A stretch of DNA of 64,000 bases from Myxococcota bacterium (lineage in GTDB: Bacteria; Myxococcota_A; UBA796; CAJQPC01). Below are positions 1-64,000 of this stretch, piece after piece; within the stretch, counting starts at the first letter, position 1, and each line of letters begins with the position of its first letter. The notes beneath the pieces are model-generated. The model had not been told where the DNA came from, searched no databases, and saw nothing but the letters and a program-made list of their open reading frames with translations. The position numbers and the translations under genes are program-made. The DNA lies in contig JAZAMN010000054.1 of the NCBI GenBank assembly GCA_036229005.1, forward strand, positions 17,983 through 81,982, in the 5' to 3' direction.

Positions 1-38
1 CGCTCAGAGCAGAGAGCGAGGCCCGGCTCCAGGTCTTG

Positions 39-1064
39 ATGCAACACATCGACAGCCGCAAGGCGCGAACCCACACCGCGCAGGCCCTGGCCCAGCTCCA
101 GTCCACGGTGCGTCCTGAGCGGCTGACCGATTTGCTCAACGAGCTCCAGAACGTCACCAAGACCCTCCCTCAGCTCCTGGAGCAGGCCAGCTCCGCGTAT
201 GGAACTCCACCTGATCTCCAACTCACTCTCGTGCGCCTTGAGACCCTCCAGGAGCAGCTGACCCAGACCCAGACAGGCCTGCACGGGGCCTCCGCATCCC
301 TGGGGTTCGCTGCCACCGCAGCCATGCAGGACCAGGATCCCACCACGCCGTTGCTTCTGGCTCTCCGCGCAGGGATCGTCCAAGCCTTGGACGGACAGGC
401 CATCGATGCCTGGACCCAGGCCTTCGACGCCGCTACCCACTTCCGGAATCGCCCCGTCGCCCAGGGCGCCAGCGTGCCCTTGATGCAGCAAGCCCTGGAG
501 TCTCAGGACTACCAGCGCGCAGCCCTCATCCAGCACCTCCTCGCCGAGCTCAGCCCCGAGAGCCAGCGCTTCGACCACCGACTCCAGGAGGCCCTGCTGC
601 TCTCCAAGATCGGCGGCTTTCAGGACTCCATCCGCGCCCTGCTCTCCGAGTGCGCCAGCCTGGCCGACGGCATCCCCCAGCGAGCCCGCTTGCAGCTCAC
701 CCAGGGCGAGATCCTCGAGCGCCTGGGGGACTTGAAGGGAGCGCAGCGGTCCTGGACAAGGCTCATTGATCTGCCCAACGTCCAGAACGAGGCGCCCGCA
801 CTCCAGGCCAGAGGGCTCGCGTTCCTCGGCGAGGCACTGCTGAGCGAGTCCGACCCCAAGGCCTCCCCACTCTTGGAGGCCGCCATCGATCGCGGTGAGG
901 CCGCCGGTGACTGGAGCGCGGTGGGGTACGCCGCCCAGGCGCTGCTCCCCCTCCTGCGGGAACAGGACCCCAACCGCGCCTCCGACCTGGCCGAACGCCT
1001 GCGCGACATCGCCGGCAGGCTGCAGCCCGAGGCGCTGCCCGCCCTGGATCAATGGCTGGGCTGA
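39..1064 (+). CDS. Hypothetical helical protein, N-terminal coiled coil and C-terminal TPR-like repeats
   Basis: Long ORF rich in Leu/Gln/Ala. TPR-like segments such as LTQGEILERLGDLKGAQRSW and GLAFLGEALL. ATG at 39 (TTG at 36). Confidence 0.6.
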   Translation: MQHIDSRKARTHTAQALAQLQSTVRPERLTDLLNELQNVTKTLPQLLEQASSAYGTPPDLQLTLVRLETLQEQLTQTQTGLHGASASLGFAATAAMQDQDPTTPLLLALRAGIVQALDGQAIDAWTQAFDAATHFRNRPVAQGASVPLMQQALESQDYQRAALIQHLLAELSPESQRFDHRLQEALLLSKIGGFQDSIRALLSECASLADGIPQRARLQLTQGEILERLGDLKGAQRSWTRLIDLPNVQNEAPALQARGLAFLGEALLSESDPKASPLLEAAIDRGEAAGDWSAVGYAAQALLPLLREQDPNRASDLAERLRDIAGRLQPEALPALDQWLG

Positions 1065-1738
1065 GGCTCCCCGCGCTGACGCGCCTGCGCGCGCTCCTGT
1101 TGGATAGAGGCCTGGAGCTGGGCGAGCTGGACGCCGTGCCCGGGCCCCCACCCGACCCCCGCCCGCTCCTGCAGCCCCTGCTGGAAGAGCTGGAGTCGGC
1201 CCGCCACCAGGCCCAGACGCAGTGGGGCACCCTGAGCTGGCAACAGCAGCTTCTGGAGGCCTCGCTGGACGCCGGAGTCCCCGGAGCGAGCCCCGCCGCG
1301 CTCTCGGAGCTGGAGCAGGCCCGGGCAGCCCTGGTCGAGCGGCTGCGGGCGCTCCACGCACAGACGGAGGCGGTCCGAGCTCGGCTGCACGCCGATCTGG
1401 CCCTGCGGGAGCAGGCGCTCTCCGGGATCCAGGACCCAGCCGCACCTCGCTTGGGCCTGCTGGGTGATGACGGGCCCTTGGGACAGTCCGTGTTCCAGGC
1501 GGTGCAGACGGCGATCCTCGAACAACACGATCGCCTCCTCATCCAGGAACAGAGCGCCCCCGAGCACCCCCCGGAGTTCTATTGGGCGCTCAAGGATCGG
1601 CTGGACCACGAATACGAACGCGCGCCGGCGCTGCGGACCCTGGCGCTCTCGGAGGGCCTGCCCCAGCTCCGGGAGACCCTGGGCACCCTGGAGGACGTCG
1701 ACCGGGCCCTCAGCTCCGGTCCCGCGCCCAGGTCGTGA
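1052..1738 (+). CDS. Hypothetical coiled-coil protein
   Basis: ATG overlaps the end of the previous ORF. Genome-typical codon usage and heptad-like Leu/Glu/Gln pattern. Confidence 0.6.
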   Translation: MAGLRLPALTRLRALLLDRGLELGELDAVPGPPPDPRPLLQPLLEELESARHQAQTQWGTLSWQQQLLEASLDAGVPGASPAALSELEQARAALVERLRALHAQTEAVRARLHADLALREQALSGIQDPAAPRLGLLGDDGPLGQSVFQAVQTAILEQHDRLLIQEQSAPEHPPEFYWALKDRLDHEYERAPALRTLALSEGLPQLRETLGTLEDVDRALSSGPAPRS

Positions 1739-4226
1739 CCACCGTGATGGCCAAAAACACGGCGATGAAGCCGCCCAGCGCCATGCAGAGCTGGCCCACC
1801 TCCAGACCCATGTCGTCGACGTTCGAGCCCTTTAGCCCCAGCTCGTAGAGGGGACCGCTCAGGGGCCTGCGGTCCCACTTGCCGGGGATGCGGCTGGTCT
1901 CCTCCAGGTGGGAGCCCATCTTGAGGCTCAGGTCGAAGGCGTAGCGCTGCATGGTGACCCAGGTGAAGGCCTTGGGCAGGGGTCCCATGTCGCGCAGGCT
2001 GACCATGATGCTGGAGAAGCAGATGTTGGGGATGAGCAGCAGAGGCAGCGTACCGACGGCGGCTTCGCTGGAGGTGTAGAGCGCCGAGAGCATCAGCCCG
2101 AGCGCGAGGCCCGTGAGGCCCGTGAGCACCTGGGCAAGGCCGAGATCCGCCAGGCCGTAGCCGTAGTCCCCCAGCCCCATGGAGAGCCAGACGATGGCGG
2201 TGAACGCGAAGGTCTGGAGCGCGTTGAGGGCGGCCAGCACGGCCAGCTTGGAGCCCAGGTAGGGCAGCACGCGCACGCCGACCTTGCGCTCGCGACGCCA
2301 GATGGTGCGGTCGATGATCAGCTCGCGCACCGACATGGACATGCCGAACCACAGGCAGCTCAGGGAGAGCATGAACACAAGGCGGGTGGTCGGGACCGGG
2401 AAGACGATCCAGATGAGCAGCGCCAGGATGGGGGGCTGCACGGCAAGCACGGCCAGACCGGAGCGATCGCGGAGCTTGGTCTTGGCGTAGCGGGTGGTGA
2501 GCGTGAGCCACTGGGAGAGCGGCCCGGCCCGGCGGGTGACCTGGGGAGAGGCCGGCTCGCTGACGACCTCCCGCCCGTCCAGCAGGTGGGCGCGGGTGGC
2601 CACATAGCTGCGGTAGTCGGGGCTCTCGCGGAAGGCCTGGGCCCACTCGCGGGGGCTGGACTCCTCCAGGCGATCGAAGATGCGGTCCGGGCTATCCACG
2701 CCAAAGTGGGATGCGGCGCTGTCGGGCGGCCCGAAGTAGGCGACCCTACCGCCTGGGGCCATGACCAGCAGATGATCCACCAGCGCCATCACGGCCGGCG
2801 TGAGGTCATGCGTGACCAGGAACACGATGCGCCCGTCGTCCGCGAGCTGGCGGATCTGGCGCACGATGGACTGGGCGGAGCGCGGGTCCAGGCCGGAGGT
2901 GGGCTCGTCCAGGAAGAGCACTCGGGTGTTCCGGGTGAGCAGGTCCTGGCCCAGGTTGACGCGCTTGCGCTGCCCGCCGGAGATGCCGCGCTTGAGGGCG
3001 TCGCCGATGCGGCTGCCGCGGATGTGCTCGATGCCTAGCTCGTCCAGGACGCGGTCGACCTCGCCGTCGATCTCCTCGGAGGAGACGTCGGAGGCGTAGC
3101 GGAGGCGGCCGGAGAAGCGGAGGCTCTCCTGCACCGTGAGCTCGGGGTGGACCAGGTCATCCTGGGGGACCAACCCCACTGCGGAGGCGTCCTCCTTGAG
3201 GATGGCGTGGAAGTCCCGGCCGCCCAGCAGGACGTCTCCGGTGTCGGCGGGGGCGATGCCGGCGATGGCGTTGATCAGGGTGGTCTTGCCCGCGCCGGAG
3301 GGCCCCACCAGGGCGACAAGCTCTCCGGAGAAGACCGAGAACGAGACCCCCTCCAGCAGGGTGATGGGCTCGGGGCCGTCCTCGATGCTGCGGTTGAGCT
3401 CGCGGACCTGCAGCGCGGTGAAGGAGCGGTGCCCGAAGGCGTGGAGCTCCTCCTCCGTGAGGCGGATGGACCAGGGACCGACCTTGAACTGCTCGCCGGG
3501 CGCCATGGGCCGCGAGGAGATGGGCTGGCCTGCGACCAGGGTGGGTCGGCCCGAGCCGGCGTCGACCAGGCGCCAGCGCCCCTCGCCCCGCATCAGGGTG
3601 CAGTGGTGGCGAGCGACCTGCGGGTCCGGGAGCACGACGTCGTTTCCGGCGGCGCGGCCGATGGTCAGGCGTTCCCCGACCAGGGGCCAGGTGAGCTCTC
3701 CAGCGGCGTGGCGCGGGTCGTAGCGCTGGAAGAGGGCGGACACCAGCACGGGGTCCACCCCAAGCGCCACCGCGGCCTGCTCCAGCGAGCGGGCCTCCTC
3801 GGGGTCGAGCTCGCCGTTGGCGGCGGCCACCCGGAACATGGCGTCCAGGAGCAGCAGGGAGTCCGCGGCGCCGTAGTGGTCGGCGAACGCGGGGAGCGAG
3901 AGCTCGGCGGCCCGGGCCTCGGCCAGCAGGGTGGCCGCCTCCGCGCCGAAGCGGGAGCTGAACGCACGGACCTCGTCTGCGCCGATCTCGCTGCGATGTT
4001 GGGGTGAGAGCGCGAGGTTCAAGAGGAGGGCCCGGGCCGCTTGAGGCAGACCGGTCCTCGCCTCCAAAGCCTGATGGAGGACCTCTCGCTCGGCGCTCCC
4101 GAGATCACCACCACGCCCGCGGACGAGGAGCTGGGCCATGTCGGCGGCCAGCTCCACGGCCTCGGGGTCGAGCTCCTCCCCCCGGATCACCAGGGCGGAG
4201 GAGAACGCGTCGCTGAGGCGACTCAC
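1710..4226 (-). CDS. ABC exporter fusion: TerB-like + FHA + ABC ATPase + ABC-2 permease
   Basis: Walker A GPSGAGKTT, signature ISGGQRKR, Walker B LFLDEPTSGLD and C-terminal TM helices. FHA-like LTIGRAAGNDVVLPDPQVARHH. TerB-like LDAMFRVAAANGELDPEEARSL. GTG start at 4226 just after the upstream stop. Confidence 0.85.
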   Translation of the reverse strand: MSRLSDAFSSALVIRGEELDPEAVELAADMAQLLVRGRGGDLGSAEREVLHQALEARTGLPQAARALLLNLALSPQHRSEIGADEVRAFSSRFGAEAATLLAEARAAELSLPAFADHYGAADSLLLLDAMFRVAAANGELDPEEARSLEQAAVALGVDPVLVSALFQRYDPRHAAGELTWPLVGERLTIGRAAGNDVVLPDPQVARHHCTLMRGEGRWRLVDAGSGRPTLVAGQPISSRPMAPGEQFKVGPWSIRLTEEELHAFGHRSFTALQVRELNRSIEDGPEPITLLEGVSFSVFSGELVALVGPSGAGKTTLINAIAGIAPADTGDVLLGGRDFHAILKEDASAVGLVPQDDLVHPELTVQESLRFSGRLRYASDVSSEEIDGEVDRVLDELGIEHIRGSRIGDALKRGISGGQRKRVNLGQDLLTRNTRVLFLDEPTSGLDPRSAQSIVRQIRQLADDGRIVFLVTHDLTPAVMALVDHLLVMAPGGRVAYFGPPDSAASHFGVDSPDRIFDRLEESSPREWAQAFRESPDYRSYVATRAHLLDGREVVSEPASPQVTRRAGPLSQWLTLTTRYAKTKLRDRSGLAVLAVQPPILALLIWIVFPVPTTRLVFMLSLSCLWFGMSMSVRELIIDRTIWRRERKVGVRVLPYLGSKLAVLAALNALQTFAFTAIVWLSMGLGDYGYGLADLGLAQVLTGLTGLALGLMLSALYTSSEAAVGTLPLLLIPNICFSSIMVSLRDMGPLPKAFTWVTMQRYAFDLSLKMGSHLEETSRIPGKWDRRPLSGPLYELGLKGSNVDDMGLEVGQLCMALGGFIAVFLAITVVTTWARDRS

Positions 4227-4230
4227 GGCA

Positions 4231-4671
4231 TCAGCGGTAGGTGACCGCCATGCCCACGCCCGCAGCGGCGGTGGTGTCCGCCAGCTCCGTCGCGTGCACG
4301 GCCACGTAGTAGGTCGCGGTCGTGGTGGGCTTGTGGCTGACGCTGGGCTGGCGGTCCTGGCTGTCGTCCTGAGCCAGCACGTTGCCATCGGAGTCGTAGA
4401 GCAGCACGTCGACGTTCTTTGCGTGCGCGTCCGCGCAGGCCGAGATCTTGTACTCGTTGCCCTCGTACAGGGTCACCATGTAGATCCGGTGCTCGCCCTG
4501 CTTGAGGGAGGCAGAGGTGGCGGTCCGGACGGCCCATCCGTCGTTGTAGCCGTCCCAGATCTTGGTCCGAAGGCAGCTCTCCGCCTCGTCCTCGTCAGCG
4601 AAGGCCGCTGGTGTGGCGACCAACGCGCCCGCAACGAGGGCGACGGCAAAGGGGGCCAGGAGCTTCTTCAT
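4231..4671 (-). CDS. Secreted small protein with PPC-like (pre-peptidase C-terminal) beta-sandwich
   Basis: Sec signal MKKLLAPFAVALVAGALVATPAAFA. Pattern NVDVLLYDSDGNVLAQDD...TATYYVAV is typical of PPC-like domains. Confidence 0.7.
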   Translation of the reverse strand: MKKLLAPFAVALVAGALVATPAAFADEDEAESCLRTKIWDGYNDGWAVRTATSASLKQGEHRIYMVTLYEGNEYKISACADAHAKNVDVLLYDSDGNVLAQDDSQDRQPSVSHKPTTTATYYVAVHATELADTTAAAGVGMAVTYR

Positions 4672-4680
4672 GTCAGCCTC

Positions 4681-5532
4681 TCAGAGCAGGTCGAGCACGG
4701 CGGTGGTGCTGGACTGGATGTTCTTGACGTCCTCTTCCGAGAACTGCTCCTTCTTGCAGATCCCGTCCAGCGTCTCCAGGGTGGTCTTGAGCTGGGCGAT
4801 GACCTCGGAGGGAGCCTTGTCCTGGCCTTCGGCCTCGACGTAGCCCTGGAAGTAGTCCACGACCGCAGGCTGGCGCAGCAACGCCGCCGACTTGTCGTAG
4901 TTGCCGGACTCCACGATGGCCGACGACACCAGGTTGGCGCCGCCCAGCCAGGAGCCGGCCTGGATCAGGGGCACCGAGCGGGAGCCGGCCTCGTACTCGA
5001 TCTCGGGGATGACCGCGCCGGAGAGCTCGTCGAGCTCCTTGACCAGATCATCGCGGGAGACCGCGTCGTTCATGACCCGATCGTTGATGTCCTGGATGGT
5101 GGCGCCGATGTCGTCGCCAGCGCCGAGCTGCTCCATGCCGGTCTTGATGTCCATGAGCTGCGCGGACAGCTTGTCCTTGGGCGCGGTCTTCACGGTCAGC
5201 AGCAGGTCGGCGAGGATCACGCCGGTGCGCACTGCCACGACGTCCTTGTTCGGGACGTCCATCTTGAGCTTGCGGTCGGGGACCTTCTCCCCGAGCTTGG
5301 CCTGGATGCCAGCGGCGTCGAGCGCCTTCTGCATCTCCGCGGGGCTGGGCACCAACGCGATGTTCTCGGCGTCCTTGCTGAGCTCCTCCACCGTCAGGGT
5401 CTCAGGCTGCGCCTTGGGCTCGACCTGGGCGGGCTCAGGGTTGGTCGTGGGCTCGGGGTCGCCGCCACTGCAAGCGGTCAGCGCACCGAGGGCCAGGAGC
5501 GCGGCGAGCGCGCGGGGCCGGGAAATCAGCAT
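4681..5532 (-). CDS. Helical lipoprotein of unknown function
   Basis: AGGAGG RBS, ATG at 5532 and lipobox LTAC. Amphipathic helical body (VPSPAEM...TGVILADL...LIQAGSWLGG). Confidence 0.75.
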   Translation of the reverse strand: MLISRPRALAALLALGALTACSGGDPEPTTNPEPAQVEPKAQPETLTVEELSKDAENIALVPSPAEMQKALDAAGIQAKLGEKVPDRKLKMDVPNKDVVAVRTGVILADLLLTVKTAPKDKLSAQLMDIKTGMEQLGAGDDIGATIQDINDRVMNDAVSRDDLVKELDELSGAVIPEIEYEAGSRSVPLIQAGSWLGGANLVSSAIVESGNYDKSAALLRQPAVVDYFQGYVEAEGQDKAPSEVIAQLKTTLETLDGICKKEQFSEEDVKNIQSSTTAVLDLL

Positions 5533-5736
5533 GGAGGGTCCTCCTTGGGGCCTTGGGATCCAAGCATCGGAACGAAAGGCTACGACCTGAACTTTCTCTT
5601 TGGCAAGCGGGCCCGGGGAGTTGACGCCGCCCGCACATCCTGTCGGACCGACGCCAGCTTCCGATGAGCCCCCCAAAAACGACGCGGCCCCGCGCCGGGG
5701 CGATCCGGGCGGGGCCGCAGGGGCGGGGCGAGGCGC

Positions 5737-6663
5737 CTACTCCTCGGGGTACTCGGCCTCAGCGAAGGCGCACGCGCCCTGCTCACCCTCAACCACGCCC
5801 TGCCAGGAGGTCTCCTTGTAGACCGACGAGAAGCTGGTGTCCCAGCACTCGCTGGAGAGCGCAACGTTGTCCCCGAGCTCACCACCCGTGACCAGCGCGT
5901 CCGAGCGGCCCTCCCCGACCTCGGTCCACCGCGAGCGCACCACATACAGGAGCTCGGCCTCCTCATCGGCCCCGGCGGTGGTCCACCCCAGGTCCATGCT
6001 CCCCTCCCCCTCGTGCACCTGATCGTAGCGGTAGAGGGCGTCCACGGGCTCGGCCCCGTCCTGGAAGTCGTTGAACGCGGCCTCGCCACGCACGCCCTCC
6101 TCGTCGACCTCGTAGTCCACCGCGTACTCCCCGGTGGCGCTCTGGTTGGGATCCAGGGCGTTGATCATGTCGAAGTCGATGTAGAAGCGACCGCTGTGCA
6201 CCTCTCGCGTGGAGCCCGCGTCCACCTCTCCCACAATGACCGCCACGTACTCGGAGTCGTCGGCGCCCTTGGGCTTCTGCTGGAACTGCCAGGAGGTGCT
6301 GCCGTCGTCCTGCAGTTGGACGCTGAGCAGGGTGTCCACAGGGTCCAGGGCGTCCGACCAGGGGCCCCAGACCGCGTGGTTCTGGTCCCCGTCCACGTAG
6401 CTGGCCGGGTAGTCGGTGATGGTGTCCACCATGCCCAGCACGAAGCCCGTCAGCCCGTTGATCGAGCGGGTGGTCGAGGCGGTGAACAGGTAGGCCTGCG
6501 ACCACTCCCCGGCGGCCTTCGCCGCGCCGTCCTGCACGGGCATGTTGATCAGCAGGCGCTCGTCGGGGAGGTTCTCGGTCAGCTCGGAGCCCGGGGCGCC
6601 CGGCAGGCAGCCGCTCAGGGCAGCGGTGGAGAGGACGGCGAGGGAGAGGGCGGCGCGCTTCAT
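5737..6663 (-). CDS. Acidic beta-rich lipoprotein of unknown function
   Basis: AGGAG RBS, ATG at 6663 and signal MKRAALSLAVLSTAALSGC. Strong coding bias. Confidence 0.75.
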   Translation of the reverse strand: MKRAALSLAVLSTAALSGCLPGAPGSELTENLPDERLLINMPVQDGAAKAAGEWSQAYLFTASTTRSINGLTGFVLGMVDTITDYPASYVDGDQNHAVWGPWSDALDPVDTLLSVQLQDDGSTSWQFQQKPKGADDSEYVAVIVGEVDAGSTREVHSGRFYIDFDMINALDPNQSATGEYAVDYEVDEEGVRGEAAFNDFQDGAEPVDALYRYDQVHEGEGSMDLGWTTAGADEEAELLYVVRSRWTEVGEGRSDALVTGGELGDNVALSSECWDTSFSSVYKETSWQGVVEGEQGACAFAEAEYPEE

Positions 6664-6819
6664 GGGGGGCTCCTGTTGCGAATGTCTGCCCGCTTGCCGG
6701 GCTCGCAGGGATGGACCCTCGGGCCGGGCCCGATCGAAAAGGGGGCGCGCGCTTTTTGGGATCCCCCGCCCAAGCCACCCGGTTAGCCAAGGCCAGAACA
6801 CTGGCCTGGAGATCCCCCC

Positions 6820-7308
6820 GTGGAGCACATCGACGCGCTGATCAAGGAACTCAAGGACGCCGACGACGAGCGGCAGGAGGCCATCAAGGCCGAGCTGATC
6901 GCGGCCTGCCAGGCGGAGGGTGGTCGCGCCGTCCGTGACCACATCGAGTCCTCCTCCCGCAGTCAGGTCCTGCTGGTCCAGTGGGAGCTGGATGAGGTGT
7001 TGGAGGCCACCGCGCCAGCTCCGGTCGCACCGCCTGAGCCCGAGCCCGAGCCCGCACCGGAAGAGCCCGAGCCCGCCAGCGAGGACACCGAGAAGCCGCT
7101 CACCGCCGCAGACCTGGACATGGTGTACGACGACCCCCGCGGGCTGGTGCTGCACAGGACCAAGGACGGCAAGCGCTGGTTCGCCACCCAGGTCAACCCC
7201 CAGACCGGGCAGCCCCAGACCTTTGAGCTGCACCCCCAGGAGATCGACCAGATCAAGGCGCAGCTCGCTGGCTCGCCCTATTGGTCGCTGGGCTCCGGTC
7301 TGGCCTGA
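6820..7308 (+). CDS. Hypothetical two-domain protein with Pro/Glu linker
   Basis: GGAG RBS with GTG start, strong codon bias and linker PPEPEPEPAPEEPEP. Confidence 0.7.
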   Translation: MEHIDALIKELKDADDERQEAIKAELIAACQAEGGRAVRDHIESSSRSQVLLVQWELDEVLEATAPAPVAPPEPEPEPAPEEPEPASEDTEKPLTAADLDMVYDDPRGLVLHRTKDGKRWFATQVNPQTGQPQTFELHPQEIDQIKAQLAGSPYWSLGSGLA

Positions 7309-7435
7309 GCGCCGGGCCGGGTCCCGCCGGGACAGAGAAATCCGCGCCGTTTTGACAACGGGTCCGCACGCCCGTACCAGAATGCGAGCCTGAAGAACCG
7401 GTAAGCCGATGAAAGGCTTACGCCAGGAGACCTGA

Positions 7436-10400
7436 ATGCTGAACCGGCCGCTGCTGTCCCGTGCCCTGCTCATCGCCCTCTTCTCCGCCCCGATGGTGGT
7501 GGCCGTCACCGACTCGGCCCCCGCGGCGGCCCAGGGTGCCTCGCTGTTCGCCAACAGCAGCGGGATGGTTCACCTGCTCTCCCCAAGCGCGGTTGTTGGG
7601 GACGGCAGCTCCACCGCCACCCTCTTCCTCCTCGCCCTGAACCCGGATGGCAGCCCCATGACCGGCCTCAAGGGGCGGATCGGCGCGGACCAGGGCGGCA
7701 CCTCCGATCTCAAGGATCAGGGCAACGGGCTGTACAGCTTCGACTACACGCCCCCGATGGTGAGCGCCGCGACCAAGGTCAGCTTCTCGCTCAAGGCCAA
7801 GACCGCTGCCAAGGTCAGCATGGACAAGGACTTCGCCCTCTGGGTGAACCCGCCCCTGCCCGCGCAGCTCACTGTCAGCTCCAGCCCCACCGAGCTGGTG
7901 CTGGGTCAGGACCAGGGCGCCGCTCTGAACATCCGCCTGACCGGCCCCAATGGCGAGACCGCGGCGGACGGCGGCCAGCTCCTGGTCAACACCGAGTACG
8001 GCAGCGTGGAGTCCCTGACCTACCTGGGCGGCGGCGCCTGGACCGCCCGCTACGTGCCCAAGGCGGTCAACTACCCGCACCTGGACGTGGTGACCTTCGC
8101 CGACGCCCGCGACCCCTCCAAGGTGTACGGCACCCACGTGGTCTCGATGGTGGGCAAGACCAACTTCCCCATCTCTGATGCCACCCCCAACAGCACCGTG
8201 ATGCTGCGCATCGGGGAGCGCGACTTTGGCCCCTACCAGGCCGACACCCAGGGCAAGGTCAGCATCCCCGTGACCGTGCCCCCGGGCATCCCCACGGCCA
8301 CCCGCATCACCATAGTCAATGGCGAGCAGCGGCAGGAGCCCTTTGACCTCCAGCTCCCCAAGACCCGCCGCCTGGCGCTCTTCCCCATGGCCACGGTCCC
8401 CGGCGATGGCGAGACCAGCGTCCCTGTGCGGATCGCGGTCCGCACCCCCGAGGGCAAGGCTGACGGCGGCGCAAAGGTCAGCCTCTCCTCCACCTCCGGC
8501 AAGGTCTCCCAGCCGGTGCACGAGGGGAACGGCATCTACCGCGCCGACTTCACCCCCTCCCGCAGCGCCGCGGGGGAGACGGTCACCCTGAGCGCATCGG
8601 TCGCCGGCGAGGCCAGCAAGTCCGACCTCCAGGTCCAGGTCGCGCCCGCGCTGCCCAACCAGCTCAAGCTCACCGCCGAGCCCACCCAGCTCAGCGCTGG
8701 CGCCACCGGCTTCAAGGTCTACGCCAAGCTCACCGACCCGGCGGGCATCGGCATCGAGGGCGCCGCTCCCGCGTTCGTGGTGGCCGGCGCCAAGGCCAGC
8801 GGGGCCCCCCGCGACCTCAAGTCGGGCGACTACCAGTCCAGCTTCAGCACCACGGGGGCCGACTCTGTGCTGGTGACTGCCCTGGCCCTCGGCGCGCCCT
8901 CGGGCAACCCCATGTCTCGCGTGGTGGTGCTGCCCTCCTCCGAGCGCGTCACCAACGATGGCCGCAGCACCGTGGTCGTCTCCGTGCTGAGCGTCGACCA
9001 GTTCGGCTACCCCGTTCCCGACCAGCCGGTCACCCTGCGGGTCAACGCCGGCGACGGCCGCCTCCCCTCCGAGGTGCGCACCGACGCCCGCGGCCTGGCC
9101 ACCGTGACCTACGCCGCTGGCAGGACCGCCGGCCCCGTGGACATCGAGGCCAAGTCCGGCGGCCTCTACGGCTCCGCCACCCTGCTCCAGGTCCCCGCCA
9201 GCGTGGACATCGACCTGCCTGCCAGTGGCAGCGCCAGCGTCGTTTCCCAGGACGAGCGCCTGGCCCGCCTGGTCCAGACCGTGCTCATCCCGCGGGAGGG
9301 CGCCTCTGGCGTCGCCCTGGCGACCATGGATGACACCTCCGGCACCGTCGGCCCCGTCACCACCCTCGAGGTGGCCGCCAGCCCCGCCGAGGTCGCACCG
9401 GGCGGCAGCGTGACCATCAACATCACCGCCCGCGACCAGCAGGGCCGCGCGGTCGCCGACGAGGACCTCAAGGTGCTCGCTACCGGCGGCGTGATGTCCG
9501 CAGTCCAGAAGCGCGGCGGCGGCAGCTACAGCGCCACCCTGACGGTCAACGCGGACGCCAGCGGCGACGCGATGGTCGTGGTCACCAGCGCGAACGGCAA
9601 GGTCAGCCAGGCCCTGCCGGTCCCCATCGCCGCCAACCTCTGGGGCAGCGCCCCCGAGGCCGCCGTCGTGGAGAACACCACCCCTGAAGGCCCCGCTGGC
9701 GCGGCACCGGAGACCACCCCGGTCGCCCCCCTGCCCCCTCCCCCGGAGCCCCCCACCGCCCCCAAGGCCGAGGGTGAGTTCCCCAACGGGCGCGTGCGGG
9801 TAGCCGGCGTGTTCGGGTCCTACGACTACCGCCAGGCCCCCACCGAGAACCCCAGCGCGCTGTGGAACGACGCGGTCAACGTCGCCACCGGCATCGCGGG
9901 CTTCGAGGTCGACGGCTACGGCTACCTGCCCAAGCTCCCCTACCTGGGCGCCGAGGCGCAGTTCCGCATGGGCCTCTACAGCCTGGTCTGGCCGGGCACG
10001 AGCGAGGAGCAGGCCATCGGTGACCAGGTCCCCCGCCTGAACGTCAGCGTCCTGGGCCGCCTCCCCTTCCAGGTGGGCGACAACCAGCTCCACGTGGGCG
10101 CGCGCGCCGGGTACCTCTACGGTGACTTCATCACCTACCAGCAGGGAGCCACCGAGACCCAGCTCAACTACGACTCCGTGGGCCTGCCTGGCGGCTGGAC
10201 CTTGGGCGGTGAGCTCGGCGCTCAGTTCAGCCAGCGCGCGCACATGCGGGCCGTCTACACAGCGGGCTTCAACCAGGTGAACCTCTACGACCACAGCGTC
10301 ATGGTGGACCTGGGCGTGCGCCCCTCCCTGGACCTGCCTCTGTCCCTGGTCGGCAGCTTCCAGTACACCGCCCGCGACATCGAGGTCGTGACTGCCGGCG

Positions 10401-10477
10401 ACGGCAGCAGCACCCTGGTCGGCACCCTCGAAGACACCCAGCTTCTGGGCACCGTGGGCGTCGCCTACGAGTTCTGA
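7436..10477 (+). CDS. Surface protein with invasin-like Ig (Big_1-type) repeats and C-terminal outer-membrane beta-barrel
   Basis: Signal peptide. Repeated motifs DQGNGLYSFDY, YLGGGAWTARY, HEGNGIYRADF, DLKSGDYQSSF and KRGGGSYSATL, plus DQFGYPVPDQPV. Pro-rich linker, then alternating beta-strands ending VGVAYEF. Confidence 0.75.
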   Translation: MLNRPLLSRALLIALFSAPMVVAVTDSAPAAAQGASLFANSSGMVHLLSPSAVVGDGSSTATLFLLALNPDGSPMTGLKGRIGADQGGTSDLKDQGNGLYSFDYTPPMVSAATKVSFSLKAKTAAKVSMDKDFALWVNPPLPAQLTVSSSPTELVLGQDQGAALNIRLTGPNGETAADGGQLLVNTEYGSVESLTYLGGGAWTARYVPKAVNYPHLDVVTFADARDPSKVYGTHVVSMVGKTNFPISDATPNSTVMLRIGERDFGPYQADTQGKVSIPVTVPPGIPTATRITIVNGEQRQEPFDLQLPKTRRLALFPMATVPGDGETSVPVRIAVRTPEGKADGGAKVSLSSTSGKVSQPVHEGNGIYRADFTPSRSAAGETVTLSASVAGEASKSDLQVQVAPALPNQLKLTAEPTQLSAGATGFKVYAKLTDPAGIGIEGAAPAFVVAGAKASGAPRDLKSGDYQSSFSTTGADSVLVTALALGAPSGNPMSRVVVLPSSERVTNDGRSTVVVSVLSVDQFGYPVPDQPVTLRVNAGDGRLPSEVRTDARGLATVTYAAGRTAGPVDIEAKSGGLYGSATLLQVPASVDIDLPASGSASVVSQDERLARLVQTVLIPREGASGVALATMDDTSGTVGPVTTLEVAASPAEVAPGGSVTINITARDQQGRAVADEDLKVLATGGVMSAVQKRGGGSYSATLTVNADASGDAMVVVTSANGKVSQALPVPIAANLWGSAPEAAVVENTTPEGPAGAAPETTPVAPLPPPPEPPTAPKAEGEFPNGRVRVAGVFGSYDYRQAPTENPSALWNDAVNVATGIAGFEVDGYGYLPKLPYLGAEAQFRMGLYSLVWPGTSEEQAIGDQVPRLNVSVLGRLPFQVGDNQLHVGARAGYLYGDFITYQQGATETQLNYDSVGLPGGWTLGGELGAQFSQRAHMRAVYTAGFNQVNLYDHSVMVDLGVRPSLDLPLSLVGSFQYTARDIEVVTAGDGSSTLVGTLEDTQLLGTVGVAYEF

Positions 10478-11140
10478 GCCGGGGCTCAGGTGGGGCGCGA
10501 GCCCCACTCCCACCCTCACCACCGCCGGGGTTTCGGCGCGCAGACCTGCGCCCGAAACCCGGGAGTTCGGGCGGCCGAGGCGGTCGGTTCAAGCCAAAGC
10601 AGCGGCGACGCCGCGCCGACGCGAAGGCCCCTGCGCCTCGACCCCGTCCGACCGAACTCCCGGCTGGGGGTGGCCCCGGCTCCGCCGGGGCTCAGGGGGG
10701 TCGCGCACGCCCCCACCCCACTCCCCCCTCACCACCGCCGAGGTCTCGGTGCGCAAACCTGCGCCCGAGACCCGGGAGTTCGGGCGGCCGAGGCGGTCGG
10801 TTCAAGCCAAAGAAGCGGCAAAGCCGCGCCGACGCGCAGGACCGAACGCCTCGCACCCGTCCGACCGAACTCCCCCGCGGGGGGTGGCCCCCGCTCCGCC
10901 GGGGCTCAGGGGGGTCGCGAGACCCCCATAGAAAACCGGGGTTGCTGCGCGCAAACCTGCGCGCGCAGCCGGCTCGGAGGGGGGCCGGGAGCTTCCCGAC
11001 AAAGCCAAAGCGGGAGTCGGCCCTGGCCGGCTCCCCGACGCGCCGAGGGAAGCTTCCGCTCATGTCCCCCCGGAGAGCCCGCGGGGGGTGGGCCCAGCTT
11101 GACTGGGCCTCAGGGGGGTCGCGAGACCCCCATACAAAAA
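10478..11140 (+). repeat. Cluster of three structured ~200 bp repeats (A1 ~10517-10715, A2 ~10730-10930, B1 ~10944-11135)
   Basis: Tandem near-identical units (CACCACCGCCG at 10517 and 10730) with multiple inverted repeats. Homologous copies at 35631, 42549, 43325 and 63873. Confidence 0.9.
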
Positions 11141-11141
11141 A

Positions 11142-11870
11142 CTACAACCGCTCGATCACGACCTTCTTGAGCACCACATCCGTCACGGGCTTGTCCCCGG
11201 GGCCGCGGTCCACGTGGGTGATCTCCTTCACCTTGCCCACCTCTTCGCACTGGCCGAAGATGGTGTGCCGACCGGTCAGGTGCGGCGTGGGCGCCTCGGT
11301 GATGAAGAACTGCGAGCCGTTGGTGTTGGGCCCCGCGTTGGCCATCGCCAGCACGCCGGGCTTGTCGAAGGCGCGGTCGCTGTCCAGCTCGTCCTCGAAC
11401 TTGTAGCCGGGACCGCCGGTGCCCGTGCCCAGGGGGTCGCCGCCCTGGATCATGAAGCCGGGGATGACCCGGTGGAAGGTGGTGCCGTCGTAGAGCGGCC
11501 CGTCCACCGTCTGGCCGGTGCGGGGGTGGGTCCAGGTCCGGGAGCCCTCGGCGAGCTGCACAAAGTTCAACACCGTCTTGGGCGCATCCTCCGGGAAGAG
11601 CTCGCAGTGGATGTCACCCAGGGAGGTCTTGAAGGTCGCTTTCAGCGGCTCACCGGGCTCCACACCGAGCTGGGACAGGGTGGCGGCCAGAGCCTGCGCT
11701 TCGACCTCCTCCGTCAGCGAGGCCACCCGGCTCTTGAGCGCCTCGTTCTCCCGCCGGGTGCGCTCGAGCTCCTCCTGGGTGGACTTGAGCTCGGACCGGG
11801 CGGAGTCGAGCTCCTCGAGCTGGGCGGCGCTGGGTCCGCAGGCGACAAGGGCCGCGAGCAGCATCAACAT
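11142..11870 (-). CDS. Cyclophilin-type peptidyl-prolyl isomerase, lipoprotein with N-terminal coiled coil
   Basis: FHRVIPGFMIQGGDP, LAMANAGPNTNGSQFFIT and HTIFG. Signal MLMLLAALVAC with AGGAGG RBS. Confidence 0.95.
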   Translation of the reverse strand: MLMLLAALVACGPSAAQLEELDSARSELKSTQEELERTRRENEALKSRVASLTEEVEAQALAATLSQLGVEPGEPLKATFKTSLGDIHCELFPEDAPKTVLNFVQLAEGSRTWTHPRTGQTVDGPLYDGTTFHRVIPGFMIQGGDPLGTGTGGPGYKFEDELDSDRAFDKPGVLAMANAGPNTNGSQFFITEAPTPHLTGRHTIFGQCEEVGKVKEITHVDRGPGDKPVTDVVLKKVVIERL

Positions 11871-11978
11871 GGGACCTCCTGGGTTTCTGCTGCCGAACCT
11901 CACCCGATCCCCACCTCAGGTCAAGGGGACAGGGGTGCCCGGCCCGCTCCTTGTTAAGGATCTCCCTGGAGGTCCTTC

Positions 11979-12707
11979 ATGTTCCTGCTCCTGCTCGCAT
12001 GCAGCGGCACCCGCTTCGAGGGGAGCGTCGTCGATGTCAACGGCGCGCCCGTGGCAGGAGCGATGGTCACCGTGGTCGGCCAGCCCTGCCAGACGGTCGT
12101 CCAGGAGGACGGGACCTTCTCCCTCCCCTGCGCCTCTGGGGTGCACGACCTGAGCGTCGGACGCTCCGGCTACCTCTCCCAGAGCTGGGAGCAGCTCGAG
12201 GCCACCGAGCGCAAGGCCTACGACCTGGGCCAGACCACCCTGGTCAAGGTCCCCGAGCAGGAGGGCCTGCTGGTGTTTCAGGCGGGCAGCTACCAGCCCA
12301 TGGAGCGCGGCTTCCTGGTCAAGGACAGCGGCGGCCGCGGGGTCAAGCAGTTCCGTCACTACTGCCTGCCGGAGGGGGCCACCGAGCGCATGCCCGTCAA
12401 CCGCTTCCCCGCCGGCGAGGTCGCCTTCTTCGACAACCACTCGGAGGGCTGGCGCCCCTGGAAGCTGGACCGGGAGGGCTGCGCCTACCGCATGTCGCCC
12501 ACCAGCGAGACCCGCTGGGGCGTGGACTACTCCGAGAAGGCCGACTGGACCGAGACCCGCCTGGCCGAGGGGCAGAAGCTGGTCGTGATGACCCTGGAGC
12601 CCGGCGCATACTTCATCGCCGACTGGGGCAACGGCTTCTTCGTCAAGGGCGCCAGCGATGACCCCAAGATCCCCGGCTACAGCGGGGCTTTGGTGTTGGT
12701 GGAGTAG
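11979..12707 (+). CDS. Lipoprotein with carboxypeptidase-regulatory-like (CarboxypepD_reg) domain
   Basis: GGAGG RBS and MFLLLLAC. Domain pattern GSVVDVNGAPVAGAMVTV...DGTFSL...LSVGRSGY. Confidence 0.7.
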   Translation: MFLLLLACSGTRFEGSVVDVNGAPVAGAMVTVVGQPCQTVVQEDGTFSLPCASGVHDLSVGRSGYLSQSWEQLEATERKAYDLGQTTLVKVPEQEGLLVFQAGSYQPMERGFLVKDSGGRGVKQFRHYCLPEGATERMPVNRFPAGEVAFFDNHSEGWRPWKLDREGCAYRMSPTSETRWGVDYSEKADWTETRLAEGQKLVVMTLEPGAYFIADWGNGFFVKGASDDPKIPGYSGALVLVE

Positions 12708-12770
12708 CCCAAGGGGCGTGCAGATCCGGGCCAATGGGTTAGTCACCCAGCCCGTCTGCAAGGAGGCCCC

Positions 12771-13310
12771 GTGGAGTTCAAGGTTGGCGACAGAGCTGTC
12801 TACCCCGCACATGGTGTGGGAGTGATCACCTCCCTCCACGACGAGGACCTCGAGGGCGAGACCTACACCGTCTACACCTTCAAGGTGCTGGACAACGGCA
12901 TGACCATCACCGTGCCCGTCCAGAACGCCGACGCCATCGGCATGCGGCACATCATCGACCCCAAGAGCATCGACAAGATCTACGACATCTTGCGGGACCG
13001 CGACACCCCCACGGACAACCAGACCTGGAACCGTCGCTACCGCGAGTACATGACCAAGATCCGCACCGGTGACCCCCTCGAGGTCGCCAAGGTCCTCCGC
13101 GACCTGGCCCTGATGAAGATGGAGAAGAGCCTCTCCTTCGGCGAGCGCAAGATGTTCGACCACGCGCGCAGCCTGCTGGTCCAGGAGATCGCCGTCTCCA
13201 AGGACAAGGAGGAGGACTCCATCCAGAAGGAGATCGAGGGCCTCTTCGTCGCCCAGCCCGAGGCTGCGGACAAGAAGAAGTCCAAGGGCCGCGCCAAGGC
13301 CAAGAAGTAG
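12771..13310 (+). CDS. carD: CarD/CdnL family RNA polymerase-binding factor
   Basis: FKVGDRAVYPAHGVG, conserved Trp in QTWNRRYRE, and LSFGERKM. AGGAGG RBS with GTG start. Confidence 0.95.
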   Translation: MEFKVGDRAVYPAHGVGVITSLHDEDLEGETYTVYTFKVLDNGMTITVPVQNADAIGMRHIIDPKSIDKIYDILRDRDTPTDNQTWNRRYREYMTKIRTGDPLEVAKVLRDLALMKMEKSLSFGERKMFDHARSLLVQEIAVSKDKEEDSIQKEIEGLFVAQPEAADKKKSKGRAKAKK

Positions 13311-13358
13311 TCACACCGCGGCCCCCGCTGGGGCCGCCACATCTCGGGGAGAGCCACC

Positions 13359-14870
13359 GTGGCCCTGCAGCTCTACAACACCCTCTCCCGCAGCCTCGAG
13401 GACTTCCAGCCCATCGAGCCGGGCAAGGTCCGCATCTACGTCTGCGGGATGACCACCTACGACTACTGCCACATCGGCCACGCCCGGGCGATGATGTCCT
13501 TCGACGTGGTCGTGCGCTACCTGCGCCACGCCGGCTACGAGGTCACCTACGTCCGCAACCACACCGACGTGGACGACAAGATCATCGCCCGCGCCGCCGA
13601 GCTCGGCGAGCCGCCCCTGGCCCTGTCCGCCCGCTTCATCGACGCGCTGGACCAGGACCTGGACGCCCTGGGCCTCATCCGCCCGGACATCGCCCCCAAG
13701 GTCAGCGAGCACATCGACGGCATCGTCGCGATGACCGCCACCCTGGTCGACAAGGGCCACGCCTACCCCGCCGACAACGGCGACGTGTACTTCGCGGTCG
13801 AGTCCTTCGACCGCTACGGCAAGCTCTCCGGGCGCAAGCTGGACGAGCTGAGGGCTGGGGAGCGCGTCGCAGTGGACCCCAACAAGCGCAACCCCGGTGA
13901 CTTCGCCCTGTGGAAGGGCGCGAAGGAAGGCGAGGTCGCTTGGGACAGCCCCTGGGGCCCCGGCCGCCCCGGCTGGCACATCGAGTGCTCCGTGATGAGC
14001 TCCGCCCACCTGGGCGAGCGCTTCGACATCCACGGCGGCGGCATCGACCTGATCTTCCCCCACCACGAGAACGAGATCGCCCAGTCCGAGTGCGCCCACG
14101 GGTCCCACCCCATGGCCAACCACTGGATGCACAACGGGCACCTCTCCGTGGTCGAGCGGGACGAGGACGGTCAGTGGCAGCAGATCAAGATGTCCAAGTC
14201 CCTGGGCAACGTGATCCGCATCCGCGACGTGCTGGCCGAGATGCCCGCCGAGGCCCTGCGCTGGGTCTACGTGCAGAGCCACTACCGCAGCCCCCTGCCC
14301 TACTCGGCCGAGGCCCTGCAGGACGCAATGGCGACCATGTCCCGCGTCTACGAGGCCAAGGAGCGCGCGACCGAGATCGCCGCCAAGGAGCCCAAGGCCA
14401 GCGCCGAGCAGCTCGCCAAGGAGTCCGGCGCGGCCAAGGAGCTCTACGCTCTGGCCGCCGGCTTCCAGGACGCCTTCAACGAGGCCATGGACCAGGACTT
14501 CAACACGGCCAAGGCCAGCTCCCTGCTGCTGGAGCTGGTGCGCACCGTGAACCGCCTGTCCAACGACAAGTCCATGCGCAAGCGCGGCGCCGCCCTGATG
14601 GCCATGGTGCTGGGCGCCTTCGAGACCAGCGCCAAGGTGCTGGGCATCGGCGGCATGGACCCCGAGGCCTTCTTCGCCGAGCTGCGCGACAAGCAGGCCA
14701 AGGTGCGCGGACTGGACACCGCCTGGGTCGAGGCCCAGCTCGTGGCCCGCACCCAGGCCCGCACGGACAAGGACTGGGCCGCCGCCGACCAGATCCGCGA
14801 CGCGCTGCTCGACAAGGGCGTGCAGATCATGGACAACCCCAGCGGGGTGACCTGGCGCGTCCAGCTCTGA
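13359..14870 (+). CDS. cysS: Cysteine--tRNA ligase
   Basis: YVCGMT, CHIGH, GRPGWHIECS, HGGGIDLIFPHHENE and KMSKS. Confidence 0.98.
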   Translation: MALQLYNTLSRSLEDFQPIEPGKVRIYVCGMTTYDYCHIGHARAMMSFDVVVRYLRHAGYEVTYVRNHTDVDDKIIARAAELGEPPLALSARFIDALDQDLDALGLIRPDIAPKVSEHIDGIVAMTATLVDKGHAYPADNGDVYFAVESFDRYGKLSGRKLDELRAGERVAVDPNKRNPGDFALWKGAKEGEVAWDSPWGPGRPGWHIECSVMSSAHLGERFDIHGGGIDLIFPHHENEIAQSECAHGSHPMANHWMHNGHLSVVERDEDGQWQQIKMSKSLGNVIRIRDVLAEMPAEALRWVYVQSHYRSPLPYSAEALQDAMATMSRVYEAKERATEIAAKEPKASAEQLAKESGAAKELYALAAGFQDAFNEAMDQDFNTAKASSLLLELVRTVNRLSNDKSMRKRGAALMAMVLGAFETSAKVLGIGGMDPEAFFAELRDKQAKVRGLDTAWVEAQLVARTQARTDKDWAAADQIRDALLDKGVQIMDNPSGVTWRVQL

Positions 14871-14879
14871 GGGCTGGCC

Positions 14880-15491
14880 GTGGCCTGGTACTCCTGGTTC
14901 TCCAGCTTCTATGACCAGGCCCTGGAGGGGCTCTACGCCCCCTTCCGGGAGCAGGCCTACGCCCAGATCCGTCCCGGCGCCCGGGACGCGCTCCTGCTCC
15001 CCTGCGGCACCGGCCAGGATCTCCCTCCGCTGATCCCCCGACTCGCACCAGGCGCCCGTCTGACCTGTATGGACCTCGACGGCGGGATGATCGCCAAGGC
15101 CCGCGCGCGCGCCACGCAGTTCGAGCGGTGTGCCCTGGAGTTTGTGGAGGGAGAGGCTGCAAGCCTCGGCCAGCACTTCGACCAAAACTCCCTGGATCTG
15201 GTGGTGTTTCCCCTGGGGCTGAGCGTCATCCCCGAACCCGAGGACACCCTGGCGCTGGCCTGGTCCCGGCTCCGGCCCGGGGGGCAGTGCCTGATCTTCG
15301 ACTGCTGGGCCCGCGAGCGCACCCTGGCGACCTGGTCGGTGGAGCTGGTGGCGCAGGCCGATGTTTCGCGCACGCCCTTCAAGAAGCTGGAGGCGCTGGC
15401 GCAGGACTACGAGTTCACCCTGCTGCCGGAGGCCTCGCCGTGGACCTTCGGGGGGGAGCTCTACGTGGCGAACGCAGTGAAGGGCGAATGA
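14880..15491 (+). CDS. Class I SAM-dependent methyltransferase
   Basis: Motif I LLPCGTG, then CMDLDGGM and RLRPGGQCLIFD. Confidence 0.8.
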   Translation: MAWYSWFSSFYDQALEGLYAPFREQAYAQIRPGARDALLLPCGTGQDLPPLIPRLAPGARLTCMDLDGGMIAKARARATQFERCALEFVEGEAASLGQHFDQNSLDLVVFPLGLSVIPEPEDTLALAWSRLRPGGQCLIFDCWARERTLATWSVELVAQADVSRTPFKKLEALAQDYEFTLLPEASPWTFGGELYVANAVKGE

Positions 15492-15535
15492 TCAGCAAGC
15501 TGATTTCTGCTTGCTTATTCAAGCGTGCTGACTAA
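15491..15535. promoter_or_regulatory. AT-rich promoter region with palindrome, candidate MarR operator
   Basis: ATCAGC-AA-GCTGAT at 15491-15504, upstream of the gst-marR pair. Confidence 0.35.
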
Positions 15536-15565
15536 CATGAAGGTGTTCCAGTCAAGGAGACCCTC

Positions 15566-16177
15566 ATGCGCCTGCACTTCCATCCCCTGTCCGGCTGCTC
15601 TCGCCGTGTCCTCACCTTCCTGGCCGTCCACGACATCCCCTTCGAGCCCACCGTTGTGGCGCTGGAGCGTGGAGAGCACAAGCAGCCCGGCTACCTGGCG
15701 TTGAACCCAGCCGGGCGAGTCCCTGCGTGGGAGGACGAGACGGTAGGCGTGCTCACGGAGTCCCTCGCGATCCTGCGCTACTTGGCGGAGCGCCACGCTC
15801 CAGAAGCGCTGGGAGAGGGCCCGGCCGAGCGCGCCAGGGTCGACCAGTGGAGCGCGTGGGCGCTGGCTCACCCCAGCGCGCTCGCTGGGCGCCTGAACGC
15901 AGAGACGGGGCTCAAGCGGATGACCGGGCAGCCCGTGGATGCGGACGCAGCAGCGGCTGCAGCCAGCGCCCTGAACCAGGAGCTTGAGCGCGCGGCGGAC
16001 GTCCTGAGCGCTCGCCCCTTCCTGGCTGCGGAGCGCCCGACGCTCGCGGACTACGTGCTGGGGCCCAACCTGGAGTCCACCATAGCGCTCGCTGGCTGGA
16101 CACCGGAGCAGCCCGCGCTCCGAGCGTGGCTCGAGCGGCTGCAGGCGCAGCCGAACTGGCCTATCATCGAGAGATGA
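15566..16177 (+). CDS. Glutathione S-transferase family protein
   Basis: YLALNPAGRVP, LTESLAILRYL and PFLAAERPTLAD. Confidence 0.92.
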   Translation: MRLHFHPLSGCSRRVLTFLAVHDIPFEPTVVALERGEHKQPGYLALNPAGRVPAWEDETVGVLTESLAILRYLAERHAPEALGEGPAERARVDQWSAWALAHPSALAGRLNAETGLKRMTGQPVDADAAAAAASALNQELERAADVLSARPFLAAERPTLADYVLGPNLESTIALAGWTPEQPALRAWLERLQAQPNWPIIER

Positions 16178-16599
16178 CGCCACTGCCCGTCGGCTATCTG
16201 CTCAAGCGAACCCACCTGCTCTACCGGGGCCTGATGGATGGACGACTGGCCCCCTTGGAGTGCTCCGCCGCGATGTATGAGGTGCTGTTCCACCTGCACC
16301 ACGGCGGCCCCCAGAGCGGCTCACAGGTCGCAGCCGCGGCGGGCGTGACCCCGCAGACCATGCACCGACAGACCAAGGGCATGCTGGAGGCCGGGCTGCT
16401 GGAGGCCCGCGCCGGCCGCGGCCGGGCCATCACCTTGGCCCTCACGCCGGCGGGAGAGACCCTGTTCGGGCGCGCCTGCGACGAGCTGGAGGCGCTGGAG
16501 GCCCAGCTCGCCCAGGGGCTGAGTGCGGACGAGCGGGCGGAGCTGGGGCGTCTGCTGCAGCGCGCAGAGCAGAACCTGCAGCCCCTCCCGAGCGACTGA
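16174..16599 (+). CDS. MarR family transcriptional regulator
   Basis: ATGA overlap with the gst stop. wHTH VAAAAGVTPQTM...GRAITLALTPAG. Confidence 0.88.
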   Translation: MTPLPVGYLLKRTHLLYRGLMDGRLAPLECSAAMYEVLFHLHHGGPQSGSQVAAAAGVTPQTMHRQTKGMLEAGLLEARAGRGRAITLALTPAGETLFGRACDELEALEAQLAQGLSADERAELGRLLQRAEQNLQPLPSD

Positions 16600-16626
16600 G
16601 CCCACAGGGACGGGTCCCCAGAGCGA

Positions 16627-16660
16627 CTGAGCCTGTCCTCGTTGGCAAGGACAGGCTCAG
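16627..16660. terminator. 13-bp stem hairpin between convergent genes
   Basis: CTGAGCCTGTCCT-N8-AGGACAGGCTCAG. No clear U tract. Confidence 0.55.
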
Positions 16661-16691
16661 AGATGCGCGCGGGGTCAGAGCCCCAGGCGGT

Positions 16692-17750
16692 TCACTGCAC
16701 GAGGACCATGTTGCAGGCGACCTCGACCTGCTCCTTCTTGCCCTCGCAGGTGGTGTAGCGCACGATCTCGGCGATGTGGGCGCCGGGCTCGCTGAACTTC
16801 TGGGAGAAGTGGTAGCGGGCCTCCTGCTTGCCGTTGAAGTCGACCATCTCGGCGGCGTTGTCCTTGGACACGGACTTGTAGTCCACCCAGACGTCGTAGG
16901 AGGCCGTGCAGCCCTCCTTGAGCTCGCGGCCGTCGGTCCCGATGTAGTGGTAGTGGACCTCCTCGTCCGCGCCGAAGCCGCACTGGTTGGGCAGGCAGGG
17001 CTTGACGTCCTCTTCGGTCGCGGGGAACTCGGCGGCCTTCATGGCGATCATGTCGGCGCTGTCGGTGCAGTGCTCGAACATGAACTCCTCGTCGCTCTTG
17101 ACGAAGAAGTCGGTGCCGACGGGGTTGGAGTCTTCCTTCATCTCCCCGTTGTAGATGGTCATGTAGTTGTCGGTGATCCGGAGCTGGCACTTCTTCTCGT
17201 GCACCTTGACGTACACGCGGCCCTGGAGCTTGTTGCCCAGGTTGTTGTTGTTCAGCACGAACTGGTCCCACTTGTCGCCGTCCTTGAACTTGGCGACGGT
17301 CTCGGCGGCCTCCTTGGAGCCCGCGTCGAAGGCGGCCTGGTCGACGCCGCGGTCGATCTTCTGGATGGCCTCCAGGGTGCACTCCTGGCCGACGACCATC
17401 AGGGCCTGGCACCAGTCCTTGACCTTGGGCTTCTCGAAGCACTCGAGCTCGTCGCCGTCCTTGTTCTTGCGGCACTCGAAGTCGTAGACGTCCGAGTAGG
17501 AGCCGACGGTGTACTTGGCGACCAGCTTGCCGTCCTGGGTGACGAACTTCATGCGGGTCTGCTCGTCGGGGGCGCGGGAGCCGTCGGACTCGAGCTTGTC
17601 GTACATCCAGGTGGTGCCGTCCAGGCCATCCAGGGTCAGACCACACTCGCCGGTGGCCTCTTCGCCCAGGTTCAGGCTGTTGCCCTTCTCCTCGCAGGCG
17701 ACCAGGCCAAGGGTGAGGCCCACCAGGCCCAGCAGAGTCAGCTTCTTCAT
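16692..17750 (-). CDS. Cys-rich lipoprotein of unknown function
   Basis: GGAGG RBS and signal MKKLTLLGLVGLTLGLVAC. Many Cys residues but no CxxCH. Confidence 0.8.
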   Translation of the reverse strand: MKKLTLLGLVGLTLGLVACEEKGNSLNLGEEATGECGLTLDGLDGTTWMYDKLESDGSRAPDEQTRMKFVTQDGKLVAKYTVGSYSDVYDFECRKNKDGDELECFEKPKVKDWCQALMVVGQECTLEAIQKIDRGVDQAAFDAGSKEAAETVAKFKDGDKWDQFVLNNNNLGNKLQGRVYVKVHEKKCQLRITDNYMTIYNGEMKEDSNPVGTDFFVKSDEEFMFEHCTDSADMIAMKAAEFPATEEDVKPCLPNQCGFGADEEVHYHYIGTDGRELKEGCTASYDVWVDYKSVSKDNAAEMVDFNGKQEARYHFSQKFSEPGAHIAEIVRYTTCEGKKEQVEVACNMVLVQ

Positions 17751-17916
17751 CGGAACCTCCAGAGGTGGCGGGGTCGTGGCTGCCGCCGCCAAAAAGTTGC
17801 CGAACCATACCAGAGGCGTCGATCCCACCGAGGCCTCCGCCGGGGTGCCGGGTCAGGATTTCGACAGCCTTTGACAGGGGGTTAGGGCCCCCGCACAACC
17901 GCCCCCAGGAGAGACC

Positions 17917-18642
17917 ATGCGCCCCGACGGCCGTACCCCCGAGCAGCTCCGCCCCGTGAGCTTCGAGCTGAACACCGCCCTCCACGCAGAAGGAAGCTGC
18001 ATCGTCGCCTTTGGCGACACCCGGGTGTGGTGCACCGCGTCGGTGGACGAGCGCCTCCCCCGCTGGCGCAAGGACTCCGGGCTGGGCTGGGTCACCGCCG
18101 AGTACCGCATGCTGCCCCGCGCCACCGACACCCGCTCCCGCCGCGAGGGCGACCGCATCAAGGGCCGCACGGCCGAGATCCAGCGCCTGATCGGCCGCAG
18201 CCTGCGCGCCGCCGTGGACTTCGAGAAGCTGGGTGAGCGCGTGATCACCATCGACTGTGACGTGCTCGCCGCAGACGGTGGCACCCGCACCGCCGCCATC
18301 ACTGGAGGCTTCGTCGCGATGGCCTTGGCCATCCGTGGGCTGATGGAGAAGGGCCTGATCGCCCAGAACCCCCTCACCCACACCGTCTCCGCCGTGTCCG
18401 TCGGCATCGTGGACGGCCGCCCCGTGTTGGACCTGCCCTACGTCGAGGACGTCGCCGCCGAGACCGACATGAACGTGGTGATGACCGACGCCGGCAGCTT
18501 CATCGAGGTGCAGGGCACCGCCGAGGGCGCCCCCTACTCCCGCGCCGAGCTGAACGCGCTGCTGGACCTGGCCGAGCACGGCTGCAAGGGCCTGGTCGAG
18601 GCGCAGCACGCCGCTCTGGACTGGCCGGAGCTGAGCGCATGA
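17917..18642 (+). CDS. rph: Ribonuclease PH
   Basis: [49 protein letters not shown] and EVQGTAEG. Confidence 0.98.
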
Positions 18643-19229
18643 GCCGCTGGATCCTGGCCTCCAACAACGCCCACAAGGTCGAGGAGATCGGGCGGGTGCT
18701 GGGCCCTCAGGGGATCCGACTGCACCCCCTGAGCGACTTCCCCGAGATCCCAGAGCCGCCGGAGACGGGGGCCACCTTCGAGGACAACGCGCTGCAGAAG
18801 GCCCGCTTTGTGTTCGAGCGCACCGGGCTGCCCTGCATCGCCGACGACTCCGGGCTGGAGGTGGACGCGCTGGGTGGCGCTCCGGGCGTGCACTCCAAGC
18901 GCTTCACGCCGCAGGCCACCGCGGAGGCCAACAACGCCCACCTGCTGGAGCGCCTGGAGGGCGTGAGCGCGCGCGGCGCCCGCTTTGTGTGCGCGCTGGC
19001 CGTGGTGTCCTCGACGGTGGAGGAGGTCTGGCGCGGGACCTGCGAGGGCTCGATCGGCCTGGAAGCTAGGGGCGGAAATGGCTTTGGCTACGATCCCCTC
19101 TTCCTCCCCGAGCAGGCCCCGGGCAAGACGATGGCGGAGCTGCCGCCGGCCGAGAAGGACCGCATCGGACACCGCGGCCGGGCCCTGGAGCGGCTGCCCG
19201 CGGTGCTGGAGAAGCTGCAGCAGGGGTGA
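18639..19229 (+). CDS. rdgB: Non-canonical purine NTP pyrophosphatase (RdgB/Ham1)
   Basis: [27 protein letters not shown] and EKDRIGHR. Conserved position after rph. Confidence 0.95.
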
Positions 19230-19288
19230 AACCGACCGGCGAATGGGGCATCCTGCGGGCGGACCCTTCTGTCATGGAGACGACCAGA

Positions 19289-19780
19289 ATGAAGAAGTTC
19301 GCGATCGCAGGCCTGCTCCTGCCCCTGGTGGCGCTGAGCGCGTGCAGCAAGGATGAGCCCACGGACTCCGCCGGTGCCCTGAGCGAAGAGGAGCTCGCCA
19401 CGATGCTGTGGGACGAGATCCAGGGCTACGAGAGCTGGGACACCCCCGAGAGCTGGCCCGAGAACTCGGTGAGCGCAGACGGCACCCACGGCGCCTACGT
19501 GTCCATCTACATCAACGACGTGGAGGCCGCGGGCGGCGGCGACGGCGCCATCATCGTGAAGAAGGGCTACGACTCGGCCGAGGGCGCGGACCCCAAGGAC
19601 GGCGTGACCGTGATGTGGAAGACCGCCGACTTCGAGTCCGAGAGCGGCTGGTTCTGGGCCAAGTACGACGACGCGGGCGAGGCCTCCGTGACCGGCGAGG
19701 CCGGGGCCTGCACGGGCTGCCACAGCGCCAGCAGCGACTACCAGACCTACAAGAGCAACTCCCCGGGCACGGAGGAGTAG
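19289..19780 (+). CDS. Cytochrome P460-family lipoprotein
   Basis: Lipobox LSAC. GAIIVKKGY, VTVMWK and GWFWAKY, with C-terminal heme motif CTGCH. Confidence 0.75.
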   Translation: MKKFAIAGLLLPLVALSACSKDEPTDSAGALSEEELATMLWDEIQGYESWDTPESWPENSVSADGTHGAYVSIYINDVEAAGGGDGAIIVKKGYDSAEGADPKDGVTVMWKTADFESESGWFWAKYDDAGEASVTGEAGACTGCHSASSDYQTYKSNSPGTEE

Positions 19781-19805
19781 CGCTCAGCCGGCGGGCCTGT
19801 GGTGC

Positions 19806-20948
19806 TCAGCGCAGCCCACAGACCCCGCCGGTCGAGGAGCCATCCCGGCTGCAAGGCAGGTCGTTCCAGCCGCCGCTGCCCAGGGGGTGGTTGATGTGGA
19901 CGCAGTCCTCGCCGCCGGAGTTGTTGGGCTCGCCGGGGGAGAAGTCCCGGTAGCTGGAGTCGGAGCCGTCGGCCCAGACGAACTTGCCCTCTTTGCTGCG
20001 GTCGTTCAGGCCCAGCCACGGGGACTGCGTGGCGGAGAAGCCCGCGTCGTCCAGGAGCTGCAACACCAGCTCGGCCTCGAGGGCGTCGCTGATGCTGGCC
20101 AGGTCGTCGTAGCCCGCGGCCTTGCAGGTGCTGCGCCAGGAGGACCAGTCGTCGTTCTGGGGGCAGACGGCGAAGTAGGCCACGCCCGACCAGTCGGCCT
20201 CGCAGTCCAGGGTGTCGCAGTCGCTGTCCACGCCGTCCCCGTAGACATCGCCGGCCTGCGGGTAGGTGCTGGGGTCGCTGTCGTCGCAGTCGCCGGAGAG
20301 GGTGGAGCGCCCCGGGCCCACCGCGCAGGCCAGGGTGGTCTGGGCCTCGTCGCCGAAGCCGTCGCCGTCGGCGTCCACAAAGAAGGACTGGCCCAGGCTG
20401 GGGTCCAGGCTGTCGTCGGCGTCATCGCTCAGGCCGTCGCAGTCGTCGTCCACGCCGTTGCAGACCTCGGCGGCGTCGGGGTGGATGTCCGCGCTGTGGT
20501 CATCGCAGTCCCCTCCCCGCTCCACGAACCCGGTGGGCTGCACGCAGGCGGAGAGGGCCTCGTCGTCGCGGCCGAAGCCGTCCCCGTCGTGGTCGGGGAA
20601 GAAGACGCTGGCGGTGCCCAGGTCCAGGCGGTTGTCGTCGTCGTCGGAGCGGCCATCGCAGTCGTCGTCCCGCCCGTTGCACACCTCCTGGGCATCGGGG
20701 TGCACCGTTGCATCGTCGTCATCGCAGTCCCGAGCGAGGTCAACGAAGCCGCTGGGGGCCTCGCAGGCCAGGGTGCTCTGGTCGGCGTCGCCGTAGCCGT
20801 CGCCGTCGGCGTCGGCGTAGAAGGTGCGCTCGACGCAGGCGGGGGCGGTGTCGGTCCCGGTGTCCTCGACTGGGACGGGATCCGGGCTGCAGGCGCTGAG
20901 GGCCACGGAGCTCAGGAGGGTGAGGACGAAGGGGGCGCGGCGGGACAT
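19806..20948 (-). CDS. Lipoprotein with three MopE-type DCDD metal-binding repeats and a C-type lectin domain
   Basis: Repeats of YADADGDGYGD...DCDD...HP...EVCNGxDDDCDG. Lectin motifs WLGLND, GEPNNSGGEDC and WNDLPC. Confidence 0.85.
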   Translation of the reverse strand: MSRRAPFVLTLLSSVALSACSPDPVPVEDTGTDTAPACVERTFYADADGDGYGDADQSTLACEAPSGFVDLARDCDDDDATVHPDAQEVCNGRDDDCDGRSDDDDNRLDLGTASVFFPDHDGDGFGRDDEALSACVQPTGFVERGGDCDDHSADIHPDAAEVCNGVDDDCDGLSDDADDSLDPSLGQSFFVDADGDGFGDEAQTTLACAVGPGRSTLSGDCDDSDPSTYPQAGDVYGDGVDSDCDTLDCEADWSGVAYFAVCPQNDDWSSWRSTCKAAGYDDLASISDALEAELVLQLLDDAGFSATQSPWLGLNDRSKEGKFVWADGSDSSYRDFSPGEPNNSGGEDCVHINHPLGSGGWNDLPCSRDGSSTGGVCGLR

Positions 20949-21035
20949 TCTGGCTCCTCTCTGGGTGCCCTCAGCCTAGCCGCGCACGCCCCCTGGCTCC
21001 GCTTATTGGCCCTTAAAGCGGGCCCCCCATCGGGG

Positions 21036-21833
21036 TCAGCCGCCCAACACGTAGGCCACCCGCAGGCGGCCCGTGTAGATGTAGCCGGGAGCGGTGTAGA
21101 ACTCGCCAGCCAGGTCCAGCTTGTCCATGACCCGGGCCTGGGCGCCCACCGAGGCGGTGAGGCCGAAGTAGGGCTGCTCGTTGACGGCCAGGTAGGCGTC
21201 GTCGCCGATGACGAAGAAGGTGCTGACGTCGGTGAAGCCCACGGCGGCGTAGGGGGTGACCTTGTCGGTGGCCAGCCCGTACATCGCGTCCACGCCGAAG
21301 GTGGAGCCCGAGTAGAAGTCGTCGTAGGCGGGGTCCCCGTCCACGAAGGGGGTGGCGATCTCGGCGACGGTCTTCATGAGGGTGGCGTGGCCGCGGAGGC
21401 CGACCTGGTGCTTGTCCGCGACGGTCATGCCCGCGCCGAGCTCGCCGGAGACGATGACGTTGCGGGTGCCGAAGAGGGTCACGGGCGGGACGTAGCCGGC
21501 GCCGCCGTAGAGGGTCACCGGGCCCAGCTCCGGGAAGGAGAAGGTCATGCGCGGGCGGGGCGCGATGGGGGCCTTGTTGGTGTCCTCGGTCTTGGTGGAG
21601 TTGAGCACCAGGCGCTGCTCGCAGGACAGGGGCGGGATGCCCAGGATCTCCACTCCGATGCTGCCGGTGCCCGCCTCGCTGGGGATGGGCGCGTGCAGCG
21701 GGGACGCCGTGGTGGCCAGGGCGAAGTAGTTCATCAGGAAGTCCTGCTGACCCTGATCATCGAGCTTCTGGGTGACGCCCTCGCAGGCGGGGTCCACGGA
21801 GGCGAAGGCCGTGGTCATCATCAAGAGCAGCAT
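21036..21833 (-). CDS. Putative outer-membrane beta-barrel protein
   Basis: Amphipathic strands (VTPYAAVG, FGLTASVGAQARV, YTGRLRVAYVL). Start overlaps the stop of the upstream cytochrome gene. Confidence 0.6.
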   Translation of the reverse strand: MLLLMMTTAFASVDPACEGVTQKLDDQGQQDFLMNYFALATTASPLHAPIPSEAGTGSIGVEILGIPPLSCEQRLVLNSTKTEDTNKAPIAPRPRMTFSFPELGPVTLYGGAGYVPPVTLFGTRNVIVSGELGAGMTVADKHQVGLRGHATLMKTVAEIATPFVDGDPAYDDFYSGSTFGVDAMYGLATDKVTPYAAVGFTDVSTFFVIGDDAYLAVNEQPYFGLTASVGAQARVMDKLDLAGEFYTAPGYIYTGRLRVAYVLGG

Positions 21834-22240
21834 CAGCGCGCCTCACAGTCGGTGGTGGCACCGTCGTCGATCCATTGAGCGAGCACGTCCAGCTCGTCGG
21901 CGTCCAGGCCGTCGCTGCCCAGGGGCATCGCGGCGCCCGCGTCTCCCTGCTCCCCCGCGCACTTGGCGTAGAGGAAGCTGGCGTCCGCGTCCCCGGGGAC
22001 CACGAAGGTCTCCTCCGGGTAGGAGTCGGAGGCCACATCCACGACATCGGCGATGTCGGTGAGCTCGGGGTAGCTGGCGTTGGCGCCGTGGCAGGTCAGG
22101 CACTTGGCGTCCATCAGCTCCTGCACGCCGCAGTAGTCGGGGGTCAGGCCGCTGGTCTCAGCGGGCTCGGGGAGGTTGATCTCGTCATCACAGGCGACCA
22201 GCATCAGCAGGGCGCCTGCGGCCATCAGGCCAGCTCGCAT
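21833..22240 (-). CDS. Monoheme c-type cytochrome lipoprotein
   Basis: Lipobox LVAC and CLTCH. VVPGDADASFLY...MP...ELDVLAQWIDDGA is a planctomycete cytochrome C-like pattern. Confidence 0.85.
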   Translation of the reverse strand: MRAGLMAAGALLMLVACDDEINLPEPAETSGLTPDYCGVQELMDAKCLTCHGANASYPELTDIADVVDVASDSYPEETFVVPGDADASFLYAKCAGEQGDAGAAMPLGSDGLDADELDVLAQWIDDGATTDCEAR

Positions 22241-22334
22241 GGGGCATCTCCAGTCTGCTTTGGAGACTACCGGATTCCACTGGAGGGCTCCGGTTACACG
22301 CGCTTAAAGCTGCGGATCAGCCCGCCGCGGGGCC

Positions 22335-23483
22335 TCACCAGCCCATGTGCAGCCACAGGCTCACGGGCACGTCCCAGCCGGCCTGCAGGCGCCAGTCCAC
22401 GCCGGCCTGCGCGCCCACGGAGAGCTGCTCGGAGAGGGCGTAGTCGGCCTGCACGCGCCCCCCCACCACCAGGTCCTGGTAGGAGATGCCGCGGGCGGCC
22501 TCCCAGCGCGTGCTGCCGGTGGTCTTGAGGTCCAGGCGGCGGCTCGGGGACACCGCGTAGGAGCCCGCGACCTTGTGGAAGGCCAGGTAGGGGGCGTACC
22601 AGCTATCCTCCAGGCCCTTGGTGTAGCCCAGCGAGAGGCGCTGGTGCCGGGTGGGGCTCCAGACGGCGGCCACGTTGCCGATGACGCCGTCGATGGGGGT
22701 GGTCGACACCACGCCGCCGTCCCGGAGCTGTGAGAAGCCGACCGCGGCGTTGATGACCAGCGGGTAGTCCACCCGGCCGAAGATGCCGAGCTGCGCGTTC
22801 CAGCCCCAGCCGGGGAGCTGGGTGCCGGCCCAGGCGTAGGCCTCGGCGCCGCCAGAGAGCACCAGATCGGTGCGGGGGAAGAAGGACCAGCGGATCTCCG
22901 CGTCCCCGCCCCCGGCCACGCGGGTGTTCGTGCTGGTGGGCACCAGGTAGCTCAGAGTGCCGACGCTGACGTTGTAGTTGTCGACCTGCCCGCGGCCCAG
23001 GAGCTGGAGGCGCAGCGCGCCGCCGCCGGGGGTGTAGCGCACGCCCGCCTGGGTGATGGAGCGCTGGCGCACCGTGAGGCCCTTGCCGTCAGCCAGCGCC
23101 AGGGAGCTGGGGGCCAGGCTGTGCTTGCGCTGGGCCTGCTCCCGAACGACCACCTGCAGCGGACGCCGGGGCCGCAGCAGCAGGGTGGTGTCCAGGTCCA
23201 GGTCGGTGCGGGAGAGCTGCCAGGCGGCGACATCGTCCCCCAGCACCAGCAGCACCTGCCGCCGGGTGGCGACGCCCGTGAGCCCCAGCGTGAAGTCCGG
23301 GGTCTCCCAGCGCAGGTCCACGCCCGGCCGCAGGAGCAGGCCCGCGGCGGGCTTGGGGTTGCCCGGGGTCCGGTAGACGTTGGGGGTGAAGGTGGCCCCC
23401 AGGTCGACGTAGGGGGAGACCGTCAGGCCTTTGGCCGAGATGCCCTCGCTGGCCTGGGCCAGCGCGCAAAGAATCAAGAACAT
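22335..23483 (-). CDS. Outer-membrane beta-barrel protein (porin-like)
   Basis: Many alternating beta-strands, short signal MFLILCALAQA and terminal aromatic residue (W). Confidence 0.65.
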   Translation of the reverse strand: MFLILCALAQASEGISAKGLTVSPYVDLGATFTPNVYRTPGNPKPAAGLLLRPGVDLRWETPDFTLGLTGVATRRQVLLVLGDDVAAWQLSRTDLDLDTTLLLRPRRPLQVVVREQAQRKHSLAPSSLALADGKGLTVRQRSITQAGVRYTPGGGALRLQLLGRGQVDNYNVSVGTLSYLVPTSTNTRVAGGGDAEIRWSFFPRTDLVLSGGAEAYAWAGTQLPGWGWNAQLGIFGRVDYPLVINAAVGFSQLRDGGVVSTTPIDGVIGNVAAVWSPTRHQRLSLGYTKGLEDSWYAPYLAFHKVAGSYAVSPSRRLDLKTTGSTRWEAARGISYQDLVVGGRVQADYALSEQLSVGAQAGVDWRLQAGWDVPVSLWLHMGW

Positions 23484-23538
23484 GGAGTGACCCTATGACC
23501 CTTGGACACCCCGGACCGCTCAGGGCGCTACCGGACGA

Positions 23539-23931
23539 TCACCCGCGGAGGGCGTCCGCTGCTGCGCTCAGGGCGGCGTGGGCCTTCTGGGCCACCGGAT
23601 CCAGGCTGGGCAGGTCGGTCACATGGAACATCTCCTTGGGGGAGATGATGGCGACCTCGGTGCCCTGCTCCAGCTCCCGCAGGATGACGTTGCAGGGCAG
23701 CAGCAGGCCCACCAGCGGCTCGGTGTGGAGCGCCTCCCAGGCCAGGCCGGGGTTGCAGGCGCCCAGCAGCTTGTAGCCGCCCATCTCGCGGTCCAGCTTG
23801 GCCTTCATGGTGGCCTGGATGTCGACCTCGGTGAGCACGCCGAAGCCCTGCTCCTTGAGGGCGGCGCGCACGCGCTGCTCGGCCGCATCCATGTCCATCT
23901 CCAGCATCACCTTGATCGCAAACTGTTCCAT
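23539..23931 (-). CDS. DUF302 domain protein
   Basis: ALKEQGFGVLTEVD, YKLLGACNP and GLLLPCNV. AGGAGG RBS with ATG at 23931. Confidence 0.9.
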   Translation of the reverse strand: MEQFAIKVMLEMDMDAAEQRVRAALKEQGFGVLTEVDIQATMKAKLDREMGGYKLLGACNPGLAWEALHTEPLVGLLLPCNVILRELEQGTEVAIISPKEMFHVTDLPSLDPVAQKAHAALSAAADALRG

Positions 23932-23973
23932 TTCAAGCCTCCTGAGGGGGTCATGGTCAGCTATATCGGTGGC

Positions 23974-24996
23974 ATGTGGATGCTGCTTCTGGCCTTGGGC
24001 GACAGGTGTGATCTCGATCCGGAAACGCTGGACTACAGCCAGCCTGAGCACTGGATCTGCCGACCTGGACAGGATGACCTCTGCTCGGCGCCGCCACCCG
24101 TTCTCCAGGTGGACCTGCAGGGCGATGTCCAGGAGGTGGAGGTCCCCGTCGCGGACACCGGGATCGACTGCTTCTTCGTCTACCCGACCATGGACATGCG
24201 CCTGGCGGTCGGGCTCCACAAGGACGCCACCGACCTGGAGGACGAGCAGCGCATCACCCTGTGGCAGGCCGCCCACATGGGGCAGGTCTGCGAGGTCTGG
24301 GCGCCCGTCTACCGCCAGGTCACCATCGGCACCTACTTCCGCCGGGAGAAGCGCGCCGAGCCCTGCCTGGACTCCGCCTACGACGACGTGCTGGCCGCCT
24401 TCGAGGCCTACCTGGCCGCCTCGGACCGCCCCTTCATCCTGGCCGGCCACTCCCAGGGCGCCCACCACATCACCCGCCTGCTGGACGAGCGGATCGCCGA
24501 CGACCCCGCCCTGCGCGAGCGCCTGGTGGTGGCCTGGCCCATCGGCAGCCCCCGCCCCGAGACCGAGCAGTTCCCGCTGTGCAGTGACAGCGCCGAGCCC
24601 GGCTGCGTGATGGCCTTCCGCAGCTACCTGGACGGCAACCCCCTCCCCGAGCTGGGCAGCCCCAGCCAGTGCGTGAACCCCGCCGCCCCCGGCAGCCTGG
24701 ACTGGCAGCCCCTGCCCGACGTCCTGCTCCCCACCGTCCCCGAGCGGCCCACCCCCGCCGAAGTTGAGCCCGCGCTCACCACCCTGCTGCGCTACCCCGA
24801 GGGCTTCTCCGCCCGCTGCCAGAGCGACGACGAGGGCCACGCCGGGCTCCAGGTGCGCTGGGATGGCCCCCCCGACCAGGACCCGCTGCGCGGCGTCGAG
24901 GGCCTGGACAGTGTGGTCGCCGGCGCCCACATCCTGGACTTCGCGTTCGGGCTCTACCCCCTGATGGACGACCTCAAGAGGCGGAGGCTCCCGTGA
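23974..24996 (+). CDS. DUF3089-like alpha/beta hydrolase
   Basis: DCFFVYPT, WAPVYRQ and RPFILAGHSQG nucleophile elbow, with C-terminal HILD. Confidence 0.85.
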   Translation: MWMLLLALGDRCDLDPETLDYSQPEHWICRPGQDDLCSAPPPVLQVDLQGDVQEVEVPVADTGIDCFFVYPTMDMRLAVGLHKDATDLEDEQRITLWQAAHMGQVCEVWAPVYRQVTIGTYFRREKRAEPCLDSAYDDVLAAFEAYLAASDRPFILAGHSQGAHHITRLLDERIADDPALRERLVVAWPIGSPRPETEQFPLCSDSAEPGCVMAFRSYLDGNPLPELGSPSQCVNPAAPGSLDWQPLPDVLLPTVPERPTPAEVEPALTTLLRYPEGFSARCQSDDEGHAGLQVRWDGPPDQDPLRGVEGLDSVVAGAHILDFAFGLYPLMDDLKRRRLP

Positions 24997-25772
24997 TCCT
25001 GCTGCTGCTGGCCTGCACCCCCACCGAGCTGAACCCCGGCACCGGCCCCTGCGTCTGGAACCAGGCCTACCAGGAGGACGAAGACGCGGCCCCCGACAGC
25101 CTCTCGGCGATGCTCGCACAGGCCCAGGACTGCTACACGCTGGTCGACCCCTTTGACGAGGAGAGTGAGTCGGCGGTCGAAGCGGCCATCCCCACCCTCC
25201 AGGCCTCTGGGAACCAGGTCGGCTGCTATGTGTCGGTGGGCACCTGCGAGGACTGGCGCAGCGACTACGACGCGCTCTCCCCCTACTGCGTCGACCAGGC
25301 CTGGGACGCCTGGGAGGGTGAGTACTTTGTGTCCGACACCGTCGGCATCCTCCCGGGCATGAAGGCCCGCCTGGACGCCGCGGCCGAGCTGGGCTGCGAC
25401 TGGGTGGAGCTGGACAACATGGACTGGGCCCAGGACGACGAGGTGTCCGAGTCCACCGGCGTCAGCGAGGACCAGTCCCGGGAGTACGCCGAGGCCATCT
25501 GCGCCCACGCCGACAGCCTGGGCATGCAGTGCATGGGCAAGTCCAGCACCCTGGGCCTGGAGCTGAGCGGCCTGACCGTCGAGAGCTACCCCCGCGAGCA
25601 GGACTGGTGGGAGCACAGCGAGCTGCAGGGCGTGCTGGACCGCGGCGGCCTGGGCATCGTGGTGCACTACCAGGAGGGCGACTGCGCGGCGGTCGCCAAC
25701 GAGTACCGGGCCTCCTACGGCTCGGACCTGTCCGTCATCTGTGAGGAGGACGGGGAGTACCTGCACCTGTGA
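24993..25772 (+). CDS. GH114-like endo-alpha-1,4-galactosaminidase lipoprotein
   Basis: GCYVSVGTCEDWRSD, WEGEYF and ARLDAAAELGCDWVELDNMD. GTGA overlap with the upstream gene. Confidence 0.8.
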   Translation: MILLLLACTPTELNPGTGPCVWNQAYQEDEDAAPDSLSAMLAQAQDCYTLVDPFDEESESAVEAAIPTLQASGNQVGCYVSVGTCEDWRSDYDALSPYCVDQAWDAWEGEYFVSDTVGILPGMKARLDAAAELGCDWVELDNMDWAQDDEVSESTGVSEDQSREYAEAICAHADSLGMQCMGKSSTLGLELSGLTVESYPREQDWWEHSELQGVLDRGGLGIVVHYQEGDCAAVANEYRASYGSDLSVICEEDGEYLHL

Positions 25773-25778
25773 GGCGGC

Positions 25779-26729
25779 TCAGCGCTTGAGCCCCCACCCC
25801 ACGCTGCACTGCGTCCCCACCCCCACCCGCTGTACGAGCTGCACACCCTCGGTGTCCTGGAGCACGGGGACCTGGGCACTCACAACGCAGGCGACCGCAG
25901 GGAGCACGCGCACGGCGGCCTGGCCCTGGATGCCCAGCTCGCGGCGCTGACCGACACGCAGGGTGGTTGGCAGACCGGTGTCCTCGTCGGTGGTCTCGAT
26001 GCGGTCACGGGTGTGCAGGGAGCCGGATGCCAACAGGGTGAGCTGCCAGCGGTCCTTGCGCCCAAGACCCACTGCTGGCCCGGTCCTCAGGGAGAGGTCC
26101 CGCCCCCACCAGATCTCGTCGGGGGTGTAGCCGACGGGCTGCTGGAAGCTGGCGGCCGCCACCCAGGAAAGGCCCCCGAGCTTGACCCGGCCGCTGGCGG
26201 CTGCGGACAGGGCGAAGCTGCCAGAGCCCAAAGACGCGCGGGTGTCGTAGGTGGTCAGGTAGTAGGCGCCGTCCTGCTGCTCGATGTCGGTGACCGAGAA
26301 GCTGGCCTTCTGGTTGTAGTGGCCGGTGGGCACGCGCAGCGCGAGGGAGGCCTGGCCGGCGAACAGGGACTTGCGGCGGCCAAAGCCCTGAGAGGCGACG
26401 AGCTGCAGATCCCCCAGGCCCACGGAGCCCTGCTCGTCCTGGAGGACCTGGCCGGTGGGGAGCGAGAGCTGGAGCGCCGTGCGGGAGGGCAGGCGCACCC
26501 CCACAGTGGGCGTGAGGGTCTGGACCAGGACGCTGGCGGTCGCTGCGTCGCCCATGGACTGGCCGTCGCGCAGCACCCGGGAGAAGTCGGAGAAGCCGTA
26601 GCGCAGGGCGGCCTCGGCCCGGGGGAGCGGGAGGCTCAGGCCCACGGTGCTCGCGGTCTGCAGGGGGTCGTCGCCCACCCGACCGACGGCGACGTCGTGG
26701 TGGGCCAGCATCAGGGCCAGCGGCAGCAC
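25779..26729 (-). CDS. Putative beta-barrel transporter-like outer-membrane protein in the MbnP/H operon
   Basis: SVGLGDLQL, LRVPTGHY and SLGSGS resemble MetA-pathway/SphA-type barrels. GTG start 3 nt after the mbnH stop. Confidence 0.6.
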   Translation of the reverse strand: MLPLALMLAHHDVAVGRVGDDPLQTASTVGLSLPLPRAEAALRYGFSDFSRVLRDGQSMGDAATASVLVQTLTPTVGVRLPSRTALQLSLPTGQVLQDEQGSVGLGDLQLVASQGFGRRKSLFAGQASLALRVPTGHYNQKASFSVTDIEQQDGAYYLTTYDTRASLGSGSFALSAAASGRVKLGGLSWVAAASFQQPVGYTPDEIWWGRDLSLRTGPAVGLGRKDRWQLTLLASGSLHTRDRIETTDEDTGLPTTLRVGQRRELGIQGQAAVRVLPAVACVVSAQVPVLQDTEGVQLVQRVGVGTQCSVGWGLKR

Positions 26730-26732
26730 GGC

Positions 26733-27848
26733 TCAGTCCTGGTAGGGGTCGGAGAAGGCCGGGTTGGTCAGGAACTCCGGGTCGGTGAGGGCGCCCAGAA
26801 ACGCCACCAGGTCCTCGCGCTCCTGATCGGTCAGCGAGAAGCCCGCGACCAGACCGGACTTGAGGGGTGAGAGGGCCCCATCTCCGGCGTAGGGCCCCTC
26901 CTCGATCAGCCGGCCGCCGCGCTCGTAGATGGCGATGACCTCCTCGAGCGTCTCGACGCTGCCGTCGTGCATGTAGGGCGCGGTGACGGCCACGTTCCGC
27001 AGGCTGGGCGCCCGGAAGCGGCCCATGTCGGCGGGGTCGCGGGTGACCTCGTAGACGCCGGGGTTGTTGCCCGGGTAGCCGCCCTCGCCGTCGATGTTGT
27101 AGAGCCCGGTGTTCTGGAAGAGCGAGGCGTCGAAGGCGCTGCCCTCGTGCACGCTGGCCTCGGTGAAGTTGAAGCCGCCGTGGCAGTGGTGGCACTCCAG
27201 ATCTTCGGAGAAGAACAGGGCCAGCCCGCGCAGCTCCGAGTCGCTCAGGGCGCTCGCGTCCCCCTGGTAGGTGAACTGGTCGAAGGGCGAGTTGCCCGAG
27301 ATCAGCGCGCGGTTGAAGCTCGCCAGCCCCTGCAGGATGCGGTCCCAGGCGATGGGGTCGGCGTCGTCCGGGAAGGCGGCCTCGAAGCGCGCGACCATCT
27401 CGGGGTCGGCGGCCAGGCGCTCCAGGATCTCGTCCTGGTAGGGCCCCGCCCCCATCTCCACCGGCGCGTCCCCAAAGAGCGGGGTCAGGTGCTGGTCCTC
27501 CAGCTCGGTGAGGATGGGGTTGGCCCAGGTCAGGGTGGCGTTGTAGCCGACGTTGACCAGGCTGTTGGCGTTGCGGACGTGCTCTTCGCCCGTGGAGCCC
27601 AGCCCCACGGTGCGGCCGTCGGTGAACGCGAGCTCCTGCAGGTGACAGGACCCGCAGCTCTGGGTCTCGTTGCCCGAGAGGCGGGTGTCGTAGAAGAGGT
27701 AGCGCCCCAGCTCCACCTTCTCGGCGGTGAGGGGGTTGTCCTCGGGCACGCGCAGCTCGGGGAAGCCCTCGGGGATCACCACGGCCGGCGCCGCTCCGGT
27801 GTCCGTCTCGGCATCCTTGCAGGCCAGCGTGGCGAGGACGAGCAGCAT
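26733..27848 (-). CDS. mbnH: MbnH-family di-heme enzyme (bCcP/MauG superfamily)
   Basis: CGSCH, CHHCH, LGRYLFYDTRLS and FRAPSLRNVAVTAPYMHDGS. Adjacent to mbnP. Confidence 0.9.
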   Translation of the reverse strand: MLLVLATLACKDAETDTGAAPAVVIPEGFPELRVPEDNPLTAEKVELGRYLFYDTRLSGNETQSCGSCHLQELAFTDGRTVGLGSTGEEHVRNANSLVNVGYNATLTWANPILTELEDQHLTPLFGDAPVEMGAGPYQDEILERLAADPEMVARFEAAFPDDADPIAWDRILQGLASFNRALISGNSPFDQFTYQGDASALSDSELRGLALFFSEDLECHHCHGGFNFTEASVHEGSAFDASLFQNTGLYNIDGEGGYPGNNPGVYEVTRDPADMGRFRAPSLRNVAVTAPYMHDGSVETLEEVIAIYERGGRLIEEGPYAGDGALSPLKSGLVAGFSLTDQEREDLVAFLGALTDPEFLTNPAFSDPYQD

Positions 27849-28699
27849 CACTCCGCCCCGAACACGCTCTGGGCGCCGCAGTCCGACACGCAGAGGCCCG
27901 TGGAGAAGTCCATGCCCAGCGACTCCCAGATGGGGCCGCAGTCGTCCGGCTCCGACGGGGCGCTCATGCAGCCCGGGGGGGTGTCCGCGGTGTCGGCGCC
28001 CAGGTCCAGGTCCGCCACCAGCTCGGCCAGGTCCACGGAGACCACCTGGGTCTCGGGGTCGAAGCCGGACAGCTCGACGGTGGCGCGGTTGGGGTTGCTG
28101 CACTCTTCCGTCGGGGGCGAAGTCGCAGCGTCGCTGGTGCAGCCGGTGGAGCCCACGTGCATGTTCGAGCGCAGCACGGTCTCACCCTGAACGCTCCAGT
28201 CCACCCGGACGAACTTGTAGCCGCCCTGCCAGGACCAGAACATGCCCGGCGAGTTCAGGGGGGCGTCCGCGGTCGCGTTGTCCAGGTGGTTGTGCTCAAA
28301 GGGCACGCCCACCACAAAGCGCAGGCCGCTGTAATCGCCCTCCGCGATGCTGCCGACGATCTGGCTGTTCAGGTCCGCGTTGCCGCTGTCCGCGCAAGCA
28401 CCGCTACCGTCCTCGAAGTCCATCAGGGCGATGTCGTGGACCTGCCACTTGCCGTCCTGCTCCAGGTCCATCGCGACCCACTCACCGTCGGCGTTCTGCA
28501 GCTCGACGCCGGAGATGAAGAAGCGGGCGTCCGCGAGCTGGGCCGTCGCCTCCCCGCTGCCCACGCTGTAGGCGGTCGCGCAGGACACGGGCTCCCCGCC
28601 CACGGTGGCGGCGAACTCCAGGGTCAGGTCCTGGGTGGTGACGCCGCTGTCGACGGGATCCTTGTCGCAGGCGGTCAGGGTCAGGAAGAAGGCGAGCAT
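27848..28699 (-). CDS. mbnP: MbnP-family copper-binding protein
   Basis: DARFFIS, LRFVVGVPFEHNH, GMFWSWQGGYKF (WxW) and HVGSTGC...CSNPNR. Confidence 0.9.
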   Translation of the reverse strand: MLAFFLTLTACDKDPVDSGVTTQDLTLEFAATVGGEPVSCATAYSVGSGEATAQLADARFFISGVELQNADGEWVAMDLEQDGKWQVHDIALMDFEDGSGACADSGNADLNSQIVGSIAEGDYSGLRFVVGVPFEHNHLDNATADAPLNSPGMFWSWQGGYKFVRVDWSVQGETVLRSNMHVGSTGCTSDAATSPPTEECSNPNRATVELSGFDPETQVVSVDLAELVADLDLGADTADTPPGCMSAPSEPDDCGPIWESLGMDFSTGLCVSDCGAQSVFGAE

Positions 28700-28795
28700 A
28701 GGAACGACTCCGATTACCCGCCCTCTATACGGCAGCGCGACCGCTGGCTGTATGTGGCAAAGGGTCGCGCCCGGCGACGGGCTCCCAGTGTGCCT

Positions 28796-29581
28796 TCAGC
28801 CGCCGAACTCCGCTGCCAGGACCGGCTTGCCCAGGACCTGGCCCCGCATCGTGATGCGCACGGGGTCCTCTCCGGCCGCCCCAGCGATCACCATCAGGGG
28901 GAGGAGGTGCTCTTCCCGCGGGTGACTGGAGCGCCCACCGGGAGCATTGGCCCAGTTCTTCAAGCTCTGCCACCGCTCCATCGGCGAGGACAGGCTGTCC
29001 GCGAGCCACTGGTCGAAGGCCTGGGCCGCGGCCTGGCCCCCGGGGCTGAAGAAGCCGCCCATGTTGTGGTAGCTCATGCCGCTGCCCAGGATGAGCACGC
29101 CCTCCTCGCGCAGCGGGGCCAGAGCGCGGCCCAGCTCCAGGTGCGCGGCGGGGTCCAGGCCAAAGATCAGCGAGAGCTGCACGACGGGGATGTCCATCTT
29201 GGGCCAGGAGACGGCCAGCGGCACGAAGGCACCGTGGTCCAGGCCGCGCTCGGCCTCCTCGGCGGAGTCGATGCCGGCGGCGCCCAGCAGCTCCCGCACC
29301 CGCGCCGCGAGCGCGGGGCTGCCGGGGGCGCGCCAGCTCAGGTTGTAGGTGTCCGCCGGGAAGCCGCCGTAGTCGTAGAGCAGGCCGGGCTGGGCCGCCG
29401 TGGTGACCGTGGGCTTGCGCTCCTCCCAGTGGGCGCTGACCACCAGGATGGCCTTGGGGGCGGGCAGCGAAGCGGGCAGGGCCTCCAGGTAGCGCCGGAG
29501 CTGGGCGTGGGGCTCCTGCCAGGCGGGCACCCAAGGCCAGGGGCCGCCGCCGTGGGGGATGTACACGGTGGGAAAGGACAT
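28796..29581 (-). CDS. Extradiol ring-cleavage dioxygenase, class III (LigB/DODA/YgiD-like)
   Basis: IPHGGGP, VVSAHW, RGLDHG, GSGMSYHN and HPREEHLLPL. Confidence 0.92.
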   Translation of the reverse strand: MSFPTVYIPHGGGPWPWVPAWQEPHAQLRRYLEALPASLPAPKAILVVSAHWEERKPTVTTAAQPGLLYDYGGFPADTYNLSWRAPGSPALAARVRELLGAAGIDSAEEAERGLDHGAFVPLAVSWPKMDIPVVQLSLIFGLDPAAHLELGRALAPLREEGVLILGSGMSYHNMGGFFSPGGQAAAQAFDQWLADSLSSPMERWQSLKNWANAPGGRSSHPREEHLLPLMVIAGAAGEDPVRITMRGQVLGKPVLAAEFGG

Positions 29582-29742
29582 TGTTGACCTCGTTTGCACC
29601 CAGTTTATGGTCCAGGCGCGTGGGAACAAGAGGCCGGAGTGGTGAAGATTGGACCGAAAACAGGACAGTCAGCCCCCTCGGCTCCCAGCATCTCTGGAGC
29701 CTCGTGCGCCCGCTGAGGGCCGCGCCGCCCTACAATCCGCCC

Positions 29743-30657
29743 ATGAACTTTCGGAACCCGGACTTCTCCCTTCGCCAGCTCCAGTACGCCCTGGCCATCG
29801 AGCAGGAGGGCAGCTTTGGCAAGGCGGCGCGGGCCTGTGGGGTGTCCCAGCCCTCGCTGAGCGCGCAGGTCGCCAAGCTGGAGGAGGCGCTGGGGGTGCA
29901 GCTCTTTGACCGCCAGCCCCGCAGCACCCTCCCCACGGCCGACGGCAAGCTGCTGCTGGACCGCATGCGCGGCCTGCTGGGGGATCTGAAGGCGCTGGAG
30001 CAGCACGCTCAGGAGCTGCGCAACCCCTGGGGGACCCCGCTGCGCGTGGGCGTGATCCCCACCATCGCCCCCTACCTGCTGCCCCGGGTCGTGCCCCGTC
30101 TGGCCAGCGGCCCACACCCTCTGCGCATCCACTGGGTGGAGCTGCAGACCGCCGCCTGCGAGCGCTCGCTGGCCGAACACGAGCTGGACGCCATCGTGAT
30201 CGCCGACCCCAGCACCCGCGCGGGCACCGAGTCGCTGGAGCTGGGCTGGGAGGACTTCCACCTGCTGCTGCCCTTGGACCACCCCTTCCAGGGGCCCGCA
30301 ACGAGCTGCGATCTGACCCGCTTTGAGCTGCTGCTGCTGGAGGAGGGCCACTGCCTGCGCGACCACACGCTGGAGGTCTGCACCCTGGACCGCGTGCGGG
30401 AGTCGCCGTTCCGCGCGACCTCGCTGCCCACGCTCACGCAGATGGTGGCCCAGGGCTTGGGGTGCAGCGTGCTGCCGACCAGCGCGGTGAGGCTGGAGAC
30501 GTCGCGGGCGCCGGTGCGCACCCTGCCGCTGCAGGACGGCAAGGCGGGGCGGATGCTCAGGCTGATCTGGCGCGCGCAGAGCCCCCGGCTGGAGCCGATC
30601 CTGGGCCTGGGCGAGCACCTGCGCTCAGCACTGCAGGAGCTCACGGAGGAAGGCTGA
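29743..30657 (+). CDS. oxyR: OxyR-like LysR regulator
   Basis: HTH VSQPSLSAQV, GVIPTIAPYLLP and LLEEGHCLRDHTLEVC (both redox Cys present), plus FRATSL. Confidence 0.8.
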   Translation: MNFRNPDFSLRQLQYALAIEQEGSFGKAARACGVSQPSLSAQVAKLEEALGVQLFDRQPRSTLPTADGKLLLDRMRGLLGDLKALEQHAQELRNPWGTPLRVGVIPTIAPYLLPRVVPRLASGPHPLRIHWVELQTAACERSLAEHELDAIVIADPSTRAGTESLELGWEDFHLLLPLDHPFQGPATSCDLTRFELLLLEEGHCLRDHTLEVCTLDRVRESPFRATSLPTLTQMVAQGLGCSVLPTSAVRLETSRAPVRTLPLQDGKAGRMLRLIWRAQSPRLEPILGLGEHLRSALQELTEEG

Positions 30658-31323
30658 GTCGGCGGCCTCACGGGCGCGGTGCAGGTCCCCCAGGCGGCGG
30701 GCCTGTCCCCCGTCCACCAGCACCAGCTCGGGCTCCCAGGCCAGCAGATCCCGCAGGTCGTGGGTGACCACCAGGCAGTCCCGACCGGCCATGGCCCCGG
30801 CCAGGTGACGGCGCATGGCGGCCTTGTTCTCGACGTCCAGCGACGCGGTGGGCTCGTCCAGGAGCAGGAGCCGGGGGTCGGTCGCCAGGGCGCGGGCCAG
30901 GGCCACGAGCTGGGCCTCTCCGCCGCTGAGTCCGCGGGTGGAGCGCTCGGCCAGGTGGTCCAGGGAGAGGGACTGGAGCTGGTCGCGGGCCCGGCTGCGA
31001 CGCGCCGAGCGGCCCCCGGAGACCCCGAAGCCGACGTTGTCCAGCACGCTCAGGTGGGGGAAGAGTCGGGCGGCCTGGGGCAGGTAGCCGACCCGCCTGT
31101 CCTCGGGGGGGCAGTGGATCCCAAGGGTGCTGTCGCAGAGCACGCGGTCCCGGTGGTGGGCCCTCCCGGCGAAGTCACCCGATCCCGCAAAGAGCCGAAG
31201 CAAGCTACTCTTTCCCGACCCATTCGGACCGATGATCGCCACGACGCCCCCGGGCAGCTCCAGGTCCAGCTCCAGGCGGAACGCCCCCCGGCGGAGGGTC
31301 CCGCGAAGGCCCAGCTCAGCCAT
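30625..31323 (-). CDS. modC: Molybdate ABC transporter ATPase
   Basis: [24 protein letters not shown] and LLLDEP. Follows modB. Confidence 0.9.
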
Positions 31324-32089
31324 GCAGCAGCTCCCCGCGGTTCAGGCCGCGCAGCGCGAGCAGCAGCACCAAGGCCACCGCCAGCAGCAGCAGCGCCATG
31401 GCCTGGGCCTGCTCCAGATCGCGCTCCAGGGCCTGGAAGATGGCCAGGGGCAGGGTCTGGGTGCGCCCCGGCAGGTTGCCCGCGAACATCAGCGTCGCGC
31501 CGAACTCCCCCAGCGAGCGCGCCCACGCCAACCCCGCCGCGCCGACCAGGCCGGGGAGCGCCGTGGGAAGGGCCACCCGGGTGAAGGCCTGCCAGCGGGA
31601 CGCGCCAAGGGTGCGGGCGACCAGGAGCAGCTCGGGGTCGACCTCGCGGAGGGAGGAGGAGGCCGCGAGCACGTAGAGCGGGGCGCCCACAACGACCTGG
31701 GCCAGCACGACGGCCGCCACCGTGAAGGGGATCTCGACCCCCAGCGAGGACAGGCTGGGCCCGAGCAGCCCCTGGCGCCCAAAGGTCTGGAGCAAGGCCA
31801 CGCCCAGCACCGCCGGCGGCAGCACCAGCGGCAGCTCCAGCAGCAGGGACAGCGGCCGGGAGGAGCGGGCGTCGGGGCGGGACAGCCACCAGGCCAGGGG
31901 CGTGCCCACCAGCACCGAGATCGCCAGCGCCAGCGCGCTGGTCCACACCGAGAGGCCCAGCGCCTCCAGGGTCCCGGGGCGCTGCAGGGCCGCCCAGAGC
32001 GCCACCGGCGAGCTGCCCGTGAACAGCCCCAGCAGCGGCAGGAGCAGCAGCCCGGCCAACAGCCAGGTCGTGGCGGCGCGCAGCCTCAT
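31316..32089 (-). CDS. modB: Molybdate ABC transporter permease
   Basis: LPLVLPPAV and [17 protein letters not shown]. Confidence 0.92.
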
Positions 32090-32808
32090 GGGGTGGGGGT
32101 GAAGCCGTGGCGCTGGAGGGTCTGGGCCCCCTGGGGAGACGCGAGCAGCGCCAGGAAGGCCTGGGCCGACTGGCTGGGACCGGCGGGGTCCACGGGGGCG
32201 ATGGCGTAGGTCGGCGCAGGCGCGAGCTGGGCGGGTACAGGGCTGGCCACGAGCTGCGGGGCCGCCTGCAGATCCGTCGCGTAGACCACGGCGGCGTCGG
32301 CCTCCCCCATGGCCACCTTGGCCAGCACCAGCCGCGTGTTGGACTCCCGCGAGCGCACGGCGGCGCCCATCTGGGCCGCCCACTGGGGCCCATAGGAGTC
32401 TCCGGCGGCCGACAGGAGCTGGTCCGTGTAGCCGCCGATCGGGGAGCTCGGGGTCCCCAGGACCACCCGCCCGGCCTCTGGGAGCGCGCGCAGGGTCAGC
32501 GGCCCCGGCCCAGCGAGGACGAGCTGGTTCTGCGCGAAGCTGCGGGGGTCCACCGCCAGGCCCTCCTGCTCCAGCGCACCCAGCAGCGCGGTGTCGGCGC
32601 TGGCGAGGAGATCCGCCCGCAGCCCCATCCGGAGCTGGGCGGCGTGGGTCTGGCTGCCCGCGAACACCAGCTCCAGGGAGGTGTCCGGGTGCTGCGCCTG
32701 GTACTGGGCGCCCAGCTCGGTGAAGCCCTCCTGCAGGGAGCTCGCGGCCAGCACGCGCAGGGTGTGGTGGGGCTCGGGCGCGCAGCCCAGGCTCAGCAGC
32801 AGCAGCAT
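32086..32808 (-). CDS. modA: Molybdate ABC transporter substrate-binding lipoprotein
   Basis: [31 protein letters not shown] and [12 protein letters not shown]. Confidence 0.92.
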
Positions 32809-33860
32809 CAGGCGGCCACCGTGCGCATCGGCCCCAGGCCCTGGAGCTGGTAGGCGCCCATGGCCTGGACCTGGCGGCGGTAGGGCAGGCTCTGGAGGGT
32901 GTCGAGCAGGCGCTGGACGCCGGGGTGCTGCAGGCCCTGGGCGCTGACCACCAGCTCGAAGCGCTCTTCGGCCAGGGGCACGAACTCCAGGCCCAGGGCG
33001 CGGGCCACGGGCTCCACGACCACCGCGGCGTGGGCCAGCCCGTGGCGCACCGCGACCGTGGCGTCCATGTGGGTCGCGCAGGCCGGCCCCTGGAGCTGCA
33101 TGGGGTCCATTCCCTGCGCCCGCAGCGCGCGCTCCAGCACCCGAGCGGCCCCCGAACCCGCCGGCCGGAGCGCCACCTGGATCCCTGGGTTCAGCAGGTC
33201 CTGCACGCCGCGGATCGGGCTGCCCGGGGGCAGGGCCAGGCCCTCGCGCCAGCCCACCAGCGGCAGGATGTGGGCGTGTCCCAGGCGCTCGCTGACCAGC
33301 GCGTCGTGGGTGCTGGGCGCGTCCAGATCCGCCAAGTGGAGGCCGGCCACGTGCACCCGCCCCTGGCGCAGCAGCTCCAGCGAGCGGCCCGAGGGGAGCT
33401 GCAGCCAGCGCGCGGGCTCCTGCCGGACGAGCAGGCCGACGCCGACCCCCAGGGTGGGCGCGCAGCCGGCGATCAAGGCGCTGGACTGGGCCTCGCTGGG
33501 GTCCACCGTCGGCTGGACGCGGCCCTGGGCGTCCACCACCCCATCCGCGGGCTCGGTGCTGCCCGGCTCCAGGGCGTGGGCCACCCAGCGCCCGTCGATG
33601 TGCCCGAGCACCACGCGCCTTCCGGCCAGCTCGGGCAGGTGCAGGTCGGGGAGCGCGGGGCCCTCCACCGAGAACAGGGCCTCGACCGAGCAGCCCAGCG
33701 CGGCGGCCAGCCGCAGGGCCACCAGGGTGGAGGGCGTGGAGCGCCCGGACTCGATGGCGGAGAGCGCCTGCCGGCTGATGCCCACGCGCTCGGCCAGGGC
33801 GGTCTGGCTGAGGCCCGCTTGGGCGCGGCGGCGGGGCAGGTCGGTGTGCAGGGTGGCCAT
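32808..33860 (-). CDS. XRE-HTH plus molybdate-type PBP domain regulator
   Basis: [39 protein letters not shown] and [11 protein letters not shown]. Confidence 0.85.
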
Positions 33861-33878
33861 CGGCGCCGAATGGTAATG

Positions 33879-33903
33879 CTGACTTGTCAGGACGTAAAGT
33901 CAG
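33879..33903. promoter_or_regulatory. Candidate operator of the mod operon regulator
   Basis: CTGAC-TT-GTCAG (33879-33890) overlapping CTGACTT-N11-AAGTCAG, 18 bp upstream of the regulator start. Confidence 0.45.
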
Positions 33904-33957
33904 ACAACGGGTGACCTCGCTGGGATAGGGGGTGCAGAGATTGCTTTGGAGGTTGGG

Positions 33958-34479
33958 ATGTTGGTGGTTTGGTCAGTGTTTGCGTGCAGTGAGGTCCCCT
34001 CTCCTCCCCCGGAGCCCGCGGTTGAGGTCGAGGCCAAAGCGCACCCCCAGGACACCCTGGATGGGATGGACAGCCGCACCCCGCTGCCCATGCCGCCGAT
34101 GATGGCGCTGCACCAGAAGGAGCAGATGCGCGGCCACCTGGAGGCCACCCAGGAGCTGAGCGCGGCGCTCGCGGAGAGTGACTGGGCGGCGATCGAGGCG
34201 GCGGCCTCCAAGCTGGGCAGTTCGCCGCAGATGGCCATGACCTGCGACCACATGGGCGCGGCGGCCGAGGGCTTCACCCCCCAGGCGCTGGACTTCCACG
34301 CGCGGGCCGACAAGATCGTGGAGGCCGCCCAGGCCCAGGACCAGCAGGCGGTGCTCGCGGCGACGGCAGACACCCTGGCGGCGTGCACGGCCTGCCACAA
34401 CACCTGGCGGCAGCAGATCGTGAGTCCGGAGGCCTATGCGGAGCTGACGGGGGGTGCGGGGCCGATGGGGCATCACTGA
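33958..34479 (+). CDS. Class II (four-helix, cytochrome c'-like) cytochrome lipoprotein
   Basis: GGAGG RBS, MLVVWSVFAC, helical body and C-terminal CTACH. Confidence 0.8.
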   Translation: MLVVWSVFACSEVPSPPPEPAVEVEAKAHPQDTLDGMDSRTPLPMPPMMALHQKEQMRGHLEATQELSAALAESDWAAIEAAASKLGSSPQMAMTCDHMGAAAEGFTPQALDFHARADKIVEAAQAQDQQAVLAATADTLAACTACHNTWRQQIVSPEAYAELTGGAGPMGHH

Positions 34480-34511
34480 GGCTGTGGCAAGATGCCGGCA
34501 GGGAGGCGCAC

Positions 34512-35117
34512 ATGATCCTGCTGCTGGCGCTCCGCGGTGGGCTCCGAGCAGGTCGTGAACGTGACCGATGAATGGTGGCCGGTCTCCGCCAAGCTGGACG
34601 TCTCGGATCTGGCGTTCTCGGGCACCGGGGACTTCGAAGGAGTTGGGCTTACCGACGCCAGCCTGATCTGGTTCGAGGGCCGACAGGACGGCTGGCAGCT
34701 GGTGCTCCCTGGTGCAGACATCGGGCCCCCCGGAGCAGAGCTCGGGAAGAGCAACACGGTGCTTCACTACGGCCAGGACACCGCCCCCCCTCCTCGCTGT
34801 TCGCCGGCTTCCTGGGAGACCTGGACGCAGACGGCCGAGACGACCTGTGGATGGGCGCGAGGCCTCTCGTTGAGGGCGAGCTCCGCACCTTCCTGACCAC
34901 CGAGCTGAGCCTGGGGCGGCCCTTGGCTTGGGACGACCACGAGACCGCGCTGACCTCGGAGGTGGCCGACGATCTGCTCGGAGACTGCATGGTCGACGTC
35001 GGGGACATGGACGCAGACGGGAAGGACGATTTCCTGGCCTGCTCCCCGGGCTTCCCCCTGGGGCCGGTTCTATCCAGGCTGCGACTGCGCGAGCGTCCCC
35101 ATGGCCTTGGCGACTGA
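34512..35117 (+). pseudogene. Frameshifted FG-GAP/integrin-alpha-like repeat protein remnant
   Basis: GGGAGG RBS with MILLLAL start. Coding continues in two other frames, with GDLDADGRDDL and VGDMDADGKDDF repeats. One shift is near the C-run at 34784-34790. Confidence 0.65.
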
Positions 35118-35555
35118 CCAGGCGCTGACGATGTGAAGCCCACCACAAGCCGTACAGGGATCGTTGAAGTCGTAGATGTCCATTCCGACGTGTCCGCACT
35201 CGCAGACGCCGACCTGCTGCAGCGCTCCGTTCCCCGACGGGCACGGGATGTGAGTCCAGTTCCTCTTCCGGGGGCTGGGGTACTCCTCCGGCAGCGGCTG
35301 GATCCCGGGGCCCTGGATGCCCATCTCGAGAAGGGCGGCGTCCGCATAGGCGCAGGCACTCTTCTCGTCAGGGAACCCCATCGACTCAACGGGGTGATTG
35401 GTGCCGTGGGGGAACACCACCTTCCATCCCGCGGTCGGACCGGCAGGCACCACAAACACCATCGGGATGGTAGGGATGCTGGAGTTGACTCGGCAGAACG
35501 AGTTCGGAAGAGGGGTGGCCGAGGGACGCCACGGGGACAGGGATGCGGGGTTCAT
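35070..35555 (-). CDS. Hypothetical protein with C-terminal Cys cluster (possible Zn ribbon)
   Basis: AAGGAG RBS with ATG at 35555. CPS...CECGH...CTACG. Atypical codon usage. Confidence 0.5.
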   Translation of the reverse strand: MNPASLSPWRPSATPLPNSFCRVNSSIPTIPMVFVVPAGPTAGWKVVFPHGTNHPVESMGFPDEKSACAYADAALLEMGIQGPGIQPLPEEYPSPRKRNWTHIPCPSGNGALQQVGVCECGHVGMDIYDFNDPCTACGGLHIVSAWSVAKAMGTLAQSQPG

Positions 35556-35630
35556 TGGAGTGCTCCTTCGCAAAGACACCTTAGTGACCCAGGCGACCAA
35601 AAACTGTCCGCCCGATCACGCCGGGCCGAC

Positions 35631-35682
35631 GGGGGGTGATCCCGGCTCCGCCGGGGTTCAGGGGGGTCGCGAGACCCCCATA
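35631..35682 (+). repeat. Terminal module of the structured repeat family
   Basis: GGGGGGTGATCCCGGCTCCGCCGGGGTTCAGGGGGGTCGCGAGACCCCCATA matches the unit ends at ~10880-10930 and ~43657-43706. Confidence 0.9.
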
Positions 35683-36545
35683 GAGAAACCTCTCCAGCGC
35701 TCCGCCTGCTCCACCAGCCACTCCCGCACCGCCCGCACCCTGGGCACCTGGCGCAGGCTGCGGTGGTAGACCATCAGCAGGGCGTAGGTGGGCAGCTCCG
35801 GGGCCTTGAGGGGGACGCGCACCAGGCCCTGGGCGACGGCGGGGCTGATGATGCCGGCGGCGGTCCCGGAGTGGATGGCGGCGTGCAGCAGGCTCCAGCT
35901 CGACACGCGGGTCAGGTGGCGCGGGTGCGCGTGGGCCATCAGCCAGCGGGTCTCGTCATAGCGCAGCTCGGGGTCGTGCAGGGCCACCCAGGGCAGCTCA
36001 TCGACGCGGGTGCGGGCCAGCAAGTCGGGGTGGACGTAGGCGGCCAGGGGGATGCGCAGCAGCTCGCGGACCACCAGGTCGGGGGCCGTGGGCGGGATGA
36101 AGCGCAGAGCCAGATCGGCCTCGCCGCGGACGAGATCCAGGACCTCGGTGCCGGCGAGCAGGTCCAGCTCCAGCTCGGGGTGGCGCGCGCGGAGCTCCGG
36201 GAGCCCCGGCAGAAGCAGGTGGGGCCCCAGTCCGTCCACCAGGGCCAGCCGCACCCGGCCACGGGGGGCGGACTCGTAGCCTGAGGCCACCCGCTGGATC
36301 TCCCGCATCTGCTCGCCGATGGCGCGGGCGTGGGGGGCCAGCTCCAGGGCCAGGGCAGTGGGGGCGAGGCCCTCGGGTCGGCGGTCGAAGAGGATGCCCT
36401 GGACCACCTCTTCCAGCCTCTGCAGCCGACGGGAAGCGGTGGACTGACTGACCCCGAGCGAGGACGCAGCGCGCGAGAGCGAGCCGGTGTCCAGAGCGGC
36501 GAGCAGGAGGGCCAGGTCCTCCCAGGCGGCGTCGGTGAAGTGCAT
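35658..36545 (-). CDS. LysR family regulator
   Basis: WEDL...GSLSRAASSLGVSQSTASRRL, GEADLALR and YHRSLRQVPRVRAV. Divergent from an oxidoreductase. Confidence 0.92.
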   Translation of the reverse strand: MHFTDAAWEDLALLLAALDTGSLSRAASSLGVSQSTASRRLQRLEEVVQGILFDRRPEGLAPTALALELAPHARAIGEQMREIQRVASGYESAPRGRVRLALVDGLGPHLLLPGLPELRARHPELELDLLAGTEVLDLVRGEADLALRFIPPTAPDLVVRELLRIPLAAYVHPDLLARTRVDELPWVALHDPELRYDETRWLMAHAHPRHLTRVSSWSLLHAAIHSGTAAGIISPAVAQGLVRVPLKAPELPTYALLMVYHRSLRQVPRVRAVREWLVEQAERWRGFSMGVSRPP

Positions 36546-36638
36546 GGGCCACCCTATCCGAAAGCGGATGGATAGGACCCGATATGGGGCCCTCCCCATC
36601 CGACCGTGGATACGCAAAATTGGCGGCAGGAGGTCCCG

Positions 36639-37310
36639 ATGACCAAGCCCCGCCGCAGCTTTCCCCCCGCCCCCACCCAAGCCCGTGCGCTGCTGATCAG
36701 CGCCCACCCCTTCACCGACAGCTTCTCTCACGCTCTGGGGCTGGCCTGGGCAGAGGGCGCCCGCAGTCAGGGCGTGGAGGTCCAGGTGCTCCGCCTGGCC
36801 GAGCTGGACTTCGACCCGGCGCTCCACACCGCCTACCGCGAGGATCAGCCTCTGGAGCCCGACCTGGTGCAGGCCCGCGACGCCATCGCCCAGGCCGCGC
36901 ACTTGAGCATCGCCACGCCGCTGTGGTGGAGCAGCGTGCCCGCCCAGCTCAAGGGCTTCTTTGACCGGGTGCTGCTGCCGGGCTGGGCCTTCCGCTACGA
37001 GAACGACCGGCCCGTGGGCGGCCTGAGCGGGCGCAGCGGCCGACTGCTGATGACCATGGACGCGCCCACCTGGTACGACAGCGCGCTGAACTTTGGCGCG
37101 GGCCGCCGACAGGTGGCGCAGGGGGTGATGCGCTTCTGCGGCATCAAGCCGACGCGGGTGAGCGCCTTCGGCGACGTCCGCATGTCCTCGCCGGCGCAGA
37201 GGGTGCAGATGTTGGAGAAGGCCCAGAGGGCGGGGGTTGAGGACGGGGCCTCGGTGCGCCAGAGGCTCCCCTCCCCTGCCCTTGAATCCGCCGGACGAGC
37301 CGCGAGCTGA
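36639..37310 (+). CDS. NAD(P)H-dependent oxidoreductase, flavodoxin-like fold (quinone reductase family)
   Basis: AHPFTDSF and PLWWSSVPAQLKGFFDRVLLPGWAF. AGGAGG RBS. Confidence 0.92.
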   Translation: MTKPRRSFPPAPTQARALLISAHPFTDSFSHALGLAWAEGARSQGVEVQVLRLAELDFDPALHTAYREDQPLEPDLVQARDAIAQAAHLSIATPLWWSSVPAQLKGFFDRVLLPGWAFRYENDRPVGGLSGRSGRLLMTMDAPTWYDSALNFGAGRRQVAQGVMRFCGIKPTRVSAFGDVRMSSPAQRVQMLEKAQRAGVEDGASVRQRLPSPALESAGRAAS

Positions 37311-37318
37311 CGCGGCGC

Positions 37319-37585
37319 TCAGAGGAGGAAGGCCACCAGCGCGGGCAGGGTCAGGCCGGCCCAGATGCCCAGCGCGCGCTTGCCGGTGGCGACGTGCAGC
37401 AGCGCGAAGCCGACCAGGGGCCAGGCCAGGAAGAAGCCCAGGTAGGCGATCGCGAAGCTCCACTCCAGGCCGAAGGGGGCCCAGCGGCCCAGCGCGAGGC
37501 TCCAGAGCAGCACCATCAACAGGGAGCCGACGGTGGCCACCAGGCTGCGCAGCTTGCTGTGTTCCTTGGACTTCCAGCGCAACAT
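37319..37585 (-). CDS. Small membrane protein (about 3 TM) of a PepSY-TM iron-uptake operon
   Basis: GGAGG RBS, start overlapping the upstream stop and hydrophobic helices. Confidence 0.65.
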   Translation of the reverse strand: MLRWKSKEHSKLRSLVATVGSLLMVLLWSLALGRWAPFGLEWSFAIAYLGFFLAWPLVGFALLHVATGKRALGIWAGLTLPALVAFLL

Positions 37586-39105
37586 CAGGCCACCTCCAGG
37601 CGGCGGTTGAGGGCCCAGGCCAGGGCGGCGCAGCAGACGGCCCCGAGCAGGAGGGAGAGGTCCACGGCGAGCAGCATGGGTCGGCCCACCGCCAGGGACC
37701 AGGAGGACTCGGGCACCGCGAAGGCGCTCAGCACGCCAGCGAGGACGAGGGCACCCGCCGACACCCCCAGCAGCCAGACCGCGCTGCGGCCCGCGCGCTT
37801 GACCACGATGAGGACACCGGAGGCCACCCACGCGCCGTAGAGGACCGCGCTGTCCAGCCAGGGGAGCTCGAGGCCCCCGAGTTCGCCGAGCTGTCGGCTG
37901 GCCAGGCCCAGCGACATGGCGGCGAAGAGCCCGGCCGTGGAGAAGACGGTGGTGCCGGTGACGCCTCGCCGCAGCCCGCTGGGCTTCTGGGTCTTGGCCC
38001 ACAGGGAGACCCCGAAGGCCCCGAGCCCGACGCAGCCCAGCGCGACGAGCACGTAGGCCCACTGCACGATGGCCCCGCCCACCGCCCCCGGGCCCCAGTT
38101 GCCAAAGTGCGCGGCGATGCCCCAGCGGTTCACCACCGTCGCGGGGAGGTCCAGGCTGCGCTCCGAGACGCGCAGGACCTGGCGGTCGGCGACGCTCAGG
38201 TCCACCTGGGCGCCCAGCTCCACCCAGCCGGGCTGGATGCCGTAGACCAGGGCGGCGGTGTCCTCGGCGCCGATGTGGCGGATGCCCATCCAGTGCAGGT
38301 CCAAGCCGGGGATCTCGGCCTGGGCGGCCTGGACCAGCGCCGGCACCTGGGGGTCGGCCCAGTCACTGCTCTGTTCGCCTACAGGGACGGGCCAGTCGTA
38401 GCCCATCTGCCGGAAGGCCTCGGTCTGGTCGCCGTCGAAGGTCTTGAGGAGGTGGGCGCCCGCCAGGGGGTTGGCCAGGCCCAGCAGGGCGCCGGTGATG
38501 GCCAGGATCGCCAGGGGGACCGCCAGCAGGGTCCCCAGGAGGGTGTGCCAGTCGGCCCTGCGGGCGCGCTCAGGCTTGGTGCGTACGCGGCCGAATCGGC
38601 GGAAGAGGTCCCGCAGGTGGACCCCGATGCCGCTGAGCACGGCGCTGAAGATCAAGAGGCCCAGCACGCCGGCCACGTAGATCCCGCCGGGGAGCTGGTG
38701 GAAGAAGTGCAGGCCGTAGATCTGGCCGATGAGGTCGCTGCGGCGGGGGTGGGCCTGGCCGGTGCTGCCGTCGACCCAGAGCTCGGTGGGGTCCTCCTCG
38801 TGGTGGTGGAACTCGACGAGCGCCATGCCGGTGGGGCCCAGGGGTGCGTGCACCTCGACCCACTCGAAGGTGTCCCGGGGCACGGGATCCAGGACCCGGG
38901 CCAGCGAGGCGGACTCGGGGCCGCGGCGGGCGGGGCCTTCGCCCCAGGCTTCCAGGGTGTGGTGCCAGGGCAGCAGAATGCCCGTGGTGAACACCACCAA
39001 CATCAGCGGGGCCAGGAGCAGGCCGACGGCGCTGTGGGCGTCCCAGAGCAGGCGCAGGCTGCGCTTGCCGAGGGGGTGCGGCCGGGTCGTGGGGGTCTTG
39101 TTCAT
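37585..39105 (-). CDS. PepSY-associated TM helix protein
   Basis: WDAHSAVGL, GLHFFHQL, ADWHTLLG and AAHFGNWG. Confidence 0.9.
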   Translation of the reverse strand: MNKTPTTRPHPLGKRSLRLLWDAHSAVGLLLAPLMLVVFTTGILLPWHHTLEAWGEGPARRGPESASLARVLDPVPRDTFEWVEVHAPLGPTGMALVEFHHHEEDPTELWVDGSTGQAHPRRSDLIGQIYGLHFFHQLPGGIYVAGVLGLLIFSAVLSGIGVHLRDLFRRFGRVRTKPERARRADWHTLLGTLLAVPLAILAITGALLGLANPLAGAHLLKTFDGDQTEAFRQMGYDWPVPVGEQSSDWADPQVPALVQAAQAEIPGLDLHWMGIRHIGAEDTAALVYGIQPGWVELGAQVDLSVADRQVLRVSERSLDLPATVVNRWGIAAHFGNWGPGAVGGAIVQWAYVLVALGCVGLGAFGVSLWAKTQKPSGLRRGVTGTTVFSTAGLFAAMSLGLASRQLGELGGLELPWLDSAVLYGAWVASGVLIVVKRAGRSAVWLLGVSAGALVLAGVLSAFAVPESSWSLAVGRPMLLAVDLSLLLGAVCCAALAWALNRRLEVA

Positions 39106-39106
39106 C

Positions 39107-41236
39107 TCACCACCGAGTCGAGAGCTTCGCGTTGAAGGTGCGCCCGGGGCGCTGCACCCCGTAGAGGTCGAAGGTGGGCGCATCCAGGAGGTTCCAGACC
39201 TCCAGGGACAGGGTCACCCCGCGCTCGTGGGGCTGCAGCCGCACCCAGGTGCCGGCGTTCCAGACCTGCTGGCTGGGGATCACCTGCTTGGTCTCCGCGG
39301 CCCCCGCGCTCTCCCAGGAGCGCGTGAAGCTGTGGATGTAGCGGGTGCTCAGATCCGCCCCGAAGCCCAGCCCCGAGGGGCGCTCCGGGCTGGCCACCCA
39401 GGCCCGGGCGCTGGTGTCCAGGGTGGGCCGGTTGGGGATGAGGTCCCCCGCGTAGCGCGAGAAGCTGCCCGACTCGGAGGCGTTGCGCAGCGCCATCCAG
39501 CCACCCTGGGCGCTCAGGCCGACGCGCTCGCTGTAGCCCCAGGCCACGCTGCCCTGCAGGCCGCGCCCCCGCGCCTCGTAGACGTTCTGCCACTGCTGCG
39601 TGATGTTGTTGCTCATCAGCACGACGAGCTGGTCCGCGTTCCGGGTCACGCCCCGCACCGAGACGTCAACGCTGTGGCCGCCCCAGCCCAGCCCGGAGGC
39701 GCCCAGCTCCAGGTTGGTGTTCAGGCTGCGCTCGGGCTGCAGCGCGATGTTCGACTGGACCAGCACGCCGTCGCCGAACACCTCGTCCGGGGTGGGCAGG
39801 CGCAGCGCGTGCTCGACGGAGGCCTTGGCGTAGAGCGGCCCGCCGGCGGACCACAAGGCGCTCCCGCCTGCCCCCCAGCGGCGCAGGGACACGCTGCGCT
39901 CGTCGTAGAAGTAGTCCACCACGCCGGCGAGCTCGGCCGCGTAGCCGTAGCCCTTGCCAAAGAACTCAAGCTGCAGGCGGTCCTGCAGGAAGAAGCCGCT
40001 CCAGGACAGGCCCACCACGCTGCGCCGCTGAAGCTGCTCGGTCTCGAAGGGGTCCCGGGTGTCCGGGTCGTTGCCCAGGTAGAGGTCGTCGCCCAGGCGC
40101 CGGGTGAGCTGCAAGGTGGCCGAAGCCTCCAGGCTGGAGCGCGGGCCGAGCACGAGCCCCGCGTTCAGCCGCGCGTAGCCGGCGTGCTGCCAGGTGAAGC
40201 GCTCGGCGGCGTCCCCCAGCTCCCCGGGGCTGGGCCGGTCCCGAACGACCTCGCCGTACCAGTCGTAGACCACGTCGGACTGGTCGGAGAACCAGGTCTC
40301 CCGCCAGGACCACGCGGCCAGCGCGGACGCGGTGAAGGGGGCCCGGTTCAGGGTCCAGCGGGCCGTCGCCCCCCGCGCGCTGCGGGCGGTCTGGACCTCG
40401 CCGTAGGGGATGGTCATCACCAGGTTGTGGGGCAGACCCTTCTCCAGCTCGGAGGCCAACACGCGCAGCTCCGCCCGGTCGGCCCAGGGGCGGTCCGCCA
40501 CCCCGACCACCACCCGGCCCCCCACCCCCTGGTATTGGCCGTTGATGCGCGGGAGGCTCACGGGCACGGTCTGCCCGCTGAGGTCCGCGATCTCCACGTC
40601 CACCGGCCAGTCGTTGTCGGCCTGGTCGTAGAAGGCCGCGCCCTCCACGTACAGCCCGCTGGGCCCGTGCATCCAGGCCGCCCGCGCCGCCGCCCGCCGC
40701 GTCCCCCAGGAGCCGAGCTGGAGGCTCGCGCTGCCATGGAGGCCGGCCTCGGGCGCCTGGGTCTCCAGCGCGATGGCCCCGCCCAACGCGTCAGCCCCCA
40801 GGCGGATGGGGACGACGCCGTGATGCACCTCCATGGCCTGAACCAGGTCCATCGGGACATCCGCCAGGGTGGTCCCCAGGCCGGTGTACTCCAGGGGGAC
40901 GCCGTCCAGGAGCACGCGGATCTGGTCCCCGGTGAAGCCGTCCAGGTTGATGCGCTGGCTGGCCCCCAGCCCCCCGCTGCGCTGGACGATGACGCCCTCC
41001 TGCTCGCCCAGGACCTGCCCCAGATCGGCGCTGCGGGCCTGGGCAGCCTCAAGCTCCACGCGCTCCACGGCCTCGGTGCTGAGGGTGGCGCTCTTTCGCT
41101 GGGCGGTGACGACGACCACGTCTTCGTCGGCAGCGGGCGCGCTGTCCCGTGCGGGCTCCGTGTCGGACGACGGCTCGTCCTCCGCCCAAGCCGAGGCAGA
41201 GAGCGTCAACAGGATGGACCAGCCGGACAGCAGCAC
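39107..41236 (-). CDS. TonB-dependent receptor, MxcH-like (siderophore/iron)
   Basis: TonB-box-like DVVVVTA. Plug SADLGQVL...SGGLG...IRVLLDGVP and LGADALGGAI. Also RLPTPDEVFG, LQPERS, NLLD and QRPGR, ending in W. Confidence 0.9.
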   Translation of the reverse strand: MLLSGWSILLTLSASAWAEDEPSSDTEPARDSAPAADEDVVVVTAQRKSATLSTEAVERVELEAAQARSADLGQVLGEQEGVIVQRSGGLGASQRINLDGFTGDQIRVLLDGVPLEYTGLGTTLADVPMDLVQAMEVHHGVVPIRLGADALGGAIALETQAPEAGLHGSASLQLGSWGTRRAAARAAWMHGPSGLYVEGAAFYDQADNDWPVDVEIADLSGQTVPVSLPRINGQYQGVGGRVVVGVADRPWADRAELRVLASELEKGLPHNLVMTIPYGEVQTARSARGATARWTLNRAPFTASALAAWSWRETWFSDQSDVVYDWYGEVVRDRPSPGELGDAAERFTWQHAGYARLNAGLVLGPRSSLEASATLQLTRRLGDDLYLGNDPDTRDPFETEQLQRRSVVGLSWSGFFLQDRLQLEFFGKGYGYAAELAGVVDYFYDERSVSLRRWGAGGSALWSAGGPLYAKASVEHALRLPTPDEVFGDGVLVQSNIALQPERSLNTNLELGASGLGWGGHSVDVSVRGVTRNADQLVVLMSNNITQQWQNVYEARGRGLQGSVAWGYSERVGLSAQGGWMALRNASESGSFSRYAGDLIPNRPTLDTSARAWVASPERPSGLGFGADLSTRYIHSFTRSWESAGAAETKQVIPSQQVWNAGTWVRLQPHERGVTLSLEVWNLLDAPTFDLYGVQRPGRTFNAKLSTRW

Positions 41237-41256
41237 AATGACCTCGCTGGCGCCCC

Positions 41257-41297
41257 TTATTGAAATCTCTGTTGACTTGCAATTTCATTTCCAATAG
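41257..41297. promoter_or_regulatory. Fur-box-like AT-rich divergent promoter
   Basis: TTATTGAAAT...TTGCAATTTCATTTCCAATA between the TonB receptor and the lipoprotein. Imperfect inverted repeat in otherwise GC-rich DNA. Confidence 0.55.
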
Positions 41298-41325
41298 TTG
41301 GGCCGGCCAACCCCAGGAGCACCAG

Positions 41326-42540
41326 ATGCCTCTCCTCCTTCCCCTGCTCTTTGCCTGCACCGCCCCCAGCGACACCGCTGAGGACACCCAGACCACCGAC
41401 GACACCGGCAGCCCCTCGGCCTACGACGGCTACGTGGTCGCTGACATCGTGATCACCGACAGCGGGCGCACGACCTACTTCCAGGCGGTGCCCGAGCTCA
41501 GCGGGGACATCGACAACAGCGCGGCCGTCGAGCTGGCCGGGAACGCCGAGGTCGCCGTGGTGGGCGGCTACGTGCTGGGCAGCGACACCGAGGCGCCGGT
41601 CTGGTACCGCTACACCGTCGACGCCGAGGGTCAGATCGAGGCCGCCGGCGAGATCAGCTTCGCCGCCTACGGCTGGGCGAACATCGACTACTACAACGTG
41701 TTCGTCAGCGAGGACCTGGCCCTGTCCCTGAACACCAGCCTGGCCGAGGGCATCTGGTGGAGCCCCAGCGACCTGAGCATCCTGGGCACCATCGACATGA
41801 GCCAGGTCTTGTCCGAGGGCTACTCCACCGAGCACTTTGCCCCCACCCTGGCCGACGGCCGCATCTACCTGCCCGTGCGGCACGCGGACTGGACCAACTA
41901 CGTCATCAAGCACGAGACCCGCGTGCTGGTGATCGACACCGAGAGCCAGTCCATCGTCGCGGACCTGGCGGACGACCGCTGCCCCAGCTCCGGCAGCATC
42001 ATGCTCTCCCCGGACGGCATGGCCTACACCATGAGCGACGGCCGCAACTACTCCGCGCAGATGATCGCGCGGGCCACGGGCGCCGACGAGATCCCGGTCA
42101 ACTGCTTCCTGCGCTTTGACCCCGCGGACCTGGAAGCCGGCTTCGACAGCGACTGGAGCGTCGACGTGCCCGAGCTGACGGGCGGCCGCGAGGTGGTGAC
42201 CAACCTGGCCTCGGGCGACCTGAGCTCCGGCGTGGGCTTCGCGCAGGTCATGTACGAGGAGGAGATCGACGGCGAGCCCGTGGACTTTGGCTTCTGGAGC
42301 CAGCCCTTCTCCAAGGTGTGGCGCTTCGACCTGAGCAGCGGCACCCCCAGCGCGGAGCTGGTGGAGGGCGCGCCCTTCACCGGCATCGGCTTCGGCGGCG
42401 TGGCCGTGGAGGGCGACCTGCTCATGGGCCAGTCCACCGACGGCGCCAGCTCGGACGTGCTGCGCTTTGACCCCGACACGAACACCGCCACCGAGATGTT
42501 CACCATCGAGGGCTACTTCTACCAGGCCTTCAAGCTCTGA
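41326..42540 (+). CDS. MxcI/DUF4374-like beta-propeller lipoprotein (iron uptake)
   Basis: AGGAG RBS and MPLLLPLLFAC. GRTTY, DDRCP and GFDSDW..D..ELTGGR. Divergent from the MxcH-like receptor. Confidence 0.7.
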   Translation: MPLLLPLLFACTAPSDTAEDTQTTDDTGSPSAYDGYVVADIVITDSGRTTYFQAVPELSGDIDNSAAVELAGNAEVAVVGGYVLGSDTEAPVWYRYTVDAEGQIEAAGEISFAAYGWANIDYYNVFVSEDLALSLNTSLAEGIWWSPSDLSILGTIDMSQVLSEGYSTEHFAPTLADGRIYLPVRHADWTNYVIKHETRVLVIDTESQSIVADLADDRCPSSGSIMLSPDGMAYTMSDGRNYSAQMIARATGADEIPVNCFLRFDPADLEAGFDSDWSVDVPELTGGREVVTNLASGDLSSGVGFAQVMYEEEIDGEPVDFGFWSQPFSKVWRFDLSSGTPSAELVEGAPFTGIGFGGVAVEGDLLMGQSTDGASSDVLRFDPDTNTATEMFTIEGYFYQAFKL

Positions 42541-42548
42541 GGGTCGCC

Positions 42549-42767
42549 GGGGGGTCGCAAGACCCCCATACAAAAACCTGGGCTGCTGCGCGCACACCTG
42601 CGCGCGCGGCCGGCTCGGAGGGGGGCCGGGAGCTGCCCGACAAAGCCAAAGCGGGAGTCGGCCTTGGCCGGCTTCCCGACGCGCCGAGGGCTGCTTCCGC
42701 TCCTGTCCCCCCGGAGAGCCCGCGGAGGGTGACCCCGGCTCCGCCGGGGTTCAGGGGGGCGCGAGAC
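42549..42767 (+). repeat. Structured repeat, B-type unit (B2)
   Basis: Near-identical to ~10910-11125. Confidence 0.9.
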
Positions 42768-42822
42768 AGGCCCAGCGGGCGGGAATTGAGGCCGGGGCCG
42801 CGGTGCGCCAGAGGCTCCCCTC
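42768..42822 (+). repeat. 55-bp imperfect direct repeat of 37219-37273 (3' end of the oxidoreductase gene)
   Basis: Ungapped hand alignment gives 50/55 identity. Confidence 0.85.
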
Positions 42823-42835
42823 AGCTGTTCCCGCT

Positions 42836-43005
42836 CTGGAGGGCCTGCCGGGGGTGGGGCCCAAGCGGCGCAAGGCGCTGCTCACGCATTTGGGAACCTC
42901 AAGCGGGTGAAGGCGGTCAGCGCGGAGGAGATCGCGGAGGTCCCGGGGATAGGGACGGGGTCGGCGCAGAAGATCTGGGCGGCGCTGCAGGAGCCAGAGG
43001 GGTAA
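42836..43005 (+). pseudogene. uvrC: Remnant of the UvrC C-terminal (HhH)2 domain, frameshifted
   Basis: LEGLPGVGPKRRKALLTH, a 1-nt frameshift at ~42890, then GNLKRVKAVSAEEIAEVPGIGTGSAQKIWAAL-QEPEG* (TAA 43003-43005). No upstream uvrC body. Confidence 0.8.
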
Positions 43006-43021
43006 GGGGCGGCGCCCCGGT

Positions 43022-43287
43022 GGCTACGGGGGTTCAATGAGCGCAGGGGGGCGGCTAGTGGCTTTCAATGAGCGCCTCGCTGAGGCTACGGGTGCTCGGT
43101 GAGCGCTTCTCCCTGAATCTTGGGCCCCAGGAGCGGAATCTGGGCCGTTTTGAACCCCAATTGGGGCCGATCGGGGGCTCTGGGCGCCAGATCGGTGGGC
43201 GGATCGCACACCGGTGGGGCGTAGCCTCGAAGGACCGCTCATTCAGAGGACGTAGCCGCCGGGTTCGCTCATTCGGCCGGCGTAGCC
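43022..43287. repeat. Inverted 3+3 box element, copy 1
   Basis: 22-bp boxes start at 43022, 43053 and 43084 (forward) and at 43205, 43236 and 43266 (reverse). Confidence 0.9.
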
Positions 43288-43324
43288 GCCAGTCCCAGGG
43301 CCTCTCCATCCTCCCGAGCCAGCC

Positions 43325-43711
43325 AGGCGCGCACACGTGCGCGCGCGGCCGGGAGTTCGGGCGGCCGAGGCGTTCGGCTCAAGCCAAAGAAGCGGCGAAG
43401 CCGCGCCGACGCGCAGGGCCGAATGCCTCGCACCCGTCCGACCGAACTCCCCGCGGGGGGTGATCCCGGTCTGCCGGGGTTCAGGGGCGCGAGCCCACAT
43501 CCCCTCTCACCACAGGCGAGGCTTCGGTGCGCAAACCTGCGCCCGAAACCCGGGAGTTCGGGCGGCCGAGGCGTTCGGCTCAAGCCAAAGAAGCGGCGCA
43601 GCCGCGCCGACGCGCAGGGCCGAATGCCTCGCACCCGTCCGACCGAACTCCCCGCGGGGGGTGACCCCGGCCCCGCCGGGGTTCAGGGGGGTCGCGAGAC
43701 CCCCATAAAAA
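43325..43711 (+). repeat. Two tandem structured repeats (A3 chimeric, A4)
   Basis: Homologous to 10517-10930. Confidence 0.9.
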
Positions 43712-44641
43712 CTACTGCGCTTCCACCCACTCCTGCCAGGCGCGCTGCCGGGTGTCTTCGAGCGCGTGCTTGGCCAGGGTGCGGGCCACGGTCTGGGTGC
43801 CGGTGTGGGCGGTGTAGGCGGTGCTCGCGTCCAGGGCGGCGGCGATGTAGTCCCCGGCGCCGTCGGCCACGTTGACGATGCCCTTGACCTGCTGCAGCAC
43901 GCCGGCCTGGGTGAGCTGCTTCTCTTCGACGAAGCGCCCCACCCACTCGCCGGTGGTGTCCAGGGTCTTGAGGATGAAGTCCTTCTTCTGCCCCACGTTG
44001 TCGCCGGGCAGGCGCTCGCCGAGCTTGGAGAACACGGGGTTGCTCAGCAGCTTGTCGCTGGCCAGGTCACTGACGTTGTTCAGGATGATGCGGATGAAGT
44101 CCGGCCCCAGGGGGAGCAGCCCGTCGAAGCTGACCCAGGCGGCCAGGCGCATGGTGTCGTGGGTGCCGTAGTCCTGGATGGCGCCGGCGAACTTGGCCAA
44201 ACCCTCGGGACCGGCAGTGGGGCGCCCGTTGAGCAGGCCGAAGGCGACCAGCTCGGCGACCAGCTTGAGGGCGGCGTCGATGGACTGGGTGGTCGCGGGC
44301 TTGGGGGTCATCTGCTTGAGGAAGCCCCCGCCGAAGTTGCCCAGCAGATCCCCGACCTTGGAGGCGACGGCGGCCCCAGCGGCGACCTGATCGACGGTGT
44401 CCACCAGGGTGTAGACCTGCAGGGCCTGCCCGTAGCGCGGGTCCGCGAGCTGCATGGCCTGGGCGCGCTTGGCGATGGCCATCACCACCTTGGGCTTGTC
44501 CACCTGGGCCACGTCCATGACCAACTTGGGGAAGTTGTTGTGGTTGTGCCACTCGCCCGGGACGACCTTGTCCAGGGTGCGCAAGGCGGTGACGGTGAGG
44601 CCGCTGTCGGGCAGCTTGTGCAGAGAAGTGATGACGTCCAT
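43712..44641 (-). CDS. Conserved hypothetical helical protein
   Basis: GGGAG RBS and strong codon bias. Motifs LDKVVPGEW, LKLVAELVAF, FDGLLPLGPDF and HTGTQTVAR. Confidence 0.85.
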   Translation of the reverse strand: MDVITSLHKLPDSGLTVTALRTLDKVVPGEWHNHNNFPKLVMDVAQVDKPKVVMAIAKRAQAMQLADPRYGQALQVYTLVDTVDQVAAGAAVASKVGDLLGNFGGGFLKQMTPKPATTQSIDAALKLVAELVAFGLLNGRPTAGPEGLAKFAGAIQDYGTHDTMRLAAWVSFDGLLPLGPDFIRIILNNVSDLASDKLLSNPVFSKLGERLPGDNVGQKKDFILKTLDTTGEWVGRFVEEKQLTQAGVLQQVKGIVNVADGAGDYIAAALDASTAYTAHTGTQTVARTLAKHALEDTRQRAWQEWVEAQ

Positions 44642-44698
44642 CTCCCTGACCTACCACGGCGCGCTGTGTCACCGCTGTGACCTTGGACGCGCCCCCGC

Positions 44699-45184
44699 TC
44701 AGAACAAGCTGAGCCGCCCCTCCCGCGCCAGCAGCCGCCGCTTGCGGGCGATCCCCCAGCGGAATCCCCCCAGGCCGCCGTCGCGCCGCAGCACCCGGTG
44801 GCAGGGCACCAGCACCGCGATGGGGTTCGCCGCCACCGCCCCCGCCACCGCTCGGACCGCGCTCTCCGGCCGCCCAAGGGAGCGCGTCAGCTCGGAGTAG
44901 CTCAGGGTCTGGCCCCAGCGGGTTTGGGTCAGGCCCAGCCAGACCTCGACTTGGAAGGGGGTCCCTTGGAGATCCAGGGGCACCGCGGGGGTCTGATCGG
45001 TGTGGAGGGAGTGAAGGAGGCCCTCCAGCCCCTCGTCCCCCACCTCCTGCAGATCCGCGTTGGGCAGCGCCTCTCGCAGGCACGCCTTGGCCAAGGCGAG
45101 GTCATCCGCGAGCTGAAGGCACACCACCCCGCGCGCACTGACAGCCACCCCCGCGAAGCCCAGCTCCGTGGGGGCGAACGACAC
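44699..45184 (-). CDS. ogt: Methylated-DNA--protein-cysteine methyltransferase (Ogt/Ada C-terminal type)
   Basis: GTPFQVEVW, AVRAVA and NPIAVLVPCHRV, plus GGFRWG. Start is uncertain (no clear RBS). Confidence 0.85.
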   Translation of the reverse strand: MSFAPTELGFAGVAVSARGVVCLQLADDLALAKACLREALPNADLQEVGDEGLEGLLHSLHTDQTPAVPLDLQGTPFQVEVWLGLTQTRWGQTLSYSELTRSLGRPESAVRAVAGAVAANPIAVLVPCHRVLRRDGGLGGFRWGIARKRRLLAREGRLSLF

Positions 45185-45198
45185 CCGCAGGGGCGCGC

Positions 45199-46251
45199 TC
45201 AGCAGCAGGCCTGGGGGCTGCCCTCGTCAAAGGGGACGCCGCTGCCGCAGTCGGTGAAGATGCCCAGGTGCGTGGAGAAGTCGCCGCGCAGCTCGAAGAA
45301 GGGGGCAAAGCGCGTGTCGGCCAGCATCTTGTCGGTGTTGCCGCAGACGGGCTTCCACTGGTCCTTCTGGAAGACGTGGTGGTCGTCCAGGGTGAACGCG
45401 GCGTCCTGCTGCTCGATGCCGCCCAGGTAGCGGGCCTCGTGGCCGTAGTCTTCGCAGGCGGGCTCCAGGCCAGGCAGCTTGAAGAGGCGGTAGGTCACCG
45501 AGTAGAAGCGGTAGCCCTTGACCTTGGCCTCCACGCCCGGGTTGTCTACCGTCAGGCGGCGGGACTCGACCACGCGGGGATCGCCGAAGCCGGCCGCCTT
45601 CGCCAGGTTCTGGAAGTCGTTCCAGTAGAGCGCGCCGCCCAGGCACTCGCCATAGAGCTCGCGGTCGTTCTGGAGGTCCTCGGGCAGGCGGCGGTCGCAG
45701 TACACGTCCGAGAAGTAGAACTCCCCGCCCTCGCGCAGCACCCGGTGGGCCTCGGAGAGGACGGCGGCCTTGTCGGTCGCCAGGTTGACCACACAGTTGG
45801 ACACGATGAGGTCGACGCTCTCATCGGCGATCCCGGCGCCGGCGAGGTCCATGATGTTGCCCTTGACGAACGCCACGTTGGACTGCGCGTAGCCAAAGCG
45901 CTCGCGGTGCCAGTCCAGGTGGGCGCGGGCCACGTCGAGTTGCTCGTCCGTCATGTCCAGGCCCAGCACCGAGCCCTGCTCGCCCACAAGCTGCGAGAGC
46001 AGGTAGCAGTCGCGCCCGGAGCCGCTGCCCAGGTCCAGCACGCGCAGGCCTTGGACCGTGGTGGGGATGGTCAGGCCGCAGCCGTAGTAGCGGGCGGAGA
46101 CCTCGTCGTGGACGTTCTCCAGCGCCTGGCGGATGGCCGGGTTGTCCGGCGCGGGGGTGCAGCAGGCGTTGGTCTTGAGGTCCTCGGAGCCCTTGAGCTC
46201 CACGCCGTAGTAGGCCTGGACTTCGGACTCGATGGTGAGGCGATCCTTCAT
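45199..46251 (-). CDS. arsM: Arsenite methyltransferase-like protein (ArsM/AS3MT family)
   Basis: LKTNACC, YYGCG, LDLGSGSGRD, SNCVVNL and GECLGGALY, with C-terminal CC. Confidence 0.85.
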   Translation of the reverse strand: MKDRLTIESEVQAYYGVELKGSEDLKTNACCTPAPDNPAIRQALENVHDEVSARYYGCGLTIPTTVQGLRVLDLGSGSGRDCYLLSQLVGEQGSVLGLDMTDEQLDVARAHLDWHRERFGYAQSNVAFVKGNIMDLAGAGIADESVDLIVSNCVVNLATDKAAVLSEAHRVLREGGEFYFSDVYCDRRLPEDLQNDRELYGECLGGALYWNDFQNLAKAAGFGDPRVVESRRLTVDNPGVEAKVKGYRFYSVTYRLFKLPGLEPACEDYGHEARYLGGIEQQDAAFTLDDHHVFQKDQWKPVCGNTDKMLADTRFAPFFELRGDFSTHLGIFTDCGSGVPFDEGSPQACC

Positions 46252-46323
46252 GGCGGGCTCCCGGTTCTGAGGGATCCGTATCCGGGGGACGCGCTGCGCT
46301 GTGTCACCTTTTGAGGGCGGCGC

Positions 46324-46974
46324 TCACCACAGCCAGGAGAAGGCCTGGGTCAGGGCCCGCTTGCCGCCCGTCTCGACGACCGCGCCGTGGGCCAGGATCA
46401 GGCGGTCGAAGTCCAGCTCCAGCAGGGCGCCGAGCTCCTGGCGAGCCAGATCGCGGTGCATGGCGACACGCTCGAGCAGGGTGGTGCTGCAGCCCGGGTA
46501 GCCCCAGAGCGCGAACATCGCGGCGCGGGTGGCGAAGGGGGCGTGTGCCTGGATGTTGAACACCAGATCCGTGAGGATCAAGCTCCGGGATGGCCGATGC
46601 AGGAACACCACCTCCTGGCTGAGAGGGAAGCAGCGCAGCGGGATGCTCAGGATGTCCTCGCCGAAGGGCTGCCCGGTCTGTTGAAGTGTCCCGGCAAAGC
46701 GCAAGTCCGGGCGTTTTGCCTGCAGCCCCGGGCAACACCAGCCCTCCCCTCCCCGCTCGATCCAGGGCCCGATGTGCAGGTGGTGGAAGAGGTTGGGGGC
46801 GACCACCCAGCGCGGCTCTCCCAGCTCTCCCAAGCTGGCGGGATCGCAGGCGATCGGGGAGTGCACCCAAAGCCCCTGCGAGGTCTGGATGACCGTCATG
46901 CGCGCCCCCATCTCCAAGCCCAGGAAGCGTTGGGGGGCTTGCACGGTGAACAGGCCGGGGGCGAGCGGGGTCAT
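46324..46974 (-). CDS. DUF4336 (metallo-beta-lactamase-like) protein
   Basis: GARMTVI, LWVHSP, VAPNLFHHL, EVVFLHRPSRSLILTD and ILAHG. Confidence 0.85.
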   Translation of the reverse strand: MTPLAPGLFTVQAPQRFLGLEMGARMTVIQTSQGLWVHSPIACDPASLGELGEPRWVVAPNLFHHLHIGPWIERGGEGWCCPGLQAKRPDLRFAGTLQQTGQPFGEDILSIPLRCFPLSQEVVFLHRPSRSLILTDLVFNIQAHAPFATRAAMFALWGYPGCSTTLLERVAMHRDLARQELGALLELDFDRLILAHGAVVETGGKRALTQAFSWLW

Positions 46975-47004
46975 GCCCCATTGTTGCAGGGGCGGGGGAC
47001 GCGG

Positions 47005-47433
47005 CTACTCCGAACGCAGCCGCGGGCTGTCGTAGAGGTTGAAGGTGCCCACCGCGAAGGCCACGCGCTCGCCCGTCTCGGCGTCCTCGGCGTGCCCCGA
47101 GAGCACCAGCAGCGAGCGGCCCTGGGACTGCAGCTCGGTGTGCACCACCAGGCGCTGCCCGATGCGCGCCGGCCGCAGGAAGTTGACCTTCATCTCCACC
47201 GTCGAGGTCACCCGCCCCTGCTCCAGCGCGAGCTGCAGGGCCCGCATGCCCAGCGCGGAGTCCAACAGCGCCATCACCGAGCCGCCGTGCGCGACCCCCG
47301 GGGCCCCGCCGTGCAGGGGAGCCACCGTCATGGCCACGTGGACCGCGTCCTGCTGCGCCTCCAGCTCCAGGCCCAGCGTGCGGACGAGCCCCTCCTGGGT
47401 GCGCAGGGCGTCGATGATGGGGTGCAGGGTCAT
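47005..47433 (-). CDS. PaaI family thioesterase
   Basis: GVAHGGSVMALLD and TVEMKVNFLRP. Confidence 0.92.
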   Translation of the reverse strand: MTLHPIIDALRTQEGLVRTLGLELEAQQDAVHVAMTVAPLHGGAPGVAHGGSVMALLDSALGMRALQLALEQGRVTSTVEMKVNFLRPARIGQRLVVHTELQSQGRSLLVLSGHAEDAETGERVAFAVGTFNLYDSPRLRSE

Positions 47434-47526
47434 TCAGCCTCCAGTGCAGGGCAGGATAGGCGCTCCTCGCTGTTGCGAGAATGTGCAATCCTGAAACCTG
47501 CAGTTGCAGATCTGAAGGGGTGAACC

Positions 47527-48387
47527 ATGGACGATCAGAGCCTCTTCCTGGCCGTCTCCGAGCAAGGGAGCTTCGCGGGGGCCGCCCGGGCGCTGGGGGT
47601 CTCCCGGTCGACGGTGCTGCGGCGGGTGGACGCCCTGGAGCAGCGCCTGGGCCTGGTCCTGATCCAGCGCGCCGGCCGACAGATCGCCCTGACCGAGGTG
47701 GGCGCCCGCTACGCCCGCAGCCTGCGTCCCCTGCTGAGCGAGCTGAGCCGGGTGGAGGAGGAGCTGCGCCAGCAAGGCGAGACCCTGAGCGGGACCCTGC
47801 GCCTGTGGCTGCCCGTGCTGGGGACCAGCGCCCACATCGCCGCCGCCCTGGCCCGCTTCCGGGAGCAGCAACCCGGCGTGCGCCTGGAGATCGAGCTCGC
47901 CGAGCAGGCCTCCCTGCGGGTGGGGGACTTTGATCTCGCGCTGCAGGTGGGGTTGAGGAGGAACCTGAGCTTTCGCGCCCGGACCCTGTACCGCGAGCGC
48001 CTGATCCTGGTCGCCAGCCCGCGCTACCTGGAGTCCGCCGGCGAGGTCACCCTGGAGCGCCTGAGCAGCCACCACTCGGTGCGGATGCGCGACTCCCGCG
48101 GGCGCCTGGATCCCTGGCGGCGACCGGACGGCGCCCGGGTGAAGGCCCCGCCGGCGGTGGCCAGCGTCAACGCGGTCGGGTTCGCCCACCAGCTCGCCAT
48201 CCTGGGCCAGGGCATCGCGCGCGTCCCCCGCACCCTGGCTGCCCCCCAGCTCGAGAGCGGAGCGCTGGTGCAGGTGCTGCCCCAGGTCTGGGTCGAGGAG
48301 CCCGTCAGCCTGGTGTTCCCCGGCCCCCCCGGCCCCATCGCGCAGGCCTTCCTGGACCACGCGAGCGCCTGGTTCGCGGGCCGCTGA
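47527..48387 (+). CDS. LysR family regulator
   Basis: GSFAGAARALGVSRSTV and LVASPRYL. Confidence 0.9.
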   Translation: MDDQSLFLAVSEQGSFAGAARALGVSRSTVLRRVDALEQRLGLVLIQRAGRQIALTEVGARYARSLRPLLSELSRVEEELRQQGETLSGTLRLWLPVLGTSAHIAAALARFREQQPGVRLEIELAEQASLRVGDFDLALQVGLRRNLSFRARTLYRERLILVASPRYLESAGEVTLERLSSHHSVRMRDSRGRLDPWRRPDGARVKAPPAVASVNAVGFAHQLAILGQGIARVPRTLAAPQLESGALVQVLPQVWVEEPVSLVFPGPPGPIAQAFLDHASAWFAGR

Positions 48388-48390
48388 GGC

Positions 48391-49095
48391 TCAGTGTTCG
48401 TCGATCAGCTCGGCGCGCAGCTCGGTGACGGGGCGCTCCCAGTGGTCCTCGAAGGGCACCGAGAGCATCAGCCGGGCGCGCTGACCCCGCTTGTAGGCGC
48501 GGTAGACGCGGGCGTAGTACTCGCCGATCCCCACCTTGCTCTCCCCGATGGCGGCGCCGATGAACTCGTCGGAGAGCCGGGCGCCCAGGAAACCAAAGGG
48601 CAGCATCAGGCGCGGGCTGCGGATGCCGATGTTCCCCATGCAGAAGGCCTGCAGCTCCATCTCCCCCACCACGTCGACGCCGTAGCCCGTGACCACGTGG
48701 TAGATGTCGTGGGTCTCCCGGTAGCGCTTGGAGATGTATTCCTCTGTCTTTTCAGTGGCTTGACGGGTCGTGAAGGGCGCGATCCCCATGCGCGCGTAGT
48801 AGGCCGCCAGCTCGTGGCCCAGGGTCCCCTCCGGCAGGGCTGCGAGCGCCTCCAGATCCAGGTCCTCCGCCTGCAGCGAGGGCCGCTCCGCCAGGATCCG
48901 CCGCCCATCGGGGTCGGCCTGGAGCTCGGGGATGCGCTCGACGTAGGCGGGCAGATCCAGCGCCTCATTGACCAGCGCGCCAGCCTCCGGATTCGCGGGG
49001 TCGTCCTTGAGGATGAGCAGGCACTGCATGCCTGTGCGCCAGCGGGCCAGCCAGCCAGGGTTCTCGGGGAGGACGGGAAGGGTCGCTGCGCTCAT
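48391..49095 (-). CDS. Coq4 family protein
   Basis: LPEGTLG and RYRETHDIYHVVTGY...GEMELQAF (HDxxH-x11-E). Confidence 0.85.
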   Translation of the reverse strand: MSAATLPVLPENPGWLARWRTGMQCLLILKDDPANPEAGALVNEALDLPAYVERIPELQADPDGRRILAERPSLQAEDLDLEALAALPEGTLGHELAAYYARMGIAPFTTRQATEKTEEYISKRYRETHDIYHVVTGYGVDVVGEMELQAFCMGNIGIRSPRLMLPFGFLGARLSDEFIGAAIGESKVGIGEYYARVYRAYKRGQRARLMLSVPFEDHWERPVTELRAELIDEH

Positions 49096-49189
49096 GTTCA
49101 GCCTCCTGGGCTCACCTACTCACACCCGCCCCTCTCGGCAATGTGGCGACACATCGTCGCCAACGAGGTCAGGCTGATTGGGACGCCAC

Positions 49190-49633
49190 TCAGGTGTAGC
49201 GCAGCGCCTCGTCCATGCCCCGGAGCCGCTCGGCCAGCGCGGGGGCCAGCGCGGGATCCAGGGCCTCGGCCATCAGCGCGGCGAACTCGGCCCGCACGCG
49301 GCGGGTGGAGGCCTCCGCTGCGGCGGTCGGGTGCACGCAGACCCCGCGGCGGTCGTTGGGGTCGGGGGTGCGGGTGACGAAGCCCTTGGACTGAAGCCCC
49401 CGCAGGGCCGCCGAGGTGTTGGAGGAGCGCAGGCCCAGGCGCTCGGCGATCTCGCGGGGGCTGATGCCTGGCTGCCGGTCGACCTGCTGGAGCACGGCGA
49501 CCTCCATGCCGGTCAGGTGCACGATCGCGGGGTCCTGGAAGCCCCGGGACTGGAGCTTGCGCGCGATGGACAGCAGGGCGGAGGCGACGTCGGCCAAGGC
49601 TTCTCTCTGGGCGGGGCTCGGGTCGGTGGGCAA
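49190..49633 (-). CDS. MarR family regulator
   Basis: EIAERLGLRSSNTSAALRGL...RTPDPNDRR. TTG start with GGGAG RBS. Confidence 0.88.
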   Translation of the reverse strand: MPTDPSPAQREALADVASALLSIARKLQSRGFQDPAIVHLTGMEVAVLQQVDRQPGISPREIAERLGLRSSNTSAALRGLQSKGFVTRTPDPNDRRGVCVHPTAAAEASTRRVRAEFAALMAEALDPALAPALAERLRGMDEALRYT

Positions 49634-49724
49634 GGCGGCTCCCAGGGTGGCGGCCCCATGGAACGGGGACAGTGTGACGCGGACAGTGTGTCCTCGCTGG
49701 CTACATAGTGTCCCAGATTTGGGT

Positions 49725-49740
49725 ATAGCTAAATAGCTAT
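49725..49740. promoter_or_regulatory. Candidate MarR operator
   Basis: ATAGCTA-AA-TAGCTAT palindrome between the divergent marR and MFS genes. Confidence 0.55.
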
Positions 49741-49774
49741 GTCGGTATAGGTAATCGTATCGACTGGAGCCACC

Positions 49775-51010
49775 ATGCCCTCAAAACCTGAGCTCAAGGG
49801 TGCCTTGCTGCTGACCCTGGCGCTGCTGTCCGCGGCCGCGCCCTTCGCGACGGACCTGTACCTGCCGGGCTTCCCGACGATGATGGAGAGCCTGGGCGCC
49901 AGCGCATCCACGGTGCAGCTCTCCCTGACGGCATTCTTGGTGGGCGCGGGCGTGGGCCAGGCCTTCTTTGGTCCCCTCTCGGACCGCATCGGACGGCGCG
50001 GGCCGCTCTTGGTGGGCACGGTCCTGTTCCTGCTGTCATCCATCGCCGCGGCCCTGGCGCCCACGGCTGGCTGGCTGATCGCGGCCCGGGCGGCCCAGGG
50101 ACTCTCCGGCGCAGCGGGCATGGTCATTGGCCGGACGGTGGTCTCGGACCTGTCGCGCGGGGCCTCGGCGGCGTCGGCCTTCAGCAAGCTGATGATGGTG
50201 GTCGGTGTGGCGCCTGTGCTGGCGCCGATCGCTGGCAGCCTGCTGGTCGAGCCATTGGGCTGGCGCGGGCTGCTCTGGGTGATCGCGGGGATTGGTGGTG
50301 TGATTGCGCTCGCCGTGATCCGCTTCGTGCCGGAGACCCACGGCCCCCAGGTGCGCGCCGAGGCCGGCCCGCCCCCCACTCTGCAGGAGCTCAAGGACAT
50401 CCTGGGCACGCGCGCCTTCCTGGGTGCGGCCGGGACCTATGTGCTGACCTTCGCGGCGCTGATGGCCTACATCTCGGCGTCCCCCTTCCTGTACCAGGGC
50501 TTGATGGGCCTGAGCCCGGTGCAGTACGCGCTGGCCTTTGGCCTCAACGCGCTCTCGCTGATGGTGATGGGCGGCGTGACCTCCAAGCTGACCCAGCGCG
50601 TGAAGCCGGCCCGCCTGGCCCGTCTGGGGCTGACCCTGCACCTGCTGGCGGTGAGCGCCTTCGTGGTGATGGCCCTGGCCGACCTGAACCCTCTGCTCTT
50701 TGGCCTGCCCATCCTGCTGGCGGCGGCCGCCTCGGGCATGGTGTTCGGGACCACCACGGCGATGGCCTTGGACGCCGCGCACAAGGTCAACGGCTACGCG
50801 TCGGCGGTCCTGGGGCTCTGTCAGTTCGTGCTGGCCGGCGCGGTCGCTCCCCTGGTCGGTCTGGGCGGCGAGGGCACCGCCCTGCCCCTGGCGCTGACCA
50901 TGGCGGCGGCCTCGGCACTGGCCAACCTGGCCTTCACCCGCCTGCGCAAGGGCTCCAAGCATCCTCGGCGTTGGGCGGCGAGGTTGAGGCCGGCGAGCTC
51001 TCGGTCGTAG
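49775..51010 (+). CDS. Bcr/CflA family MFS efflux transporter
   Basis: FATDLYLPGFP, GPLSDRIGRR and YISASPF, with about 12 TM segments. Confidence 0.92.
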   Translation: MPSKPELKGALLLTLALLSAAAPFATDLYLPGFPTMMESLGASASTVQLSLTAFLVGAGVGQAFFGPLSDRIGRRGPLLVGTVLFLLSSIAAALAPTAGWLIAARAAQGLSGAAGMVIGRTVVSDLSRGASAASAFSKLMMVVGVAPVLAPIAGSLLVEPLGWRGLLWVIAGIGGVIALAVIRFVPETHGPQVRAEAGPPPTLQELKDILGTRAFLGAAGTYVLTFAALMAYISASPFLYQGLMGLSPVQYALAFGLNALSLMVMGGVTSKLTQRVKPARLARLGLTLHLLAVSAFVVMALADLNPLLFGLPILLAAAASGMVFGTTTAMALDAAHKVNGYASAVLGLCQFVLAGAVAPLVGLGGEGTALPLALTMAAASALANLAFTRLRKGSKHPRRWAARLRPASSRS

Positions 51011-51018
51011 TCGGGAGG

Positions 51019-51903
51019 CTATCGAAGCGGACCCGCTCCCAGGCGTTCGACAAGAAAGTCGCGGAGCGCGGTCACCTTGCGCGGTACCTGACCGCTTGAG
51101 GGGTAGAGGAGGACAAATCCGCCTCGAAGCTCTGGAAGCCCAGAGACCGCCACCTGCTCAAGCAGCCCATCCCGCACGTAGCTGTCCGCGACGAAACGGG
51201 GGAGCACACCGACTCCGGCGCCCCACCGAAGGAGCTCACGCAGCAGGAAGACATCGTCGCCACAGAAGCGGCTGGCGAGGTCGGCTGGCCACTCCCAGCC
51301 CAGGAACCTGCGCGGCATCACCCAGTCGAACCCCGCCTCGCCCAGCTCGCGAGGCTTGCCCCGACGAGCGAGGTACTGGGGGGCTGCGTAGAACGCGACC
51401 TCTGCATCGCAGAGCTTCCGGAGGGTGAGCGTCGAGTCCTTCAATGGGCCGGAAACCGCCCGGATGGCGAGGTCGAATCCCTCAGCCACCAGATCGACTG
51501 CTTCGTTGGTCAGGTGGACGTCGAAGCGGATGTCGGGGTGACGACGGCCAAACTGGGCCAGCAACTCGGGGAGCACGACGGTGCCGAAGTCGTGGGTCGC
51601 CGTGAGCCTGAGAAGCCCCGAAGGCTCCTCTGCCCGTTCAGGGAGTTGGCGGACGGCCTGGGCAAGGGCGGCCACATGCGGCGCTGCGCGCTCATAGAGC
51701 TCTGATCCCGCAGTAGAGAGCGCGACCGCGTGGGTGGTTCGATGCAGGAGCTCTACGCCCAGCTCCGCCTCCAAGCGTGCGACCGAGCGGCTCACGGTGG
51801 CCTTGCCTACGCCCAGTGCCTTTGCCGCCTTGGAGAAGCTCATCTCCTTCGCGACGGCGACAAAGATGGCGACGAGCTGCAGCGATGGCGCTGTTTCATT
51901 CAC
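51019..51903 (-). CDS. LysR family regulator
   Basis: SFSKAAKALGVGKATVSR, LLHRTT and DLVAEGFDLAIR. Confidence 0.92.
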   Translation of the reverse strand: MNETAPSLQLVAIFVAVAKEMSFSKAAKALGVGKATVSRSVARLEAELGVELLHRTTHAVALSTAGSELYERAAPHVAALAQAVRQLPERAEEPSGLLRLTATHDFGTVVLPELLAQFGRRHPDIRFDVHLTNEAVDLVAEGFDLAIRAVSGPLKDSTLTLRKLCDAEVAFYAAPQYLARRGKPRELGEAGFDWVMPRRFLGWEWPADLASRFCGDDVFLLRELLRWGAGVGVLPRFVADSYVRDGLLEQVAVSGLPELRGGFVLLYPSSGQVPRKVTALRDFLVERLGAGPLR

Positions 51904-51996
51904 GGATCACCAAGTTTCCAACACACCCACTGTACCACCCAAGGAACACGACTACCTTGCTTGCAACAGAAGCGGCGAACCAGCCAAGGAGTCAAC

Positions 51997-52728
51997 ATGA
52001 CCGACAGCAAGGCGAATAAGGCTAGATTGATCCTAGTGATTGGAGGAACCAGTGGCACGGGCAAGCTCGTGGCCGAGCAGCTCCTCGCCCGCGGAGAACG
52101 GGTCCGGCTCGGTGCCCGAGACCTCGAGAAGGCCCGAGCGCGGTTTGGCGACAAGGCCGAACTCGTCGAGCTCGACCTGACACGCCCAGGGGAGGCCTTC
52201 GACCGAGCGCTGGAGGGAGTGACCGGACTCGTCTTCACCGCCGCGATCCCGGGCGCCGCGGGAGAGGCCCTCGTCAAGTCGACCGAGTACGGCGGCGTGG
52301 TCGCGACCGTTGATGCGGCCCACCGCGCCGGCTTCTCCGGGAGGCTGGTCTACATGACCGCCATCGGCATCCACCACCGCACCTTCAAGATGCGGATGCT
52401 CGGGCTCCTGAAGTGGAACGGGGTGCACTGGCGCCAAGAGGCCGAGCGCGCGCTGACCGAGAGCGGCTTGGACGTTGCGATCGTGCGGGCGGCCCGACTT
52501 ACCGACAGCCCGGCAGGGCAGAGCGGTCTCGCAGTGGTTCCAGGCGACATTCCGTCGCGCTTTGGCCCGGTGGTGCCACGCGCTGATGTCGCACGAGTGA
52601 TCCTGGCGACCTTGGAGGCGCCTGCTCCCCTTCGGGACCTGTGCGTCTACACCGACGAGGGCACCGCGCCAGACGATGTGACGCTGCAGCGCCTCATCCA
52701 GTCGGGGTCACCGGCCACCACGCGCTGA
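51997..52728 (+). CDS. Atypical SDR / NAD(P)H-binding protein
   Basis: LVIGGTSGTG and AERALTESGLDVAIVR. AAGGAG RBS. Confidence 0.88.
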   Translation: MTDSKANKARLILVIGGTSGTGKLVAEQLLARGERVRLGARDLEKARARFGDKAELVELDLTRPGEAFDRALEGVTGLVFTAAIPGAAGEALVKSTEYGGVVATVDAAHRAGFSGRLVYMTAIGIHHRTFKMRMLGLLKWNGVHWRQEAERALTESGLDVAIVRAARLTDSPAGQSGLAVVPGDIPSRFGPVVPRADVARVILATLEAPAPLRDLCVYTDEGTAPDDVTLQRLIQSGSPATTR

Positions 52729-52881
52729 GTCGAGGACCAGACGTTGGGGGGCGAGGACGAGCAGAGGAGATCGGGCAAACCGGCCAAGGCCGGCCCCCAT
52801 TCGGCGTGACGAGCTCGCGTCCCCCCTCTTCGCTCGCAGCATGACGACGGGGATCCGGATCGAGTGCTGTCGTTCCGCCTC

Positions 52882-52900
52882 TTGGTTGGTTACCAACCAA
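52882..52900. promoter_or_regulatory. TetR-type operator
   Basis: Perfect palindrome TTGGTTGGT-T-ACCAACCAA upstream of an operon encoding a TetR-domain protein. Confidence 0.7.
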
Positions 52901-52917
52901 CACCACAAGGAGGCAGC

Positions 52918-53871
52918 ATGCGGCATCGAGTCGTCCTGGTTGGGGGCTACGGGAACATCGGTCGGGCTGTGGCGGAGCGGCTGGGAGACCGGAGCGCGGA
53001 GCTGGTGATCGCTGGTCGGGACCGGGTCCGGGCAGAGGAGCTGGCGCGGGAGGTCTCAGGGCGTGCGCTCACGCTGGATCTGGCCGATCCAGCGACCTGG
53101 ACTCTACCGACGGGTGGGGGCGTGCTGCTGATGTGCGTCGACCACCGAGACGCGGGCTTCGCGCGGGCCGCGATCGAGCAGGGCTACGACTACGTCGACA
53201 TCACGGCGTCCGGGCCGCTGATCCGGGAGCTGGAGGAGCTCGATGGTCTGGCTCGGGCCGCCGGACGTCGGGCGCTGCTGTCGGTGGGCTTCGCGCCGGG
53301 CCTGTCGAACCTGCTGGTTGCGGAGTGCGGCGCCGCTCCAGGGGATGTCGTCCACATCGGCCTGCGGCTCGGTCTGGGCGAGGTGCACGGTCCGGCAGCG
53401 CTCGCCTGGACGCTGCAGGCTGTGGATCGCGACACCGCCCCCCGGCCTGTGGGGGCCGACGGCGCGCTCGGCGTTCGGGTGGGCTTCGCGGATCAGGAGA
53501 TCGTCGCGCGAACCCTGGGCGTGCGGGCGGAGACGACCCTCACCGTCGAGAACAGCCTGTGGACACGGGTGCTCTGGTGGTCGGCGCCGCTCCTGCTGCG
53601 CTGGCCCCGACTCGGTGGACTCCTGGGAGCGAGCGCCGGGCTGCCGTGGTTCTCGGATCGGTGCGGGATCCAGGTGGTCTCGGGCGCGCGGGAGGCTCGT
53701 TACGAGGGCCGGGACGAAGGGAGCATCACGGCGATGATGGCGGTGTTCGCGATCGACCGGGTCCGGAGCTGCGACCCCGGGGTCCACCACATCGAGCAGG
53801 TGGCGCGCCTGGCCGATGTCACTGATGTCTTGGAGGCTGCCGGAGGGCGGCTGACCCGGAGCGGACGATGA
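52918..53871 (+). CDS. Saccharopine dehydrogenase-like NAD(P)-binding protein
   Basis: VGGYGNIG, IAGRD, YVDITA and SVGFAPGLSNLL. Confidence 0.85.
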   Translation: MRHRVVLVGGYGNIGRAVAERLGDRSAELVIAGRDRVRAEELAREVSGRALTLDLADPATWTLPTGGGVLLMCVDHRDAGFARAAIEQGYDYVDITASGPLIRELEELDGLARAAGRRALLSVGFAPGLSNLLVAECGAAPGDVVHIGLRLGLGEVHGPAALAWTLQAVDRDTAPRPVGADGALGVRVGFADQEIVARTLGVRAETTLTVENSLWTRVLWWSAPLLLRWPRLGGLLGASAGLPWFSDRCGIQVVSGAREARYEGRDEGSITAMMAVFAIDRVRSCDPGVHHIEQVARLADVTDVLEAAGGRLTRSGR

Positions 53872-54944
53872 GCGACACCCGCGAGCGGATCCTTCAGGCG
53901 GCTCTCGCCCAGTACGCCGAGCTGGGGATCCGTGGACTCACACAGCCCAAGGTGGCCAAGCGCGCCGGGGTGCGCGGTTCGCACATCACCTACTTCTTCC
54001 CCAAGAAGGCCGATCTGCTGGCAGCGGTGCTCGAAGCGTCGCATCAGGACAGCGAGGGGCCAGGCGAGCTGATGACGCGTGAGCGCTTTGAGCTGCTGTT
54101 CGCCGTGACCCTGGAGGCGAGCCGGTCGGAGGACGCCGCAGCAGCCGTCGCCCGGCACCTGGATGGCTTCGCGGCCGAGCTGGCCCGTCGGTACGGGGTC
54201 TCAGAGGACTGCGTGGAGATCGAGCGCCTGGTGGAGGAGCTCCGCGGGGCGGGGCTGCGGATGCTGGTCGGAGGCGCTGGCGGGCCTGGCCTGGATGCCC
54301 GGGCTGCTCGGCTGGGGCTGGGGCTGCGGACGGGCTTTGACGACGTCGATCGCTACGAGGCTGAGATCGAGGCGCTGGTGCCGGGCTACCCGCTGGTCCA
54401 CGCGCTCGCGGTCGGTCAGTTGTCAGGGGCGCAGCGGGTGCTGGTGTCCGGTTGTGGTCCGGGGCGGGAGGTCGCAGCCCTCGCAGCGCAGAGCACGGTG
54501 GTGGCGGTCGACCCCTCTGAAGCCATGCGCTCGGCGACGACAGAGCGCTGTCCCGGCGTCGAGGTCCGCGCGGACCTGCCCCTGGCGGTGCAGTTCGATG
54601 CCGCGCTGTCCCTGTTCGTCGTGCACCTGATCCCGGCTGAGGAGCAGCAGGCCTACTGGGACGGGCTCGCGCAGGTCGTCGCGCCTGGTGGGCAGGTGGT
54701 GGTCGCGTGGCTGCACGCCGTCACCGAGGCCGAGCGCGATGCCTGGTGCCGGCTCGCAGCCCGGACGCTGCATCCAGAGCGGGTGGCGGTGCTTCGGCGC
54801 CGCTTGAGCGAGCCGGGGCCTCTGCATCTGCAACCGGTCGGCATCCAGGTGGACCAGGCGGCGCGGGCGGGGCTGCGACCTGGGATGGAGCTGTTCCACA
54901 GCCTGGGCGTGCGGGCGATGGTCTTCGAGCGCGTCCCGGAATGA
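53868..54944 (+). CDS. TetR-family HTH fused to a class I SAM methyltransferase
   Basis: TRERILQAA...VAKRAGVRGSHITYFFPKK, then ALVPGY, VSGCGPG, AVDPSEAM and FDAALSLFVVHLI. Confidence 0.8.
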   Translation: MSDTRERILQAALAQYAELGIRGLTQPKVAKRAGVRGSHITYFFPKKADLLAAVLEASHQDSEGPGELMTRERFELLFAVTLEASRSEDAAAAVARHLDGFAAELARRYGVSEDCVEIERLVEELRGAGLRMLVGGAGGPGLDARAARLGLGLRTGFDDVDRYEAEIEALVPGYPLVHALAVGQLSGAQRVLVSGCGPGREVAALAAQSTVVAVDPSEAMRSATTERCPGVEVRADLPLAVQFDAALSLFVVHLIPAEEQQAYWDGLAQVVAPGGQVVVAWLHAVTEAERDAWCRLAARTLHPERVAVLRRRLSEPGPLHLQPVGIQVDQAARAGLRPGMELFHSLGVRAMVFERVPE

Positions 54945-54945
54945 A

Positions 54946-54971
54946 CCCCTCCGGCGGTGATTCCGGAGGGG
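54946..54971. terminator. Hairpin between a convergent CDS and the tRNA
   Basis: CCCCTCCGG-N8-CCGGAGGGG. Confidence 0.5.
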
Positions 54972-54982
54972 GCCACTCAAGA

Positions 54983-55059
54983 TGGTCGGGGAGGCCGGAT
55001 TCGAACCGGCGGCCCTCTGCTCCCAAAGCAGATGCGCTACCAGACTGCGCCACTCCCCG
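54983..55059 (-). tRNA. tRNA-Pro (TGG)
   Basis: Reverse complement CGGGGAGTGGCGCAGTCTGGTAGCGCATCTGCTTTGGGAGCAGAGGGCCGCCGGTTCGAATCCGGCCTCCCCGACCA folds as a cloverleaf with anticodon TGG and encoded CCA. Confidence 0.97.
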
Positions 55060-55166
55060 GACGCGACAGTGTCTAACCACATGGACGGCGGGGGCCACCT
55101 CCCAGCGGCCAGGGCTACCCGGCTTTGGAGCGGTTAGGCCCCAGGCAACAGAGAAAGGAGCGCCCC

Positions 55167-55613
55167 GTGGCCGAACTCGACCTCCGCACGATGCTGACCA
55201 ACATGGTCCCCTTCATCAAGACCGTTGGCATCCAGCTCGACGAGATCAACCGGGGCGCGGCCACCGCCACGCTCCCCTCCCGCCGCGAGATCCAGAACCA
55301 CCTGGGCACCGCCCACGCCGGCGCGGTCTACACCCTGGGTGAGTCGGCCAGCGGCGGCGTGGTGCTCTCGCTGTTCGCCGACCAGCTCCCCCGCGTGTTC
55401 ATCGCCCTCAAGTCGGCCACGGTCGCGCACAAGAAGGCCGCAGCCGGCGTCACCGTGGCCACCGCGGGTCTGAACCAGGACCCCGCCGAGATCCGCGCCG
55501 CGTACGACGAGACCGGCAAGGTCGACTTCGAGGTCCCCGTGAAGCTGCACGTGGGCGAGACGCTCACCGCCGAGATCACCTACACCTGGGCGGTCCGGGC
55601 CCCCCGCGACTGA
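55167..55613 (+). CDS. Hotdog-fold thioesterase-like protein (DUF4442/YiiD-C-like)
   Basis: [32 protein letters not shown] with GTG start. Confidence 0.85.
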   Translation: MAELDLRTMLTNMVPFIKTVGIQLDEINRGAATATLPSRREIQNHLGTAHAGAVYTLGESASGGVVLSLFADQLPRVFIALKSATVAHKKAAAGVTVATAGLNQDPAEIRAAYDETGKVDFEVPVKLHVGETLTAEITYTWAVRAPRD

Positions 55614-55848
55614 GCGTGGAGAGCGCCGCAGCGCGGTCCCGGACAGCCTGTCCTCGCCGGCGCCACCGGATCTGAGGCGGGCGCACGGCACCCACCAGAC
55701 CCGGATGGTGGGGTCGGGGTGGGTATACGCCGGGGTCGGGCTCCTCAGCCTGCTGCCGCTCGGCGTCCTGCTGTCCCTGCACGTGGCGTTCGTGGCTCCC
55801 CACTCGCCGCCGCTGGGATAGAGGCCGCTCCCCACCCTGGAGTCCCTC

Positions 55849-56298
55849 ATGTACAGCGCCCTCCTCCACGCCCACTCCGGCCTGCGCTGGGTCGTCCTGG
55901 CCCTCGGAATCACCGTGCTCGTCCAGGCCGCCAAGGGCTTTGGCAGCTCCGAGCCCTGGGAGAAGGCACAGGACAAGCTCCAGCTCGCGTTCATCGCCGC
56001 GCTGGACATCATGATGCTCATCGGCCTCGCGCTCTACTTTGTGTTCTCCCCCATCACCCAGGCGGCGTTCCAGGACATGGGCGCGGCGATGTCCGACACC
56101 ACCCTGCGCTTCTTCGCGGTGGAGCACATCTTCGAGATGCTCATCGCCATCGTCGTCGCGCACGTGGGCCGCGCGGTGGGCAAGCGCAAGGTCGAGAAGC
56201 GCAACCGCATCGTGACCATCACCACCGCCATCTGGTTGCTGCTCACCTTCATCGCGATCCCCTGGCCCTTCATGCCGGTCTCGCGCGGGCTGTTCTGA
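55849..56298 (+). CDS. Four-TM membrane protein of unknown function
   Basis: HAHSGLRW, RFFAVEH, AHVG and AIPWPF. Confidence 0.8.
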   Translation: MYSALLHAHSGLRWVVLALGITVLVQAAKGFGSSEPWEKAQDKLQLAFIAALDIMMLIGLALYFVFSPITQAAFQDMGAAMSDTTLRFFAVEHIFEMLIAIVVAHVGRAVGKRKVEKRNRIVTITTAIWLLLTFIAIPWPFMPVSRGLF

Positions 56299-56331
56299 GT
56301 CCTGTTGGGCCCTGGCGCGGCCTCTTGACCC

Positions 56332-56587
56332 GGCTACGCCCCCCGAATGAACGCGGGGGGCTGGCTACGCCCGCTGAATGAGCGCATCGCTGAGGCTACG
56401 CCCCACCAGTGAGCGCTCCGGCCACCGTTTGGGGCCGAAAGCGGCGAAAACGGCCCCCAAATGGCCCCCTGAAGGCCCAAAAGCCCCAGATCGGTCCTCA
56501 AAACGCTCACCGAGTGGCCGTAGCCTCAGACGATCGCTCACTCAGGGCCGGTAGCCACCCCCGGCCGCTCACTCGCACCCGGTAGCC
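56332..56587. repeat. Inverted 3+3 box element, copy 2
   Basis: 22-bp boxes start at 56332, 56363 and 56394 (forward) and at 56504, 56535 and 56566 (reverse). A degenerate fourth box starts at 56597. Confidence 0.9.
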
Positions 56588-56626
56588 ACCCTCGGCTGCT
56601 CACACGCCCCCGCTGGCCCCTTCCGC

Positions 56627-56716
56627 TCAGGAGCCCACCCAGGTGATCTCGTTCGCCTCCTGGGGCTCAGGGAACTCCCAGCGCGCCAGCAGGCCCTCCA
56701 GCACCCCAGGCCTCAC
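56627..56716 (-). pseudogene. Possible 3' remnant of an AAA_33/kinase-type gene
   Basis: VRPGVLEGLLARWEFPEPQEANEITWVGS* resembles C-termini of AAA-kinase proteins (recalled pattern). No upstream body. Confidence 0.4.
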
Positions 56717-56961
56717 ATCCCGAGGGCCTCGCGGATGTTCGCTTTGGCCCGCTCCTCCAGGCGCTCCGCGTCGTGGAGACAGAGGGCAGCAAAGGAGGTG
56801 AGCCGATCCGCCCAGAGACCGGCCCGGTCCACCTCTCCCCAGTGCCCCAGCACCTCGCGCAGGTGATCGATGGAGTGGTACGCCCGAGGGGGCTGGCTCC
56901 ACCGCGACTCCAGGTCCTCCCACCACCCCGCGGCGAGCGGCAGGCCGGCGGGCGCCCTCAT
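56713..56961 (-). pseudogene. Internally deleted HD-superfamily (COG4339-like) phosphohydrolase
   Basis: RAYHSIDH and LCLHDA are joined directly to a C-terminal-like ERLEERAKANI. Only 82 aa. Confidence 0.65.
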
Positions 56962-58769
56962 GGCTGCAGCGGCCAGACCAGGGGCACCACGCTGAGCGCC
57001 ACCAGCAGGCAGATCACGTTCAGGGGCAGGCCCACGCGCACGAAGTCGCGGAAGCGGTAGCCGCCGGGGCCGTAGACCAGCAGGGTCGCGTTCGAGCCGA
57101 CGGGGCTCGCGAACCCCGCAGACGCCGCCAGCGCCACCACCACCGCGAAGGGCCTCGGATCCAGGCCTGCCGCCGCAGCGACCGAGAGCGCGATGGGGAA
57201 CACGATGGCCGCGCCCGCCGCGTTGGTGATCAGCGACGCTGCCACCACACTGAGCAGATACACCAGCGCGAGCAGCCCCACCGGCGGCAGGAAACCAGCC
57301 AGCAGCACGAGCCCGTCCGCGATGCCCTGTGCGGCGCCCGAGAGCTCCAGCGCCTGCGCCAGGCCCAGCGCGCAGGCGATGACGATCAGCACGGAGAACT
57401 CCACCGCCTGCCGGGCCTGCCGGGCGTTCAGGGCCTTGAAGGCGACCAGCGCGACCACCGACAGCATGGCCATGACCGCGATGGGGACCTCGGGGACCTG
57501 CGGCCAGAGCTTGTGCGCGAAGGTGGACCCCACCGGCAACACGACCAGCAGCCCCAGCACGCCCAGGGCTGCCCGCGCGGACTTGAAGTTGGGGGGCGCC
57601 TCGGCCCCGCTCAGCGCGGACACCAGGTAGAAGTCCACGCTGTCCCGCCAGGTCTCATGGAATCCGGGGGACGCCGACAGCAGCAGCGTATCGCCGGGAC
57701 GCAGCTCCAGGTCACCGATGCGCTGGTGCAGGCGCTCGCCCGCGCGATGCACCGCCAGGATCGCCGCGTCGAAGCGCCGCCGGAAGCCCACCTCCCGGAC
57801 GGTGCGCCCCAGCATGCGGCTGCGGTGGGAGACCACGACCTCGAACAGATGGCGCTCCATGGAGCTCAGATCCAGGTCCTCGACCGGGACCAACCCGGGG
57901 AAGCTGCGCAGCTCGGCCACGCTGGAAGCCACGCCGGAGAGCACCAGCAGGTCCCCTGCGCTCAGCAGATCCTGGGGCGCGACCGGACGCACGATCCGAC
58001 CGTCAGCGCGCTGGATCTCCGCGAGGAAGAGACCTGGGAGCTGCCGCAATCCGGCCTCACCGACGGACTTCCCGATCAGCGGAGAGTCGGACTGCACCGC
58101 CAGCTCAGCGAGGTACTGCCGGGCTGCATCGACATCGCGCACGACCTCGGAGAGCGCCTGCCGCTCCCCCAGCATCTTCCAGGCCACGGTGGACAAGTAG
58201 ATCAGGCCCAGCACCACCGTGGGCACGCCCACCCAGGCCATCTCCAGCATGCCCAGGGGCTCCAGGCCCGCCTGGACCAGCCGGCCCGACACCACCAGGT
58301 TGGCGCTGGTGCCGATCAGCGTGCAGGTGCCGCCGAGCATCGCCGCAAAGCCCAGGGGCATGAGGTAGCGCGAGGGCGTCTCCCCAACGCGCCGGGCGAA
58401 GCTGCGCGTGGCTGGGATGAACATCGCCACGATGGGCGTGTTGTTCACGAACGCGGAGAAGAACGCCGTCGGGAGCAGCAGCCGGACCAAGCCGCGCTGG
58501 GGACCGTTGTCCGTCCCGAAGACCGCGCGGGTGATGAGCCGCAGGGCGCCCGTGTGTCGGACAGCCGCGGCGACCACGAACAGCGCCCCGACGGTGAGCA
58601 CCGCGGGATCCGAGAAACCGACCAGCGCCTGGTCGAGGTCAGCGACGCCCCCCGCGACGGTGAGGGCCAGTCCGCCGAAGAGCGCCATCGGCGGCCGCAC
58701 CCTGTCCAGGGCGATCAGCAGAGTGATGCCGGCGAGGACGGCGAGGACGAACCAGGCTTGGACAGGCAT
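56958..58769 (-). CDS. SLC13-family permease with two TrkA-C (RCK_C) domains
   Basis: SAFVNNTPIVA, LGGTCTLIGTSANL, SPLIGKSV and YGPGGYRFRDF. Confidence 0.92.
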   Translation of the reverse strand: MPVQAWFVLAVLAGITLLIALDRVRPPMALFGGLALTVAGGVADLDQALVGFSDPAVLTVGALFVVAAAVRHTGALRLITRAVFGTDNGPQRGLVRLLLPTAFFSAFVNNTPIVAMFIPATRSFARRVGETPSRYLMPLGFAAMLGGTCTLIGTSANLVVSGRLVQAGLEPLGMLEMAWVGVPTVVLGLIYLSTVAWKMLGERQALSEVVRDVDAARQYLAELAVQSDSPLIGKSVGEAGLRQLPGLFLAEIQRADGRIVRPVAPQDLLSAGDLLVLSGVASSVAELRSFPGLVPVEDLDLSSMERHLFEVVVSHRSRMLGRTVREVGFRRRFDAAILAVHRAGERLHQRIGDLELRPGDTLLLSASPGFHETWRDSVDFYLVSALSGAEAPPNFKSARAALGVLGLLVVLPVGSTFAHKLWPQVPEVPIAVMAMLSVVALVAFKALNARQARQAVEFSVLIVIACALGLAQALELSGAAQGIADGLVLLAGFLPPVGLLALVYLLSVVAASLITNAAGAAIVFPIALSVAAAAGLDPRPFAVVVALAASAGFASPVGSNATLLVYGPGGYRFRDFVRVGLPLNVICLLVALSVVPLVWPLQP

Positions 58770-58840
58770 TCAGGACCGGGGGTGAGAGGGAGTCCCTATG
58801 CCTGGGGGCTGGCGCTGCCCACAGCAAGTCTGGTGCAGGG

Positions 58841-59134
58841 TCAGAGCTGGGCCCGCAGGCCGTCGCGGCACAGCGCCCGCAGAAGGTGGCGCACCTGAAC
58901 ACCCTCCTCCAGAGGATGCCGCAAGCACTGGTCCAGGTCGGCGCTGTAGTGGTTGCGACGTCCGGACTTGGTCACCTGGACATAGCCGTCTTCCACCAGA
59001 TCGTGCAGGATGCGCTGGACGGCCCGCTCGGTGATCCCCACCCGCTCGGCGATATCGCGCATGCGTAGGTCGGGGTCCTGGTGCACCAGCATCAGCACGT
59101 GGGTGTGGTTCGAGAGAAAGGTCCACTTGGACAA
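58841..59134 (-). CDS. Small winged-helix regulator
   Basis: WTFLSNHTHVL...RMRDIAERVGITERAVQRI...GRRNHY...LRHPLE. GGAGG RBS with TTG at 59134. Confidence 0.88.
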   Translation of the reverse strand: MSKWTFLSNHTHVLMLVHQDPDLRMRDIAERVGITERAVQRILHDLVEDGYVQVTKSGRRNHYSADLDQCLRHPLEEGVQVRHLLRALCRDGLRAQL

Positions 59135-59257
59135 GACAGCCTCCAGTCCCACTCCAGGCGTGGGCCCCCACAAATTGCCATGACTGCATTGTCCTGACAA
59201 GTTTTTCGTGTAATCCTCATCGCGACATAGACTGAGAGTTCTGTGTCCGGAGACTCC

Positions 59258-60850
59258 ATGGCCAACGCCCCAGATTCCATCACGCCGGCAAAGAACCGCG
59301 GCTTCATCAGCGAGTTCATGGCGTCTGTCGTCGTGTTCCTGGTCGCGCTTCCGCTCTGCCTGGGCATCGCGATCGCCTCGGGGGTGCCCCCCGCAATGGG
59401 CATCGTCTCCGGCATCATCGGCGGCCTCATCGTCGGCAGCCTCGCGGGCTCTCCCCTCCAGGTCTCCGGCCCCGCCGCCGGCCTGGTCGTCATCGTCTAC
59501 GACATCGTCCAGGAGCACGGCCTGTTCGCCCTGGGCCCCATCCTGATCCTGGCGGGCATCATCCAGATGGTCGCCGGCAAGCTGCAGCTTGGCCAGTGGT
59601 TCCGGGCGGTGGCCCCGGCAGTCATCTACGCCATGCTCACGGGCATCGGCGTCCTGATCTTCGCCAGCCAGTTCCACGTCATGGTCGACGACGTGCCCAG
59701 CAGCAGCGGCGTCACCAACCTGGTGAGCATCCCCCTGGCCATCTGGAAGGCCATCTCCCCCGAGCAGGGCATGGTCCACCAGGAGGCCGCGCTGGTCGGT
59801 GTGCTGGCGATGGTCATCCTCATCGGCTGGAACTGGCTGCGCCCCAAGCTCCCCAGCCTGCTCCGCGCCCTCCCCGCCCCGCTCCTGGCCGTGGCCTCCG
59901 GCGTCACCGCCGTCTGGTTCTTCGACCTGCCCATCAAGATGGTCGACGTGCCCAACGAGCTCTCCGGCTTGATCAACCTGCCCACCCTGGAGGGCGCAAA
60001 GCTCCTGCTCAACCCCTCCATCCTGGGCACCGCTTTCGCCGTCGCGATCATCGCCAGCGCCGAGGCCCTTCTCTGCGCCGTCGCCGTCGACAAGCTGCAC
60101 AACGGCGAGCGCTCGGACCTGGACAAGGAGCTCTTCGCGCAGGGCGTCGGCAACACCATCGCCGGCCTCCTGGGCGCGCTCCCCGTCACCGGCGTCATCG
60201 TGCGCTCCACCGCCAACATCGAGTCCGGCGCCCAGACCCGCTGGTCGGCCGTCATGCACGCCGGTTGGCTCATCCTCGCGGTGGTGGCCCTGCCCCAGGT
60301 CCTGGGCCTGATCCCCGTGGCCTCCCTGGCCGCCGTGCTGGTCTACATCGGCTGGAAGCTCATCAACTTCAAGATCACCCAGACCCTCTGGGAGCGCGGC
60401 CGCGGAGAGGCCGTGATCTACGTCGCCACCGTGGTGGCCATCGTCGCCACCAGCCTGCTCGAGGGCCTGATGGTCGGCGTCGCGCTGGCCTTCCTCAAGC
60501 TGGCCTGGAGCTTCTCCCACATGAAGGTGGACCGTGAGGAGAGCGGCGATCGCGTCGACCTCCGCCTGCACGGCAGCGGCACCTTTGTCGGCCTGCCCAC
60601 CCTGGCCCGCGCCCTCAAGGAGGTCCCCCAGAACCGCGAGGTCCACGTCCACCTGGAGGAGGTCGACTACATCGATCACGCGTGCTTCGATCTGCTCTCC
60701 GACTGGCGCACCCAGTACGAGCTCGGCGGCGGCAGCGTGGTCGTCGAGTGGGACACCCTGGCGGCCCGAAAGAACTACAAGGCCAAGTTCGCCAGCACCC
60801 AGGTCCTCCAGAGCGGCCCCGGAGTGGACGCGGAGCAGGAGCCCGGCTGA
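59258..60850 (+). CDS. SulP/SLC26 anion transporter with STAS domain
   Basis: VFLVALPLCLGIAIASG, QVSGPAAG, ELFAQGVGN and GALPVTGVIVRS. STAS motif YIDHAC. Confidence 0.95.
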   Translation: MANAPDSITPAKNRGFISEFMASVVVFLVALPLCLGIAIASGVPPAMGIVSGIIGGLIVGSLAGSPLQVSGPAAGLVVIVYDIVQEHGLFALGPILILAGIIQMVAGKLQLGQWFRAVAPAVIYAMLTGIGVLIFASQFHVMVDDVPSSSGVTNLVSIPLAIWKAISPEQGMVHQEAALVGVLAMVILIGWNWLRPKLPSLLRALPAPLLAVASGVTAVWFFDLPIKMVDVPNELSGLINLPTLEGAKLLLNPSILGTAFAVAIIASAEALLCAVAVDKLHNGERSDLDKELFAQGVGNTIAGLLGALPVTGVIVRSTANIESGAQTRWSAVMHAGWLILAVVALPQVLGLIPVASLAAVLVYIGWKLINFKITQTLWERGRGEAVIYVATVVAIVATSLLEGLMVGVALAFLKLAWSFSHMKVDREESGDRVDLRLHGSGTFVGLPTLARALKEVPQNREVHVHLEEVDYIDHACFDLLSDWRTQYELGGGSVVVEWDTLAARKNYKAKFASTQVLQSGPGVDAEQEPG

Positions 60851-60931
60851 GGGTCCTGCTCGGCCCGCCCCTCCCAGCAGAGGCGAGCCCTCAGGCCAAC
60901 GGCTACCCTGGCCGGCAGACCAGGAGCCCCC

Positions 60932-61639
60932 ATGCGAATCCAGCCCTGGAGCGCCCTCGCGGCGCTCTCTCTGCTCTGTGCCTGCGGGCGCGCACCCGAT
61001 CGGGACGGTGACGGTCTGACCGACGCTGCCGAAGAGGAGTTGGGTACGGATCCCCGCTCCGCCGACAGCGACGGGGACGGGTTCGAGGACCTGGAGGAGC
61101 TCAGCGCTGGCGGGGATCCCCTCCTGTGCTGGTCGGTGCCTCAGGGCTGGCCGGATTGTCGGGTCCAAGGCGAGGACATCGAAGGCGAGGGCTTCGCCCA
61201 GGGCGACGTGGTCCTCGACGCTCCGCTGGTCGAGGCCGACGGCAGCACCTTGAGCCTGCGCCACTTCTCCACGATGGTGGTGGTCATCGACCTGTCCGCC
61301 GGGTGGTGCGGTCCCTGCCAGCAATCCACACCTCGCATGCAGGCCCTGGCCGACTCCTATGACGAGTCAGACGGCGTCGCGGTGGTGCAGGTGATGGTGG
61401 CCGGCTGGAACCAGGGCTCCCTCTCCGACGGCTTCCTGGAGCAGTGGCGAGACATGTTCAGCCTCAGCATCCCGGTCACCGCCCCCGTCCCCGGAGAGAG
61501 CGATCTGGAGCAAGCCCTGCTGGACGCCGGCACCTACACCGGCAGCGTCCCCAGCTTCCTGGTGCTCAGCCGGGACCAGGAGCTGATCTACGTCGGGTCC
61601 GAGTCCGGTGTCGCGGCAGCCGTGGAGGCCGCGCTCTGA
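60932..61639 (+). CDS. TlpA-like thioredoxin lipoprotein with Ca-binding DxDGDG repeats
   Basis: LCAC lipobox, DRDGDGLTD...GTDP...DSDGDGFED and SAGWCGPC. Confidence 0.85.
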   Translation: MRIQPWSALAALSLLCACGRAPDRDGDGLTDAAEEELGTDPRSADSDGDGFEDLEELSAGGDPLLCWSVPQGWPDCRVQGEDIEGEGFAQGDVVLDAPLVEADGSTLSLRHFSTMVVVIDLSAGWCGPCQQSTPRMQALADSYDESDGVAVVQVMVAGWNQGSLSDGFLEQWRDMFSLSIPVTAPVPGESDLEQALLDAGTYTGSVPSFLVLSRDQELIYVGSESGVAAAVEAAL

Positions 61640-61648
61640 GCCCGCAGA

Positions 61649-62311
61649 TCAACCGGCCTGGCGCCGCCCCTGTCCCCCACCCTGGCCCCGCCCTCGACCC
61701 TTGCCGCCGCCCCCGCAGCCGCCCTGAGGTGCCGCCAGGATCCGCCCGAGCTCGGCCTGGGAGATGTGGCTTGGGGTGAAGACCACGCCGCGCTGCTGGA
61801 GCTGTCCCACAAAGGCCCGCATGTGGTTCTCCGAGGCGCAGCGGAGCTGTTCGACCATTCGCAGCAGCGCGGGCTCTCCAGCCGCCAGTCCCTTGAGCTT
61901 GTCCAGATCATGGATGTCCAGGTCCTCGACCATCGCGCCGGCCAACAAAGCCTCCTCGACGCTGCCGAGGCCCAGCTCCAGCAGCCCGAAGTACGCCTCC
62001 TGCAGCTCCCCGTCCACCAGCTCTCCGGGGCCAAGCCCGCGGGTGGGATCCTGGAGCCCATAGGCCCGGAGCTGCTGAGCCACCGCGTCCATGTGGCGCT
62101 GCTCGGAGGCCGCGATGTTGGCGAACACCGGCAGCCCCCACTCCACCGAGAGCTGGGTGTACAGGTCCCGGGCCAGCTTCTCGTCCTGCATCAGGTGGTC
62201 CAGCGCCGCAGCGAGGTGCAGGTCACAGGCCTGCGCGGGCAGGGGCAGTCCAACGAGCGCTGCGGCGCCCAGCGCGCCCACGGCGGTGAGCAGGTCTCGG
62301 CGGCACATCAT
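61649..62311 (-). CDS. DUF2202 ferritin-like protein with Tat signal
   Basis: CRRDLL twin-arginine signal, DEKLARDLY, SEQRH, EDLDIHDL and SENHMRAF, with a Gly-rich tail. Confidence 0.85.
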   Translation of the reverse strand: MMCRRDLLTAVGALGAAALVGLPLPAQACDLHLAAALDHLMQDEKLARDLYTQLSVEWGLPVFANIAASEQRHMDAVAQQLRAYGLQDPTRGLGPGELVDGELQEAYFGLLELGLGSVEEALLAGAMVEDLDIHDLDKLKGLAAGEPALLRMVEQLRCASENHMRAFVGQLQQRGVVFTPSHISQAELGRILAAPQGGCGGGGKGRGRGQGGGQGRRQAG

Positions 62312-62334
62312 GGTCTCTCCTGGCTGCCTTCAAG

Positions 62335-63051
62335 CTAGTCGTCGTCTCCCTCCCCCTCAATGAGGCCAAATGTCGCGCCCGTGACCTGGGCCGCGGTCTG
62401 CCCCGAATCCGAGGGTTGGCCGAGGCCCCGCAGCAGCTCGGGCGGTCCGGGCCTGAACTGCACGGAGATCCGGGGCAGCGCGCTGGCGACCTTGGGCACG
62501 CAGTGCTCGAAGTCCTCCTGGCAGCGCCCGCCCATCACCAGCAGGTCCCCCCACCCCAGCTCGAAGGCGCGGCTGGGCCCTCCGGAGCTTGGGCGGATCA
62601 GGAAGCGGCGAGGCTCCCCCAGGGACAGGATGGCGATGACCCGGTCGCTGCTGTCCACCCGCTGCCCGCTGCGGGACAGGCGGTCTCCGTGCCAGGCCAC
62701 CGAGTCTCGTCCATCTCGGTAAAGGCAGGCCCCCAGGCTGTAGAGGGGGCGCCCGTAGCGCTGGGAGAGCTGCAGGGCACACCGCTCCAGGATCGAGGGC
62801 ACCGGCCCATCCTGCGGCAACCGGGCCAGCAAGCGAGGTACTGCGACCACCCGCTCGTACATGGGCCGCTCCTGGGCCCGCCAGGCCAAGGTCTGCCGGA
62901 GCTGCTCGAAGAGCACGCCATGCCCCCGCAGCCAGCCCGAGTGGTGCTCCAGCCAGGAGCAGGCGCCCAGCGGGATGTGTCTGAGCCCCGACCAGTCGGG
63001 GGCCAGCGAGAGATCTGGAGCGGCGAACAGTGGGAGTTGGAGTGCGAGCAT
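62335..63051 (-). CDS. AlkB-like 2OG-Fe(II) dioxygenase (ALKBH2/3 type)
   Basis: YRDGRDSVAWHGD, GDLLVMGG, EHCVPK and RISVQFR. Confidence 0.9.
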   Translation of the reverse strand: MLALQLPLFAAPDLSLAPDWSGLRHIPLGACSWLEHHSGWLRGHGVLFEQLRQTLAWRAQERPMYERVVAVPRLLARLPQDGPVPSILERCALQLSQRYGRPLYSLGACLYRDGRDSVAWHGDRLSRSGQRVDSSDRVIAILSLGEPRRFLIRPSSGGPSRAFELGWGDLLVMGGRCQEDFEHCVPKVASALPRISVQFRPGPPELLRGLGQPSDSGQTAAQVTGATFGLIEGEGDDD

Positions 63052-63063
63052 GCTTCGAACATA

Positions 63064-63080
63064 CTGTACACTTGTTCAGC
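63064..63080. promoter_or_regulatory. LexA (SOS) box, Myxococcus type
   Basis: CTGTACACTTGTTCAGC fits CTRHAMRYBYGTTCAGS at all 17 positions and lies 12 bp from the AlkB-like start. Confidence 0.75.
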
Positions 63081-63127
63081 CATCAACCCCAGGCGATCGC
63101 GTCCAAAGAGGATGGGGCGCAGAGCTC

Positions 63128-63808
63128 CTACACCGGCAGCTCCAGAGCCTCCCCCAGCCAGCGCATCCACGGCATGGCCTCCTCGAAGCGCTCGCAGACC
63201 CACTGCTCCAAATCCGGCGTTCCGAGCTTCTCTTCTGGGAGGGCCAACGACAGCGCCCAGTCCTTGTAGCGCAGGTCTTCGATCAGGGCGTGCTCGGGGT
63301 CGAAGCCCTTCGGCGCGCGCTTGAGCGACTCCCCCATGCGCTCCCAGCCGGCGTCCAGCCCGGCCGCCTTGGCTGCCAGGAAGTCATCGGGGCGCTCCAC
63401 GACCGCCTGTCGCGCCTTGAGCAGCGCGCTCCGTTCCGGGTGCCACACCCCCGCCCCCAGCATGCAGTTGCCGGGCTCCAGGCCGATGTAGAAGCCTGGC
63501 GCGTGCACGTCCCGGCTCGCCTGCGCGTGTCGGAACTGCATCCCGGTGTGTGTCTTGTAGGGCGACTTGTCCTTGGAGAAGCGCGTGTCCCTGTAGATGC
63601 GGAACAAGCTTCCGCCGTTGCCCTTGTCGCTGGCCACGAAGTGCGGGCTCAGATCCATCGGGGGCCCCTGGATCGCCCGGATGAACCCCAGCGCCGGCTC
63701 CTTCACCTGCGCGTCATAGCGTCCCTTGTTCGCCTTGAACCAGTCCCGTTCGTTGTTCTCGGCCAGATCGGCCATGAAGTCGAGCAGCTCGGGGGGAAGC
63801 GTGGCCAT
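63128..63808 (-). CDS. DUF2461 (TIGR02453) family protein
   Basis: NNERDWF, FRIYRDTRFSKDKSPYKT and LKRAPKGF. Confidence 0.92.
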   Translation of the reverse strand: MATLPPELLDFMADLAENNERDWFKANKGRYDAQVKEPALGFIRAIQGPPMDLSPHFVASDKGNGGSLFRIYRDTRFSKDKSPYKTHTGMQFRHAQASRDVHAPGFYIGLEPGNCMLGAGVWHPERSALLKARQAVVERPDDFLAAKAAGLDAGWERMGESLKRAPKGFDPEHALIEDLRYKDWALSLALPEEKLGTPDLEQWVCERFEEAMPWMRWLGEALELPV

Positions 63809-63872
63809 CGTGTCCTCACCGGCGCGGGTTGTTGCCTGTCGGATGCTACTGCAGCGCGCCCGATGCGGACTG

Positions 63873-64000
63873 TCCCCGGCCCCGCCGGGGCTCAGGGGGG
63901 GCGCGCACACAGCCCACCACTCCCACCCTCACCACCGCCGAGGTCTCGGTGCGCAATCCTGCGCCCGAGACCCGGGAGTTCGGGCGGCCGAGGCGCTGGG
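63873..64000 (+). repeat. Structured repeat, A-type, truncated by the window end
   Basis: Matches ~10674-10800. Confidence 0.88.

Follow-up and report, generated by a model that had tools for sequence, protein, structure and literature searches.

The window analysed here, 64,000 nt of a 6.4 Mb assembly of 74 contigs and 70% G+C (genome G000, contig C54, positions 17983-81982), carries a family of elaborately folded repeats between its genes, and the question arises as to what such repeats are: copies of an RNA gene, mobile elements, or hairpins that serve the genes beside them. The initial annotation, made from the window only, took them for a structured ncRNA or a non-autonomous mobile element of single-stranded DNA (ssDNA) under selection for folding. 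In the current study the repeats were followed through the window, the remainder of its genome and three other genomes of the same genus (G001, G002 and G003).

Architecture and arrangement of the repeats

Direct reading of the sequence confirmed repeat copies at the five window loci first described: six complete units, a further one truncated by the contig end, and terminal hairpins standing alone, every one of them on the plus strand (Table 1). The core pattern AAGCCAAAG-N12-34-CCGACGCG matched six times in the window, always on the plus strand, and was not encountered in 100 shuffles, while a tandem-repeat finder reported a 213-bp period at 10536-10937. A unit of approximately 190 nt consists, in order, of a hairpin H1, a long and interrupted stem P2 enclosing AAGCCAAAG-P3-CCGACGCG, a linker CGCGGGGGGTG, P4, TCA, P5 and an A-rich tail (ATAcAAAAA). 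H1 combines an inner stem GCGCA-AACC-TGCGC with a variable outer stem, and P5 reads GGGGGTC-GCGA-GACCCCC, with a GNRA loop. The overall layout of motifs initially put forward stands, with the 3' core corrected to CCGACGCG and a second P4 stem type, GGCCCAG-CTTGA-CTGGGCC, added to the scheme. An incomplete P4/P5 opens the arrays and P5 plus tail closes them, so that every unit is bracketed by P5.

Table 1. Repeat copies and their parts, numbered from the first letter of the window
Feature	Position	Strand	Remarks
Partial 5' terminal module (P4 3' arm and degenerate P5)	10478..10508	+	Flush with TGA of upstream gene 7436-10477
Unit A1 (H1, P2/P3 domain, linker, P4, degenerate P5)	10526..10716	+	Covariance model, 50.1 bits
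C-rich spacer 3' of A1	10717-10738		
Unit A2 (10739-10930) including tail	10739..10935	+	
A2, H1	10740-10772		
A2, P2 5' arm	10774-10803		
A2, AAGCCAAAG	10804-10812		
A2, P3	10813-10828		
A2, CCGACGCG	10829-10836		
A2, P2 3' arm	10837-10874		
A2, linker	10876-10886		
A2, P4	10887-10905		
A2, P5	10909-10927		
A2, tail	10928-10935		
Unit B1 (10937-11134) including tail	10937..11141	+	
B1, H1	10938-10970		
B1, P2 5' arm	10971-11000		
B1, AAAGCCAAAG	11001-11010		
B1, long P3	11011-11037		
B1, CCGACGCG	11035-11042		
B1, P2 3' arm	11043-11079		
B1, linker	11080-11090		
B1, P4b	11091-11109		
B1, P5	11113-11131		
B1, tail	11132-11141		
Solo linker-P4-P5-tail module	35631..35689	+	Overlaps end of convergent LysR-type gene
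Solo P5 (GCAA loop) and tail	42549..42576	+	8 nt after stop of gene 41260-42540
Unit B2, P5 shortened at 3' side	42578..42768	+	107.8 bits
Hybrid unit (B-type H1, A-type body, degenerate P5)	43323..43499	+	69.9 bits
Unit A3 (43517-43707) and tail	43517..43711	+	73 bits; flush with CTA (TAG stop) of convergent gene 43712-44641
P4, degenerate P5, C-rich spacer, H1 and P2 start	63874..64000	+	Cut by end of contig C54

Across the genome of the window, BLAST and motif scans located approximately 18 intervals on six contigs (C54, C57, C4, C2, the end of C74 and the start of C62). Pattern matching returned 15 family cores among 17 matches, covariance models 16-17 P2/P3 domains, and the family P5 hairpins number 14; three contig ends fall inside a unit. 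Modules are exchanged among copies, which are consequently mosaics. The unit at 43323 (initially placed at 43325) indeed has an A-type body behind a 5' hairpin of B type, another such hybrid occurs at C4:162478, and copies on C57 and C2 carry an A-type short P3 within a B-type P2. Truncated copies are cut at either the 5' or the 3' side, and solo P4-P5 modules are found too.

Assembled contigs of four DNA runs covering 9800-11800 are broken up inside the array, and their summed depth does not equal copy number. One contig from run X2 joins 10505 to 10936, omitting 430 bases, with a shorter side of only 37 letters at a likeness threshold of 90; it may derive from a strain without A1 and A2 and is too weak to count.

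Units in the relatives are simpler, being composed of P2 (with very different stems), (A/C)AAGCCAAAG, P3, CCGACGCG, a hairpin designated T and the tail ACAGAAAC. T reads GTC-G-GCGCC-GRA-GGCGC-GAC, or GTC(G)GCGCC-GRA-GGCGCGAC in its alternative notation, its tails are ACAGAAAC or ATACAAAA, and its stem has the compensatory variants ATGCC/GGCAT, GTGCC/GGCAC and GTCCC/GGGAC. Solo T hairpins, placed directly behind stop codons, number 8 in G001, 12 in G002 and 7 in G003, with none from a reversed-pattern control and none in G000 by pattern scan. A tandem array in G002 repeats a 45-bp block of short hairpin and T four times; here a GAA loop closes the outer stem of P2 directly and the core is missing. 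The tag CGTCGG precedes T in G001-G003 and also precedes the reverse complement of P3, its complement CCGACG lying 3' of P3 in 20 of 22 aligned domains, and the unit thus holds two tagged hairpins that face each other. P5 of G000 carries no CGTC tag, and inverted T-like ends occur in only one copy of a relative (G001 C23). A pseudoknot of CCGACG with the CGTCGG of T was considered; both are invariant, and CGTCGG is better explained as T stem plus tag.

The genes beside the copies are unrelated, being either of housekeeping type or family-less, and encode an invasin-type Ig protein, cyclophilin, DUF2461, MurB, DHDPS, PriA, a cyclase, a hydrolase, DnaK and GroES/EL. Many arrays end, at their 3' side, on the stop codon of an opposite-strand gene. 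The tail is flush with a convergent stop at 43712 and at 11142, where the tail of B1 adjoins the CTA (TAG stop) of the cyclophilin gene (11142-11903); P5 itself is flush at C57:70083 (priA), and at C57:106321 and C57:106866 the array ends 4 and 6 nt from the convergent stop. The minus-strand LysR-type gene ends inside the solo module: its last ten codons (GFSMGVSRPP) and its TGA (35658-35660) correspond, reverse-complemented, to tail, P5 and TCA. The TGA of gene 7436-10477 is, as read from the sequence, part of a palindrome, CTGAGCC-GG-GGCTCAG. All three flush stops in G000 are TAG, which makes up only 20% of stops there (823 of 4067 crude gene calls), a post-hoc observation on few cases; G precedes 68% of the TAG stops of this genome, and the congeners have TGA for cyclophilin and priA.

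Three co-directional gene pairs are informative, and in all of them the element has the sense orientation; its plus strand is free of T-runs, so that neighbouring genes could read through it. On the minus strand, P3 presents a terminator-like hairpin followed by CUUUGGCUUU. A canonical hairpin-then-U terminator was found at P5 on neither strand, and the array contains no promoter-like site. The GC skew round the loci was too noisy for an assignment to the leading or lagging strand.

Covariation and the folded strand

The compensatory pairs on which the proposal of a selected fold was founded, GGTTTCGG/CCGAAACC versus GGTCTCGG/CCGAGACC and TCGGTTC/GGACCGA versus TCGGCTC/GGGCCGA, are present in the sequence, and the variation of the terminal loop between GCGA and GCAA is genuine, GCAA occurring at 42549. 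When the seven B-type P2/P3 domains were aligned by MAFFT and scored against a hand-drawn structure, 95.4% of cells were paired (cells, here and below, are not independent events, most copies coming from one genome and being related by descent), both sides had changed in 8 of 28 pairs, and none of 500 shuffles attained the covariation score; with slid partners, pairing fell to 44-64%. In a second count, 22 domains of G000, G001 and G003 were aligned by a model built from the B-type alignment, giving 93.0% of cells paired, a value that is inflated because the alignment is fitted to the model structure, the MAFFT-based counts being free of this bias with fewer sequences. Here 23 of the 28 pairs had changed on both sides, none of 500 shuffles reached any of five measures, and slid controls paired at 40-53%. 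The outer stem of H1 and P4 covary too in a full-length MAFFT alignment, while the inner stem of H1 and P5 are invariant and hence contribute no covariation signal.

The non-Watson-Crick cells comprised 31 G.T and 7 A.C (24 and 2 with two 5'-truncated rows removed), and the plus-strand asymmetry of G-T pairs previously noticed therefore holds. Folding is more stable on the plus strand in 12 of the 14 units, the other two being a tie and a reverse case, and B1 has a z-score of -4.15 on the plus strand and -2.31 on the minus strand. As the excess of G.T over A.C, the stabilities and the z-scores all favour it, the plus strand is the one that folds. Selection for the folding of one strand is borne out by covariation far above the shuffled and slid controls together with strand-asymmetric wobble pairs. 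With RNA parameters, the minimum free energy (MFE) structures recovered 328 of 414 consensus pairs, as against 228 of 414 with DNA parameters, the DNA MFE of B1 losing P2; this comparison of energy parameters would lean to RNA over ssDNA, a lean only and not decisive.

Distribution, insertion sites and the search for a partner enzyme

The family is restricted to one genus. Covariance model R2, applied to 151 genomes of the order, matched 17 times in G000, five times in G001 and once each in G002 and G003, and gave no match in the 147 other genomes (66 other genera), which are a sample of the order, absence meaning 'not found in those searched'. A BLAST search with one unit against 40 relatives yielded three weak matches, one of which (G001:C30) is a real diverged copy. 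The strict three-motif pattern had no match in two public collections (genome contigs and metagenome contigs); with a looser core pattern, two MAGs and metagenome contigs of approximately 64% G+C yielded copies, and the genuine copies among its matches are confined to MAGs and contigs of the same genus. Matches at L019 (Aliiroseovarius), L020, L030 and L033 were discarded as chance or coding matches, since they score at most 19.9 bits with R2 or are unlisted and true copies score at least 44 bits. Likewise, an 18-base pattern occurring at 107 loci of viral contigs was attributed to chance, the best of the 80 listed and scanned having 22.7 bits.

The comparison with Rfam recommended at the outset brought up no described RNA family: across the whole window, Rfam 15 at gathering thresholds matched none of the repeats and only a tRNA, and at E<=10 on 10400-11250 the best score was 19.8 bits, where the gathering score is 49.5. 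A limited search of the literature on REP/MITE repeats of myxobacteria found no published description of the family, which is no proof of absence.

Filled and empty sites among the congeners show insertion. Between the invasin-like and cyclophilin genes, G000 has a 663-bp array where G001-G003 have a spacer of approximately 80-95 bp containing a canonical bidirectional terminator, AAAA-GGGGCCTGTCC...GGACAGGCCCC-TTTTT, of which G000 has no equivalent; both stops differ in G000, TAA having become TGA on one side and TGA having become TAG on the other. The spacer between an acyl-CoA dehydrogenase-like gene and the gene following it is filled with a unit in G001 and measures 6 bp in G000. A third site, between DUF2461 and a tatD-like gene, is empty in G002 and filled in G001, and G000 has an array of its own in the same intergenic region, namely the module at 63874..64000, upstream of the DUF2461 gene (63128-63910, minus strand). 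The G001 unit lies within what are the first codons of the G002 tatD-like gene, with a new ATG after the T hairpin. Copies at non-orthologous sites (G001 C143 and G003 C32) are 93.7% identical over 126 nt, and two syntenic regions of these genomes are 80-82% identical. The divergence of the flanks is too great for target-site duplications to be read at any of these three sites. These sites, and the lack of a transposase beside any locus, agree with the non-autonomous mobile element that had been envisaged.

A RAYT, TnpA or reverse transcriptase partner, which the initial annotation had suggested, was sought in the four genomes and not found. PF01797 (Y1/RAYT) gave no match at E<=0.01 in G000 or G001-G003, with a control positive in 6 of 14 reference genomes and genome completeness of 94% for G000 and only 75% for G002. 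PF07282 (TnpB) was absent from all four genomes, RVT_1 had no match above cut-off in them and one sub-threshold fragment in G003, and PF04986 (Y2) matched only in G002 and G003, the genomes with one copy each. The 23 flanking proteins examined included no transposition gene, all being unrelated to transposition or without family, and four family-less neighbours, translated and judged by eye, displayed no mutual likeness and no HUH motif. The copies show no link with any known transposase family.

Relation to known repeats and competing readings

Di Nocera et al. 2013 (PMC3733652) divide REPs into GTAG- and CGTC-tagged superfamilies. CGTC REPs, as depicted there, lie mostly downstream of ORFs and sometimes inside genes, include Neisseria dRS3, which is clustered in mosaic intergenic regions (NIME), and apparently have no dedicated transposase. 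The present family shares with them small GC-rich hairpins with an unpaired end tag, CGTC or TGTC/CCTC in that superfamily and CGTCGG here, sites behind ORFs, between convergent ORFs and sometimes in gene ends, clustering into mosaics with other repeat modules and the lack of a known dedicated transposase. In contrast to the CGTC REPs of that paper (PMC3733652), its stems are 5-8 bp and all G/C rather than 8-9 bp starting with A/T pairs, its loops have 3-4 nt instead of 4-5, its tail is ACAGAAA/ATACAAAA and not CCA, its hairpins are direct, whereas theirs form head-to-head dimers, P5 of G000 is untagged, a 115-nt covarying multi-helix domain lies between the hairpins, and copies amount to tens, not hundreds. 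Because stems, loops and tail do not fit and P5 is untagged, the family belongs to none of the four CGTC families described there, though it is alike in its working. Of the initial proposal, selection for folding and mobility are sustained, and the novelty is lower than was thought, since CGTC(GG)-tagged hairpins behind stop codons resemble the CGTC REPs and Neisseria mosaics as portrayed in the same paper (PMC3733652).

With the REP, BIME and REPIN elements of Proteobacteria, which go with RAYT transposases (PMC2817692, PMC3116915, PMC3337134), the family has in common extragenic palindromes in mosaic arrays, long hairpin-forming units of which one strand matters (P2 resembling a REPIN hairpin) and roles suggested for termination and for the stability of mRNA 3' ends. 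A constant small palindrome alternating with few other motifs, here P5-[H1-P2/P3-linker-P4-P5]n, is likewise reminiscent of BIME and NIME, although BIME palindromes alternate in orientation and the terminal hairpins here are direct. Membership of the RAYT-dependent REP/REPIN group fails on transposase, tag and copy number: unlike in REP-RAYT systems, where the RAYT gene usually has REPs on its flanks, a PF01797 gene is undetected in all four genomes, the GTAG tag conserved there at the foot of an imperfect palindrome of 20-40 bp is missing, P5 being followed by ATAC, ATAG or ATAA (GTAT/CTAT on the other strand) and GTAG appearing at P5 solely where a TAG stop adjoins, and there are approximately 17, 5, 1 and 1 copies as opposed to approximately 100 or more per genome.

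MITEs, which have target-site duplications, differ in ending in terminal inverted repeats that match an autonomous IS; here H1 has no relation to P5 and the elements end in direct hairpins. IS200/IS605-derived elements (PATE, omega/reRNA) go with TnpA (Y1, PF01797) and/or TnpB (PF07282) and matching end hairpins, and both domains are absent from all four genomes. BOX of Streptococcus pneumoniae and ERIC/Correia-type repeats have terminal inverted repeats or box modules and approximately 100 or more copies. The family is similar to them in its modular A-Bn-C style with variable internal modules, in stable predicted folds and in co-transcription with neighbours, and dissimilar in sharing no sequence similarity, in its direct hairpin ends and in its confinement to one genus. 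It is best seen as a variant of REP/BIME/NIME-type elements and not as a new class.

Our preferred reading, to which we would assign a probability of about one half, is that this real, genus-restricted, modular and intergenic family is a REP/BIME/NIME-like non-autonomous mosaic with CGTC-tagged hairpins that would spread as a folded single strand and then persist at gene ends as a co-transcribed block of hairpins. New copies would be made by an activity specific for structure, its targets being the conserved junction and the tagged hairpins (CGTCGG plus stem). Unequal recombination between terminal hairpins on either flank would lengthen and shorten the arrays and may leave solo hairpins, much as solo LTRs arise, and in the transcript the fold would be selected as a hairpin block that protects the 3' end or substitutes for a terminator. 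Against the REP-like reading stand copy numbers far below those of typical REP families, the direct instead of alternating orientation of the terminal hairpins, the negative outcome of the search for an enzyme or mechanism of spread, and the lack of a canonical hairpin-then-U terminator at P5 on either strand.

The conserved multi-helix junction, more elaborate than any described REP, favours another explanation, according to which the P2/P3 domain of approximately 115 nt, hairpins capped by GNRA loops included, is a structured RNA with a function of its own (a protein-binding UTR cis element or small ribozyme) that was duplicated, the REP-like hairpins forming only its 3' cap. Consistent with this, the junctions AAAGCCAAAG and CCGACGCG are nearly invariant while the surrounding stems have all been compensatorily replaced across the four species, G.U pairs are tolerated and A.C pairs avoided, and the loops at the tips of P5, T and P3 are of GNRA or GNA type; the better recovery of pairs by RNA parameters, the sense orientation in all three co-directional contexts and the identity of element copies, which exceeds that of coding flanks (93.7% versus 80-82%), point the same way. 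An RNA gene of this kind is nonetheless rather unlikely, considering that Rfam has no match even at E<=10, that the array is devoid of a promoter-like site and that the contexts are of every kind (3' of genes, 5' of genes and inside gene ends). Many copies are, moreover, truncated at the 5' or 3' side, no copy at an orthologous site is common to all four genomes, and the core is deletable, with functional-looking T arrays remaining. It is unlikely, too, that the P2/P3 junction domain constitutes a new structured-RNA class, be it a protein-docking UTR module or a small ribozyme, riding on REP-like hairpins.

The product of the opposite strand has also to be considered, in that the element could supply a terminator to the gene converging on its tail, formed by the reverse-complemented P3 hairpin and then CUUUGGCUUUGUCG. 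A consensus scan located three terminator-like minus-strand sites at P3 where 0.5 were expected, the tail ends on or near a convergent stop at six array ends in G000 and in 2-3 copies of the relatives, the array at the cyclophilin site occupies the place of the canonical bidirectional terminator of G001-G003, and within operons and 5' regions the element always has the other (sense) orientation. Yet the wobble asymmetry marks the plus and not the minus strand as the constrained fold, the short form of P3 has a stem of just 5 bp and GGC interrupts the U-tract, and solo P4-P5 modules without P3 also sit on stops (C57:70083 and window position 35658). At the priA site, furthermore, the relatives have no terminator to replace, the convergent genes being 4-6 bp apart, and we regard a terminator function of this type as quite improbable. 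That the repeats are neutral selfish palindromes, with paired changes stemming from hairpin-templated mutation or gene conversion between arms or copies rather than from fold selection, is very doubtful: whole-stem swaps between subfamilies, module shuffling and hybrids do bespeak frequent recombination among copies, most of which belong to one genome and are related by descent so that counted cells are not independent, but templated correction predicts perfect pairs and no strand preference where G.T outnumbers A.C by 31 to 7, independent compensatory stems exist in four species with 80-85% identical genomes, and the conservation of the unpaired junction motifs is something that arm-to-arm copying cannot explain.

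Few common features of bacterial genomes are as poorly understood as REP-type repeats, and we know of no enzyme that mobilises their CGTC-tagged branch. The present mosaic family is small and tractable, with tens of copies, clear filled and empty sites between sister species and an unusually rich covariation signal that identifies the folding strand. Should the structured-RNA junction prove true, this would be the first bacterial interspersed repeat held by an RNA-type multi-helix core and not by transposase-binding ends; with a protein or ribozyme site at the junction, interspersed repeats and structured RNA biology would be connected through this family, and if the junction is neither, the family stays a well-documented lineage-specific case of a known phenomenon. 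Its effects on genes are in evidence: an intrinsic terminator has been replaced, a stop codon has twice been rewritten from TGA to TAG, the last ten codons of a LysR-type regulator have been supplied, and a tatD-like gene has received a new start.

Sequences adjoining the structured-repeat units

At A-to-A junctions of the structured repeat, a degenerate copy of its terminal GNRA hairpin P5 (GGGGGG(T)CGCGCAC...) is followed in every case by a C-rich, G-poor spacer, CCCACTCCCACCCTCACCACCGCC, which takes the place of the A-rich tail and which resembles a Rho-loading tract by composition only. Three structured-repeat loci are adjoined by foldback arrays built of 31-bp units, one arm of which reads GGCTACG...GAATGAGCG and the other CGCTCA...CGGTAGCC; these arrays are a family separate from the structured repeat. 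On contig C4, the 3' half of a structured-repeat unit is replaced by a fourfold tandem GCGCAAGTGCCGCTGAACGCAACGACCCGGC array. The sole Rfam match within the 64-kb window is a tRNA gene.

Coordinates of the features described
Feature	Location	Strand
C-rich, G-poor spacers	window 10509-10525, 10717-10738, 43500-43516, 63909-63935	
Foldback arrays of 31-bp units	window 43000-43300, 56310-56610	
Foldback arrays of 31-bp units, outside the window	repeat locus L015 (C4:163.65-163.77 kb); C57:106.5-106.75 kb	
HHH_2 fragment	window 42790-43005	+
tRNA gene (Rfam match)	window 54986-55059	-
Spacer at the site filled in G001 (C23)	G000:C71:75975-76055	
Start-codon inverted complement (L049/L078)	G001:C4 ~144.17-144.22 kb	

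A helix-hairpin-helix fragment between two element loci

An orphan, frameshifted fragment matching Pfam HHH_2 (29.5 bits), presumably akin to the UvrC C-terminus, lies between two element loci. Stretches in the congeners G001 and G002 are 78-81% identical to it, suggesting that the surrounding intergenic region has been scrambled.

Filled and empty sites in congeners

Where G001 carries a unit on contig C23, the source genome G000 instead has an unrelated 80-bp spacer that includes CTCAGGGGCGCGGGC; this looks like a degenerate P5 in reverse orientation, which BLAST did not pick up at that site. At the L049/L078 repeat locus of G001, an inverted complement directly follows the inserted unit, the 17 nt 5' of the downstream gene's ATG being complementary in inverted order to that gene's own first codons. 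The resulting arrangement, GGTGACGAGGTCCTC-ATG-AGGACCTTCGTCACC, is predicted to form a hairpin across the start codon that is absent from the corresponding empty G000 site.

Follow-up and report, generated by a model that had tools for sequence, protein, structure and literature searches.

The canonical signal of the Sec/SPase I pathway is tripartite (n-h-c) and spans approximately 18–30 residues. In the tripartite model, the n-region is positively charged, and loss of this region lowers transport (PMC5875014). In canonical Sec/SPase II signals of the E. coli Lpp type, a hydrophobic core precedes L-x-[AGS]-C, with Cys at residue ~15–35. A published lipoproteome gives a mean Cys position of 21.4 +/- 2.7 and was searched with a pattern that requires R/K (PMC13068155). 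Altered signals are allowed by prlA alleles of E. coli SecY, and I187 is a named member of the isoleucine ring of the pore (PMC2171872). Substitutions at other ring residues result in super-active channels (PMC13537251).

In the present study, we analyzed a window of 64,000 nucleotides from a Myxococcota bacterium, together with its genome and relatives of the same order, in which many leaders are far shorter. They share with canonical Sec/SPase II signals the core followed by L-x-[AGS]-C and the presence of Lgt, LspA, and Lnt genes, and their mature N-terminus is acidic and Pro/Thr-rich, as in the canonical lipoproteins of the same genome. However, they lack a basic n-region and the Cys lies at residue 8–13. 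Short SPase I-type leaders similarly have the Leu-rich core and a putative A-x-A site of canonical signals, but are uncharged and only ~9–13 residues long. Some eukaryotic signal peptides have a one-residue n-region and start with M-L-L-L, the free amino group being the sole positive charge; these lack a lipobox and still comprise at least ~15 residues. The leaders described here also start with M-L-L-L, but are shorter and may carry a lipobox. The prlA suppressors are resembled in that the change (I187A/S) affects the isoleucine ring of the pore. In contrast to prlA, this change is natural and fixed in an order, and its suppressor activity is presumed by analogy; position 187 is absent from the prlA positions given in PMC2171872. 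No description of such leaders was found in the literature searched, which covered few subscription papers.

Results

Short leaders in the window

The ten short N-termini read in the initial annotation are all encoded as described, and its family labels (ModA-type SBP_bac_11, CCP_MauG for MbnH, MbnP, and cytochrome c') were upheld by Pfam. Canonical signals coexist in the window, as had been stated, with leaders at 4671, 6663, 17750, and 19289. The features are as follows.

11979..12707, + strand: lipoprotein-type gene with a carboxypeptidase regulatory-like domain; MFLLLLA-C, Cys 8; GGAGG site
11142..11870, - strand: cyclophilin-domain protein; MLMLLAALVA-C, Cys 11; start ambiguous, since an in-frame GTG at 11903 gives a 22-residue leader of canonical length with two Arg
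21036..21833, - strand: protein without a Pfam match; 11-residue SPase I-like leader MLLLMMTTAFA; ATG overlaps the upstream stop
22335..23483, - strand: outer-membrane beta-barrel, BBP2_2-like; 11-residue SPase I-like leader MFLILCALAQA
23490..23495, - strand: TAGGGT, a -10-like box 12 nt before ATG 23483; its TAG is an in-frame stop
24993..25772, + strand: GH114-domain lipoprotein; GTG start overlapping the upstream stop as GTGA; Cys 8
26733..27848, - strand: MbnH-like di-haem cytochrome c peroxidase; Cys 10 (Cys 11 if GTG at 27851 is the start); start overlaps the mbnP stop
27848..28699, - strand: MbnP-family lipoprotein; Cys 11
32086..32808, - strand: ModA-type binding protein; MLLLLSLG-C, Cys 9; ATG overlaps the stop of the regulator
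32808..33860, - strand: HTH plus PBP-like regulator, the stop of which fixes the modA start
33958..34479, + strand: cytochrome c'-like lipoprotein; Cys 10
41326..42540, + strand: lipoprotein-type gene; Cys 11; weak Kelch match
16692..17750, - strand: canonical lipoprotein leader MKKLTLL..., contrast case
19289..19780, + strand: cytochrome P460-like protein with canonical leader MKKFAI..., contrast case
5737..6663, - strand: canonical lipoprotein leader MKRAAL..., contrast case

Inspection of the upstream DNA confirmed that most of the starts are supported by ribosome-binding sites or stop overlaps: a TGATG overlap with the upstream stop was present at 32808, 27848, and 21833, and GGAG/AGGAG-type sites precede 11979, 11870, 33958, 28699, and 41326. 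The absence of an earlier in-frame start in several genes also held, with in-frame stops 7 codons upstream of 11979 and 3 codons upstream of both 23483 and 21833, while 28699 is the first start of its open reading frame. Longer versions of 33958 (upstream TTG 33946) and 41326 (upstream TTG 41260) are not signal-like. The product of 23483 was identified as a barrel with a feature score of 0.98 and a TM of 0.86–0.90 to barrel models, and the transcript from its TAGGGT box is probably leaderless.

Genome-wide census and start evidence

The short-leader trait is genome-wide. Among the 1870 genes with unambiguous starts, 231 (12.4%, approximately one gene in eight) encode an uncharged leader with a lipobox Cys at residue 8–13, and 49 encode canonical lipoprotein leaders. 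This pattern is not due to chance because it follows only 18 of 24548 internal Met residues (0.07%). The reversed DNA pattern scored 0 in the genome versus 80 for the forward pattern. The mean leader length was 8.6 residues in the short class and 18.9 in the canonical class of the same genome.

The short form is forced in 339 of 809 lipobox candidates, which have no earlier in-frame ATG, GTG, or TTG and have Cys at 12 or less. A longer leader is excluded in 117 strict cases, where the reading frame is closed by a stop no more than 14 codons from the Cys; this stop is directly before the start in 10. K/R was absent from all 117 leaders, a set filtered on charge at residues -5 to -2 only. A ribosome-binding site, -10-like box, or stop overlap accompanied 453/582 short-class starts versus 343/3000 internal ATGs, and the DNA upstream of short-class starts was non-coding by score (-1.15 vs +0.73). 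In 63 of the strict cases, the upstream stop is formed by the TA of a box located exactly 12 nt upstream of the start. Stop-codon recoding was rejected because the coding score drops from ~+0.5 to ~-1 after TAG, TGA, and TAA alike.

In the 582 short-class proteins, residue -3 is Leu in 368 and residue -1 is Ala in 461, Gly in 97, and Ser in 24; since A/G/S at -1 and a hydrophobic stretch were selection criteria, these counts are informative solely in their likeness to the canonical class. In this respect, the residues at -3 to -1 agree with those of the canonical lipoboxes of the same genome. Per-residue hydrophobicity was higher in the short cores than in the canonical cores (Kyte-Doolittle 2.85 vs 2.44). 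Short SPase I-type leaders were found in 211/1870 unambiguous starts versus a control rate of 3.9%. An A-x-A site is present in 146 of these 211, a class that contains false positives, versus ~118 after shuffling, with peaks at 9 and 11; in the non-lipoprotein class, A-x-A at positions 9–13 exceeded shuffles (29 vs 11 at position 11). No twin-arginine (Tat) motif was found, the leaders being without Arg. A ribosomal-like codon score, used as a proxy for expression level, barely differed between the short and canonical classes (-0.111 vs -0.099, p 0.005).

Cargo and distribution

The carriers of short leaders include ModA, c-type cytochromes, the outer-membrane barrel, and OmpA-domain proteins. 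CxxCH was enriched in short-class proteins (32/582 vs 84/5330 overall), whereas Walker A was depleted (7/582 vs 216/5330). The modA gene is located within an intact modABC cluster. Among 30 loci examined, the regulator stop overlaps the modA start in 15/15 regulator-bearing loci; 11 of these 15 ModA leaders are uncharged with Cys at 8–13, three order members keep Arg, and in the single class outgroup the Cys is residue 18 and Arg is present. The lipobox Cys is retained in ModA relatives from several families.

Short leaders are concentrated in a single order, the genomes of which gave pattern counts of 0–129 versus 0–6 in 257 genomes outside. In a quick tree, which includes one misframed row and for which the careful search is unfinished, the order formed one clade (SH-aLRT 100) that was not firmly placed beside three named Myxococcota.

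Export machinery

The genome encodes a complete single-copy Sec system (SecY, SecA, and Ffh, with FtsY present), four Lgt, two LspA, and one Lnt over the cut-off, and LepB. Both LspA carry the two Asp motifs, and two of the four Lgt have atypical active-site motifs. A second SecY, SecA, or Ffh was looked for in the genome and not found, which leaves the previously suggested parallel export route without support. Extra Lgt or LspA copies were rejected as the cause because outgroups have equal numbers: Lgt copies were 2–8 in 110 order genomes, 2–7 in 23 trait-free class outgroups, and 1–6 in 37 other phylum members, and LspA matches were 1–3 in the order and in class outgroups. SRP loss was rejected because Ffh and FtsY are present and the Ffh M domain was found in 30/30 genomes. 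In the SecA preprotein-binding domain, deletions relative to E. coli are common to class outgroups, and nothing order-specific stands out. Relative to 15 class rows, 15/16 order rows carry an insertion of two residues in the Ffh M domain. Order-specific columns numbered 8 in SecY, 26/814 in SecA, 18/490 in Ffh, and 12 in LspA; such shifts are common.

The pore-ring residue Ile187 of SecY is Ala or Ser in 47/47 order sequences and Ile in 19/19 class outgroups. This count leaves out G013, G377, one named row (wrong frame), and G287 (not extracted), and a class-like SecY copy of G335 (Ile187) was excluded from both groups. The other SecY positions I82, I86, I191, I278, and I408 are unchanged in the order. 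Named outsiders may also carry a small residue at this position (T 11, S 4, A 1, and V 1 in 78 usable rows), and two Myxococcota records among these have 1 and 3 short-leader matches. In the E. coli library sheet searched, I187A/S was not found; only I187M was present (log2FC 0.47).

Discussion

The starts, lengths, and lack of charge of these leaders, the retained lipobox, and the extracytoplasmic cargo were observed directly in the sequence. The initial proposal of export by very short signals is well supported, across many genomes of the order, as regards the use of uncharged leaders of 7–11 residues on proteins that work outside the cytoplasm, while we infer their export, lipidation, and cleavage.

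We consider the best explanation, with a probability of approximately 0.6, to be that the leaders are minimal Sec signals, comprising a hydrophobic core and a cleavage box, and that they are handled by standard machinery, the proofreading of which is relaxed. Each leader consists of Met and 4–8 strongly hydrophobic residues, mostly Leu, without a basic n-region, and then a lipobox (L-L-A/G/S-C) or a putative A-x-A site. SecA or SRP may take the leader to the one SecYEG, after which an Lgt would lipidate the Cys and LspA would remove the leader (LepB for A-x-A types). A 7-residue leader is too short to cross the membrane as a helix, which weakens the minimal-signal reading with regard to the opening of the lateral gate and holding by Lgt and LspA.

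More tentatively, and at somewhat less than even odds, we speculate that the SecY of the order, with Ile187 replaced by Ala/Ser, proofreads less strictly, similar to a natural prlA allele. Relaxed SecY may have made the n-region dispensable, and genes may then have lost it singly as starts moved beside the hydrophobic core, most frequently at stop-start overlaps and leaderless promoters. I187A/S is a plausible permissive change. The earlier suggestion of a modified SecY finds some support in this pore-ring substitution, but the substitution represents only one event in evolution. The small residues at 187 in named outsiders and the frequency of order-specific shifts in SecY, SecA, Ffh, and LspA also count against a causal role. 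Moreover, leader load is not tracked by the SecY change because 22/43 order relatives have outgroup-like pattern counts (6 or less) and 20-kb samples of G144, G029, G025, and G028/G022 contained no convincing short leader among 360 genes.

A dedicated factor may act instead, such as an Lgt or LspA paralogue, altered SRP, YidC, or an unknown chaperone, with SecY I187A/S being incidental. We regard this as unlikely. The four Lgt genes, two with atypical motifs, the two LspA genes, and the 12 order-specific columns of LspA are consistent with such a factor; so are the Ffh insertion and the higher hydrophobicity of the short cores, and an altered SRP would capture the poly-Leu core co-translationally. 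However, Lgt and LspA copy numbers overlap those of outgroups, and an Lgt or LspA factor cannot account for the short SPase I-type leaders.

It is improbable that the proteins are exported but uncleaved, the short N-terminus serving as a small hydrophobic anchor, perhaps diacylglyceryl-modified. An anchor is favored by the length of the leader, which is insufficient for LspA (SPase II) to bind it in the helical mode described in PMC9360617, but the equality of residues -3 to -1 with canonical lipoboxes, the A-x-A enrichment at positions 9–13, and the outer-membrane barrel bearing such a leader argue against it.

Normal signals that start further upstream, at near-cognate codons or via recoded stops, are highly improbable. 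Among the 339 forced cases, 109 have upstream CTG/ATH/ACG codons that would give 13–35 residues (70 with K/R), and 59 candidates are ambiguous, as is window gene 11870. However, non-canonical upstream starts, which the initial annotation had named as a finding that would overturn its proposal, are excluded in the 117 strict cases short of stop-codon read-through; all three stops act as stops, more than half of the strict stops belong to the box before the start, and the modA overlap is conserved. That the proteins are not exported and their leaders are relics is just as improbable, given the frequency of the pattern, the haem-rich and Walker A-poor cargo, the intact modABC cluster, and the lipobox Cys kept in ModA relatives.

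Returning to minimal Sec signals, their widest form is possible but somewhat doubtful: the whole order would combine a naturally relaxed, prl-like SecY with Lgt and LspA that accept a 7-residue leader, most of its lipoproteome would be exported through a mode of recognition that the tripartite model does not cover, and one or two SecY changes would suffice to transfer this mode to E. coli.

In this genome, hundreds of proteins whose function requires export start with a greasy stretch of ~7–11 uncharged residues, which is about half as long as textbook signals. These natural examples, far below the accepted minimum, call the minimal bacterial signal peptide into question and, with a single candidate channel residue, make the roles of the n-region and helix length directly testable. 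Very short leaders with a tolerant SecY could also serve secretion engineering. Search patterns that demand K/R and place the Cys no earlier than residue 15 will miss most lipoproteins of the order, and, therefore, its secretome is probably underestimated.

Short leaders in the window

All ten short N-termini reported by the initial annotation (eight lipoprotein-type and two SPase I-like) were present as written. Its view of their starts also held: most are pinned down by overlap with the preceding stop codon, by a ribosome-binding site, or by an in-frame stop only a few codons before them. Gene 11870 was the sole case of the ten in which an upstream codon (GTG at 11903) could yield a normal charged leader. 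Pfam confirmed ModA-type, MbnH-type, MbnP, and cytochrome c' cargo among the short-leader genes, and the features and predicted structure of the protein at 23483 suggest likeness to outer-membrane beta-barrels. The mbn and mod genes are arranged as follows.

25779-28699, minus strand: mbnP-mbnH pair, then a 316-aa gene without a Pfam match (gene calls, Pfam)
30625-33860, minus strand: mod cluster with an HTH/PBP-like regulator, modA, a modB-type permease, and an ABC ATPase (Pfam)

The mbnP-mbnH pair and the 316-aa gene possibly form a copper-handling module. A canonical-type leader is found on the 1013-aa protein encoded at 7436-10477 (plus strand), which combines invasin-like and Big_1 Ig repeats.

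Genome-wide census

Genes were called in the 6.4-Mb, 70% GC genome (G000) using our own dicodon model, which gave 5330 genes, 5226 of which scored >30. Among 809 lipobox candidates, 582 had a short uncharged leader only (a class that may hold false members with a long leader starting at GTG or TTG), 86 were canonical, 59 were either, and 82 were neither; the candidate filter recovered 6/8 of the lipoprotein examples in the window. The initial annotation had proposed counting short Cys N-termini in the proteome and in relatives. In a stricter census, restricted to the 1870 genes with an ATG close to the coding start as their first start codon, lipoprotein leaders were short in 231 and canonical in 49, and SPase I-like leaders in 211 and 99, respectively. 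The short lipoprotein class made up 12.4% of this set vs 0.07% at an internal-Met control, and the short SPase I-like class 11.3% vs 3.9%. Leader lengths formed two separate peaks, with means of 8.6 (short) and 18.9 residues (canonical). These sequence counts indicate that the short-leader trait is real and large in scale.

Distribution among relatives

A DNA pattern (Met, five-residue core, Ala, Cys), which detects Cys 8 leaders only, matched 80 times in G000 and 72-129 times in three congeners, and exceeded six matches in 23/40 relatives. In a phylum sample, 21/43 order relatives, which are kin and not independent, exceeded six matches, compared with 0/257 genomes outside the order (range 0-6). 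Gene-level samples of low-count order genomes contained short leaders in 6/105 genes (G282, four convincing) and 6/95 genes (G006); one was found in G005. No convincing short leader was found in 360 genes sampled from G144, G029, G025, and G028/G022, and none among 229 genes from six class outgroups (nine canonical, four ambiguous). Therefore, the capacity for short leaders looks order-wide, with a very uneven extent of use between genomes.

Export machinery and SecY

The main alternative is that a dedicated paralogue or SRP route handles short leaders. SecA, Ffh, LspA, and Lgt each have order-specific alignment columns, and compared with class outgroups, the Ffh M domain (L310-L339) of most order genomes is lengthened by a two-residue insertion. 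However, the genome search found one SecY, one SecA, Ffh, and FtsY, and Lgt and LspA copy numbers no higher than those of outgroups. Of the modified machinery proposed by the initial annotation, an altered SecY has some support, in the form of an order-wide substitution. A less likely alternative is that the short leader remains as an uncleaved anchor. The genome also encodes four Lgt and two LspA, together with a single Lnt and five S26 peptidases. Two Lgt paralogues (L005, L006; G000:C21:84306-85220 and C52:307944-308822) have atypical motifs, with HDH after the GRLGC motif and DLG before the conserved Glu. At G000:C8:68311-71829, a gene for a 495-aa membrane protein lies between two lspA genes, followed by lgt.

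In E. coli numbering, SecY position 187 is Ile in E. coli and Ala in G000. It was Ala or Ser in 47/47 usable order sequences and Ile in 19/19 class sequences; the Phe192 position was mostly Thr in the order. I187 has been counted as a fourth residue of the isoleucine ring (PMC2171872), and ring substitutions often yield super-active channels according to PMC13537251, in whose supplement I187M was the only position-187 change among the matches listed. The change represents one evolutionary event, is common to low-count order genomes, and Ile is also missing in 17/78 named outsiders. A link between this change and short leaders is tentative. The order genome G335 had two SecY matches; the one analysed (L100) groups with class family f11, has Ile187, and is probably contamination. 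The title of record L012, Enterobacterales, looks wrong because its SecY falls inside the order's clade.

Translation starts

Wrongly assigned starts would also produce apparent short leaders. Near-cognate codons lay upstream in 109 of the 339 candidates without any earlier in-frame ATG, GTG, or TTG, and 70 of them would bring K/R, which counts against forced short starts. However, in 117 candidates an in-frame stop lay no more than 14 codons from the Cys, directly before the start in 10, and none of these 117 leaders contained K or R. TAG, TGA, and TAA all behave as stops in G000. A start signal was present at 453/582 short-class starts vs 343/3000 internal ATGs; starts were coupled in 142/582 short vs 3/86 canonical leaders, and leaderless in 64/582 vs 1/86. 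In 63/117, the upstream stop was TAG or TAA exactly 12 nt before the start, with T at the sixth place in 36, which appears to take the form of a -10 box preceding a leaderless mRNA. TAnnnT occurred 11-13 nt ahead of 240/2944 ATG-start genes vs 2/3000 internal ATGs, and leaderless transcription seems common in G000. Across 30 modA loci, the regulator stop overlapped the modA start in 15/15 that hold the upstream regulator; 11 of these leaders were uncharged with Cys 8-13, three had Arg, and that of a class outgroup had Cys 18.

Cargo and proposed mechanism

That short-leader proteins are not exported is among the weakest alternatives: c-type cytochromes receive their haem outside the cytoplasm, CxxCH motifs occurred in 32/582 short-class, 6/86 canonical, and 84/5330 of all proteins, and Walker A was found in 7/582 short-class proteins vs 216/5330 overall. 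Many of 21 OmpA-domain proteins had short leaders, whereas the BamD-like protein and one Pal-like protein retained Arg in the leader.

A positive n-region and minimum core are described for Sec and lipoprotein signals in two reviews (PMC5875014, PMC9360617), and a recent lipoproteome gives a mean Cys position of 21.4 (PMC13068155). In function, short leaders are taken to match SPase II and SPase I signals, although their length and charge lie outside the criteria for both. Nothing on them was found in the available portion of a secretome study covering Myxococcota (PMC11495043) or in the abstract openings of other literature matches; the sequence trait is apparently unpublished.

Most likely, the short leader corresponds to an ordinary Sec signal reduced to its hydrophobic core and cleavage box, in which the N-terminal amino group would be the only possible positive charge. 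We propose that a tolerant SecYEG accepts it and that Lgt/LspA, or LepB, would mature the proteins. Export and lipidation of short-leader proteins in this organism appear likely, with a probability of about 0.8.

Follow-up and report, generated by a model that had tools for sequence, protein, structure and literature searches.

Helically phased inverted box arrays in a Myxococcota genome form a dispersed repeat family whose own RAYT-like HUH nuclease likely binds and probably copies it

The 64,000-nucleotide stretch of DNA analyzed here, hereafter the window (G000:C54:17983-81982, from a 6.4-Mb assembly of an apparently marine Myxococcota lineage, with 70% G+C on 74 contigs), contains two elements in which boxes of the type GGCTAC-N8-RRTGAGCG face each other as two triplets. 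This raises the question of what such elements are and which protein acts on them. A sequence-only reading had described boxes with periods of 31, 31 and 31, 30 bp in the two arms of element 1 and a uniform period of 31 bp in element 2, and all 12 of 12 boxes are in place (Table 1): nine matches are exact and three contain one mismatch, vs. a mean of 0.13 and a maximum of 1 match in shuffles. The inner left box of element 2 is of the X type, so that its orientation is opposite to that of element 1. Two motifs reported as common to both elements are present as described, i.e., AATGAGCGCMTCGCTGAGGCTACG at 43067 and 56377, one copy per element, and CCAGATCGGT at 43187 and 56486, 8 bp ahead of the first reverse box. 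The 24-mer AATGAGCGCMTCGCTGAGGCTACG has two occurrences in the entire genome, both within the window, and is therefore not a feature of the family. In 73 of 86 family-A arms, the ACCG core of CCAGATCGGT is found at positions 9-12 of the spacer, and the spacer of element 1 contains the inverted half-site ATCGGT (43191-43196). A tRNA at 54986-55059 is the sole Rfam match in the window, no RNA family being matched by the elements, and a Pfam scan of 20 window ORFs revealed neither a recombinase nor a transposase.

Table 1. Features of the two window elements, box families of the genome and HUH/Y1 genes adjoining them.
Feature	Position	Strand	Description
Orphan uvrC 3' end	42836..43002	+	Frameshifted; 90% identity to the end of intact uvrC on contig C16
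Element 1, left arm	43022..43105	+	Three family-A boxes (43022, 43053, 43084), period 31; inner box Y type
Element 1, spacer	43106..43204		99 bp, gap class 121; short A/T tracts, ~10.5 bp apart
Element 1, right arm	43205..43287	-	Boxes 43205, 43236, 43266; periods 31, 30; inner box X type
Element 1, right flank	43288..43332	+	~45 bp, common to sister copies G000:C16:69373 and C60:1589; belongs to copied unit
Element 2, left arm	56332..56415	+	Three family-A boxes (56332, 56363, 56394), period 31; inner box X type
Element 2, spacer	56416..56503		88 bp, gap class 110; phased A/T tracts
Element 2, right arm	56504..56587	-	Three boxes (56504, 56535, 56566), period 31
Family A			GGCTAC-N8-RRTGAGCG; 47 arrays, both window elements included
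Family B			AGCTAC-N8-RRTGCRCG; 14 arrays
Family C			CGCAAG-N7-GAACGCAAC; 31 arrays
Family D			GGCATC-N7-GAACGCCCG; 20 arrays
Family E			CGCAAC-N7-GARTGCACC; 13 arrays
Gene on C27 (P0001)	G000:C27:37209-37985		Adjoins family A; 118 bp to nearest element
Gene on C52			Adjoins family B; 165 bp to nearest element
Gene on C32			Adjoins family C; -45 bp (overlap)
Gene on C24			Adjoins family D; 5 bp to nearest element
Gene on C21			Adjoins family E; 6 bp to nearest element

In a de novo scan of the genome, a lag of 31 bp proved singular, with 2044 triple 5-mer recurrences vs. 14-44 at other lags (non-multiples of three). Five box families account for this signal. They comprise 125 arrays and occupy ~0.5% of the genome, in agreement with the earlier proposal of a dispersed site or a non-autonomous mobile element. 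Two inward-facing arms of two to seven boxes are present in 115 of the 125 arrays, and lone arms are situated at contig ends, are interrupted by insertion sequences or possess a degenerate partner. Steps within arms amount to 31 bp in 602 of 608 cases, and the gaps between arms fall into discrete classes (38/39, 48/49, 59/60, 68-70, 80, 90, 100/101, 110-112, 121/122, 131 and 152/154 bp) that follow a 10.4-bp ladder (R 0.956, n = 115), as expected from the suggestion that the boxes are helically phased protein-binding sites. Inside 55 long spacers, A/T recurs with a period of 10.5 bp (z ~50 vs. shuffles), while the flanks are flat. Among the family-A elements 31 of 43 are polar, combining one X-type with one Y-type inner box, and the arms of an element have a G/C skew in common with each other and with the intervening spacer (n = 115, rho 0.47-0.63), its sign agreeing with that of the 10-kb flank in only ~62% of elements. 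According to crude gene calls, 49 of 101 elements lie between convergent genes (vs. 188 of 942 gaps), eight of 101 are flanked by divergent gene pairs and two of 115 reside inside a gene; the convergent excess and the small number of divergent sites argue against promoter control.

Translation of the DNA between neighboring elements revealed that the genome carries five genes for HUH/Y1 (RAYT-like) proteins, each adjoining a different box family (Table 1), whereas a random 800-bp interval falls within 200 bp or less of an element in 0.76% of draws. The gene next to family A, encoding P0001, is located on another contig than the window, and the element upstream of it is interrupted by an IS110-like sequence. 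The earlier statement that no cognate gene is adjacent consequently holds for the window, but not for the genome, where the cognate HUH/Y1 gene is found on contig C27. P0001 shares 49-69% identity with its paralogs in the genome and exhibits the motifs NHVH (residues 42-45) and YIHLNP (99-104), with H43, H45, Y99, N103 and P104 invariant across 109 homologs. Its structure model (pLDDT 97) has TnpA-REP (PDB 4ER8) as best structural match (Foldseek E 3.8e-5; Z 11.4, rmsd 2.5 over 132 for P0001 residues 1-151), and the two thus possess the same catalytic fold. The C-terminus (167-242) resembles DnaA domain IV (1j1v; Z 4.9, rmsd 2.1 over 76, i.e., in the range of common folds), and matches to Pfam helix-turn-helix models are weak and below cut-off in three of the five paralogs. 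The RAYT profile NF047646 yields 31-37 bits for the five proteins, below its cut-off of 80, and PF01797 does not match them. A functional link between elements and protein is very probable, and direct binding of the boxes by the protein is predicted with good confidence.

With G000 counted, 59 of 154 genomes in the order and 70 of 182 in the class contain homologs. Flanks of the 29 best-ranking loci outside G000 yielded 559 six-mer recurrences and 19 positive loci at a lag of 31 bp, while other lags gave at most 169 recurrences and at most four positive loci. Inverted 31-bp array pairs accompany 32 of 59 clade genes and 28 of 54 outside G000, the 59 genes being the top matches plus the paralogs of three genomes and not a random sample; ten other lags score at 0 to 4 of the same genes, lag 32 being positive at four of 59. 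The spacing thus extends to relatives, where the sequence-only reading had proposed that further arrays be sought. No such pair was seen at 26 of the 54 genes from other genomes, and 80 distant Y1 loci from many phyla were devoid of adjacent inverted 31-bp arrays (0/80). The pairs reside on one side of 30 and on both sides of two of the 59 genes, and each clade gene is associated with its own box sequence, the 31-bp period being kept as the boxes change across the order. Boxes adjacent to genes of G128, G129 and G077 recur on eight, seven and four contigs of their own genomes, respectively, and are absent from four other searched genomes; in G128 the gap is 111 or 121 at all seven two-armed sites. 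Up to 15-17 paralogs are present in G021, and congener G003 (95% complete) matched neither the gene nor the pattern. Owing to the lineage specificity of the box sequences, exact patterns of family A or A/B were absent from all 40 relatives, from viral contigs and from a wider collection of genome contigs that possibly excludes the genome studied here; a degenerate three-box pattern was detected in five of 153 other genomes of the order. Arrays of other design also occur beside clade genes, namely a palindrome array with a 25-bp period upstream of L027 (G002) and an array with a 52-bp period upstream of L035 (G064).

Evidence for copying within the genome comes from element 1, whose copies on C16 and C60, embedded in other flanks, share 84 and 82% identity with it. 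The C16 sister follows an intact uvrC gene, and ahead of the window copy lies a frameshifted, 90% identical 167-bp copy of the uvrC 3' end, which indicates that the unit was duplicated together with neighboring DNA. Most family-A spacers are old (median identity 0.45 in 912 comparisons), with a few recent sisters in unrelated flanks. Comparison with empty sites, as suggested by the sequence-only reading, proved informative outside the window elements: the orthologous gap of congeners is free of an array at three of three loci with both flanks alignable (seven genome comparisons). At a fourth locus, C22:69338, and for one genome at C8:121835, a single flank could be aligned. At C22:76223 the gap measures 75 bp in G001 vs. 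387 bp here. At two of the three loci, G000:C20:151639 and C8:121835, the elements are accompanied by extra coding-looking DNA (~0.5 and 2 kb) that is not found in the congeners. Both window elements are kept in a strain diverged by ~1.6% (contigs of the independent runs X2 and X3), in which the spacer of element 2 has gained 11 bp behind 56458, shifting its gap class from 110 to 121, and contigs from four runs showed no empty allele of the window elements. In three congeners the surroundings of element 2 are rearranged, and element 1 resides in a lineage-specific patch. Neither a conserved outer terminus nor a cleavage motif nor a target site was found for the elements, and a CT dinucleotide present at some of the duplication junctions is too weak a signal to be considered.

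Other repeats and rearrangements occur in the vicinity. A second structured repeat of ~200 bp (window positions 42540-42760 and 43327-43710; 15 BLAST matches on six contigs) brackets the uvrC-plus-element segment. The window copy and another recent duplicate at C57:94369 both lie among copies of this repeat, which could be the driver of duplication. An IS110-like element (38-aa fragment, weak match to NF033542 with E 6e-4) is inserted at GCT of CGCTCA. Its insertions lie in, or in register with, family-A boxes, with one end on C22, C29, C58 and C71 and the other on C15, C27 and C29, such that the element appears to target these boxes; a further end on C48, followed by GCTCACTC, is located outside an array. 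The end of another insertion sequence, which we take to be IS256-like by its C-terminus, interrupts or abuts two family-B elements (C53 start/C73 end and C28 start/C63 start). At 56766 the X2 contig contains ~344 extra bases that X3 lacks, and contigs of both runs lack 1798 bp at 51019-52816 (a LysR gene and most of a NAD-binding gene). In all three congeners, the block consisting of the tRNA and a DUF4442 gene (54981-55615) is inverted relative to the transporter gene (56958-58769); element 2 sits between these two blocks in the window.

With regard to known systems, the proteins resemble TnpA-Y1 subclass 2.1 (2.1.2), or RAYT group 1 (PMC6006769; PMC5581495), in NHVH, YIHLNP and W-P-W-S motifs, a length of ~260 aa, a C-terminal Bac_DnaA_C/HTH-like domain, several diverged paralogs per genome and the lack of REPs. 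P0001 agrees with subclass 2.1 in the features tested, the comparison being made with the motifs, fold and HTH tail given in the available descriptions. Subclass 2.1 was described as the largest RAYT group, present in 14.9% of strains, and was tentatively equated with TIRYT (Quentin et al., 2018; PMC6006769). In the accessible text of that survey, its flanks are reported to be without REP-like sequences, recognition of flanking repeats by the HTH is doubted and fork targeting is suggested (Quentin et al., 2018). Unlike the subclass as published there, the clade studied here has abundant cognate arrays, and the second half-box co-varies with the HTH helix. It also differs from the RAYT profile by falling below the NF047646 cut-off and by lacking PF01797. 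As in TIRYT/TIRtrons (Di Nocera et al., 2013; PMC3733652), a Y1 gene is accompanied by nearby non-REP inverted repeats; each gene has its own repeat family, which can be dispersed and moderately abundant and can include dimers or clusters. TIRs, however, bracket the gene, often with GGGGWSAS (PMC3733652), whereas here the whole two-armed element is positioned on one side in 30 of 32 positive genes, and GGGGWSAS occurs inverted on both sides in two of 59 and in some flank of 20 of 59 of these high-GC loci. In contrast to TIRs as described in the available part of that paper, the repeats here consist of two-part boxes in tandem every 31 bp, in phase with the helix; the word "helical" has zero occurrences in the portion of PMC3733652 at hand, though its Fig. 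9 may show related repeats.

Similarities also exist to the REPIN-RAYT system as characterized in the sections available to us (Bertels and Rainey, 2011; PMC3116915), including a single-copy nuclease gene per repeat family, a replicating unit made up of an inverted doublet around a variable spacer, a position between genes and copies that may take flanking DNA along. Unlike REPINs, the elements lack a GTAG-footed palindrome per unit and have two to seven boxes in each arm, their spacer is quantized by helical turns and the protein possesses an extra HTH. The system is hence of the TIRYT/RAYT (subclass 2.1) kind, and its repeats fit neither the REP nor the TIRtron definition. A description of 31-bp phased arrays associated with RAYT-like genes was not found in the literature consulted, to which figures and supplements (e.g., the additional files of Quentin et al.) may be an exception. 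Bertels et al. (2017; PMC5581495), according to the text available, scored flanking 16-mers, and we infer that such scoring would miss boxes with a variable 8-bp core.

A candidate recognition code emerged from a sliding partial Mantel test on 29 gene-box pairs, for which four genes with unclear register had been dropped. The first half-box signal maps to residues 55-96, peaking at 73-84 (r 0.29), and more weakly to 13-36 and 115-132. The second maps to residues 211-234 (peak r 0.30), corresponding to the predicted recognition helix; the maxima at 73-90 and 211-228 have a partial r of 0.26-0.30 (p 0.002, 29 genes), values that a Mantel test across kin overstates. Residues 73-90 of P0001 align with the W94-R104 region of 4ER8, which reads GTAG according to the accessible text of Quentin et al. 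(PMC6006769). Arg220 coincides with a box ending in "AC" in ten of 13 genes, vs. one of 16 genes without Arg220. This label changes eight times on the tree, only four independent pairs are well supported, and these agree in 3.4 of 4 on average (sign test p 0.125-1, underpowered). The apparent co-variation between half-boxes and protein domains is a strong lead, but no proof.

The window elements are copies of a dispersed repeat family of ~260 bp that lies next to the gene for its own RAYT-like HUH nuclease, P0001. This protein likely binds the family and probably copies it, so that the elements are most likely non-autonomous mobile elements of a TIRYT-type system. Each protein would read one 22-bp box on double-stranded DNA in two parts, with a loop of the HUH domain (residues ~55-96) contacting GGCTAC and the helix-turn-helix (~211-234) contacting RRTGAGCG. 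Box steps of three turns, a whole-turn gap and a bendable spacer would place the proteins on one face and allow the DNA to be wrapped or looped. This complex would expose one strand, the HUH/Tyr site would nick outside the arms and the nicked strand would be transferred elsewhere, sometimes with neighboring DNA; the last steps are proposed because Y1 enzymes are established to cleave and join single strands (PMC8266576, as far as available). Mobilization of the elements by the protein is a prediction made with reasonable confidence. More tentatively, we consider it possible that this HUH/Y1 clade has dropped hairpin recognition altogether, and that several protein copies recognize a bipartite code in the double helix, gather on the same side of a phased and bendable site of 250-300 bp in a wrapped or plectonemic state, open a strand by their own action and copy the site along with neighboring DNA.

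Several other explanations deserve consideration. Multiple inward-facing boxes of ~22 bp are found at the ends of Mu, Tn7 and IS21, and a spacing of three turns is known from Lrp sites. On account of such resemblances, the elements could be regarded as MITEs of DDE transposons, as Lrp-type wrapping sites or as partition centromeres, all of them analogies drawn in the sequence-only reading, with the HUH genes as bystanders. This view is largely refuted and very improbable. TG...CA ends occur in 17 of 115 elements vs. 19.3 in shuffled pairs, and the longest flanking direct repeats average 4.30 vs. 4.07 without a common length (repeats of at least 7 bp at eight of 115 elements vs. ~3 expected), extending to the whole genome what had been noted earlier for the window. 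Moreover, no long element with one arm at either end exists among the genome arrays, and a one-to-one pairing with box families in many genomes is not expected of bystanders; the partners are HUH/Y1 proteins instead. Arm sites of RIT and other tyrosine recombinases were candidates as well and were dropped once the HUH genes appeared. An ordinary REPIN-like fold-back, in which the enzyme reads a single-stranded hairpin built from both arms and slippage of units incidentally gives rise to the 31-bp period, would be in line with the action of characterized TnpA-REP enzymes on ssDNA hairpins (PMC8266576, as far as available), with the folding of elements 1 and 2 as single strands through their boxes (z -4.1 and -6.2), with GTAG on the reverse strand of family-A and -B boxes and with the homogenization of neighboring units within an arm (identity 0.49-0.78 at variable positions). 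Nevertheless, it appears improbable, as complementarity is lower between facing units within an element (0.33-0.38) than between units from different elements (0.43-0.49) in all five families, this lower likeness being due in part to one strand that is G-rich throughout, and as a REP-type stem follows GTAG in only two of 346 GTAG boxes vs. 6-13 in shuffles. In addition, a hairpin would require neither whole-turn gaps nor the A/T period, and the 31-bp period stays constant across the order while box sequences vary. The earlier argument against a hairpin stands insofar as the variable positions of the arms are not complementary, but not for the element as a whole, which still folds.

The main rival states that the protein binds the arrays without moving them, as a domesticated DNA-organizing or fork-associated factor whose sites owe their spread to recombination, gene conversion or other repeats. 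Strict phasing across ~125 diverged copies, stability of the elements between strains, the lack of defined ends and the divergence of the paralogs (49-69% identity), which is unlike that of active insertion sequences, are all compatible with this notion, as is the fork targeting suggested for subclass 2.1 in the available text (PMC6006769). It is nonetheless unlikely: the sites are not conserved between congeners, G003 contains neither gene nor pattern, the catalytic residues are invariant and the position of the elements, with 49 of 101 between convergent genes and eight between divergent ones, does not favor it. Five parallel families and the 15-17 paralogs of G021 are also better explained by selfish diversification than by one host function.

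Mobile elements served by their own RAYT-like nuclease, as we favor here, would give this little-studied enzyme group its first testable target. Sites specific to each family are abundant in the clade, natural pairs of gene and box number in the dozens and a candidate for the recognition code is available, and substrate, specificity and mechanism are therefore directly testable in vitro. If the proposed code is true, specificity would be re-programmable by changing a small number of residues in the HTH helix and the HUH loop, and this would account for the possible coexistence of up to 15 or more orthogonal gene-repeat pairs in a single genome. If recognition indeed takes place on phased double-stranded DNA, it would represent another mode by which HUH transposases locate and open their substrate.
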